Virus record (IMG/VR): IMGVR_UViG_3300040985_001881
Span: 1-41,523 of that record
Length of the DNA: 41,523 nucleotides
DNA from: a virus
Taxonomy: Duplodnaviria; Caudoviricetes
Strand: one strand, 5' to 3'
Positions 1 through 41,523 of this stretch are shown piece by piece. How positions within the stretch are numbered: position 1 is the first letter of the stretch; each line of letters begins with the position of its first letter. The notes beneath the pieces were generated by a model. That model worked only from the letters and a program-made list of their open reading frames with translations, had not been told where the DNA came from and did not search any database. Position numbers and translations under genes: made by a program.

Positions 1-1
1 G

Positions 2-98
2 GCGCCGTTCCACGGAGGCCCCGAGGACTGGCTCACGTGCAAGGAGGGGCGCGAGCTACGCGAGCGGGAGATGCTCATGGAGATGCAGCGCCCTATCT
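2..98. repeat. Terminal overlap, copy 1 (97 bp, identical to 41426-41522); circular assembly junction
   Basis: gcgccgttccacggagg...cgccctatct occurs at both ends; the single flanking base differs on each side; an ORF reads through the join in frame. Confidence 0.95.
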
Positions 99-955
99 GG
101 CTCCTAGGTGAGGACCAGATCGAACCGTATTGGATGGGACGGACGGACGATCACCGCCTCTTGCAGTACAACGACGACCCGGACAGCTGGTGCCCTTACG
201 CGAAGGAGCTCCAGAAGATCCAAGCAGCCGACCACACGCACCTCAGCAGGGGGACAGCTGGCCCCTTCGCGCTAGCCAGGTGGGACCTGTTCGCTCGCGA
301 CTGTGCACTGAATGCGTTCCGCGACTTCCAAGCAGCCAACCGCTTGACCACAGAAGATGACGGGTCCTACAAGCTGCTGAAGCCTCTGCCCGTCAAGATC
401 CAAAAGGCCCAGGAGTCGGAAGAGCCGTGGCTGAACTCCGAAGGCGACCGCGGAATGGCGCACTGGCTCCGACTGTTGCGCTGGCTCCGCCCTTACGTCG
501 CGGCCGATGTCCTGGATGTCTACGCCGACCTCTATCGAACCTGGGTTCGGGAGCTCGCGCACGAGATGTACGGTTACACGCGAACCACAACACCAATCAA
601 GCCAGCAGCGAAGCCGCTAGCCGCGCCCTACATTCAGAGCTTCCACCCGCAGCTCGTGTGCTACGAGATGAAGCGGTTCGGTGGGTTGGATGAGATCGCG
701 GACAAGCTTGCGAAGCACCTAACGGATGACCCGCAATGGTACTTCGAAGCGCGGGACGGGGGCCCCAGAGAAACGTCGGCAGACCGTCACGGAATCGGCG
801 ACGGTCCCGCGAGCTACTCAGCTCTCACCCATGGGGTGCTTGTGGAGTACGACGACATCCAAGACCTGATCCACGACATGGAGTATCGAGGCGCCAACGG
901 GTCGAGCCAAGACCTAGACAGCATCCCCCGCGAACTATGGGAGCACGCCGTATGA
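2..955 (+). CDS. 3' part of a ~550 aa hypothetical protein spanning the circular junction (starts at 40727)
   Basis: Same frame as the open frame from ATG 40727 through the terminal overlap; the track ORF 71-955 is its C-terminal 294 aa. Confidence 0.8.
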   Translation, partial: APFHGGPEDWLTCKEGRELREREMLMEMQRPIWLLGEDQIEPYWMGRTDDHRLLQYNDDPDSWCPYAKELQKIQAADHTHLSRGTAGPFALARWDLFARDCALNAFRDFQAANRLTTEDDGSYKLLKPLPVKIQKAQESEEPWLNSEGDRGMAHWLRLLRWLRPYVAADVLDVYADLYRTWVRELAHEMYGYTRTTTPIKPAAKPLAAPYIQSFHPQLVCYEMKRFGGLDEIADKLAKHLTDDPQWYFEARDGGPRETSADRHGIGDGPASYSALTHGVLVEYDDIQDLIHDMEYRGANGSSQDLDSIPRELWEHAV

Positions 956-1155
956 ACTGGGGAAAGCACGCGGTAGCAATGTGCATGGTTATCTGCGTGT
1001 GCATGGGGCTGCTACAGATCCAGATCCGGCAGGACCGAAAGCGCCTACGTGCGCTGGAGAATCCGCCAGCAGTCGAGCGGCCCGTGGAACATCGCACGCT
1101 CAACGAGAAGGTAGGGGCCCCGCCAGTCCTGCCGAACAAGCCTAGGGTGCGTTAG
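952..1155 (+). CDS. Small membrane-anchored hypothetical protein
   Basis: ATGA overlap with upstream stop; N-terminal hydrophobic stretch AVAMCMVICVCMGLL. Confidence 0.6.
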   Translation: MNWGKHAVAMCMVICVCMGLLQIQIRQDRKRLRALENPPAVERPVEHRTLNEKVGAPPVLPNKPRVR

Positions 1156-1427
1156 TGCTCAGCAGAGGCAACGCCAGGTGCCGCCACATAGTCGAGGGCC
1201 GTGGATGGAGTGAAGCGGCCAGGTGTCACTACTACAGGTGCCGACTCTGCGGACGAGAGGGGTGGGACGAGTGGGGAGGCCAAGCAGGGTCCATGGAAAA
1301 GAGATGGCGGCAAGGAGAAGAGGATGCAAAGCAACGGGTTTCGGCGCAATCCGCGCACGCAGCAGCACACAGAAAGCTAGTCCGGGCAAGGGCCCATAAA
1401 TTCAGAAGGAGACGTGTAGGAAGATGA
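1155..1427 (+). CDS. Small basic Cys/His-containing hypothetical protein
   Basis: GTG start overlapping upstream TAG; CRH...CHYYRCRLC; Arg-rich tail; tight packing. Confidence 0.5.
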   Translation: MLSRGNARCRHIVEGRGWSEAARCHYYRCRLCGREGWDEWGGQAGSMEKRWRQGEEDAKQRVSAQSAHAAAHRKLVRARAHKFRRRRVGR

Positions 1428-1675
1428 GGCCGACCGACCATGAACTACAAGAGGCGGGCATCGACGGACCCAGCCTAAAGGACTTCCGCGACGGCGTGAG
1501 CCCATCACTTCGACTGTCCAAGGCGCTTGTCCGAATGGGGCGCAAGGACTTGTCGGCAATCGCCAAGAAGCTCAAGGAGGAGACCGTCCATATCTCCGAC
1601 GCGAGGGCAGCACTTGAGAAGCGGGCAGGCTTGGAGCCCATCCTAAAACGCATCGACGCCGGAGAGTTCACGTAA
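1424..1675 (+). CDS. Hypothetical protein
   Basis: ATGA overlap; ends 3 nt before the RNAP start. Confidence 0.6.
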   Translation: MRPTDHELQEAGIDGPSLKDFRDGVSPSLRLSKALVRMGRKDLSAIAKKLKEETVHISDARAALEKRAGLEPILKRIDAGEFT

Positions 1676-1678
1676 GCC

Positions 1679-4030
1679 ATGGACGAGCGAATCCCTCTCT
1701 CAATTTCCTCAGACCAGCTCGCGCTCGAAAGCGAGATGGCAAAGAGAGGGGTTGACCGTTACCGCTCCAGTGTGAATGAATCCGCAAGCAAGGGCCGGGT
1801 CTCCATAACGGGGCCCGGTCGTCAGCTTGTCGCGGACTCTGTTGGTGGCCTAGCAAAGGCACTGACGAAGTGGATGAAGGCCGCGAAGGAAAGCCCGGGG
1901 ATGCGGGTCGGTGCACTCAAGTTGCTCGACCAGCTCCGAGCCCCCGACATCGCAGCGATCGCCGTGCAGTCCATGCTCGACGCATCGGTGAAGGCCAAGA
2001 AGCGGAGCACCACAATTTGCGATATTGCAACGCTACTACGTGACGAGGCCACGCTGAAGGAATTGAAGCGACAGCACGCGCCACTATTCCGACGGCTCCA
2101 AGGATTCCAAGTGCCAAGGCACATGCGAACCACGGTCGCGAACAGATGGCGGAAGGAAGACCTATGGGATTACAAGGTCCCACTACGCACCGACCAGATG
2201 CAGGCGGGGCTAGTTGTGTTTGAATTGGCGATGCAGACGACGGACCTATTCCGGGTCGAGGTGCTGACGAAGAGGAACCGCCCGACCTACCTACTCACGC
2301 TTCAGCCAGGGGTGACGGAGTGGATGGAAGAGATGCACGAGAAGCGCGAGGCGCTCAGCCCGATCTACCTACCCATGGTGCAGGAGCCGGGAGAGTGGGG
2401 AGTCGGCAAAGTGGGCGGCTACCGATCGAACATGGCCCGCCGCAAGCCGCTATGCCGAGTGCAGCGCAAGGGACACGTCGACACGATGAGGGATGCGGAG
2501 ATGCCCCACATCTATCGGGCCGTGAACCTAGCGCAGGAGACACCGTGGAGAGTCAACAGCACCGTCTACGAGGTGGCGCGGGAGCTATGGGAATGCAACG
2601 CCCAGGTTGCGGGGTTCCCCGACAGGGACCAGCCAGAGCTACCGCCCAAGCCAGACGAGGAGGACGAAGAGCAGATGAAGGCTTGGAAGTCCACCAAGAC
2701 CGACGCGCTTGAACGCTACCGAGCAGAGGGCAGCGCAAGGCTCCGCCACCTTCGGACGTTGGAGCTCGCGCACCGCTTCAGCGGAAAAACGTTTTGGTAT
2801 CCGCACTTCCTGGACTTCCGGGCGCGGATGTACCCGACCCCCGCGTGGCTCAACAACCAGGGGCCCGACTTCGCCAGAGGCTTACTCGAGTTCGCCCGAT
2901 CCTCCCGGGTCGAGCACGGTTCACCAGAGGCAGAGCGATTCGAAGAGTACGGCGCCAGCCTCTACAAGGGCCCGATCCCGGACGGTCTGATCGAAGCCGT
3001 GGGGGAGGACCCCCTCAGTTGCCTAGCTTGGACGAAAGCGGACAAGCCGTGGCAGTTCCTCGCGTGGGCGCTCGACGCTTGGGCGTGGAGAGAGGAGGAG
3101 GGCCACCCGATCCGGGTTCCTGTCTGCGCGGACGGGTCGAACAACGGGCTCCAGATCTACGCCTTGCTCATGGGGGACGAGGCGCTCGCCCGCGAGACGA
3201 ACGTGCTACCGGGGCCCAAGCAGGATCTATACCAGAAGGTCGCGGACAAGGCCTGGGAGAGGGTGCTGCGCGATCCCAGCGATCAGGCTCGCAAGTGGCG
3301 GGAGTTCCTGCCCGATGGGCTGCCCAGGAAAGCCACGAAGGGCATCGTCATGCCAAGCCCCTACGGCATCAAGAAGCACTCGGCCGCGGGCTCCCTGCGC
3401 GACTGGATGCTTCAGCACCAGCTCGCTATCGGCGAGAGGCCATGGGGCCACGCCACCTTCGCGCCCGCAAACTTCCTGAATGAGATCGTGTGGGCAGAGA
3501 TGCAGGCGCTGATCGAGCCCGCATCGACGTGCATGGACTGGCTTCGATCCGTCGCCGATGCCTGCGAATCCGTGCGCTGGACGAACCCGGCAGGCTTCCC
3601 CATCACCCAGGACTACCCGAGGCAAAAGCCCGTACACGTGCGGGTTTTCATTGCAGACGTGCCGAAGACCGTCCACCCAAATCGGACCCTGCACCAGACT
3701 TCAGAGGCCAAGCAGCGCGACGGGCTACCCCCCAATTTCGTGCACTCCCTGGATTCCGCCGCGCTGATGCTGACCATGGGGAGGTGCGCAGACCGCGGGG
3801 TGAGGGACTTCGCCATGGTGCATGATAGCTACGGATGCCCCGCTGGGGATGCCGTCACCATGGCCCAGGCGCTTCGCGAGACCTTCGCGGAGATGTTCCA
3901 AGAAAACCTACTAGAGACCTTCCACCGCGAGGTGAGCCACTATGCGGGAGGCGCGGACATCCCAGAACCGCCCGCCCGTAGGGGGCTCGACCCGTCCGTC
4001 GTCCTACAATCAAAGCACTTCTTCGAATGA
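1679..4030 (+). CDS. Single-subunit T7/T3-type DNA-directed RNA polymerase (gp1-like)
   Basis: LPMVQEP, DFRARMYP, QGPDFARGLL, motif A ADGSNNGLQ, motif B RKATKGIVMPSPYG, PNFVHSLDS, motif C MVHDSYG, C-terminal SKHFF (T7 SDFAFA). Confidence 0.97.
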   Translation: MDERIPLSISSDQLALESEMAKRGVDRYRSSVNESASKGRVSITGPGRQLVADSVGGLAKALTKWMKAAKESPGMRVGALKLLDQLRAPDIAAIAVQSMLDASVKAKKRSTTICDIATLLRDEATLKELKRQHAPLFRRLQGFQVPRHMRTTVANRWRKEDLWDYKVPLRTDQMQAGLVVFELAMQTTDLFRVEVLTKRNRPTYLLTLQPGVTEWMEEMHEKREALSPIYLPMVQEPGEWGVGKVGGYRSNMARRKPLCRVQRKGHVDTMRDAEMPHIYRAVNLAQETPWRVNSTVYEVARELWECNAQVAGFPDRDQPELPPKPDEEDEEQMKAWKSTKTDALERYRAEGSARLRHLRTLELAHRFSGKTFWYPHFLDFRARMYPTPAWLNNQGPDFARGLLEFARSSRVEHGSPEAERFEEYGASLYKGPIPDGLIEAVGEDPLSCLAWTKADKPWQFLAWALDAWAWREEEGHPIRVPVCADGSNNGLQIYALLMGDEALARETNVLPGPKQDLYQKVADKAWERVLRDPSDQARKWREFLPDGLPRKATKGIVMPSPYGIKKHSAAGSLRDWMLQHQLAIGERPWGHATFAPANFLNEIVWAEMQALIEPASTCMDWLRSVADACESVRWTNPAGFPITQDYPRQKPVHVRVFIADVPKTVHPNRTLHQTSEAKQRDGLPPNFVHSLDSAALMLTMGRCADRGVRDFAMVHDSYGCPAGDAVTMAQALRETFAEMFQENLLETFHREVSHYAGGADIPEPPARRGLDPSVVLQSKHFFE

Positions 4031-4347
4031 ACTACACAATCAGCGACTCCAGAGCCGTCTATCGGACCCTTAGAGCCCTACGCCTAGCCGTCACCAGGCG
4101 CGAGCAGTCCGAAACCCTGGGAGAGGCACGCGCCCACAGGCTGCAGATCGTAAAGCCGGAACGATCGAACCATGGCTTCCTACTCGTGAACGAGGCCGGC
4201 GACCTCCTTTGCAATTCGGAGGGCAGGTTTCACAGCTACAGCAGCGCCACGTCGGCCAAGCGGGCACGGGCCTACCTGGGCGGGCAAATCAAAGGCGGCA
4301 GGCTCGCCCCGCTCACCCAGATTGAGTCAAAGCTGGTCGATCAATAG
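4027..4347 (+). CDS. Hypothetical protein
   Basis: ATGA overlap with RNAP stop; 106 aa. Confidence 0.55.
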   Translation: MNYTISDSRAVYRTLRALRLAVTRREQSETLGEARAHRLQIVKPERSNHGFLLVNEAGDLLCNSEGRFHSYSSATSAKRARAYLGGQIKGGRLAPLTQIESKLVDQ

Positions 4348-4407
4348 GCCAGGCTTATCAACAGAACTTACTTGGATAAGTGCTACTTACGGAGATAGCG
4401 ACGAAAA

Positions 4408-4692
4408 ATGTCCGACCCAAAAGGTAACGAAGAGGAGCCCCTCCCCCTTGCGCTGCAGAACCTTCTCGACCGAGAGATGCCGCAGCGGGAGGAAGCGGGG
4501 CCTGATCCCTATGTCGACGACGACCTGATCGGGGCCCTTGAGGGGCGATTCCCAGAAATGATCCCGGGTGACAACCTGGGGCTTGGCCCGATCCAGCGAT
4601 ACCTTGGGCGCCGGGACGTTGTGCTATTCATCAAAGACATCTACAGCCAGCAGGAGAAATCCAATGTGCGGAAGCGGACCCAAACCGGGTGA
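4408..4692 (+). CDS. gp6.5-like small protein
   Basis: LIGALEGRFP...LGRRDVVLFIK pattern typical of the small gene ahead of the portal in T7-like podoviruses; synteny; ggaga upstream. Confidence 0.6.
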   Translation: MSDPKGNEEEPLPLALQNLLDREMPQREEAGPDPYVDDDLIGALEGRFPEMIPGDNLGLGPIQRYLGRRDVVLFIKDIYSQQEKSNVRKRTQTG

Positions 4693-4879
4693 GATTGAAG
4701 TCGGTACATCCGACGCTATTCTCGCGGAGCAGAGGAAAAAGAACCTCAGCCGCCCCACCGCACGAGAAGCTACCGCCTTTGAGATCGAGGCCCCCGCAGC
4801 ACAGAAGGCCCGACAGACACTCGCCGCCCGATTGGGCGTGCAGCAGCTCAGAAGCTCATTCCTCAACACCACCAAGTAG
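4664..4879 (+). CDS. gp6.7/7.3-like small virion protein, copy 1
   Basis: Starts MCGSGP (T7 gp6.7 starts MC); position before the portal; paralog of 4881-5078. Confidence 0.7.
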   Translation: MCGSGPKPGEIEVGTSDAILAEQRKKNLSRPTAREATAFEIEAPAAQKARQTLAARLGVQQLRSSFLNTTK

Positions 4880-4880
4880 A

Positions 4881-5078
4881 ATGTGTGGCTCAGGACCGGA
4901 CACGCGCACCGCCGAGGACCATGCAAACAGGCTAAAGGCCGTCACCCCAGCGCCCCCGTCTGAGCGCCAGGAGACCGCGAAAGAGATCAAGCCGGTTGAG
5001 GGGCTACGCAAGCGGCAGACATTGGCAGCTCGCTTGGGAGTCCAGCAGCTTCGCCGGGGATTCACCAATCCAAACTAG
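4881..5078 (+). CDS. gp6.7/7.3-like small virion protein, copy 2
   Basis: Starts MCGSGP; shares RQTLAARLGVQQLR with copy 1; abuts the portal ATG. Confidence 0.7.
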   Translation: MCGSGPDTRTAEDHANRLKAVTPAPPSERQETAKEIKPVEGLRKRQTLAARLGVQQLRRGFTNPN

Positions 5079-6650
5079 ATGAACGAAAGCGCAGTTGCCG
5101 AGATGGAGCCGAAGAAGGTTTCCGACAGCGAAGGCCCCGCAGCAATCGCATGGGGAACGCTCCAGATGGCGCAGCGCCCCTACCTCTCCAAGGCTCAGGA
5201 GGTCTCGTCACTGACGATCCCCTTCCTGATACCGCCAGACGGGGCCACGGGCTCCACAGAGCTCCCTACGCCCTATCAGGGTGTCGGTGCAGAGGGGGTA
5301 AATAACCTAGCATCGAAGTTCGTTCTGACCCTATTCCCGCCGTCTGGGCCGTTCTTCCGCTTGGTCGCATCGCCGTCCACGATTCGGGAGCTCGGAGAGG
5401 AGGAGGGCGCCGACCCCGAGAAGGTCGTCGAGGAGTTCAACGCTAGAATTTCGGTGATGGAGCAGGAGATCCAGGCGGAGATCGAGTCGAAATCGCTCCG
5501 CCCGTTGCTCTTCACGTGCTTCCGCCACCTGATCGTGGGCGGCAATTACCTGATCCGATGGCAGAACGGCAAGCCCCGCGGATTCGGGATGCCCCATTTC
5601 AGGATCAAGCGCGACCGCTCAGGGACAATCCTCTGGATCATTACCCGGGAGGTGATGACCCGCTCAGCACTCCCGGATGGCGTCACAGCCCCCAAGGGCA
5701 AGGACAGCGTAGAGCTATTCACCGCAGCGCACCGCCAACCGGACGGGACCTACCGTCTCTGGGAGGAGGTCGGCAAGCGGATTTCGAACAAGGACACGGT
5801 GACGGAGGACAAGCTCCCCTACATCGCACCGACGCTGTTCGACCTAGACGGCGAGAGCTACGGGCACGGGCTGGGCGAACACTACCTGGGCGACTTGGTT
5901 TCGCTGGAGGCTCTCCGCCGCGCTGGCGTTCTAGGATCGGCAGCCGCTTCGCACATCCTGTTTCTGGTCAACCCCAACGGGTTCACGAAGGTCTCGGATC
6001 TGCAGGGGGCTCGCACGGGATCCTACGTTCCAGGCTTGGCATCGGATGTCGAGGCGCTCCAGCTCAACAAAAACGGCGATTTCGCATTCGCGACCAGCCT
6101 TCACGACAGCATCGAGCGGAAGCTCTATCGCGTCTTCCTGCTGGCGACGGCCGTGCAGCGAGACGCGGAGCGCGTGACCAAGGCCGAGATCCAGTTCATG
6201 GCCCAGGAGATCGAAGCAACTCACGGGGGGACCTACTCCCTGATGACGACTCAGCTCCAGTTGCCCTTGGCCCGAATGGTCATGGCAGACATGGTGAAAG
6301 CCGACAAGCTGCCAGAGCTTCCCGAAGAGGACGTGATCCCCAAGGTCATCACCGGCCTAGAGGGACTGGGACGCTCGGCAGAACTGGACCGCCTACGAAC
6401 GATGCTCTCGGTGGCCGTAGAAACCCTGGGCGTAGAGCTCGTCACCCGACGCATCAAGCCGGGGAACATCCTCACAAGGCTCGCAGCGTCCACAGGCGTC
6501 GACTCCACGGGAATGTGGTTCTCAGACGAAGAGATCGCGCAGCAAGATCAACAAGCACAACAGCGTGCGCTTCTGGAAAAGCTAGGGCCGCCAGCAGTCG
6601 GTGGGGCGGCTGGGCCCCTAGCACAGAACGCCGTTGAAACCCTCGGATAG
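5079..6650 (+). CDS. Portal / head-tail connector (T7 gp8-like)
   Basis: LTIPFLIP, TPYQGVGAEGVNNLASK, LFPPSGPFF, GESYGHG, QRDAERVTKAEI, TGLEGLGR; 523 aa. Confidence 0.96.
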   Translation: MNESAVAEMEPKKVSDSEGPAAIAWGTLQMAQRPYLSKAQEVSSLTIPFLIPPDGATGSTELPTPYQGVGAEGVNNLASKFVLTLFPPSGPFFRLVASPSTIRELGEEEGADPEKVVEEFNARISVMEQEIQAEIESKSLRPLLFTCFRHLIVGGNYLIRWQNGKPRGFGMPHFRIKRDRSGTILWIITREVMTRSALPDGVTAPKGKDSVELFTAAHRQPDGTYRLWEEVGKRISNKDTVTEDKLPYIAPTLFDLDGESYGHGLGEHYLGDLVSLEALRRAGVLGSAAASHILFLVNPNGFTKVSDLQGARTGSYVPGLASDVEALQLNKNGDFAFATSLHDSIERKLYRVFLLATAVQRDAERVTKAEIQFMAQEIEATHGGTYSLMTTQLQLPLARMVMADMVKADKLPELPEEDVIPKVITGLEGLGRSAELDRLRTMLSVAVETLGVELVTRRIKPGNILTRLAASTGVDSTGMWFSDEEIAQQDQQAQQRALLEKLGPPAVGGAAGPLAQNAVETLG

Positions 6651-6662
6651 GAATAGGTAGCC

Positions 6663-7490
6663 ATGTCCCAAGTACAACGAACAGAGGTCCCCGTCGCTGA
6701 AGAGCCAGACGGCGAACCGAACGAGAACCCTTCACTCCTCGGAGAGCTAGAGGCCGACCAGGAGCAGCTCGGAGGCGAAGAGCCCGAGACCATCGAGATC
6801 CCCGAGAAGTTCCAGAACGAAGACGGGACGGTGAATCAGGACGCGCTCCTGAAAAGCTACCTCGAGTTAGAGAAGGGCGGCACCAAGGAACCAGAGCCAG
6901 AAGCCGAGGCGGTGCCGGAACTCAAGATCCCTGAAGGCGCGGATCAGGATGCGATCTTCAACGAGAATCTAGAACGCTGGGGCAACGACCTGCTCGACGG
7001 TGGGGACTTCAAACCGGAGACCCGCGCAGAGATGCGCAAGGCGCACAACATCAGTGACGCCTACATCGACGAGATTCGAGACGGCCGCATGGCACGCGCA
7101 CAGCTCAACGCCCGCGAGGTCCACGACATGGTGGGGGGCTCTGAGCAGTTCGACCAGATGATGACCTGGGCAGCGAAGAACCTAGGGCGCGAGCAGGCAA
7201 CGAACTTCCTAGCAGAGGTGGACCTGGCGAAGCGCAACAGGCAGGACGCCGCGCTCAAGGTCAAGATCGACGGGATGCAGGCTCAATGGAAGTCAGCCAC
7301 CGGTCGCGGATGGGCACCGGAGCTCACAGGCGACGACCCCGCAGGCGAGACCATCAAGCCCTTCAAGTCGATGGCTGAAATGCAGAAGGTGCAGGCCAGC
7401 GAGGAGTACCGCAGCGGAGATGAAGCCTTCCAGCGCGAATTCAACATCCGGCTGAAGAAGTCCATGGATCAGAAGGTCCCGGGCTTCTAG
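6663..7490 (+). CDS. Capsid scaffolding protein (T7 gp9-like)
   Basis: Acidic N-terminus, PEKF...LLKSYLELEK, VGGSEQFDQMMTWA, C-terminal FKSMAEM...EYRSGD; lies between portal and capsid. Confidence 0.92.
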   Translation: MSQVQRTEVPVAEEPDGEPNENPSLLGELEADQEQLGGEEPETIEIPEKFQNEDGTVNQDALLKSYLELEKGGTKEPEPEAEAVPELKIPEGADQDAIFNENLERWGNDLLDGGDFKPETRAEMRKAHNISDAYIDEIRDGRMARAQLNAREVHDMVGGSEQFDQMMTWAAKNLGREQATNFLAEVDLAKRNRQDAALKVKIDGMQAQWKSATGRGWAPELTGDDPAGETIKPFKSMAEMQKVQASEEYRSGDEAFQREFNIRLKKSMDQKVPGF

Positions 7491-7514
7491 CACAAGGGAC
7501 TACACCCCCCCCAT

Positions 7515-7790
7515 GAGGGCGCACCGTGAGCTTGACTCCGGGGCGCCCTCTCTCCATACACCCGTGCCGCTTTGTAGACCAATCGACCGCACGGGAAACG
7601 AATGTCTTGCACAGGACAAAAACGCCGCACATAGCTAGTTGCGTAATAAAAACGCTAGGAGAGTCCGGGTCACCGGGGAGCTCTCCCAGAACAACCAAGT
7701 CAGCACGCCCGAGTAGCTCGCGGCCCCCCACGGGGGATAACCGGACGGTAGCTCAGCTAGGCAATCGCGACGAGGTTTGACTGAAGGCTG
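7515..7790 (+). ncRNA. Candidate structured RNA / 5' leader of the major capsid gene (chain of hairpins)
   Basis: Stems GAGGGCGC/GCGCCCTC, CCCGTGC/GCACGGG, TGTCTTG/CAGGACA, GGAGAG/CTCTCC, CGAG/CTCG, CCCC/GGGG, TAGC/GCTA separated by A-rich linkers; no credible ORF. Confidence 0.45.
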
Positions 7791-7811
7791 AGAAGAAACG
7801 GAGAACACTCC

Positions 7812-8810
7812 ATGGTTACCACGATTTCAGGCATCACCAATCTTGGTGAAAACAATGGTGACGGCGCCACCTCAGGATTTGACGCGCTATTCCTCAAGAA
7901 GTTCGGAGGCGAGGTCGCTACCTCCTACGGACACAACTTGGTTCTCATGCCCCGCGTGCGACAGAAGACCCTCAAGGGTGGCAAGAGCTACACCTTCGGG
8001 GCGATCGGCCGCACCACGGCTACGCACCACGTCCGAGCCCAAGTGGTTCGTGACGCTCCCTACGTGGGAGAGATCACCCTCGGCGAGCGAATCATCTTCC
8101 TGGACCGTCCGATCGTCGCTGAGGCGTTCACGGACCAGTTTGAAGAGTTCGTGAACCACTTCGACGTTCGGGGTCCCATTGCCGACGAGCTCGGCGCTGC
8201 AATCTCCGAGTTGATCGAAGACCAGCTGATGCGCCTCTTGGTCATCGGCAGCGACTCCACCGCTGGACCCGTTGCGGACCAGCCAGGCGGCAACGACATG
8301 GTTTACCCCAATGCAGGCACCAACGGTGCCGACTTGGTTGAAGCCATCAAGGAGCAGGCGCTCTACTGGAACAACAACCGAGTTCCGAAGGCCGGGCGCT
8401 TCTGTATCGTGCCTCCCACCCAGTACCAAATGCTGGCAGAGCGCACGGACTTCCACTCCATGGACATCAACAACGGCAGAAACGGCTCCCTACGGGAAGG
8501 CGAAATCGGTCGGATGTACGGAATGGACATCCTCGAAAGCACCCTGGTTCCCTCGACGGACACCTCGTCCGATGACGCACCGGACTACGGCGACAACGGT
8601 TTGCAGAACGACTACCGAGTCGATGCTGCGGATTGCGTCGGCGTGTTCGGCACCCCGCGAGCCCTGGGCGCTGTCCAGATCGGCGGAGTGATGATCGAAT
8701 CGGAGTACGAGCGCAAGGACAAGGGTACTTGGTTCGACGCTTCCAAGATCTTCGGCGCCGGAGTCTTGCGAGAGTCCGATTGCGGCTCCGTTCGCACGCT
8801 CGCTATCTAA
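7812..8810 (+). CDS. Major capsid protein (T7 gp10-like)
   Basis: ALFLKKFGGEV, GGKSYTF, HFDVRGPIADELG, NNRVPKAGRFCIVPPTQY, G-MDILES, GAGVLRE; GGAG SD. Confidence 0.96.
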   Translation: MVTTISGITNLGENNGDGATSGFDALFLKKFGGEVATSYGHNLVLMPRVRQKTLKGGKSYTFGAIGRTTATHHVRAQVVRDAPYVGEITLGERIIFLDRPIVAEAFTDQFEEFVNHFDVRGPIADELGAAISELIEDQLMRLLVIGSDSTAGPVADQPGGNDMVYPNAGTNGADLVEAIKEQALYWNNNRVPKAGRFCIVPPTQYQMLAERTDFHSMDINNGRNGSLREGEIGRMYGMDILESTLVPSTDTSSDDAPDYGDNGLQNDYRVDAADCVGVFGTPRALGAVQIGGVMIESEYERKDKGTWFDASKIFGAGVLRESDCGSVRTLAI

Positions 8811-8815
8811 TCCAC

Positions 8816-8850
8816 AGGCCCTCTACCGCTTGGTAGGGGGCCTCTTTTTC
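8816..8850 (+). terminator. Intrinsic terminator after the capsid gene (T-phi position)
   Basis: AGGCCCTCTACC-GCTT-GGTAGGGGGCCT hairpin followed by CTTTTTC. Confidence 0.9.
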
Positions 8851-8870
8851 TCACACACACGGAGTAACGA

Positions 8871-9464
8871 ATGGCCGCTGTCGCAACGAAGCTTGAATCA
8901 GTCAACAAGATGTTGGCCGTGACGGGATACATGCGGGCGACCACTCTCACCTCTCCAACGCGGGCAGAGCTCATCACCGCGGAGCAGGTGCTCGACGAAG
9001 TGGACCGCGAGGTCCAGCAAGAGGGCTGGCACTTCAACACCACGTACAACGAGAGCAAGGACGAGGCCGGTGGCACCATCCCGCTAGGCTCTGACATCTT
9101 CAGCATCAGCCAGTCGAGCGGCAGCGACAAGCCCGGGAACATCGCGCCCAAGACAGAGGACTACTCGATTCGATCGGGGCTCGTCTTCAACCACAGCACG
9201 GGACTGACGACAGGCTTCACAGCAGCAGTCACTCTGAACATCGTCTACAAGATCGACTTTGCTGACTTGCCCCAGTACGCCGTCGCATTCATCACAGCAA
9301 AGGCGGCGCGGCAGTTCTACATGAACAGCAGGGGCAAGGACTCACAGCTCGCCCAAGAGGGCGAGGTACGAGCGCGAGCAGCGTTCATGCAGGAGGAGGC
9401 ACGGCTCACACGCTTCAACGCCTTCCGCAATCCTGATATGTCCTGGGTCGAATACTACAGATGA
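8871..9464 (+). CDS. Tail tubular protein A / adaptor (T7 gp11-like)
   Basis: TKLESVNKML, EVQQEGWHFNT, FADLPQ..FITAKAARQF. Confidence 0.93.
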   Translation: MAAVATKLESVNKMLAVTGYMRATTLTSPTRAELITAEQVLDEVDREVQQEGWHFNTTYNESKDEAGGTIPLGSDIFSISQSSGSDKPGNIAPKTEDYSIRSGLVFNHSTGLTTGFTAAVTLNIVYKIDFADLPQYAVAFITAKAARQFYMNSRGKDSQLAQEGEVRARAAFMQEEARLTRFNAFRNPDMSWVEYYR

Positions 9465-12400
9465 GCGAGATCCCGAAGATCGTTCCGTCCCTCACTGGCG
9501 GAGTTTCCCAACAGCCCCCGGGGTTGCGGTTTCCAGGACAAGTCACCGAGGCCGAGAACACCATGCTCTCGCTTGTCGACGGCGCGACCAAAAGGCCGCC
9601 CACCGCGCACGAGGCGACGCTCATCACCGGGATCCCCGACAATGCCGCGTACCACGTAATCGAGCGCGACGGCGAGGACTACATCGTAGTGTTGAGCGAC
9701 ACGCCCCCCAGTGGTGAGTCGGTCGGCATCCGAGTGTTCGATATGGACGGGACGGAGCTCACGGTCATTGGTTCGAACAGCGACTATGCGATCGTCGAGG
9801 ACTCCGCCTACGCAGGCAACGCGCCTAACAACTACCTCAGCGACTGGGAAAATCCGGGGCTCGCCGGCCAATGGTTCACAGAAGATGCAACCGACGAGAT
9901 GGTATCGACCGCCAGCGCCGAGGTGGGCCCGCTAGGGACGGGGACGGCGGTGCTTCTGGGCCCACTCAGCGCCGAACCGGGGATCCTTACGCAATACGTC
10001 AGCACCTACTTTGGCAAGCGGACCACGTGCGTCTCGATCTACGCCAAGAAGAACGACGGGCTAGATTCCTTCGCGCTGTCGATTCGCGACACGACCAAGC
10101 TCACTTCCTATGCGATGCGCTTTCAGTGGAACGGCAACGACCTTGAGCTGCACCCAACCTACGCAGACGCGAGCGGCACGGGCAGCGTGGAGAACGTACC
10201 CGGCACAGATTGGTGGAGGGCGACGTACATCCTCGACTCCGAAGACGCTCCCCTAGACACCACAGAGGGGCCGCGAGAGGGTTACAAGATTCAGTTCGTC
10301 CAGATCCTCACGAAGGGCACAGGGGGCGACCAGGACTACTTCTGGGGCGCCGCGCTGCACTTCGACGACGACGCGCTCCTGACGCAGGCTCCAGACATCG
10401 AGCAGGCATTCGGGCCGTTCAAGTTCCTGACCATCGCCGACACGGAGCTCATACTCAACACGGCATGGAAGACGCGAGTAATCGCGCCAGCAATCGAGAG
10501 CCGCTCCCAGTGGATGACCGGCCTAAAGGATGAGGTCAAATCGGTTATCACGATCGACATCAACCTCTACAAGCTGAGCACCGCGTACACGTGGGCGCTA
10601 GAGAACGGGACGAGCGGGCCGCAGGGAACCACGGTAACCTCCGGCTACCAGGAGCAGCGCAACGACTCGGACGGCGGGACATACAACGTCATCATCGGCC
10701 ACGACAGCCGAGAAGACATCGCCGCGGATATAGCTTCGGATATCCAGGCCAGCCACTCCAGCTTCAGCGCAACGGCGGAGGGCTCCCGAATCACGGTCGT
10801 TTCGCACTCAGAGGTGAGCGCCGCAACCGTCACGCCGATCATCATGGCGGTGAACACGGAAACAGTTGAAGACACGCTGCTGATTGAAATTCAAACGGTA
10901 AACAACTCGACCGATTACGACTACTCCATCACCAACACGGAAGGCACCCACACGGGGACCTACGCGTCAGATGGAACGGCAACAGAGACAGAGATTCGGG
11001 ACCAACTACTGGCGCTCATTGTCGCCCACGAGTCGCTTTCGACCAGCACGGCAGCCGGATCCACAATCACGGTGAAGTCATACACCGAGATCACGGACCA
11101 CTGGGTCACGCCAGACATTTTGCTTTCCTATGGAGGCTACGCCGTCGATGTGATGTACCTGTTTGTGCAGCAGGGCGTAAGCCTCACCCCTTACACCTGG
11201 GAGCTGACCAACGGCGAGGGCACCTTCACCGGGACCACGACAACATTAGCGGGCGCAACCGACACGGTAGCCATCGCTGAGGAAATCAAGGGCGCGGTGA
11301 TATCCGCGGACGCCTCGCTCGACACCTCGGTACGCTTGGGATCGGTTGTAGAGATTCGCTCCACGTCACCGATCACGAGCCTCTCGGTCGAGGACGGTGG
11401 CGGGGACAACCTGCTCGGAGGATTCCAGCACGAAGTTAGGGCAATGACTGACCTTCCCGTGTACTTCCGCGACGGCTACACGATCCGGGTCTCCTCGGAT
11501 CCGACAACAGAGATCGAGGACCTATACGTCACCTTCAGCACGGAGGAGGACGAGCCGGTAGGCAAGGGCACTTGGATCGAGTCGCCCGATTGGGCCAAAG
11601 CGTCGTTCTTCGATCCAGCTTCGATGCCCCGCCAATTAACGCTTGTCGAAGACGACGATGCGGGGACGGTCACGGGAACGGCATACGAAAAATACTTCAC
11701 CTTCCTGGGCGTGGACTGGATCGCAAGGGGGGCTGGAAACACCATCACCAACAAGCCCCCGTCGTTTGCGAACCGCACGATCGCCGCGATGATGTTCTAC
11801 GCGAACCGCCTAGGCTTCGTGTCGGATCAGAACTTGGTGATGTCCGAGGCGGGCGTCTACTTCAATATGTGGGCGACCACCACGATCGCGGTTCCCGACT
11901 CCGACCGAATCGACATCGCAGTAAACGAAGCAAAGCTGGCAACGCTGCAGTCAAGCGCGGAGCTCGACGAGCAGCTAGTCCTATCCTCGAGTCAGGCTCA
12001 ATTCGTCTTGAGTGGCTCGCCGATCACGCCGTCAACGGCGCTCCTAGTCAGGATTGCAGGCTTCAGGGTTTCGGACGTAGAGCCCGTATCCTCCGGCAAG
12101 TCGCTAATCTTCCCGACCTTCGGCGCCGAGTACGCAGCGGCAATGGATTTCTTCCGCACAGCGGAGGGCGCGTTCACGGCTGAAGAGATCGCGATGAACG
12201 TCCCCAAGTACATGCTGGGCGAGATCAACCTTACGGCGGCCTACCCCAAGGAGCGGATTGCGTTCTTCAAGGCAAGCGCGGACAACACGCTCTTTGTCTA
12301 CAAGTACGACTGGAACGGCGACCAGAGGGTGCAGTCAGCCTGGGGCAAGTGGACCTTCGGTGATTCGGCCAATGTGCGGCACGTGGATTTCGTTGAAGGT

Positions 12401-13072
12401 AACGGGATCCTGCTGATCGAGCGCGAGGGCGCCTTGCACCTTGAGACCATCAACATTGGTGACGGGCTCACCGACACCGGGCTGGGCTTCCAGGTGATGA
12501 TCGACAGGCGCGTGCGAGAGACGGGCCTGTCAAGGGTACTCTTGGCGGGGGAAACGACAGTCACGATGCCCTATGACCTGGACTCGGCCCTCACAGCCGC
12601 GGATCACGTTGTAGCCACGATCGAAGGCGTCGAGCTCACGATCAATTCGATCGGCACGAACACCATCGTCTTAGATGGAGACCACGCGTCCACCGAGATG
12701 TGGCTCGGACAGCGGTACACACAGAGCATAACGCTCTCGGACCCCATCCCCCAGCGAGAAGGCCCCACGGGCCCGGTTCCGCGTTCAGGGCACTACACGC
12801 CCCACAACCTAGAGATCAAGACCGCGGGAACTGGCGGCTTCCTAGTCACCATCACGCCCGCGGGAATGGATGAGAGCTTCTCACACGAGTTTGAAGCAGC
12901 GGTTACCGACCCGCTGGAAACGGCAACGGTAAGCAACGAGGCGAAGATCGTCGGCATCAACTCGCCCGCAGAGGGCTTGGTCGTCGTCATTTCAAACGAC
13001 TCTGCACTGCCCTCTCGGTTCACCGGCCTTGTGTGGAATGGGGACCTCAGCCCCTACCGCGCATCGCTGTGA
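9461..13072 (+). CDS. Tail tubular protein B / nozzle (T7 gp12-like), enlarged to 1203 aa
   Basis: GGVSQQP, GATKRPPT, WIARGAG..NKPPSF, NRLGF..VMSEAGVYFN, DSDRIDI, VQSAWGKWTF. Confidence 0.93.
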   Translation: MSEIPKIVPSLTGGVSQQPPGLRFPGQVTEAENTMLSLVDGATKRPPTAHEATLITGIPDNAAYHVIERDGEDYIVVLSDTPPSGESVGIRVFDMDGTELTVIGSNSDYAIVEDSAYAGNAPNNYLSDWENPGLAGQWFTEDATDEMVSTASAEVGPLGTGTAVLLGPLSAEPGILTQYVSTYFGKRTTCVSIYAKKNDGLDSFALSIRDTTKLTSYAMRFQWNGNDLELHPTYADASGTGSVENVPGTDWWRATYILDSEDAPLDTTEGPREGYKIQFVQILTKGTGGDQDYFWGAALHFDDDALLTQAPDIEQAFGPFKFLTIADTELILNTAWKTRVIAPAIESRSQWMTGLKDEVKSVITIDINLYKLSTAYTWALENGTSGPQGTTVTSGYQEQRNDSDGGTYNVIIGHDSREDIAADIASDIQASHSSFSATAEGSRITVVSHSEVSAATVTPIIMAVNTETVEDTLLIEIQTVNNSTDYDYSITNTEGTHTGTYASDGTATETEIRDQLLALIVAHESLSTSTAAGSTITVKSYTEITDHWVTPDILLSYGGYAVDVMYLFVQQGVSLTPYTWELTNGEGTFTGTTTTLAGATDTVAIAEEIKGAVISADASLDTSVRLGSVVEIRSTSPITSLSVEDGGGDNLLGGFQHEVRAMTDLPVYFRDGYTIRVSSDPTTEIEDLYVTFSTEEDEPVGKGTWIESPDWAKASFFDPASMPRQLTLVEDDDAGTVTGTAYEKYFTFLGVDWIARGAGNTITNKPPSFANRTIAAMMFYANRLGFVSDQNLVMSEAGVYFNMWATTTIAVPDSDRIDIAVNEAKLATLQSSAELDEQLVLSSSQAQFVLSGSPITPSTALLVRIAGFRVSDVEPVSSGKSLIFPTFGAEYAAAMDFFRTAEGAFTAEEIAMNVPKYMLGEINLTAAYPKERIAFFKASADNTLFVYKYDWNGDQRVQSAWGKWTFGDSANVRHVDFVEGNGILLIEREGALHLETINIGDGLTDTGLGFQVMIDRRVRETGLSRVLLAGETTVTMPYDLDSALTAADHVVATIEGVELTINSIGTNTIVLDGDHASTEMWLGQRYTQSITLSDPIPQREGPTGPVPRSGHYTPHNLEIKTAGTGGFLVTITPAGMDESFSHEFEAAVTDPLETATVSNEAKIVGINSPAEGLVVVISNDSALPSRFTGLVWNGDLSPYRASL

Positions 13073-13539
13073 TCGAGATCGCAGGATCGCAAGCGGCGGA
13101 CGCGGGCCAGCTCGCGCCCCTCATGCGCCAGGCAGACATTGAAGAAGTGCGGGCGTCGTCCGGGTCAACTCCGTTGGAGGCACTTGAACGAGCCTTCGCA
13201 GTCTCCTCTCTCTGCTTTACGGCGTGGAGGGGAGACACCCCCCTTGCAATGTTCGGCGTGAACGAGATCGCGGAGCGCATCGGCGTGATTTGGTTCCTAG
13301 GATCAGACGCAGCGACGGAAGACCCGCGGGCATTCGCACGACTCACGAAGTACTGGCTGAAAGCAATTCAGCAGGAGTTTGACATCCTCACCAACGTCGT
13401 AGACGAGAGGAACGAGATCCACGTTCGATGGATCGACAAGATGGGCTTCACCTTTACAGTGTTCCACGTGGAGCATGGGGTGGAGAAACGCCCGTTCATG
13501 GAGTTCGTTTGGAAGGCACCGGGGGATAGCAATGTGTGA
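13069..13539 (+). CDS. Internal virion protein A (T7 gp13-like, acetyltransferase-like fold)
   Basis: GTG overlapping the nozzle stop; MRQADIEEV, IWFLGS, LTNVVDERNEIHVRWIDKMGF; synteny. Confidence 0.85.
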   Translation: MIEIAGSQAADAGQLAPLMRQADIEEVRASSGSTPLEALERAFAVSSLCFTAWRGDTPLAMFGVNEIAERIGVIWFLGSDAATEDPRAFARLTKYWLKAIQQEFDILTNVVDERNEIHVRWIDKMGFTFTVFHVEHGVEKRPFMEFVWKAPGDSNV

Positions 13540-14149
13540 GCCGATCAGCATGGGCATCATGATGGCTGCCTCGACTTGGTATCAGATCAACGAGCAGAAG
13601 GCTCAGATCAAAGACACCAACACCTTCAACGCGCAACAGGCGGCAAAGGTGCGTGCGTCTGCAAACAGGGCAGCCGAGCTCAAGAACAAAGCCGTCATCG
13701 GACGTCGAGTGCAGTTGCGCGAGCAGGCGTCGGCAGAGGTGCAGGACATTTCCCGGCAAGCCATCAAGGCATCGGGACTCACGCGACTAGAGGGCGCCGG
13801 CGCCTCTGTTGGCGCGGTGCTCGCGAGCATTGCCTCGCAGGAGATCATCGGCAAGTCACAGGTAGAGCGCGGTCAGGAATTCGGCGACTTCCAGGACCAA
13901 GTAGAGTTCTCGGCCACCGCGGAGCAAGCCTATGGGCGAGCACTGGCGGCTGAGCGTGCGCCGATTCTGGCTCCCAACCTTCTCGGGTCCGTGTTGCGCG
14001 TCAGCGCAGCGGGATTCTCGGCCTACATGGCTGGAAAAGCTGCCGCAAAACCAAGTGATGCCGCGCCCGTTTCGGCCCCAGCCGTCACTACAACGTCGTC
14101 CGCGCCAAACAACTACTCTCAACCTAACTACGGCGGAGCGATAATCTAG
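13532..14149 (+). CDS. Internal virion protein B (T7 gp14-like)
   Basis: Starts MCEP; Ala/Gln-rich helical sequence; synteny. Confidence 0.8.
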   Translation: MCEPISMGIMMAASTWYQINEQKAQIKDTNTFNAQQAAKVRASANRAAELKNKAVIGRRVQLREQASAEVQDISRQAIKASGLTRLEGAGASVGAVLASIASQEIIGKSQVERGQEFGDFQDQVEFSATAEQAYGRALAAERAPILAPNLLGSVLRVSAAGFSAYMAGKAAAKPSDAAPVSAPAVTTTSSAPNNYSQPNYGGAII

Positions 14150-14151
14150 AC

Positions 14152-16965
14152 ATGCCCAAGAAGCGATTCAGCCTTGAAGACCTGAAGTTGCCGACGCAAA
14201 GGGGCAGTTCGATTCGCGCTATCGACGGGTTTGTGAGCACCGCGCAGAGCGCACCAGCTCAGAGCCCGGACGCGGGAAACTTCCAGGCCGCGGGGCGAGA
14301 CATCATCGCCGGGCTACAGGAGGGGCAGAAGATCGAGCTACAGAACCACGAGGCGGGAATTCGAAAAGGGACCGCCGCTGGCGAGCTCGACCCGACGATC
14401 GCGGAGAAGATGAACGAGGAGTTCAACCGCGCAGCACAAGGACTCACAGACCCGACCGAGATCGCCAACGCGCACCGCCGCGCACTCTTGAAGTTGCGCA
14501 ACGACGGAGTGATCCCCGCCGACGTTGACCCGTCCTACGTGATCGGAGTTCGCAGAGCCGAGGCCAGCCGCGCAGGAACGAAGGCCGCCGCCGAGATTAT
14601 GGCCCAGGTGGACCGATTCAAGCGCGTCGAGGATGAAGAGGGCAACCTGCTACCCGACCAGTCGGGAGCCGCGAGCGCCGCGTTCGATGAGATCTTTGCA
14701 GAGGCGAGCCAGGACCCCGTGATCGCTGGCAGCCACATCGCGCTCCAGGAGATCGCCCGGATCAAACGGTCCACCGAAGCTAGCTTCTTCGCCTCAGTCG
14801 AGGGAGCTCAGGCAGCGGGTATGAAGCGACGGGACTTCAACAACCGCAAGTCAGAGGTGCTCAACGGATGGAGCCGCGAGGGTGCGTCGTTCCGAAGCGT
14901 TGGAGATCTCGTGCACCAAGACACGAACGCAGCGGAGGTGCGCGATTCGATCGTCGCCGGCCTTGAGCGGATGCGAGACGAAGAGGGAGTACTCGACACG
15001 AACGAGATTCTAGTAGGGGCGCTCCAGGACTACTTCGACATGAACGTGGACGAGGACCCCGAGGGGGTCGTCCGGGTCTTCTCACGGGCGATGCACATCC
15101 CTATGGCGACGGGCGACACACTCGGCACCGACAACCGGGAGTCATCCAAGCTCGCGCACCAGCTCCTAGCCAAAGCGCGTCAGGCGGAAGAACAGAAGGA
15201 CTACCGAACCTCAGCGGCACGCAGGAACTTCCCCAAGATCCGGGATACGGCTGTCATCGAGACTCTTGCGGTCGTGCAGCGGGAATTCCCGAACGCCACA
15301 CCGGACAAGCTATTCGAACTCGTGACCGGCAGGTTGGAGCAGGACGAGGACTACAACCAGGCGCTGCAGGACGCGGACAAGGCGAAGCCGTCCGATCGCG
15401 ACCTAGAGGCATACCGAACGACGATCGAGAACTCGGCGACGGGCAACACGCAGCACTTTTTTTCCATCCTGGATGACATGGACGCCGCGGGAGAGGATCC
15501 AGAGGTCGTAGAGGACTACGCCCGATCCGTGCTTTCCCCCGGGGACTTTGTGACCTGGAAGAACGGCGAGGGGTCACGCGCATGGAATGAGATCTCACAG
15601 GACGGACTAGCCGACTACCTTCGGAATGTGGTGTCGAAGGACGCACTGCCCGATGGGCACTCCGATGGATCCTTGATCGAAATGACGTTCCTACAGAAGG
15701 ACGCCCAAGCCGAGATCAAGGCGTTCTATCTCAAGGCCAAGCGAGAAGGGAACCTTGAGGGCTGGACCAGCACACCCGAAATGCGGACCCTGTTCACCAA
15801 CCTACGCGGGGAGTTCCAGCGCAGGGAGCGTGCGGTTGCCGACATCCGAAGGGCAGTCACGGAACGCGCCCGGAAGCGCGACATCGTGGGGCTCGACGAA
15901 ACTCTGGAAATCCTGCGAGCCAGTGTCAGCGAAGGGGAGTACTCCGAAGCGAAGGACAAGCGAGATCTACTCGCGGGCAACATCGACGGCGCACTACGCA
16001 ATAATCTGTCCTACCAGCGGGTATTTGGGGCAATTCGGAGCGACATGATTGGTCTGATGACGGAGCAGGGCGAGAAGCCCTCCGAGGCTCGCCGGATCGC
16101 ATCAGAATTGGAGCTCGACTTCATCGCACAGATGAGCGAGGAGCACCGCGGGACGATCACCTTGTTCCCCCCGGAAGAGCACGCTCAAAGGATCGCCAAG
16201 GCATCCCGAAGGGTCTACGAGGAACTCAAGGAGGTGCACCTATCAGACGAGCAGAAGCGAAACATTCGGGTCAACCGAGAGGGTGAGCCAGGCGCAGCGG
16301 AACGACTCACTACCGCACTGGCGGAGTCGAAAGCCGCGGAGAAGAGCTCGATTTCGAGCGCCGTCGCCGAGACCTTCCCGGACCTGGCGCCCGCAATCGA
16401 CGCACCGCGGGATCCGTACTTCTTCTTCAACAACCCATCGAACGATGAGGTGTTCGACGGCACCCTGCAGAGCATTGCCCTCCACGAGCTGAACCGCATC
16501 CCAGAGGGTCACAGGACCATCCCGGACGGCACGATCAAGCGTTGGGCGATCTCTACGGCAATGGCTGGCGGCTTCTCCACGGAGGAGATCACAGCCGGCG
16601 AGGGCACGCTGCGGGTGGCCCTCACAAACCTTGGGCCCGCCGCAAGGCGAATCAAGGGGCCACAGCTAGAGGAGGCTGGCTTCACGATCGTTCGCCAGGA
16701 AGAGCTCTCGACGGGGTTCCAGCAAGAGCTAGATACGCGCGTCTTCTATGAGAAGAAGGTGAAGCTCCCCAAGCTCCACCCAACGCTCACGCTTGCACAC
16801 CGGACGCCCGAGGGGGTGCGCGAGTGGATCAAGAACACGCCAGACGCCCAAAAGGAAGCCTTCTACAAGGTGCTGGAATTGGACACTGAAGATATGCCAG
16901 CAGCCGACAAGGCATTCCGTGACCGCTCAGATCTCCGATTCCTCAAGTACCAGAAGAAGAAGTAG
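14152..16965 (+). CDS. Internal virion protein C (T7 gp15-like)
   Basis: 937 aa helical protein between the B and D genes; called from synteny only. Confidence 0.7.
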   Translation: MPKKRFSLEDLKLPTQRGSSIRAIDGFVSTAQSAPAQSPDAGNFQAAGRDIIAGLQEGQKIELQNHEAGIRKGTAAGELDPTIAEKMNEEFNRAAQGLTDPTEIANAHRRALLKLRNDGVIPADVDPSYVIGVRRAEASRAGTKAAAEIMAQVDRFKRVEDEEGNLLPDQSGAASAAFDEIFAEASQDPVIAGSHIALQEIARIKRSTEASFFASVEGAQAAGMKRRDFNNRKSEVLNGWSREGASFRSVGDLVHQDTNAAEVRDSIVAGLERMRDEEGVLDTNEILVGALQDYFDMNVDEDPEGVVRVFSRAMHIPMATGDTLGTDNRESSKLAHQLLAKARQAEEQKDYRTSAARRNFPKIRDTAVIETLAVVQREFPNATPDKLFELVTGRLEQDEDYNQALQDADKAKPSDRDLEAYRTTIENSATGNTQHFFSILDDMDAAGEDPEVVEDYARSVLSPGDFVTWKNGEGSRAWNEISQDGLADYLRNVVSKDALPDGHSDGSLIEMTFLQKDAQAEIKAFYLKAKREGNLEGWTSTPEMRTLFTNLRGEFQRRERAVADIRRAVTERARKRDIVGLDETLEILRASVSEGEYSEAKDKRDLLAGNIDGALRNNLSYQRVFGAIRSDMIGLMTEQGEKPSEARRIASELELDFIAQMSEEHRGTITLFPPEEHAQRIAKASRRVYEELKEVHLSDEQKRNIRVNREGEPGAAERLTTALAESKAAEKSSISSAVAETFPDLAPAIDAPRDPYFFFNNPSNDEVFDGTLQSIALHELNRIPEGHRTIPDGTIKRWAISTAMAGGFSTEEITAGEGTLRVALTNLGPAARRIKGPQLEEAGFTIVRQEELSTGFQQELDTRVFYEKKVKLPKLHPTLTLAHRTPEGVREWIKNTPDAQKEAFYKVLELDTEDMPAADKAFRDRSDLRFLKYQKKK

Positions 16966-16967
16966 AA

Positions 16968-19900
16968 ATGCCTGACCCAACCGTTGATAGCTTCTTGGGC
17001 GACCTTGATCGGGACCGGGACGCATTCGATCAGCAGCAGGCGCAAGTCGGCAGAATCGACACGGGGCCCGAGGACTTCGACGTAGACGGCGAAAGCGCAC
17101 TCCTGGACTTCGACGATCTGGCCCTTTCGATCCCGCGAGGCGTCGAGGGCTTCACCCGCTCCATCGGCAGCCTGATTCCTGGCTTGGATCTGAGCGACGA
17201 TCGGATCTTCGGACGCTCCGACACCGTGATCGGCGGAGCATTGGAAAGCCTGGTCCAGTTCGGGGCCGGATTCGTTCCTGGGGCGGGGGTCGCGAGCCTG
17301 CTGGGCAAAACGGCTACCGCCGCCAAGCTGGCCGCGGCCCTTGGCTCCACTAAGGGGGGCGTATTCACCCTGAAGGCCCTAGAGGGGTCCGTAGCGGGTG
17401 GCGTTGCGGACTTCCTAGCGTTCGACGGGCACGAAAAGAACTTCTCGGCACTGATCGAGTCCATTCCGCAGCTCGAAAACCCGTTGACGGAGTTTCTGGC
17501 GACCGATGAGGAGGATTCGCAAGTCGAGGCGAGGATCAAGAACGTCCTAGAGGGCTTCGGCATGGGAGCCGCAATCGGGGTCCTCATGGAGTCCATGCGG
17601 GGCCTCCACGCCATCCGAAAGGGCAGGAAGCTCGACACCACGCCGGAGAAGCTGAAGAACGCGCAAGTCGAGGCAGTCGACCCAGGCAGGCTCAAGGATG
17701 GAATGCGGGATGCTGAGGAGCTTCGGAATCCCGCTAGGCAAGACTTTCCCGTGTTTGACGAGAGCGGCGCGATGGTCATGGACGAAACCGGCAGGCCAGT
17801 CGATTCGCCAAGACTCACCCAGTCCAAGAGGGAGATGGCAGAGTTGGCCGCCGGAAAAGCAGACGCAGCAGAGGCGAAGGAGGCTCACGAACTCAACCCC
17901 ACAGAGGCCACACGAAAGCGCGTCGAGGAGACTGAGAAAGAGCTAGCGCGACTGACCACAAGGAACGAAAAAGCGATCCAGGACCTGATAGATAACCGAC
18001 CAGGCAGCTACTACAAAGACCCGGCAGACCAGCGACTAGCTGATGAGATGGCGGATCTAAGGGAGGCCGACAGGGAGGGCGTCCAACGCATCGACGGAGC
18101 GCGGCAGGAAGAGTTAAACGCGGAGCTCTTACACATCCAAGAGCTGGGGAGGGAACAGCAGGCGAAGATTGACGCAATCGCCAAGCAGCCCGACTACGAC
18201 ATCGACGAGCTTTACGAGGAAGTGGAGTACGGAAGGGAGCTCTTCGAAAGAGAGACGGCACTAGAGCAGGCCGGGGCCAAGCCGGTAAAAACCGTCAGCG
18301 GGGACCCACACGCGACGCTGGGAGAGGGGCGCGTCATTGACGTAGAGGGCGGGGAGCCCCGATACCTAGCGCAAGAGCCCTTTGATCCGCCTGACCCCAA
18401 TAAGTCGCGGCCAGAGCCGCCGAACAACCCCGAGTTTGAGGCTCGCTACATTGAGCAGACTCGCAAAGTACGGGCCGCAGAGAAGACTCCCAACCGCCGC
18501 CTAACCAAGGAAGAGCAGGCGCTAAACAAGAAGGACTGGAAGGCGTTCTCGCGATCCAGGGGGTACACCGAAGCGGAGATTGCCGACCTTCAAAAGCTGC
18601 TCGACATGCACAAGGAGGGCTTGGAGCTCGGCTACCACACGGACGATATGTTCTTCATGGAGCATGAAGGGCCCACATGGAACATGACGGAGGCTCAAAT
18701 AGCCAAGAGCGTCGAGCCCACAGCCGCAGAAGTCGCCGCTACCGCCGAGGACCCGCCGCTCCCTGGGTCAGTCTCAAGGGGTAACGAGGTGCAGGGGAGC
18801 ATCTTCGCCAAGATGGCGGGCCCGAACCGCTCCGAGATCAACGTGCGCGAGCTCGTGCAGAAGTGGGCCGACGAGGAAGCCGCGACCGTGCGCCCGGATG
18901 CACCCGAGGCTGGAACGCTCACCGAGGCCCAGCAGGCGATAAGCAACGAGCAGACAACCGCTAGGGCAAACGAGCGAACGCACGCGCTAATGGGGCGCAC
19001 AACCGACGAGACCGTACAAAACTACCTTACCGCGCTGAACACAGCAGCGACGAACGTTCGCATAGCCGGCGAGCTTCAGGTGGGCATCGAGGGAGTGTTC
19101 CTCGGGCTCGCCAGAGAGAACACGGAGGCGCTCCGCAAGATCCTGAGTGGGGACCTCGAAGGCGTCGAGCAGCTCCTAGAGAGCAAGGACATTCTGAAGC
19201 AGCTCGAATCCGGCTTGAAGAAGCTGAAGAGCGAAGAGGGAAGGGCGCTACAGGCGACCCAAATCGTAATCGAGCAGGGTGGGGACATGGCCCGTCTGCA
19301 GAACAAGGTCATTCGCCAGATGCTCGACACCGGAGACGAGGATTTCCGGGCTCTGATGAAGAAGATGGCCCTGGCCTACGCCGAGGACGGGACGCTCGCC
19401 GACGCCGCGGGCGCTCTGGACCTGCACCGCATGACCGCAGGGCGCCAGGTGTTCCGCTTGACCTTCGAGTACTACCTGAATTCGATCCTCAGCCGACCAA
19501 GCACGATTGCCGTCCAGCCAATGTCTGCGATGCTGGGGACCGTGTGGAAACCGCTCGAAAACATGCTTGGAGGCGCGATGCGCGGGAACATGCGTGTGGT
19601 TCGGGAATCAATGCACGAACTCCTGTCCCTGACGAGCGTATTCCAAGACTCCGCCGTAATGGCTTGGCGGACGTTCAATACGGGCAAGTCTACGATTGAT
19701 CCCTCGGGCGGTTTCCGAGACGACAAATTCGCCAAGCAGAACTTCCTGAAGGCCGGCGCCCTGGGCAGCGTGCCCGGGGAGTGGTCAGGGACAGCCGCGA
19801 ACGCCATGGGGAACGTCATCGGGCTACCCTCACGGGCCATGCTCGCCGCAGACGAGTTCTCCAAGAACGTCGCCGTGCGATCGGTCATCAAGGCAAACGC

Positions 19901-21482
19901 CATGGTTGACGCTCTAGACCAGGGACTGACCCATTCCGGCGCAGTGGACTTCGCCAACAACCGGTTGAAGAAGCTGGTAGTCGATGGACAGATCCAGACC
20001 GAGAACCGTGCACGGATGGCGGGGATCAAGGCAGCAGAGGCACAGGGGATCACAGACCGGGTAGCGCGTGAGAGGTTCGTCGAAGAGAACTACATGAGCC
20101 ACTTCACCCCGGGAGTGACCGACAACCTGAATCGCGCCTACGAGACGGCGCGGGAGGTGACCCTCCAGGCGGAACTGCCCAACGGAAGTGCGTCACGGAT
20201 CGTCCAGCAGACGATAGATCGGCTCCCGATCATGCGCTTCGTGGTGCCCTTCTATCGAACGGGCGTCAACGCTGCCAAATTCGTAGGCCAGCGCATCGAC
20301 CTGATCTCAGTTGCCCGCTACCACTGGGCGAAGAAGTTCGATCCCAAGTTCGCAGGGCTTGAGAACACGCGCTCGCGCTTCCTGCAGCAGATGACCCAGG
20401 GCGATGACAGGGCGAAGGCCGAGGCCGTGGGCCGCATCGCAGGCGGAATGGGGATGCTTGGCTGGTCTGGCATGATGGCAGCCGCAGGGGACCTCACAGG
20501 AGCAGGCCCGTCCGATCCGAACCAACGCAAAGCGATGGAAGACGAGGGCTGGATGCCCTACTCCCTGAAGACGAAGAACGGCTACGTTCAGTACTTGCGC
20601 ATGGACCCGTTTGGAACCTACCTGGGGCTGGCTGCAGACCTGTTCGACACGCTCAGGATGCAGGGCGACGACAACGACGAGATGGGGCACTCTGTAACGC
20701 AGGCGCTTCTAACGTCGATGGCAAACAACGTCACCAGTCGCAGCTACCTATCCGGCATCGGCGAGGTGATTGGAGCCATGAGCGACCCAGAGCGCAACAT
20801 GGACCGGGTGATCGAGAAGTACGCGGGCGCCGTTATCCCTAAAGGGCTGCAGGAGGCTGTCGAGTACTTGGGCGACCAGACCGGGATCGACACCTACAAC
20901 ATGATTAAGGAGCTCCGGGGGCTTGTGCCTGGATTGGATGCGAACATCCCAGCCCGCCGCAACATGCTTGGAGAGACCATCGACCGATCCAGCGCCGTAT
21001 TCTCGAAAGAGATGGGCGGAGCCGTTGGAGGGTTCTATTCCATGATCGTTCCGATCGCCTATCGCGAGGTGAAGGACGACGCGATCCGCACAGAACTAGC
21101 CAACCTGAAGCACGGCTTCTCGCCGCCCCGCGCAAAGCTGCTGGGGGTCGACCTACGCCAGGTGCTATCCGAACGCGGGCAATCTGCACACGATCGTTGG
21201 AGTGAGTTGCACGGCAAGGTGAAGGTCAATGGCAAGTCGTTGCGACAGGAGCTCGGATCCCTCATTCGAAGCTCTGCTTACAAGCGCCTATCGCCGGAAG
21301 CCGGAATAGGCGGCCCCTCTCCACGGGTGCAACTGATCTTGAACGCCATGGCGGCATTCAGGGACGAGGCATTCGAGCAGACCTTGAGCGAATACCCCGA
21401 ACTCGGGGCGGAGCTGGGCGAGCGCGATCGACAGAAGAAAGCACGGCGCCAGGGAATCAGCATTCTTGGGGTAAACCTCTAA
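16968..21482 (+). CDS. Internal virion protein D (T7 gp16-like)
   Basis: 1504 aa; LEFLA-like TEFLATD..EARIKNVLEG, EYYLNSILS, PSRAMLAADEFSK, GWMPYS...YLRMDPFG, SYLSGI, RRNMLGE. Confidence 0.85.
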   Translation: MPDPTVDSFLGDLDRDRDAFDQQQAQVGRIDTGPEDFDVDGESALLDFDDLALSIPRGVEGFTRSIGSLIPGLDLSDDRIFGRSDTVIGGALESLVQFGAGFVPGAGVASLLGKTATAAKLAAALGSTKGGVFTLKALEGSVAGGVADFLAFDGHEKNFSALIESIPQLENPLTEFLATDEEDSQVEARIKNVLEGFGMGAAIGVLMESMRGLHAIRKGRKLDTTPEKLKNAQVEAVDPGRLKDGMRDAEELRNPARQDFPVFDESGAMVMDETGRPVDSPRLTQSKREMAELAAGKADAAEAKEAHELNPTEATRKRVEETEKELARLTTRNEKAIQDLIDNRPGSYYKDPADQRLADEMADLREADREGVQRIDGARQEELNAELLHIQELGREQQAKIDAIAKQPDYDIDELYEEVEYGRELFERETALEQAGAKPVKTVSGDPHATLGEGRVIDVEGGEPRYLAQEPFDPPDPNKSRPEPPNNPEFEARYIEQTRKVRAAEKTPNRRLTKEEQALNKKDWKAFSRSRGYTEAEIADLQKLLDMHKEGLELGYHTDDMFFMEHEGPTWNMTEAQIAKSVEPTAAEVAATAEDPPLPGSVSRGNEVQGSIFAKMAGPNRSEINVRELVQKWADEEAATVRPDAPEAGTLTEAQQAISNEQTTARANERTHALMGRTTDETVQNYLTALNTAATNVRIAGELQVGIEGVFLGLARENTEALRKILSGDLEGVEQLLESKDILKQLESGLKKLKSEEGRALQATQIVIEQGGDMARLQNKVIRQMLDTGDEDFRALMKKMALAYAEDGTLADAAGALDLHRMTAGRQVFRLTFEYYLNSILSRPSTIAVQPMSAMLGTVWKPLENMLGGAMRGNMRVVRESMHELLSLTSVFQDSAVMAWRTFNTGKSTIDPSGGFRDDKFAKQNFLKAGALGSVPGEWSGTAANAMGNVIGLPSRAMLAADEFSKNVAVRSVIKANAMVDALDQGLTHSGAVDFANNRLKKLVVDGQIQTENRARMAGIKAAEAQGITDRVARERFVEENYMSHFTPGVTDNLNRAYETAREVTLQAELPNGSASRIVQQTIDRLPIMRFVVPFYRTGVNAAKFVGQRIDLISVARYHWAKKFDPKFAGLENTRSRFLQQMTQGDDRAKAEAVGRIAGGMGMLGWSGMMAAAGDLTGAGPSDPNQRKAMEDEGWMPYSLKTKNGYVQYLRMDPFGTYLGLAADLFDTLRMQGDDNDEMGHSVTQALLTSMANNVTSRSYLSGIGEVIGAMSDPERNMDRVIEKYAGAVIPKGLQEAVEYLGDQTGIDTYNMIKELRGLVPGLDANIPARRNMLGETIDRSSAVFSKEMGGAVGGFYSMIVPIAYREVKDDAIRTELANLKHGFSPPRAKLLGVDLRQVLSERGQSAHDRWSELHGKVKVNGKSLRQELGSLIRSSAYKRLSPEAGIGGPSPRVQLILNAMAAFRDEAFEQTLSEYPELGAELGERDRQKKARRQGISILGVNL

Positions 21483-21495
21483 CACCAACAACCAA

Positions 21496-21819
21496 ATGGC
21501 AACCACAGGCAAAACCACTGTCCTTTACAACGCGCTCATCGTGGGCGTTGGGACGACCTTCCAATTCCAGGAGACGGGCGGGCGCATGGGAACGGTCCAG
21601 TGCGATATGACGGACTCAGCGACCGAGGGCTTCAAGATGGAGATCCAAGGCCGCGCTACCCCCAGCATGAACTGGGCGATTCTCGGAGTGTTCGACGAGA
21701 CCGACATGGACGAAAACGACGCCGCGCTCCTATCCGTTCGGATCATGCCCGAGATGCGGGCGGAAGTCACAGCGGTTGAGAACACGCCGACGACCCTCGT
21801 TTGCACACTGGTCGAATGA
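21496..21819 (+). CDS. Small beta-rich putative virion protein
   Basis: 107 aa with alternating hydrophobic pattern; occupies the gp17 tail-fibre position. Confidence 0.6.
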   Translation: MATTGKTTVLYNALIVGVGTTFQFQETGGRMGTVQCDMTDSATEGFKMEIQGRATPSMNWAILGVFDETDMDENDAALLSVRIMPEMRAEVTAVENTPTTLVCTLVE

Positions 21820-22127
21820 CCGGGGAAATCGCCAGGCTGAAGGCCGAGATAGCCGACCTCCAGGGGCGACTCGACTACTACACGGGTCGCGGCCAAGCGA
21901 TCATGGACATGCTTGCAGAGGACTTCCACGATCTGCTCGCGAACCGCAAAGAAGTGCCGTTGACAGCAGCGCAACACAACACGATTCGGCAATTCCTACG
22001 GGACCAAGGGATTATCGACCTGAAGACCGGAGACAGTCCCACCAACCATCTGAAGAAGAAGTACCCATTCGCCGGGCCTACAGCGGAAGCTGAGGATTTC
22101 GGAAACCAAGAAGGAACCAATGACTGA
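21816..22127 (+). CDS. Terminase small subunit (T7 gp18-like)
   Basis: TAAQHNTIRQFLRDQGI motif; C-terminal YPF; ATGA overlap. Confidence 0.8.
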   Translation: MTGEIARLKAEIADLQGRLDYYTGRGQAIMDMLAEDFHDLLANRKEVPLTAAQHNTIRQFLRDQGIIDLKTGDSPTNHLKKKYPFAGPTAEAEDFGNQEGTND

Positions 22128-22683
22128 TTTCAAAACTACGCGACAGCGCGAACGCACGTCCGCAAGGAACCGCCTCGACCTCCTTGAAGAGATATCAAGG
22201 GACGTGGTTATCTTTGCGCTTGGCACCACGGCCATCCCGTTCGACAACACGTCGACATGGTACGAGCAGACCGACACGCGATGCGTGATGACTGGCCCAA
22301 CCGAGAACGACGACGAGCAGGACTTTGCGTCCCTCGCAACAAGCGGCACCGTCAATACGATGTCGCTCAAGCGGGGCAAGTACAAGATCACCCTAGCTGT
22401 GACCGTGAGTAACGATCACGCATCAGCAGCAATGGACTACCGCTTCGGAATCACGGATGACGAGGCTACGGCCGTGGCGTTCTACAAGAGTTCAAGCATC
22501 AACGTCTCACTCCCGGCAGCGAGCACGGGGTTCACCGTCCCTGTCAACAAGACGGTGCTAATCGAACTCACCGACGAGGACAACATCATCTACTACTGCC
22601 AGGCACTCGACGCAGCTACCGGCCAGACTGCATCGCTTGTTATAGGGGTGTCGAGCGAAGTCATCGTGGAGCGACTTGGCTAA
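22120..22683 (+). CDS. C1q/BclA-CTD-like jelly-roll protein (putative virion or adhesion protein)
   Basis: IPFD...SLKRGKYKITLAV...LIELTDEDNI...VIVERLG strand pattern. Confidence 0.5.
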   Translation: MTDFKTTRQRERTSARNRLDLLEEISRDVVIFALGTTAIPFDNTSTWYEQTDTRCVMTGPTENDDEQDFASLATSGTVNTMSLKRGKYKITLAVTVSNDHASAAMDYRFGITDDEATAVAFYKSSSINVSLPAASTGFTVPVNKTVLIELTDEDNIIYYCQALDAATGQTASLVIGVSSEVIVERLG

Positions 22684-24418
22684 GATTCCGAAGCTCCCGG
22701 TAGAACTCCGGGACTTCCGTAATGCGCTCTGGGAGATCTTCGACCACTTGGGTCTCCCAGAGCCGACTCCGCTTCAGTACGACATGGCGGACTTCCTCCA
22801 GACGCCTCACCCGCAGAAGATGCTGCAGGGTTATCGAGGCATCGGGAAGTCGCTTGTTGCAACCTCCCACTCGGTACACGAGCAGCGGATCCGACTCGAC
22901 GATGTTGGATACACCGACCTACACACAATCTTTGCCTCAGCGGGTAAGGACTTCGCGGACGAAATCTCCACCTTCGCGAAACGGTTGATCGCAGAGATCC
23001 CGTTCTATCAGTGCCTCATGCCCGCAGGAGAGGGGTTCACATCAAACGTCCGCTTCGACGTTGGGCACAAGAAGGTAGCCAAGGAGCCGAGCTTCAAATC
23101 AGCCGGGATCTTCGGACAGACAACCGGGTCACGTGTGAACCGGGGCTACCTCGACGACGTTGAGATCCCGAAGACCGCGGGCACCGTTGGAATGCGCGAC
23201 AAGCTCAAGGTCGCCGTAACGGGCGTGAGTGACTTGCTCCCCCCCGAGGGCGGGCAGATCGTTTGCCTTGGAACGCCGCACTTTGAGGACACGCTCTACA
23301 ACTGGATTCGGAACAACGGCGAATGGAAGGTGATGCTGATACCAGCTCGCTACCCGAGCCTTGAACGCGCAGAGAAGCTAGGCGACACGCTCGCCCCCAC
23401 GATCCGGCGTAGACTCGAGGAAGACCCCAGCCTTGCCGCACACCCCAAGCACCCGAGCACGGGAGCGCCCACAGACCCGCAGCGATTCGACGAGGAGGCG
23501 CTGCAGAAGCGCGAGGCGAAGTCCACCCCCGCACACTTCGGGCGCCAGTACCTCCTCGACACGACGCTTGGAGACAAGGAGGCGCACCCGCTCCGCCTGT
23601 CCGATCTGATCTTCACGGACCTACACCCCGAGGTTGCGCCAAACCGCGTGATCTGGGGAACAGACGACCCGATCGAAGACATCCCGCTCTTCGGTCTCGA
23701 CGGCGACAGGATGCACCGACCGATCAAGGTAGCTGGCAAGACCGAGATGTCAGAGTACAGCGGATCCGTCCTGGTCATTGATCCATCGGGCAAGGGCAAG
23801 GATGAGACAGCCTACGCCGTTTCGAAGATGCTCAACGCCACCGTATTCGTTCCCGACTTTGGCGGGTTCCTCGACGGCTTCGGAGATCCCACGCTACGAG
23901 CAATCGCGGAGATCGCCAAATTCCAGAGTGTCAACGCGATCCAGGTGGAGACCAATTTCGGCGATGGCATGTTTGAGTCGCTGCTGAAACCCCACCTACG
24001 CGCCGTGAAGTACCCATGCCTGGTCACGTCCAAGCGTTCCCACGGGAACAAGGAGCGCCGGATCGTGGACACCCTGACGCCGCTGTTCAATCAGCACCGA
24101 ATGGTCATCGACATCAACGCGATGCGCAGGGACGCCGCGGAGCGAGGCGGCATGGGCCCGGAGGCTGCAATGCAGTACCGACTGGCTTACCAGCTCTCGC
24201 GCCTCACCACGATGCCCGGTTGCCTCTTGCATGACGACCGCGTGGAGGTGCTCTCCATGGCCGGTGCGTACTGGGTCGAGCACCTAGCCAAGTCTGCAGA
24301 CGAGGCCGCGAGCGAGGCGCAGGACGACGACCTAGACGACTGGATCCGCAGGGCAACCGGCGAGCCACGGCAGAAGCCAAACTGGACCTCTAACTTTCTA
24401 CCCAACTACATGCGATGA
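22676..24418 (+). CDS. Terminase large subunit (T7 gp19-like)
   Basis: LPEPTPLQYDMA, Walker A QGYRGIGKS, LDDVE, LGTP, IDPSGKGKDETAY, ETNFGDGMF, KERRIVDTL, HDDRVEVL; TTG start. Confidence 0.97.
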   Translation: MAKIPKLPVELRDFRNALWEIFDHLGLPEPTPLQYDMADFLQTPHPQKMLQGYRGIGKSLVATSHSVHEQRIRLDDVGYTDLHTIFASAGKDFADEISTFAKRLIAEIPFYQCLMPAGEGFTSNVRFDVGHKKVAKEPSFKSAGIFGQTTGSRVNRGYLDDVEIPKTAGTVGMRDKLKVAVTGVSDLLPPEGGQIVCLGTPHFEDTLYNWIRNNGEWKVMLIPARYPSLERAEKLGDTLAPTIRRRLEEDPSLAAHPKHPSTGAPTDPQRFDEEALQKREAKSTPAHFGRQYLLDTTLGDKEAHPLRLSDLIFTDLHPEVAPNRVIWGTDDPIEDIPLFGLDGDRMHRPIKVAGKTEMSEYSGSVLVIDPSGKGKDETAYAVSKMLNATVFVPDFGGFLDGFGDPTLRAIAEIAKFQSVNAIQVETNFGDGMFESLLKPHLRAVKYPCLVTSKRSHGNKERRIVDTLTPLFNQHRMVIDINAMRRDAAERGGMGPEAAMQYRLAYQLSRLTTMPGCLLHDDRVEVLSMAGAYWVEHLAKSADEAASEAQDDDLDDWIRRATGEPRQKPNWTSNFLPNYMR

Positions 24419-24810
24419 ACGGAATCGAGGAAAGAGGCCACGAGCTAATGTGGATGCTCAACGACGACAACGACAACACGGTGCACCCCGTTCCGTCCGC
24501 GGGCTACGTTACGTTTTCGCCCGTCAGGGGCCGTAACATAGGCGGCTCGGCAGATGTCTTCTTGGCTGGCGGACGTGCCGCAATCATCCATTGCATCATC
24601 GGAACCGAAGAGGCGGGCATTGGCGAGGACGGCGGCTACATAGAGATCAACAGCCCGGACGCATCCGAGACTTTCATGCGGATCAATATCGCGAACGCTC
24701 CGGGCGGGTGCTTCACATTCGGACCCGAGGGGGTCCGCATTCCCGGTGGCTTCTCCGTCTTCATCGAGGAGTCGGTCATCAACTGGATCATCGTCTACGA
24801 CATCGTTTAA
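24415..24810 (+). CDS. Small beta-protein paralog 1 of 4
   Basis: GHELM...FTFGPEGVRIPGGFSV...IVYDIV. Confidence 0.8.
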   Translation: MNGIEERGHELMWMLNDDNDNTVHPVPSAGYVTFSPVRGRNIGGSADVFLAGGRAAIIHCIIGTEEAGIGEDGGYIEINSPDASETFMRINIANAPGGCFTFGPEGVRIPGGFSVFIEESVINWIIVYDIV

Positions 24811-24825
24811 GCAACAGCACCACCA

Positions 24826-25212
24826 ATGAGTTCACCCAAGCACCGCGGGCATCAACTGATGTCCTTCATCAACGACACTTCGATCAACAACATCCACCCC
24901 GCGCCAAAGGACGGGTACACGGCATCAGAGGCCACGCTGGGCATCGAGGGATACGGGATCAAAGCCACCGCAGATGTCTTCTCGGGCGGAGCTCGTGACG
25001 CGATCATCTACGCCGTCATTGGCACCGAGGCGAATCACGCGCTTGAGATAATGAACGTCGCCGAGACCGAAACCTTTCTGCGAGTCAACATCAGCTCAGC
25101 GGTGGGGAACACAGTCACGTTCGGGCCCCACGGCATTCGCATCCCGGGCGGCTTCTCAGTGCTCACCGAGGCGACGGCGGCTACCTGGCAGATCATCTAC
25201 GACGTGGTGTAA
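24826..25212 (+). CDS. Small beta-protein paralog 2 of 4
   Basis: GHQLM...VTFGPHGIRIPGGFSV...IIYDVV. Confidence 0.8.
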   Translation: MSSPKHRGHQLMSFINDTSINNIHPAPKDGYTASEATLGIEGYGIKATADVFSGGARDAIIYAVIGTEANHALEIMNVAETETFLRVNISSAVGNTVTFGPHGIRIPGGFSVLTEATAATWQIIYDVV

Positions 25213-25583
25213 TGAAGTACCACCAGATGATGAGCCTGTTCGCGGCTCCCGAGGACATCTACTACCCCGCCAAAGAGGCCGTGATCTCCGGCGTGGGGTG
25301 GGGAGCGTCAACGGACATCGCCGAAACTGAATTCCCAACGGGAGTCAAGCACGCCATCATTCGGTCCATCTTCATTCCGCCAACCACGGTCACCAGCGCC
25401 CCGTTCCCGATCGTCGAGATTTTGGACGGCGCCGGCGACACGGTTTTCTTTTGGACGCTGAGCGAGCAGGTTTCGGGCGAGCAGCTCCTCGGACCTGACG
25501 GAATCAAGGTGCCCGGAGGCTTCTCTATCGAGGTGTCGGGAGCGGACGGTGGCTACATCGCAGTCACCTACGACATCGCGTGA
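25212..25583 (+). CDS. Small beta-protein paralog 3 of 4
   Basis: YHQMM...LLGPDGIKVPGGFSI...VTYDIA; TAATG coupling. Confidence 0.8.
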   Translation: MKYHQMMSLFAAPEDIYYPAKEAVISGVGWGASTDIAETEFPTGVKHAIIRSIFIPPTTVTSAPFPIVEILDGAGDTVFFWTLSEQVSGEQLLGPDGIKVPGGFSIEVSGADGGYIAVTYDIA

Positions 25584-26041
25584 CCAACCAGCGGTTCCAC
25601 CAGGCGATGAACGTCCTGGGGCGATACTTCACTCCGCCGATGGGATTCCCGTGGGGCGGGCCTGGAAACTACTTCCCGGAGCCCAACCTAGGAGACGCTT
25701 CGGTCTATGGCGGCACGCGCAATGGGTGCGTGGACTGGGTGTTCGCAACGTCGAACGGCCTATGCGGCATCACGCCGGCAAACCCAGTTCGCGCTGCAGA
25801 CAACGGACGCCGTTGCATCCTCCGCTCGATCAAGTGTTGGGATGTCGAGACATCAGGGACCGTGCGCCTACGGCAATGGCACTCCCGAGCAGCAGACAGA
25901 CACATCCGACTGGAGATTCCGGTGCACGCCGGGGTCGTCAGTTCCGCAAAATTTGGGCTTCACGGGGTCGATATCGGGACCATGCCCTACATCGAATGCT
26001 CAGTGACAGCCGCCGTTTCCCTCATCTACGACATAGCGTGA
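25580..26041 (+). CDS. Small beta-protein paralog 4 of 4 (divergent)
   Basis: FHQAM...KFGLHGVDI...LIYDIA; GTGA overlap. Confidence 0.7.
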   Translation: MTNQRFHQAMNVLGRYFTPPMGFPWGGPGNYFPEPNLGDASVYGGTRNGCVDWVFATSNGLCGITPANPVRAADNGRRCILRSIKCWDVETSGTVRLRQWHSRAADRHIRLEIPVHAGVVSSAKFGLHGVDIGTMPYIECSVTAAVSLIYDIA

Positions 26042-26045
26042 TCCA

Positions 26046-26243
26046 ATGGACCAACTGCTGAAAATGCTCCTGTTGACGGTTCTTCTGAAGGAGTTGGAGC
26101 CCGAACCGGAATTTGACACCAACCAGAACACCAAACAACAGCCACTTATCGCCCAGATGTTGGCTGGTCCGGTGCAAAGTGCTCCTGGACCTGGAAGTCT
26201 CCTACATGGCAAGCTCGCTGCCTCCATCTCGGAACGCATCTAG
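26046..26243 (+). CDS. Small hypothetical protein
   Basis: 65 aa; fills the gap between neighbours; hydrophobic N-terminus. Confidence 0.45.
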   Translation: MDQLLKMLLLTVLLKELEPEPEFDTNQNTKQQPLIAQMLAGPVQSAPGPGSLLHGKLAASISERI

Positions 26244-26247
26244 GGCC

Positions 26248-26541
26248 ATGGCAAAGCAAGAAGAACTCGTGATATCAAAGGGAACCAAAATCACTATGGG
26301 GGTGGTTCTATTCCTCCTGGGAGCGGGGGTCTCCATGGCCGGGTGGGCCACGAGCCTCATCATTGAGGGGTCGCGCAGTTGGCAGCGCATGGAGCACGAC
26401 ATCGTGGACATTAGGAAGGAACTCAAGACGATCACCAAGGATCTCGACGGCAACTCGCGCAATCGGCACGAAGAAGTACGGCGCTGGGTGAAGTTACTCG
26501 GCGCAATGAACCCTGAACTCCAGATACCGGACATCGAATGA
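26248..26541 (+). CDS. Single-pass membrane protein with coiled coil (holin or spanin candidate)
   Basis: TM ITMGVVLFLLGAGVSMAGWATSLII followed by a heptad region. Confidence 0.6.
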   Translation: MAKQEELVISKGTKITMGVVLFLLGAGVSMAGWATSLIIEGSRSWQRMEHDIVDIRKELKTITKDLDGNSRNRHEEVRRWVKLLGAMNPELQIPDIE

Positions 26542-26897
26542 AGCATTTGCTAGCCTTCTTGCTGCTCTTCGCAGCGTGCGCCACGCCTCCCTCCTGGCCC
26601 CAGATCACTCAGGAGACCGAGATGATCGCCCAGGACATAGAAGACATCGCCGAGGCAGCCACCGACCCCAAGACGAAGGAAGTCCTTCAGACGGTCTCTG
26701 GCGCCCTACACGCCCTCGCGGCGATCGACGTGCCCGAGAACTCCGCCGACCCGTTGAAGGCTGCTCAGGTGGCGCTCTTCCTGGCTCAGGAGGCGCTGAG
26801 GGAGAACCCGGACCCAGATTTGCAAGTCGCGGTCTTGGCGCTCAAGATTTTGCTACGGCGCGTCGATGGGATGTATGTCGCTGCCCCGGGGGGTTGA
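26538..26897 (+). CDS. Putative lipoprotein
   Basis: Signal peptide with lipobox MKHLLAFLLLFAA-C; ATGA overlap. Confidence 0.7.
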   Translation: MKHLLAFLLLFAACATPPSWPQITQETEMIAQDIEDIAEAATDPKTKEVLQTVSGALHALAAIDVPENSADPLKAAQVALFLAQEALRENPDPDLQVAVLALKILLRRVDGMYVAAPGG

Positions 26898-26901
26898 TCT
26901 G

Positions 26902-28059
26902 ATGCACAGGCGCCCAACGAAGCAGGAGCGAGTAGCGGCCCACGCGGGGCAGAGCGAGGCGGCGAAGGCGGCTTTGGACGCCATTGCGACGGAGGATGCA
27001 GCGGGGCAGATCGCAGCCCAGGTGATCGTGACCACAGCGGAGATTGCCTCGGCGATCACGGCTGAGGACATCCCGACGCAGATCGACACCAAGATCACAG
27101 CCGCGGCCCGGGTCTACGTGAATGCGCTCTCCAGTTCGTCGGCCTACACGCTCACGGGAACCGCGACGAAGTGCCCCCTCACGAGCGGCACGCTGTCGGC
27201 CGGCGCTTATGCAGCATCGTTCGATCTCTACGATTCTGGAAGCGGGAACGCGGACTCGCTCCGCTACCAGGACAACGACGGACTGGGGACGATCGAGGTC
27301 GATGTGACGATCAGCTTCAACGCGAAGCACAACGCGGACGACGGGCGCCCCTTGGAGTTCCGCGCACTCTCGTACCTCAATGACGCCTTGAACAATGGTG
27401 GGCACCTCTACGTGACGACGCCTCCCTCGAATGGGGGGATCGCCACGATCGAGCGGACAACCCGAATGACGCTCACGGACGGGGACTACATCAACTACCG
27501 GGTGGCTTACATCAACAGCCTGGCAGGCATCGGCGGGTTCTTCTCGGTCATGGGTGCCTACACCGACGCGGGCAACGTGAACATCACCAGCACCGCAGCC
27601 ACCGTGCCCTTCGACACGGCCGAGGAGTCCGATTCGAACCTGACCTTGAACGGAGACGGATCGCTTTCGATCGCCGTGGCTGGCACCTATCAGGTGAACT
27701 ACACGGTGCCCGTGAATGACGACGGGAGCACTGGAGACGTGCGTGCCGCGCTGTTCGCCCATGCCGAGTACGACGAGAACGACGACGGGGCGGGCTATGT
27801 GGACATCCCGCATTCCTTCTCGCAGGACTACGCTCGCGAGACCTCTGGCGGCGAGGGGGTCGCTTGCGGCTTCACCTTCATCGCAGCAGCCAGCTCGCGG
27901 ATCAGAATCCTCATCGAGCAGAGCGCCAACGTCGACCTCTCCACAGAGACGGGCCTCTCGGGGCTCTCGCTCTTCAGGATCCCGGAGGTCTCTAAGGGCT
28001 CTCAGTCGGGCAGGGTCGATCCCTACGGCTACCAGATTGTGCTCCGTCAGGCAGAGTAG
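26902..28059 (+). CDS. Putative receptor-binding/fibre protein with C1q/TNF-like domain(s)
   Basis: Ala-rich helical N-terminus, then beta-rich domains including TVPFDT...SIAVAGTYQVNYTV...LSLFRI. Confidence 0.6.
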   Translation: MHRRPTKQERVAAHAGQSEAAKAALDAIATEDAAGQIAAQVIVTTAEIASAITAEDIPTQIDTKITAAARVYVNALSSSSAYTLTGTATKCPLTSGTLSAGAYAASFDLYDSGSGNADSLRYQDNDGLGTIEVDVTISFNAKHNADDGRPLEFRALSYLNDALNNGGHLYVTTPPSNGGIATIERTTRMTLTDGDYINYRVAYINSLAGIGGFFSVMGAYTDAGNVNITSTAATVPFDTAEESDSNLTLNGDGSLSIAVAGTYQVNYTVPVNDDGSTGDVRAALFAHAEYDENDDGAGYVDIPHSFSQDYARETSGGEGVACGFTFIAAASSRIRILIEQSANVDLSTETGLSGLSLFRIPEVSKGSQSGRVDPYGYQIVLRQAE

Positions 28060-28579
28060 CGGGCTCCTTCCGGGGGAGCTCATTCCAATCCTCGAGGACG
28101 AAGTGGGTCTTGCCTAGAACGCAGTCTCCATCGGAGCAGGTAGCAAACAGGTACTCCGCCAGCTCGCCGACGAACGGGTCTGCGCCACACCGCGGGCACT
28201 CCCGCAGGTCTGCGGGGGAGGGGGCTGGCTCGTACTTATCTGCAATGAGGGGCAGCTCCTCCGCTGCTCCATCGGCGCACGCCTCGGACACGAAGTCGAG
28301 GTGGAATTTCAACTGCTTCAGCGACTCTTGCGCGAGCTGGTTGTGATCCGCCACGCCCAAGACACTTACGAACGGATCCGGCACCGGTTCGGGGATCGTC
28401 TCAATGCGGAACGTGATGTTCGCCCCGTCCATGCTCTGGACAATGCGGCCGCGGGCCACCGGGAGCCCGGTTTCCTCCTGCCATGCCTTGCAGAGACCCT
28501 CAAGGGCCATTGCGCGAGCTTCCAGAGCCTCGTCGCGAACGCGAGACTCCCATTCCGACTGTGCATCCTTTCGTTCCAT
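27992..28579 (-). CDS. Hypothetical protein with C-terminal Lar-like Zn finger
   Basis: Only credible minus-strand gene; CPRCG...CSDGDC...EDWNELPR; similar to 29287-29502. Confidence 0.7.
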   Translation of the reverse strand: MERKDAQSEWESRVRDEALEARAMALEGLCKAWQEETGLPVARGRIVQSMDGANITFRIETIPEPVPDPFVSVLGVADHNQLAQESLKQLKFHLDFVSEACADGAAEELPLIADKYEPAPSPADLRECPRCGADPFVGELAEYLFATCSDGDCVLGKTHFVLEDWNELPRKEPATLPDGAQSGSRRDRPCPTESP

Positions 28580-28656
28580 GCACAAACGGTAGCTCGTAAG
28601 CACCACTGACGTCAAGGATGGATGGATCGAAGGATCACAACCCAGAAGGAGACCCT

Positions 28657-29019
28657 ATGAAGCCCCTGATTCCCTGCCTGCTCTTCTTCTCGTGCACGGC
28701 CGGAGGCGTTCGGACCTCTCCATACGTCGAGTACGAGCGCAGAATCGCCTCAAACGACGGCGAGGGACTCCTGATCGGTCTCTCGTTCTCCCCAGAGCCC
28801 GAAAAGCCCGCCCTCTCGCTCCCCTCAGCGGAACTCTACTACCCACAGGGCCTACCAGAAGCCCAGGAGCCCGAACCAGAGGGAATCACCATCGAAACAC
28901 CCTGGGGACCCATCACAGTCGCCGGGTCAGTAGCACTTCTCCTCTTCGTTGCCTACGCTCAGAAGCGTGGCTGGCTCCCCTCTCCCAAACCAAAGGAATC
29001 CAATGGGCCTGAAAGTTGA
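28657..29019 (+). CDS. Putative lipoprotein with C-terminal TM (unimolecular-spanin-like topology)
   Basis: AAGGAG SD; MKPLIPCLLFFS-C; C-terminal TM ITVAGSVALLLFVAYA followed by basic residues. Confidence 0.6.
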   Translation: MKPLIPCLLFFSCTAGGVRTSPYVEYERRIASNDGEGLLIGLSFSPEPEKPALSLPSAELYYPQGLPEAQEPEPEGITIETPWGPITVAGSVALLLFVAYAQKRGWLPSPKPKESNGPES

Positions 29020-29290
29020 ACCGCGCGCGCTCCTCTCCAAAACAGAGCTCCCCCTCACAGCATTTGCCCTCTATCTCATCCGGGACATCGCTCTCACCCC
29101 CGGAGGACCCTCCACATCACAAGCCCTCTGCGCAATAGCCGTCGCTCTCGCCACCGCGGGCTACGCCTACAGCCGCGCAACGCACAAAGCATCCAGAGAC
29201 TCACTCCTCGGCCAGCACGCCCAGAGAGAGGCTCACAGAGAGCGCACGCAAGAGCGAAAGAGACACCTCAACCAGACAGAGACCCCATGA
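29003..29290 (+). CDS. Two-TM membrane protein (holin candidate)
   Basis: LPLTAFALYLI and ALCAIAVALATAGYAYSR; charged C-terminal tail. Confidence 0.55.
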   Translation: MGLKVEPRALLSKTELPLTAFALYLIRDIALTPGGPSTSQALCAIAVALATAGYAYSRATHKASRDSLLGQHAQREAHRERTQERKRHLNQTETP

Positions 29291-29502
29291 GCATCAAAAG
29301 AATGAACCCAAAACCCTGCCCTCTCTGCGACGGACCAGCCACCCGCGAACAAGAGCAAGACGGCCCACTCACCTACTGCGCCGATCGCTCCTGCCCCATG
29401 GCACCAGCCACCTTCGATGACACCGACTGGGACTCCCTACCCCGCAGAGAGGACGCCAAGCCCCTCACAGGCGCTCTAGGGGAGCCACTAGAAGGCGAAT
29501 AG
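29287..29502 (+). CDS. Lar-like Zn-finger protein
   Basis: KPCPLCDG...YCADRSC...DWDSLPR; ATGA overlap. Confidence 0.65.
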   Translation: MSIKRMNPKPCPLCDGPATREQEQDGPLTYCADRSCPMAPATFDDTDWDSLPRREDAKPLTGALGEPLEGE

Positions 29503-29776
29503 TAGGTGGTAGATCTCTCGGGGGTGCTAACGCTAGAGCGTGACCTGGGGGCCCCCATACCCCTTCTGTTGGAGGGGGGGAGTCTAGTCCACCAGAGCAG
29601 CTCCTCTCATCAACAGCAGGTGACTAGGTGATCGCTCCGCCTCTGGTAGTGCCCTCTAGCTCCTCTCGCTCTCGGAGAAGACAGGGGAGGAAGAGTATTC
29701 TAGCTGTCTGTGTGTGATGGGACGTTTTTTGTCCTCTCTGCTCACAGCGTGCCTTAGCGGGTGCTGGCTCTTCTCT

Positions 29777-29900
29777 GGTGAGGTGTGCTCTATCCATCCA
29801 TCCAGTCAGGTGACTGATGGCGACTGAGCGCGAGTGGCTTGCTACTAGCGAGCCTTCCGACCCTCTGCTCTGGTGCTAGCTCGGCGGTGAGGTGTGCTCT
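29777..29900 (+). repeat. 15-bp direct repeat GGTGAGGTGTGCTCT (29777-29791, 29886-29900)
   Basis: Exact duplicate seen in the sequence. Confidence 0.85.
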
Positions 29901-30722
29901 CCCGGATACCTCCGCCCGCCGTCCCAAGGGTAAGCGCGAGATGGGCAGATGCAAGCTATTCGGTGTCGTTGTCGGTGCGCCCGCTCCAGTGCTGGGAAAG
30001 CGTCTGTTAAGTGCTTGCTAACTGCCTATGACGAGCGTAAGACGGCTGAGGAAGTGATTCGGGGTCTTAGGGTCAGCTTCTCCGGCGCCACGGGAGATGC
30101 TGGCCCACTCTCGTTAGGGCTGCTCGCTCTCCTGCTATCTCTACTCGCTACCAGAAGAGAAGGCCGGCCCAGGGCCGCGGAGAGCTCCTCCAGACAACCC
30201 AGAGCTATGGCCGCTTCGCGCATCTATCCAGGCAACCCAGAACCAGAAGAAGGCCGCCTTACGGCGCATCTCTCTATCCAGAACGGTTCCTCGAGGATCC
30301 CTGATTGACGGTGACGCTCTCCTACTGCCGCTGCCTCGCAGCCATCGCTTGTCCCTCGGAAGCCTCGGACCAGAACCAGAGCCCTTTTACGGGCAAGTCC
30401 GGCGCGGAGGCGAAGCCGGGCCAAAGGCGAGTCCACGCCGAGGCGCTCCGCACCGGAACCCATACCTGGAGAGGGCAGAGAGCCACGCTCCCAGATTTTC
30501 AGAGCAGCTCGAGCACCACCTGGGCGGCTCCAAACCAGCCCGAGCCAAAGGGCATTCCTAGGCAACAACTACCCATCAACGTCTAGGGAAGATAGCAGGT
30601 AAAAGCCATTCGATTGATTCCATGCCCTCTGAGTCATATGTCGGACGATAGCCGCAGAGGGCCGCACAGGAGCCCACACGGCACAGGCCGAATAGGTGCC
30701 ATTTGCGAGACTCTGGGCAATT

Positions 30723-30790
30723 TATCGGACGAAATAAACGGGAATTGCTGCCATATTGTCCGATATTAGACGATAGTGCATATGGATTGA
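30723..30790 (+). promoter_or_regulatory. Candidate early promoter with inverted-repeat operator
   Basis: AT-rich island; TATCGGAC (30723-30730) / GTCCGATA (30758-30765); TTGTCC-N17-CATATG is a weak sigma70-like match; lies upstream of the first early gene. Confidence 0.4.
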
Positions 30791-30830
30791 GTGACTGACG
30801 ACAACGGGCGCAAGCCCCCAACCAGCAAGG

Positions 30831-31517
30831 ATGCAACCCATGCGATACGAAGTCAAACGATGCGCGGACCACGGTTCACGCACATGCACCGAATGCGAAA
30901 GACAAGACCAGTACCTAGCCGAGCTTGACACCTGCCCCGAGTGCGGACTCACGGACGGCGACCACGACGCGCACTTCTGTTCCCGTAGCCGCAGAAGAGA
31001 GGGCACTAGCACCATTCACGCCCATGCCGTCGCCCACAGTGGCGAAGAGGTCTCCTTTGATGTAGAGATTTCCAGCCTAGCCAATCGCGACTACGAAGAG
31101 CGGAGAGTCCGCCAGAACCATTGGGACCGCACGGGCGAGACTTTGGAATTTGGACACAACCAGGAACCGAAGGCTGGAGACCGCTCGCCCTGGGGACGCA
31201 TCGACGAGGCGAGCCAGCCCCGCGTGCAACTCGACCGCCCCGAGGGCTCAACCCTCGGCACTTGGCAGCACGCAGACGGAGTGCGATTCGTGAGCACCCC
31301 AAGCCACGGAGGCTTCTGGGTTGCAGCGGAACGACTCACAGAGATACCTATTCGGTGGCGCGAATTCGCCGCTAAGTGGTCGCGCGGTTTCGGCCCGCAA
31401 TGGTTCGAGGAGGACGCCGCCGCGGTAGTTGTGGCCGCGCTGCTGCTCAAAGAGCCCCGCGCTATGGCCTACCTACAGAGCATGGAGCAGCGCTATTTCC
31501 CCGAGGTGACAGCATGA
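30831..31517 (+). CDS. Zn-binding N-terminus plus DUF7007-like domain protein
   Basis: CADH..CTEC, CPECG..H..H; SPWG...ADGVRFVSTPSHGGFWV...WFEED. Confidence 0.6.
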   Translation: MQPMRYEVKRCADHGSRTCTECERQDQYLAELDTCPECGLTDGDHDAHFCSRSRRREGTSTIHAHAVAHSGEEVSFDVEISSLANRDYEERRVRQNHWDRTGETLEFGHNQEPKAGDRSPWGRIDEASQPRVQLDRPEGSTLGTWQHADGVRFVSTPSHGGFWVAAERLTEIPIRWREFAAKWSRGFGPQWFEEDAAAVVVAALLLKEPRAMAYLQSMEQRYFPEVTA

Positions 31518-31720
31518 AGCACAGCAAACAAGAGCTAGCCCGAGCCTCATGGGCGGACCTACTGAGGGACGCACGCACAGCACGCCACCAGGCGCAGCAC
31601 GGGCCATTCTATCCGCCCACGGTCACCGCTAGCGACCTGAACGCATACGCGCAAGAGTGCAGGAACGCGGCCAAGGGATACAGCGCAATCGTCCGCAGCA
31701 TGAAGGAGCCCAAAGCATGA
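31514..31720 (+). CDS. Hypothetical protein
   Basis: GAGGTG SD; ATGA overlaps at both ends. Confidence 0.7.
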   Translation: MKHSKQELARASWADLLRDARTARHQAQHGPFYPPTVTASDLNAYAQECRNAAKGYSAIVRSMKEPKA

Positions 31721-33135
31721 GACCCGCGCAAAACGTGATGAGCTTCGAAGCCCCAGCAGCTCCGGCACCCTATCGAGTCGTCGACCTATTCGCAGGAGGC
31801 GGAGGCGCAAGCCTAGGAATCCACCAGGCGCTAGGGTGCTCGCCTCTCTTCGCACTGAACCACGACCCGGCAGCCATCGAGATGCACCGGGAGAACCACC
31901 CGCACACCGAGCACGCCATCAGCGACGTTTTCGAGATCGACCCGCGAAAGGAGGAATTCGCCTATCTATCAGACCTTGACGCCCTGTGGGCTTCGCCGGA
32001 TTGTCGCCACTTCAGCAAGGCAAAAGGTGCCGCGCTCGTCTCCGCCAAAGTTCGCGGACTCGCTTGGTCTACCATTGCCTGGCTCAAGGCGAAGCAGCCC
32101 CGAATCCTATTCCTCGAGAACGTCGAAGAGTTCCAAACCTGGGGACCCATCCACCGAGACCCGGAGCACCCCGAGCACGGACGCCCGATCCAGGCGCGTA
32201 AGGGTGAGACGTTTCGAAAGTTCATCGCCAAGCTAGAGGCACTAGGCTACCGCGCGGAGTGGCGCACCTTGAACGCCGCCGACTATGGCGCACCCACCGC
32301 ACGCAGGCGCCTATTCCTAATCGCACGCCGAGACGGGCAGACAATCAACTGGCCCAAGGCGACGCACGGCCCCGGCTTGAAGCCATACCACACAGCCGCC
32401 GAGTGCATTGATTGGAGCATTCCGACTTCCTCAATCTTTGGCCGCAAGAAACCGCTAGCCGATAAGACGCTAGCCCGAATTGCCCACGGGATTGTGCGCC
32501 ACGTCATCGACGACCCCGCACCCTACGTTGCGCCCATCGAATGCCAGGACGTTGCCGCGTTCTTCACGCCGCGCTATGGAGAGCGCCCCACACAGGCACC
32601 CAGGAGCCGCGACATTCGCCGCCCAATGCCGACAGTCGTAGGGACCGGGAACGGTGCTAGCCTAGTGTCAGTGATGCTTTCGAAGCATTACGGCGGAGTA
32701 GTCGGGAACCGTCTCGACCAGCCACTAGGCACAATCACAAGCAGCGACAGCCAAGGACCTACGGCCGCACGCCTTGAACAGGTCGAACCCAACGAACAGA
32801 CCGACCGAGTAGCCGCGTTCCTAGTGAAGTACTACGGCACCGGACACGGGCAGACGCTCAAGGCACCGCTGCACACAGTCACCACCAAGGGACGCTTCGC
32901 AATGGTGACAGCACGCATCGACGGAGAGACCTACGCAATCACCGATATCGGGATGCGGATGCTACAGCCTCGCGAGCTTGCGAAGGCGCAAGGCTTCCCC
33001 GAGTCATACCACTTGATCGGCACGCAAGCCCAGCAGATAGCAAAGCTAGGGAACAGCGTACCCCCACCAGTCGCCCGCGCCCTAGTCGCGAGCAACGTAC
33101 CCGCACGCCCCAACCCCAACACCTTCCAAGCATGA
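31717..33135 (+). CDS. DNA (cytosine-5) methyltransferase
   Basis: Motif I DLFAGGGG, IV WASPDCRHFS, VI LENVEEF, LNAADYGAP, VIII RRRLF, IX RMLQPREL..QGFP, X LGNSVPP. Confidence 0.95.
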   Translation: MRPAQNVMSFEAPAAPAPYRVVDLFAGGGGASLGIHQALGCSPLFALNHDPAAIEMHRENHPHTEHAISDVFEIDPRKEEFAYLSDLDALWASPDCRHFSKAKGAALVSAKVRGLAWSTIAWLKAKQPRILFLENVEEFQTWGPIHRDPEHPEHGRPIQARKGETFRKFIAKLEALGYRAEWRTLNAADYGAPTARRRLFLIARRDGQTINWPKATHGPGLKPYHTAAECIDWSIPTSSIFGRKKPLADKTLARIAHGIVRHVIDDPAPYVAPIECQDVAAFFTPRYGERPTQAPRSRDIRRPMPTVVGTGNGASLVSVMLSKHYGGVVGNRLDQPLGTITSSDSQGPTAARLEQVEPNEQTDRVAAFLVKYYGTGHGQTLKAPLHTVTTKGRFAMVTARIDGETYAITDIGMRMLQPRELAKAQGFPESYHLIGTQAQQIAKLGNSVPPPVARALVASNVPARPNPNTFQA

Positions 33136-33323
33136 ACCCCCAACGATTGAACAAGCTCCGCGCATGGGGCAAACGAGACACGCAGGGCAAGCCGACGCCC
33201 AGCACCACGCTAGTCGCAATCGCCCGAGTGCTCAGCGGCCACGAATGGAACGCCAACACCAACGCGCAAATTGCCGACATTCTGCGGGGCGCAGGCTTCC
33301 AAATCGAGGAGCCCGACGCATGA
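33132..33323 (+). CDS. Hypothetical protein
   Basis: ATGA overlaps at both ends; 63 aa. Confidence 0.65.
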   Translation: MNPQRLNKLRAWGKRDTQGKPTPSTTLVAIARVLSGHEWNANTNAQIADILRGAGFQIEEPDA

Positions 33324-33418
33324 GCTGCCAACGTGAACCAGTCCAGAACGCCAACGGAGGCGGCTGGGGATTGCCCCTTGCCATTTTTACCATCGTCCTA
33401 CTTACCTTCCTGATCTGA
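33320..33418 (+). CDS. 32-aa membrane peptide
   Basis: AGGAG SD; ATGA overlap; TM LPLAIFTIVLLTFLI; TGATG coupling to the next gene. Confidence 0.55.
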   Translation: MSCQREPVQNANGGGWGLPLAIFTIVLLTFLI

Positions 33419-33858
33419 TGAAACGCTACACAATCATATCGTGCGGAGGCTTGAAGCAAGCCGGAACGCACCCCGCCGAAGAGCTCTACACGTCGAGCAA
33501 TTTCCGAATGACACTAGCCGCAGCGGAGACCATCGCCGACGAGGTGCTGATTCTCTCCGCTAAGCATGGACTACTACGCCGCTCCCAAGTGGTCGACTGG
33601 TATGACCTGCGAATAGGCGACCCGGGAATGATCTCAGTCCGAGACCTAACGCGCCAGGTCGAGCAACTAGACACCCCGCGCAGCATCACCACGCTACTAC
33701 CGAAAGCCTACGCCCAGCTCATGGACAGAGCGGCCATGCTCGCAGGGCGAGACATTCTAGCGGGATGTCACGTCCACCTATTCGAGGGCACCCGAGGAAT
33801 CGGCGACCAAAGAGCGATATGCAAAGGCTTGATCGACAACCAGGAGCCCGCCCAGTGA
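33418..33858 (+). CDS. DUF6884-like protein
   Basis: IISCGGLK...PAEELYTS...VLILSAKHGL...YDLRI...GIGDQ. Confidence 0.75.
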   Translation: MKRYTIISCGGLKQAGTHPAEELYTSSNFRMTLAAAETIADEVLILSAKHGLLRRSQVVDWYDLRIGDPGMISVRDLTRQVEQLDTPRSITTLLPKAYAQLMDRAAMLAGRDILAGCHVHLFEGTRGIGDQRAICKGLIDNQEPAQ

Positions 33859-34226
33859 GCGCCATGCGATATTGGTGGATCCAGCCGACAGACCGGAAGC
33901 TAGGCGGGTCGGAGCTAGGACGCGGAACACAAGAGGAGGCGGAGAAATTCGCCAGATCGTGGACCGAGTACGAGGCGAAGCGCACCGCCACAAAGAATCA
34001 AAAACGGTTCAGCTTTCAGGAGGCAATAGCCGCCCCGGTCTACCGCACAAAGGAGATCGTCGAACAGTGGCAGATTGACGACTTGAAAGCCTGCCGCCAT
34101 ATCACGATCAAAGACCTAGCCGACGCAAACCAGGCCGAGGAACTACGCCAGGAACAGATGCGCCAAATCCGCGCAGCAAGACAGGCATCGGGCGCGAGCC
34201 CGGACCTATTTGAAGAACTTTACTAA
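33855..34226 (+). CDS. Hypothetical protein
   Basis: AGGAG SD with GTGA overlap. Confidence 0.65.
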   Translation: MSAMRYWWIQPTDRKLGGSELGRGTQEEAEKFARSWTEYEAKRTATKNQKRFSFQEAIAAPVYRTKEIVEQWQIDDLKACRHITIKDLADANQAEELRQEQMRQIRAARQASGASPDLFEELY

Positions 34227-34252
34227 ACCCCAAACCCAACAGGACGCAACCA

Positions 34253-35440
34253 ATGAAACACACACACGAAGGAACCCGGGAAATCATGGAAGGCACGCAC
34301 GCCACCTATTCACCCGAGGACAACAAACTACGATTCTACCCAGCGGGTCGGCTCGACTCGGAAGACTACGCAACCGCGAAGGCTTGCGGGTTCCGATGGG
34401 CCCCGCGCCAGGAGCTATTCGTCTGCCCCGCTTGGAATCCCCAGGCGGAGGACTTGCTAGAGATGTGGTGCGGAGAGATCGGCGACGAGGACACCACCCT
34501 AGGAGAGCGAGCAGCCCAACGCGCCGAGCGTTTCGAAGGCTACAGCGACAACCGAGCACGCGATGCAGAGCAGGCGCACGACGCAGTGCAGGCAATCACC
34601 GAGGGAATCCCACTAGGGCAACCCATCTTGATCGGCCACCATTCCGAGAAGCGAGCACGGAAGGACCAGGAGAAGATAGAGCGAGGCATGGACCGAGCCC
34701 TAAAGGCTTGGAAGACCTCAGAATATTGGGAGTGGAGAGCCAAAGGCGCAATCGCAGATGCCAAGTACAAAGAGCGCCCCGAGGTGAGAGCCCGCAGGAT
34801 CAAACGCCTAGAGGCAGAGCGAAGGAAGCGCGTAGCGAGCTACACGCCGCACGGCCCCGAGTTCATGCAGGAACAAAGCGCGTACCTGGGGCGCCACGAG
34901 GACGGCACGGGGAAATATTGCTGGGAAGAGCACGGCCACGAGACCAAGTGCGACAACTGCAAAGCAGTCCCGCACGTGATGGTAAACAATAAGGGAATCG
35001 GATCGCACCCCGCGCCAGTCGCCAGCCTACCAGCTCGCGAACGCGCACAGGCGCGACACGTCGAGCACCTCGACAGACGCCTAGCCTATGAGCGGACCAT
35101 GCTAGGAGAGCAGGGGGCACTTGACTTGTTGAAGCCAAAGCCGCGCCCCAAGCAGCCCCCGATTCTTAACTACCAGGCCGAGACGATTACCGTCTGGCAA
35201 CGGTACAACCGAGAGCAGCCGGAGATTCTCACTCAGCAGGCAATGACCCGCGCCGAATACGCGAAGGTTTACAAAGACAATAAATGGTGCGTTCTCAGCG
35301 AAGACAAGACCCACCGGATTCGCTTCGCAAGCCTAGGAGGATTCCGCGGGCCCCGGGTTTGCGTGTTCCTCAGCGATTCGAAAGCGCACCCAGTCCCGGC
35401 CCCAGTCGAGCCCGACCAGGCCGAGGAGGTGACAGCGTGA
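34253..35440 (+). CDS. DUF3560-domain protein
   Basis: ATYSPEDNKLR, GFRWAPRQELF, IPLGQPILIGHHSEKRARKD, RARRIKRLEA. Confidence 0.9.
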   Translation: MKHTHEGTREIMEGTHATYSPEDNKLRFYPAGRLDSEDYATAKACGFRWAPRQELFVCPAWNPQAEDLLEMWCGEIGDEDTTLGERAAQRAERFEGYSDNRARDAEQAHDAVQAITEGIPLGQPILIGHHSEKRARKDQEKIERGMDRALKAWKTSEYWEWRAKGAIADAKYKERPEVRARRIKRLEAERRKRVASYTPHGPEFMQEQSAYLGRHEDGTGKYCWEEHGHETKCDNCKAVPHVMVNNKGIGSHPAPVASLPARERAQARHVEHLDRRLAYERTMLGEQGALDLLKPKPRPKQPPILNYQAETITVWQRYNREQPEILTQQAMTRAEYAKVYKDNKWCVLSEDKTHRIRFASLGGFRGPRVCVFLSDSKAHPVPAPVEPDQAEEVTA

Positions 35441-35673
35441 AAATTCACAACGAGCTCCCCGAGAAGTGCCCCGAATGTGGCGTCGAGGACTACAGCCCAA
35501 CGCGCTGCATCGACGGCACCGCATACGATGGAGCGTTTGAGCCGCACTGCCAGGCGCACCAGCCCGAGAAAGACCCAGACGCGCAATCGGTGCGGTTGAT
35601 CTGCCCCGAATGCACGCACACCCTACGGATTTCCGTCGAACTAGCCGACAAAGCAGAGCGAGGCAACCTATGA
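35437..35673 (+). CDS. Small Zn-ribbon protein
   Basis: GGAGG SD; GTGA overlap; two CPEC motifs. Confidence 0.7.
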   Translation: MKIHNELPEKCPECGVEDYSPTRCIDGTAYDGAFEPHCQAHQPEKDPDAQSVRLICPECTHTLRISVELADKAERGNL

Positions 35674-36278
35674 GCCGCCAAGACTTGCGCGAGAAGATGG
35701 AGGCCATGCAGCAGAGCCGAAAGCAAGGCGTGCAAATCGCCGTAGCCCCGACGCTTTACCCGACACCGGACCACGTGGCGGAGATGGTAGCCGACTACCT
35801 CGAGTTGTTCCGAGGATGCACGGTCCTCGAACCGTCAGCGGGAACGGGGCAGCTCATAAAGGTGATCCGCGAACGCATGAACAGCGCCCGGATTGTCGCG
35901 GTAGAGCTCGCGCACGGCCTAGCGCAAATCTTGCATCAGATGCCCGTGCGTACCCTCAACGTGGGAACGGTGATTCACTGTGACGATTTCCTAGCCCGAG
36001 AATGGAGACCGACAGGCACCAACCCCGGCACGAAGTTTGATCGGGTCGCGATGAATCCGCCATTCAACAACCAGGCCGACGTGAAGCACATTCGCCACGC
36101 AGTCGAGCAGCTCGCGGACGGTGGCATCTTGGTAGCGATCTGTGCAGACGGGCCGCGCCAGGAGAAAGCCTTTCCAGAATCCGAGGGGTGGGAGTGGCTT
36201 GAACGGCTACCCTCCGGCACCTTCGCAGGAACGAACGTAAGAACCGCCCTAATCAGATGGAGCAAGCCCCGTGAATAA
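35670..36278 (+). CDS. Class I SAM-dependent (N6-adenine-type) methyltransferase
   Basis: LYPTP, VLEPSAGTG, DFL, FDRVAMNPPF, LPSGTF. Confidence 0.9.
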   Translation: MSRQDLREKMEAMQQSRKQGVQIAVAPTLYPTPDHVAEMVADYLELFRGCTVLEPSAGTGQLIKVIRERMNSARIVAVELAHGLAQILHQMPVRTLNVGTVIHCDDFLAREWRPTGTNPGTKFDRVAMNPPFNNQADVKHIRHAVEQLADGGILVAICADGPRQEKAFPESEGWEWLERLPSGTFAGTNVRTALIRWSKPRE

Positions 36279-36489
36279 GACAGAGAAGCCAACGATCGGA
36301 CGCCCGAACAAGCTAGGCGAATCGGTACGAGTGGACGCACACCTACCGAAGGCCCTAGTCGACCGACTGATAATCCTACAGCGTGCCCCGTGGCTTGTGG
36401 CGCAGTGTGCGCCCGCGAAGGTGACGCGCTCCGACGCGCTCCGGGTGGCTCTAGAGTTCGGACTCGACCGAGCGGAGACGCCTCCCTAG
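36271..36489 (+). CDS. Ribbon-helix-helix transcription regulator
   Basis: GRP...VRVDAHLPKALVDRL...TRSDALRVAL; last gene before the terminators. Confidence 0.7.
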   Translation: MNKTEKPTIGRPNKLGESVRVDAHLPKALVDRLIILQRAPWLVAQCAPAKVTRSDALRVALEFGLDRAETPP

Positions 36490-36523
36490 GCAGAATTGCA
36501 TTAGAGTGAGCCTTGCGATTGAC

Positions 36524-36561
36524 AGACCCGGAGGGTACAAGTACCCCCGGGTCGTTTTTGT
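36524..36561 (+). terminator. Intrinsic terminator of the early cassette
   Basis: GACCCGGAGGGTAC-AA-GTACCCCCGGGTC followed by GTTTTTG. Confidence 0.75.
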
Positions 36562-36651
36562 TGCATCCTTCGACCCGTCACCCTTCAGAGCCTCGGCCCT
36601 GCGGGGTGTCTTTTTTGGCGTGGAACTTTTGATTTTCCATGGCGGAATTCA

Positions 36652-36680
36652 TTGGACGGGGGGGGCTCGTAACCTACACT
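36652..36680 (+). promoter_or_regulatory. Candidate sigma70-type promoter for the recombination block
   Basis: TTGGAC-N17-TACACT upstream of 36722. Confidence 0.4.
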
Positions 36681-36721
36681 CACCTAGCAAGAGTCCCTAA
36701 AAACCTAGCCAACCTGACAGG

Positions 36722-36964
36722 ATGCAACACAACCAGGACAGCGAACCTAATTCGCAACTCAGCACCGAGGCGTTGATCGCACTGATCCGCCCATTCATCG
36801 AGCCCGGACCTATGCGCCGCGGCAATCACATGCTGATCCTTCTGAGCGCCGAGCACTTCGAGAATGTGCGGGCCCTATGGGAGGAGATCATGGGCGAACT
36901 TTCCAAGGAGTCGCTCAAGATGGGCGAGCCGATCCCGCAACTTTCAACACCGGACCAATTCTAA
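36722..36964 (+). CDS. Hypothetical protein
   Basis: 80 aa; TAATG coupling to the annealase gene. Confidence 0.55.
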   Translation: MQHNQDSEPNSQLSTEALIALIRPFIEPGPMRRGNHMLILLSAEHFENVRALWEEIMGELSKESLKMGEPIPQLSTPDQF

Positions 36965-38007
36965 TGCAGCTCTACACATGCAACGGGCAAACGTCCCAGC
37001 AAATCGCCGCCGCCCTTAACGGGTACTTCGCAGAAGCCGACATCCAATGGAAGCCCGACCGCTTCACAGGTGGAAAGCAGCCAGGCCCATGCAAAGCAAT
37101 CATGCTGGCATTCGTCGACAACCGCGCAATCATGGAGCGCCTAGACGAAGTGTGCGGCCCCGGCAACTGGCAGAGCGAGTGCATTCCGTGGGGCCCGAAC
37201 GCCGCGAAGTGCACACTATCGCTTCTGTTCGTGAGTGACCGCGAAGCCCAGTGGGTTTCACGTACCGACGTTTGCGAGAATTCGCAGGTGTCCCCCGTCA
37301 AAGGCGGAGTAAGCGGAGCCATGAAGCGAGCCGCCGCACAGTGGGGAATCGGTCGCTACCTGTACCACCTACCCGACGCATTCCTCCCAGCCACGAAGGA
37401 CGCAAACGGCAGAGGCAAGCTGGACAACTACGGGCAGCGCCCGCCAGTTCCCGCCAAGTTCCTGCCCGGAAATGAGCGCCCCCGACAACAGCCGGATTAT
37501 CCAGTCAAGCAGCCCGAACCCGTGGCGCAACCGCAGCAGCAGCGACAGCAGGCACCACAGCACATCAACGCCGAGCACGCTGGCAGCAGAGCAGAGGCCG
37601 AGGCACCAGCTCACGTACCGCAGCAGCAGGAACGCCCCGGCGCAGCCGGCCAGGGGGGCAAGCCGACATGGTGGGACAAGAAAAACCCGATGAAGGGACC
37701 TTGCCAGGGCATGACCTGGGGAGAAATCTCGCAGGGCAGCCCAGGCGGAAAGCGCGAAGAGTTCGCCACGTTCTATTGCAGCCTCGACCCGTACAAGGGG
37801 GAGCCGCGATGGCACGCATCAAACCTGGAAAGCTTGGAGGCCGCGAAGTATTGCCTCAAGGCGATTGGAGAGCGGGCGGGCAACCAGCCGCGCCCCGAGC
37901 CCGCAGAGGAACGCGAGTACGCACGGCCCGAGGATGTCGATTGGGATAGCCAGTCGCAGACAGAGGCACAGGAATGGGAACGAGAACTAGACGACACACC
38001 TTTTTAG
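36964..38007 (+). CDS. Rad52/Rad22-family (Sak-like) single-strand annealing protein
   Basis: LAFVDNRAIMERLDEVCGPGNWQ, WVSRTD, KGGVSGAMKRAAAQWGIGRYLY; acidic tail ELDDTPF. Confidence 0.92.
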   Translation: MQLYTCNGQTSQQIAAALNGYFAEADIQWKPDRFTGGKQPGPCKAIMLAFVDNRAIMERLDEVCGPGNWQSECIPWGPNAAKCTLSLLFVSDREAQWVSRTDVCENSQVSPVKGGVSGAMKRAAAQWGIGRYLYHLPDAFLPATKDANGRGKLDNYGQRPPVPAKFLPGNERPRQQPDYPVKQPEPVAQPQQQRQQAPQHINAEHAGSRAEAEAPAHVPQQQERPGAAGQGGKPTWWDKKNPMKGPCQGMTWGEISQGSPGGKREEFATFYCSLDPYKGEPRWHASNLESLEAAKYCLKAIGERAGNQPRPEPAEEREYARPEDVDWDSQSQTEAQEWERELDDTPF

Positions 38008-38016
38008 GAGCAACAC

Positions 38017-39216
38017 ATGGAACACCAAACAGAGCCAGTAGAAGTAGAAGCCGAGCCCATCATCATCGACACCATCGGAACGGAGGTGCTCGCGCCAAAG
38101 TACGCCGACGCCTACCTAGTCAACGCCGAGTCAGCGAAGAAGCTAGTCGAGCAGTACGAAGGCTTGACTATCGACGGCATCGAGGACACAGAAGGAGCCG
38201 CGAAGGTAAGCGCAGGCCGGAAGCACTTGAAGCGGTTGCGCAACGCCACCGAGAAGACGCGCAAGGAGCAGACCGCGCCAGCGATCAAGCACCAGAAGGA
38301 CGTGAACGCCTATGCGCGGGAGCTCGTGGGCGCGATGGAGCCCACAGAGAAGAAGCTTCAGGCGGAAGAGGCACGCATCGAGGCGTTGAGAATGGAAGCC
38401 GAACGCTTAGAGCGGGAGCGCAGGCAGCAGCTCCTCGACGAGCGAATGGACCAGCTCAACGCCGTCGAGGCCAAGTTCCCTATCGCAGCCGTGAGGGAGC
38501 TCGACGACGAGGCATTCGCCGCGCTACTAGGAGAGGCCACGGAGCTTTTCAACGTGCGCGAGGCAAAGAAGGCCGAAGAGGTTGCACGCCTCAAGGCCGA
38601 GCAGGAGGCAGAGCAACGCAAGCGCGACGAAGAGCACGCCGCAGCCGAGGCGAAGCGCCAAGAGGAAGCGGAGAAGCTACTAAAGGAGCGGGAGAAGGTG
38701 CTCCGGGAGCGGGAAGAACTCGCAGAGGAACGCGCAGCCATGGCGCGGGAGCGAGCAGCCGCCCAGGCGGAGCGCGACCAGCTCGCGGAGGAGAAAAAGC
38801 AGCGCGAGCATGAAGAAGCCGAAGCGGCGCGAGCGGCCGAGCCGGTGCCTACTCCGGCAGAGTCGCCAGCGGGAAGAGCCGCACGACTGGAGGACGCGGG
38901 CCTAACCGAGGAGGACGTAGCCGATACCATGCTGCCCCCCGACGACCTGGCCCGCGTTCCCCCTACAGATATGGACGAGTTCCCCGTGGCGCGGTGCCCC
39001 CAGTGCGGCACGCCTATGCACGGTGGCGGGTATTGCTACGAGTGCAGGCCCATGGATGAGCCCGAGACGATCAGCGCCAAGGAGCAGCAGCAGGCAATGC
39101 GTTACTTGCATTCCGTCTGCGCAATACCACTCCCCAGGACGACATGGGACGCGCAGATACAAGCCGCCGTTGTCTCGTTCTGCCGTGACGTGCAGCACAT
39201 CGCGGGAGTCCAGTAG
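38017..39216 (+). CDS. Long coiled-coil protein (DUF1351-like N-terminus) with Zn ribbon
   Basis: AGGAG SD; LTIDGIED...RKHLKRLRNATEKTRKE; E/A/R-rich coil; CPQCG...CYEC. Confidence 0.7.
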   Translation: MEHQTEPVEVEAEPIIIDTIGTEVLAPKYADAYLVNAESAKKLVEQYEGLTIDGIEDTEGAAKVSAGRKHLKRLRNATEKTRKEQTAPAIKHQKDVNAYARELVGAMEPTEKKLQAEEARIEALRMEAERLERERRQQLLDERMDQLNAVEAKFPIAAVRELDDEAFAALLGEATELFNVREAKKAEEVARLKAEQEAEQRKRDEEHAAAEAKRQEEAEKLLKEREKVLREREELAEERAAMARERAAAQAERDQLAEEKKQREHEEAEAARAAEPVPTPAESPAGRAARLEDAGLTEEDVADTMLPPDDLARVPPTDMDEFPVARCPQCGTPMHGGGYCYECRPMDEPETISAKEQQQAMRYLHSVCAIPLPRTTWDAQIQAAVVSFCRDVQHIAGVQ

Positions 39217-39218
39217 AC

Positions 39219-39593
39219 ATGCCGAAGGATGCAATAACCGACGAGCGGCTAGACCCAATCTATTCCCACCTCGCAGGCAAGGGGGTTCGGTTCTTCCGGC
39301 GCAAGCCAGGATGGAAAGGACGAGATCCCTTTTGGGACGAAGTGGAGCCGCGCCACGGGATGCTATGGCCGTTCAGTTCCGACGAGTCCAAGGGGGCGGA
39401 CGGTCTCTCACGCGCCCTAGCAGAGCGCCAGAGAGCGCAACGCGCCGAGCCGTGCACGCTGATCGAGACACCTATCCGGGTCCCGCTGGCGAGCCCGTGC
39501 GAACCGTGGGCGCTCGACCCGCCTATCGTCTACGTGGACGAGTGCTACATGAGCCGCACGGAGATCGAGTACCACCGCAGGAGGCGCTCCTGA
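39219..39593 (+). CDS. Hypothetical protein
   Basis: Starts 2 nt after the upstream stop; TGATG coupling downstream. Confidence 0.6.
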   Translation: MPKDAITDERLDPIYSHLAGKGVRFFRRKPGWKGRDPFWDEVEPRHGMLWPFSSDESKGADGLSRALAERQRAQRAEPCTLIETPIRVPLASPCEPWALDPPIVYVDECYMSRTEIEYHRRRRS

Positions 39594-40084
39594 TGGCAGT
39601 CGTCAACTACAACGAGCTCTTCGACTGGTTCACCATCGAGATCGAATCCTTCACGAAGGAGAACACGGCAATCATTCGCTTCTGGGGTCGAGCCCAAGAC
39701 CACATTGGAAACGACGCGAAGCGATGGAAGACCTGGGTTCGGAAGTGCATCAAGAGCGCGAATGGACGCAACGTCCACGACCGCGAGGGGTGTCTCTACT
39801 CCAGATTCAAGGACACGAAGCCCGCGGAGTTACCCAAACAAAGCGAACCACTAGCCAGAGCCATGAGCAACCAAACTCCAGAAGAAGCAGCCGAGCACAA
39901 GGCGCGAGCAGCTCGCGCACGTGCAGGCCGCGCCGACCCTATCCCGCCGTTCTTTCCGGCCATGCGCCTAGCGAAGGTGATCCCGATCGCGGACGCCATT
40001 AGCCAGGTGCAGGCGGAGTGGGTCAGGCAAGGCAAACCCTATCCCGAAGACTTCGACGAGGCGCCACTATGGCAGGCACAATGA
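39593..40084 (+). CDS. Hypothetical protein (possible replication-initiation factor)
   Basis: GGAGG SD, TGATG start; helical domain ending NVHDREGCLYSRFK; position within a lambdoid-like block. Confidence 0.55.
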   Translation: MAVVNYNELFDWFTIEIESFTKENTAIIRFWGRAQDHIGNDAKRWKTWVRKCIKSANGRNVHDREGCLYSRFKDTKPAELPKQSEPLARAMSNQTPEEAAEHKARAARARAGRADPIPPFFPAMRLAKVIPIADAISQVQAEWVRQGKPYPEDFDEAPLWQAQ

Positions 40085-40398
40085 GCTACGACCCGCAGGA
40101 CGAGAAGGCACGCAGGCTGAAAGACGAGGGCCCCGGGCTCTTCGACAACCAGCAGCGCAAGCAGCTCAGGCGATGCACGTCCGCACTAGGCAATGCGATC
40201 CTCGACTTCTGCCGAGTCAAGAAGACCTTCCACATGGATGAGCTTCAGCGGTGGGTGACGAGCAAAGTGCATTCCGCGCCGTCGAGCACCGACCGCGTGC
40301 TTCGCGAGCTCAGGAAGCAGGGGCAGCTCGACTACGAAGTCGTGTCGCGCAAGGATTCGCTCTACAAAATCACAGCCATTCACCACAAGACAGCATGA
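40081..40398 (+). CDS. Winged-helix DNA-binding protein
   Basis: FHMDELQRWV...APSSTDRVLRELRKQGQLDYEVVSR..LYKI. Confidence 0.7.
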   Translation: MSYDPQDEKARRLKDEGPGLFDNQQRKQLRRCTSALGNAILDFCRVKKTFHMDELQRWVTSKVHSAPSSTDRVLRELRKQGQLDYEVVSRKDSLYKITAIHHKTA

Positions 40399-40730
40399 AC
40401 GTAAGGCACGGATTCAAGCGCCACAAGTACGGGGTAAGCCCCAGGGAAAAGAGAACCGCAGACGGGATCCTCTTTGACTCGCAACTAGAGATGCGCGTCT
40501 ACAAAAGGCTCCAGCTAGAGAAGGCCGCAGGTGTTGTGCTCTTCTTCACGCGGCAGTCACCCTTCCACCTACCGGGAGGCGTGAGGTACGTCGTCGATTT
40601 CACCGTCTACTACACAGACGGAAGCGTGAAGTTCATCGACGCGAAGGGCATGGAGACTGCCGAATTCAAAACAAAGAAGCGCATGGTAGAGGCGCTATAC
40701 CCCATCGAAATCACCATCGTAAAGAAATGA
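40395..40730 (+). CDS. DUF1064-family PD-(D/E)XK endonuclease (resolvase candidate)
   Basis: HKYG...DGILFDSQLE...YVVDF...IDAKGMET.EFKTKKRM. Confidence 0.9.
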   Translation: MNVRHGFKRHKYGVSPREKRTADGILFDSQLEMRVYKRLQLEKAAGVVLFFTRQSPFHLPGGVRYVVDFTVYYTDGSVKFIDAKGMETAEFKTKKRMVEALYPIEITIVKK

Positions 40731-41523
40731 ACACCGACCAAAAGCTAGCCATCATCGAGGCCCGCAGCTCAATCAACAAGATCAACGAGACACTGGGCGA
40801 CGTGCTCGCCGTCGAGCGCATCGCAGCTCGTGATGAAAGGGGAGCCCCGCCGCAGCCGCCCGCAAGGCAGCGCCCGAAGCAGAGGGGCAGACGCAGGGCA
40901 CGACCAGCGCCGAAGCGCCAAAGGCGACGACAGGCAGAACCCGGGCGGGCATTCGAGTTGCGATACACCCCCCGCGAAGGCGCAGGGACCGCGCACCAGT
41001 ACCCGCCAGTCGTCAATGACTACATGGAGATGATCGTGGACGGGGTGGCAATGCGAATCTACTCCCAGAAGTGCGGGGACCTAGACGCTCAAATGGTCAC
41101 GTTCGCAGCCATCAACGGCTACCCGGGTCGAGGGTGCGCCTACTTCGAAGAGTTGCGCATCGACGTACCCGACAACGAGCCGTTCATTGTCAAGGGCAGG
41201 CACGTGATCCTCCCACGTGGGGCTCTGATCGAACGCTTCTGGACGGGACCGGATCGCAAGGAGGCTAGCGAGTGGGGGTGGGTCGATGACCCCCGCAAGA
41301 CTATGCCGTGGGGGCCGAGCGAAGCAGACCGCGCACTGATGAAGCCGCCAGGGATCAGCATCGGGCCCTATGAATTCCTATGGAAGTTCACATCCCTAAG
41401 CAACAGCCACGGAGGGTACGGAGTTGCGCCGTTCCACGGAGGCCCCGAGGACTGGCTCACGTGCAAGGAGGGGCGCGAGCTACGCGAGCGGGAGATGCTC
41501 ATGGAGATGCAGCGCCCTATCTC
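40727..41523 (+). CDS. 5' part of the ~550 aa junction-spanning hypothetical protein
   Basis: ATGA overlap with the DUF1064 stop; no stop to the window end; absent from the ORF track; continues in frame at position 2. Confidence 0.8.
   Translation, partial: MNTDQKLAIIEARSSINKINETLGDVLAVERIAARDERGAPPQPPARQRPKQRGRRRARPAPKRQRRRQAEPGRAFELRYTPREGAGTAHQYPPVVNDYMEMIVDGVAMRIYSQKCGDLDAQMVTFAAINGYPGRGCAYFEELRIDVPDNEPFIVKGRHVILPRGALIERFWTGPDRKEASEWGWVDDPRKTMPWGPSEADRALMKPPGISIGPYEFLWKFTSLSNSHGGYGVAPFHGGPEDWLTCKEGRELREREMLMEMQRPI
41426..41522. repeat. Terminal overlap, copy 2
   Basis: Identical to 2-98. Confidence 0.95.

Follow-up and report, generated by a model that had tools for sequence, protein, structure and literature searches.

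We observed that the window, meaning the whole 41,523-nt stretch of viral DNA analysed here, belongs to a T7-like lineage in which a lambdoid-type early block is present and the T7 replication block is missing, a layout shared by three complete genomes. The window is an Autographiviridae or T7-like phage by its single-subunit RNA polymerase (RNAP) and T7-ordered virion module. The 783-aa T7-type RNAP is encoded at 1679..4030 on the plus strand (PHROG 414, E 2e-171; PF00940), and its catalytic motifs are intact (D485, R550/K554/Y562 and H715-D716). The virion module at 5079..21482 (+) comprises portal, scaffold, capsid, tail tube A and B and internal virion proteins gp13-gp16, with matches to PHROGs 449, 1052, 267, 446, 457, 308, 805 and 6651 and to PF12236, PF21703, PF17212, PF25675 and PF24072; the 937-aa gp15 equivalent was assigned through its position and its homologs in the clade. 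T7-type small and large terminase genes with one gene between them lie at 21816..24418 (+; PHROG 891, PHROG 38, PF22530), and everything from portal to terminase stands in T7 order. T7-like genomes measure about 40 kb and have nearly all genes on one strand, which fits the 51 genes called here, a single one of them on the minus strand. The original prediction that open reading frames tile almost the whole genome held, with 94% of the window covered by called genes.

The genome was also predicted to close on itself. In support of this, an exact 97-nt overlap of the ends (2..98 and 41426..41522) allows circular closure at ~41.4 kb and a 550-aa frame crosses the join without a stop; against it, the outermost base at either end, just outside the overlap, is mismatched, and the IMG/VR record is classed as 'linear' (completeness 99%). 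T7-like phages have linear genomes with fixed direct terminal repeats; the window assembly is circularly permuted. The mismatched bases and the record class could point to an assembly chimera, or to loss of the gp2.5-gp6 block from the contig, as could the finding that no contig among the seawater-run contigs examined spans 29.5-31 kb. However, near-identical short contigs flank 30 kb at similar low depth in 4 of 4 seawater runs, the short distance between RNAP and portal was seen again in three independent assemblies, and the early block is present in two other complete genomes, G002 and G403. G002 and G403 largely refute the chimeric assembly that the original prediction wanted excluded, and misassembly is very unlikely.

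We assessed the replication genes with profile scans of the window ORFs (56 in PHROG, 54 in Pfam, 10 re-called ORFs and 25 in NCBIfam). None of the ORFs scanned matched a family of polymerase, primase, helicase, SSB, gp3, gp6 or ligase. Six-frame family searches of the window returned 0 matches for PF00476, PF03796, PF13155, PF00589 and PF13481; G001 matched PF00476, PF03796, PF13155 and PF00589. Neither PolA, a DnaB-type helicase, a Toprim primase, gp2.5, gp6 nor an integrase was found in the window, which lacks the T7 replication block of gp2.5, gp4, gp5 and gp6, and the predicted absence of PolA, primase-helicase, gp2.5, gp3, gp6 and ligase was borne out by these searches. We relied on profile searches because one-query searches miss divergent polymerases, as in the 'none_seen' rows outside the clade. 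Four such rows (L060, L171, L178 and L182) were rejected as replisome-less; in the three that were gene-called, a ~750-aa upstream ORF starts, by eye, like a DNA polymerase exonuclease domain.

If the window encoded an unrecognised phage polymerase, primase or helicase, the most plausible candidate would be the 550-aa protein across the join (N-terminal part 40727..41523, +, continuing over the join; C-terminal part 2..955, +), which is big enough and has no family match, no usable Atlas match and no IMG/VR relative. We consider this improbable. In a regex scan of 519 frames, the protein showed no Walker A, PolA, PolB or prim-pol motif, and neither G002 nor G403 has a detectable homolog. A family of ~550-aa proteins occupies the same position in G002 and G403 and has a homolog in G001, and homology of the junction protein to it was rejected as unproven: a motif looks similar by eye and both halves line up in register (hhalign E 0.11 and 0.046), but the comparison scored -2.4 bits and shuffles reach 3.8. 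This family gave a poor model (pLDDT 45.6) with no PDB match, and its presence in G001, whose replisome is normal, also argues against a hidden replication enzyme.

The comparison with relatives places the loss within a lineage. G002 consists of two contigs, C167 and C240, joined at each end through a 141-nt overlap into a 38,678-nt circle, and G403 (IMGVR_UViG_3300005590_000017) is 43,984 nt long with terminal repeats and an integrase. As in the window, no DNA polymerase, primase or helicase was detected in either relative. Identity to the window RNAP is 65% for G403, 58% for G002, 56% for G001 and about 30% for the best GenBank phage matches. The RNAP-to-portal gap measures 1052 nt in the window, 920 nt in L069/G403, 1093 nt in L070 and 603 nt in L149/G002, compared to 8990 nt in G001, which carries an integrase, gp2.5, endonuclease, gp4, gp5 and gp6, with gp2.5-gp6 between RNAP and portal. 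Our tree places G001 as the sister of the four rows with a short gap (SH-aLRT 96 inside 100). Since G001 keeps gp2.5-gp6, loss and replacement are derived, and the proposal of a chimeric lineage that lost its T7 replisome is upheld by this sister and by the layout common to the three complete genomes. The window, G002 and G403 share, in the same order, Sak, a coiled-coil protein, a 163-aa family, a resolvase and the gene before the RNAP. An integrase (PF00589) is present in G403 and G001, and neither the window nor the phage contigs of G002 gave a match; temperate T7-like phages are reportedly the subject of Boeckman et al. 2022. Single-protein IMG/VR scans for close relatives, using the portal, the junction protein and P0112, found nothing. 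Portal matches occurred in 2 of 401 genomes of G002's phylum, namely G002 itself and one distant genome, and we did not accept the MAG label of G002 as its host.

The 83-aa gene directly before the RNAP (1424..1675, +) is conserved in the replisome-less clade, with 40-44% identity to its counterparts in G002, G403 and L329 and no match in G001, and the 106-aa gene after it (4027..4347, +) has 33-35% identity in L069/G403 and L070 and no match in G002. A 60-nt gap follows (4348..4407), at the site of gp2.5-gp6 in G001, and is a candidate origin or late-promoter region. The small pre-portal genes (4408..5078, +), which we take to be positional equivalents of T7 gp6.7 and gp7.3, have homologs in all clade members and in G001, and the second of them occurs twice (4664-4879 and 4881-5078). 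A search for multi-copy phage promoters in the non-coding DNA of the window and four relative loci (14-mers, 2 mismatches, at least 3 regions) found none. Because of this, and because one TAG lies inside the G002 RNAP frame, we infer rather than assert that the polymerase is active. That the phage transcribes its late genes with its own RNAP is a suggestion drawn from gene position.

The early block begins after a set of variable genes (30831..36489, +) encoding DUF7007, a C5 cytosine methyltransferase, DUF6884, DUF3560, a second methyltransferase and an RHH-like protein, none of which has a homolog in the G002 or G403 regions compared. Before these lies the largest non-coding stretch (29503..30830), a likely early control region with no significant triple repeat in 30450-30830; the sigma-70 consensus was not found anywhere in 28000-41523. 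The window gave no Rfam match and no tRNA, and cumulative skews indicated no clear origin. The conserved block opens with an 80-aa gene (36722..36964, +; 28% identity in G403), followed by a Rad52/Sak-family single-strand annealing protein (36964..38007, +; PF04098 E 1e-12, PHROG 1097) with 43% identity in G002 and 46% in G403. The coiled-coil-rich protein after Sak (38017..39216, +) matched PHROG 16469, of unknown function, and is 32-45% identical in G002 and 40% in G403. Further along stands a DUF1064 nuclease (40395..40730, +; PF06356 E 1e-14, PHROG 190, a Holliday junction resolvase), with 60% identity in G002 and RusA in its place in G403. It is preceded by a 109-aa gene (40069..40398, +) that was not found in the relatives and whose product is probably a winged-helix (wHTH) protein (weak NCBIfam S25e match, E 0.0045). 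Of the four early genes named in the original prediction, Rad52/Sak and DUF1064 were confirmed by PF04098 and PF06356, and the coiled-coil and wHTH proteins had no firm family match.

The pairing of annealase and DUF1064 resolvase in the window resembles lambdoid replication regions (lambda O/P, P22-type), and G403 resembles them further in its DUF1376 initiator-like gene with internal repeats, its RusA and its integrase. Unlike in lambdoid regions, no P/DnaC/DnaB gene was seen; the window lacks DUF1376, repeats and integrase, and its virion, terminase and RNAP are of T7 type. No lambda-P/DnaC-like loader was detected by Pfam, PHROG or NCBIfam, searches that small divergent loaders could escape.

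From this gene content, we infer that replication with host enzymes is the best reading. We consider it fairly probable that host DnaB, DnaG and Pol III copy the window DNA; a small initiation factor of the phage, possibly together with host DnaA, probably loads them at a phage origin. The candidate factor is the 163-aa conserved protein (39593..40084, +), which has a four-helix N-domain. Its DnaD-like fold match tied with unrelated helical rows and did not rise above them, none of 24 family members had a replication-family match, a word-indexed search found only the protein itself, Foldseek gave no match to viral structures at E<=0.001, and a sequence search of the PDB was likewise empty. The clues to initiation come mainly from the relatives and not from the window. 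In G403, a DUF1376 gene lies directly before the 163-aa homolog (PF07120 E 7e-11; PHROG 'primosomal protein' E 1e-18), and the DUF1376 slot holds triple repeats of 13 nt in G403 and 17 nt in G002 (0/200 shuffles each). DUF1376 is absent from the window, where the slot is taken by a 124-aa gene (39219..39593, +) with no family name, no similarity to the G403 DUF1376 protein and no repeats above chance (139/200 shuffles as good). The DnaA boxes after the RNAP gene, five in G002 and a weak pair in the window, count towards this reading as well; G403 and L070 have none there.

Host RNA polymerase would first transcribe the early block, with the phage RNAP gene at its end. The 163-aa protein might then act like lambda O and recruit the host helicase, helped by a DNA-binding partner, which would be DUF1376 in G403 and perhaps the product of the wHTH gene in the window. 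Sak and the DUF1064/RusA resolvase would generate concatemers and trim them for the T7-type terminase, standing in for gp2.5 and gp3, which do so in T7, and the phage RNAP would mainly serve the virion genes directly downstream.

Recombination could also drive replication without a dedicated origin, if Sak annealed terminal repeats or invading ends and PriA-type host restart proteins loaded the replisome. Sak and a resolvase in 3 of 3 complete genomes would fit this, as would a window with no clear initiator and no repeats. We nevertheless consider it quite unlikely: PHROG and Pfam gave no exonuclease in the window that could partner Sak, two relatives have origin-like repeats beside the conserved gene, and lambdoid phages have annealases on top of an origin.

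A third route would use the gap after the RNAP gene as a DnaA-assisted origin, with an RNAP transcript as primer, DnaB loaded by DnaA, extension by Pol III and some other role for the 163-aa protein. The T7 primary origin lies just after gene 1, and in G002 five DnaA boxes fill the RNAP-to-gp6.7 gap, where the replisome was. The G002 locus (L149) has 6 boxes against 1.44 expected (0/200 shuffles), and no other site of this kind occurs among 293 loci. The same gap of the window holds an inverted pair of DnaA-box-like 9-mers (4355-4363, +, 1 mismatch; 4371-4379, -, 2 mismatches) with a local P of 0.004 (both together 0/5000), although these boxes are degenerate and their genome-wide count is at chance (2 vs 3.0). 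There is precedent, in the available passages, for a single DnaA box on opened DNA loading DnaB in the E. coli ABC primosome (PMC6127211) and for priming by the T7-related mitochondrial RNAP (PMC11346463). We hold this route to be unlikely, since there are no boxes in the gap of G403 or L070, no phage promoter was identified, the boxes could have a regulatory role or serve to titrate DnaA, and G002 has its triple repeats elsewhere. It is similarly doubtful that the four-protein replisome was swapped for a bacterial-style origin, in which a DnaA-box array at the old replisome site would be opened or primed by the phage RNAP, a new family of small initiation proteins would assist, and host DnaA, DnaB and Pol III would copy a T7-type genome. 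With a DUF1376 gene, triple repeats next to a conserved early gene and a DnaA-box cluster, the relatives point more to the initiator/origin route than to recombination or RNAP-transcript priming, the two ideas of the original prediction.

Self-sufficient replication is classically exemplified by T7-like phages. The original prediction stressed that they normally carry gp4 and gp5, a surprise that was overrated, since polymerase-less T7-like groups are already in print (PMC9860041, PMC12361551, PMC12695635). The replication block is typical, but PMC12361551 does not count it as core any longer. As described there, AG-11 shares with the window an RNAP just upstream of the virion genes and the lack of DNA polymerase, T7 SSB, exonuclease and endonuclease, but has its own helicase and primase upstream of the RNAP (PMC12361551), neither of which the window has. 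Its members L219 and L243 carry DUF1064 upstream of the RNAP, like the window, and gave SF2 helicase and primase matches. Identity between AG-11 and the window is 26% for the RNAP and 27% for the portal, and a joint clade was rejected in a portal tree that included two of the 24 AG-11 rows listed and two kin (AU p 0.0105).

The clade S cyanopodovirus S-SRP02 is described as having, like the window, an RNAP and neither DNA polymerase nor primase-helicase (PMC8790148, PMC12695635). It retains SSB, RusA and exonuclease downstream of the RNAP, whereas the window lost the entire block and has the Sak/DUF1064 block upstream. In the relevant passages, MPP-C cyanopodoviruses also have no DNA polymerase, and use of the host polymerase is proposed, but they retain primase/helicase, SSB and exonuclease, unlike the window; the paper does not settle in what way members lacking a polymerase draw on the enzymes of the host (PMC9860041). 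G403 is binned as AG-5 in supplement 2 of PMC12361551, so the lineage had already been grouped there, and its id does not appear in the gene-presence table; the DNAP-loss passages name only AG-1.2 to 1.4 and AG-11, with replisome loss in this branch not found in them. Openly licensed PMC and bioRxiv yielded no T7-like phage that combines the lack of polymerase, primase, helicase and SSB with a Sak/initiator block.

In conclusion, a lineage with none of the replisome genes detected is a step beyond published T7-like gene losses, which keep SSB/exonuclease or primase plus helicase. It offers a close natural comparison between the sister G001, whose RNAP is 56% identical and whose T7 block is full, and three complete genomes that lack the block entirely, and concrete candidates to test in the 163-aa family, the DUF1376 gene, the iteron-like repeats and the DnaA-box array. 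The RNAP and virion module is carried by differing replicons, of the T7 type, the AG-11 SF2 helicase/primase type and the host-dependent type, and this bears on phage taxonomy and on surveys whose marker is DNA polymerase.

No match to polymerase, primase, helicase, SSB, exonuclease, ligase or integrase families was observed among the window ORFs scanned, and six-frame profile searches with DNA_pol_A, DnaB_C, Toprim_2, Phage_integrase and AAA_25 returned no window matches. In the same searches the first four profiles matched our control G001, a sister phage with the T7 replication block. These results bear out the original prediction that the window has no T7-type replisome. In two complete relatives, G002 (two contigs) and G403, searches likewise gave no match to gp2.5, gp4, gp5 or gp6 of G001 or to DNA_pol_A. 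The replisome-less state of the window is real and reproducible.

PHROG and Pfam assigned a T7-type RNAP (1679-4030), whose catalytic motifs are retained, the virion and packaging genes of T7 type (5079-24418), two methyltransferases, and, among the predicted early genes, the Rad52/Sak annealase and the DUF1064 nuclease. A codon-trained gene caller placed 51 genes over 94% of the window, and the only minus-strand gene called (27995-28579, 195 aa) had no family match. Endolysin and holin families matched nowhere in the window (Pfam, PHROG); its lysis genes would lie among small hydrophobic ORFs at 26248-29290. Four tandem paralogs of 117-153 aa follow TerL (24415-26041). No family matched them, but G001, G002 and G403 each have homologs; they are possibly virion decoration proteins. 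A small pre-portal gene is doubled (4664-5078, two MCGSGP... copies), and single copies were called in relatives.

The window is a single IMG/VR record of 41,523 nt. Because positions 2-98 are identical to 41426-41522 and a 550-aa frame is stop-free across the join, the genome most likely forms a complete circle of 41,424 nt. The predicted closure holds over this 97-nt range, but one base is mismatched at each extreme end. For window 21524-41523, all four seawater runs yielded short contigs nearly identical to the sequence on either side of 30 kb, at similar low depth (mostly 2-3-fold) and with 34 of 51 records at ≥99% identity, but no contig from these runs bridges the stretch around 30 kb.

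RNAP identity to the best GenBank phage matches is about 30%. Seven of 103 RNAP homologs form a close group (43-65%), and all others, the query itself aside, reach ≤34%. RNAP and portal lie 1052 nt apart in the window, and the gap is also short at the related loci L069 (65% RNAP identity; 920 nt), L070 (68%, partial; 1093 nt) and L149 of G002 (58%; 603 nt), compared to 8990 nt in G001 (L031, 56%), where the order is integrase, RNAP, gp2.5, RusA-like endonuclease, gp4, gp5, gp6, portal. G002 is a 38,678-nt circle made of contigs C167 and C240, which are joined at either end by a 141-nt overlap; its RNAP frame (C240 24554-26707) has one internal TAG (error, pseudogene or readthrough). L069 lies within a contig of 526,593 nt; its sequence is the same as that of G403, a 43,984-nt record that has terminal repeats and encodes a tyrosine integrase, so L069 probably represents an integrated prophage.

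A portal tree of 22 rows unites the four short-gap genomes (SH-aLRT 96) with G001 as sister (100), and the next neighbour also carries the T7 block; these positions indicate that replisome loss is the derived state. An RNAP tree (52 rows, FastTree; partial L070 left out) agrees.

The three complete genomes share an early block upstream of RNAP in one order: Sak (43-46% identity to the window in G002 and G403), coiled-coil (32-45%), an unnamed 163-170-aa protein (23-27%), resolvase (DUF1064 at 60% in G002; G002 and G403 both have RusA), a gene of ~550 aa and one of 83-87 aa (40-43%). G002 and G403 have related ~550-aa genes, with a further relative in G001; comparison did not support a relation of the 550-aa window junction protein to these. 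With this layout shared by three complete genomes and the T7 block retained in G001, the predicted chimeric lineage is supported.

Between its RNAP and first virion-region genes, G002 has five DnaA boxes packed into 93 nt (L149:2188-2280), the sole such cluster among 293 loci. What we infer about replication in this lineage leans on relatives more than on the window. Short imperfect repeats around GGACGATA (30627-30776), located where the non-coding region is richest in AT, may be operators; as a triple repeat they do not exceed chance. A hairpin before the capsid gene (7722-7744; 4-bp stem, YACG loop) is conserved in all five clade sequences aligned, with compensatory changes at two of four pairs, and has no Rfam match. 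In a pattern scan it recurred close to the scaffold/capsid genes in other T7-like contigs; of 40 matched loci, 9 carry T7-type virion genes.

According to passages of the respective papers, DNA polymerase is absent from MPP-C cyanophages, which retain primase/helicase, SSB and exonuclease (PMC9860041); clade S phage S-SRP02 is missing primase-helicase as well, yet retains SSB and exonuclease (PMC8790148, PMC12695635); and AG-11, though devoid of polymerase, SSB, exonuclease and endonuclease, encodes a primase and a helicase of its own upstream of RNAP (PMC12361551). The window lineage has none of these retained genes. SF2 helicase, primase and DUF1064 are present in two of three AG-11 records examined, the two with enough upstream DNA, and their RNAPs share 26% identity with that of the window. 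A joint clade with AG-11 was rejected (portal tree, AU p 0.0105). G403 is classed as AG-5 in PMC12361551 and missing from its gene table; the passages searched there hold no mention of replisome loss in AG-5. At four Planctomycetota chromosomal loci (L198, L200, L202, L203), T7-like RNAP and portal genes are preceded by Sak4, an SF2 helicase and a ~770-aa gene; these loci form a separate branch, on which the replisome has apparently been replaced as well. RNAP and virion sequences place the window among T7-like phages outside AG-11, MPP-C and clade S. In conclusion, these comparisons indicate that its lineage represents an additional case of T7 replisome loss, independent of the others and more complete, accompanied by a lambdoid-type early block.
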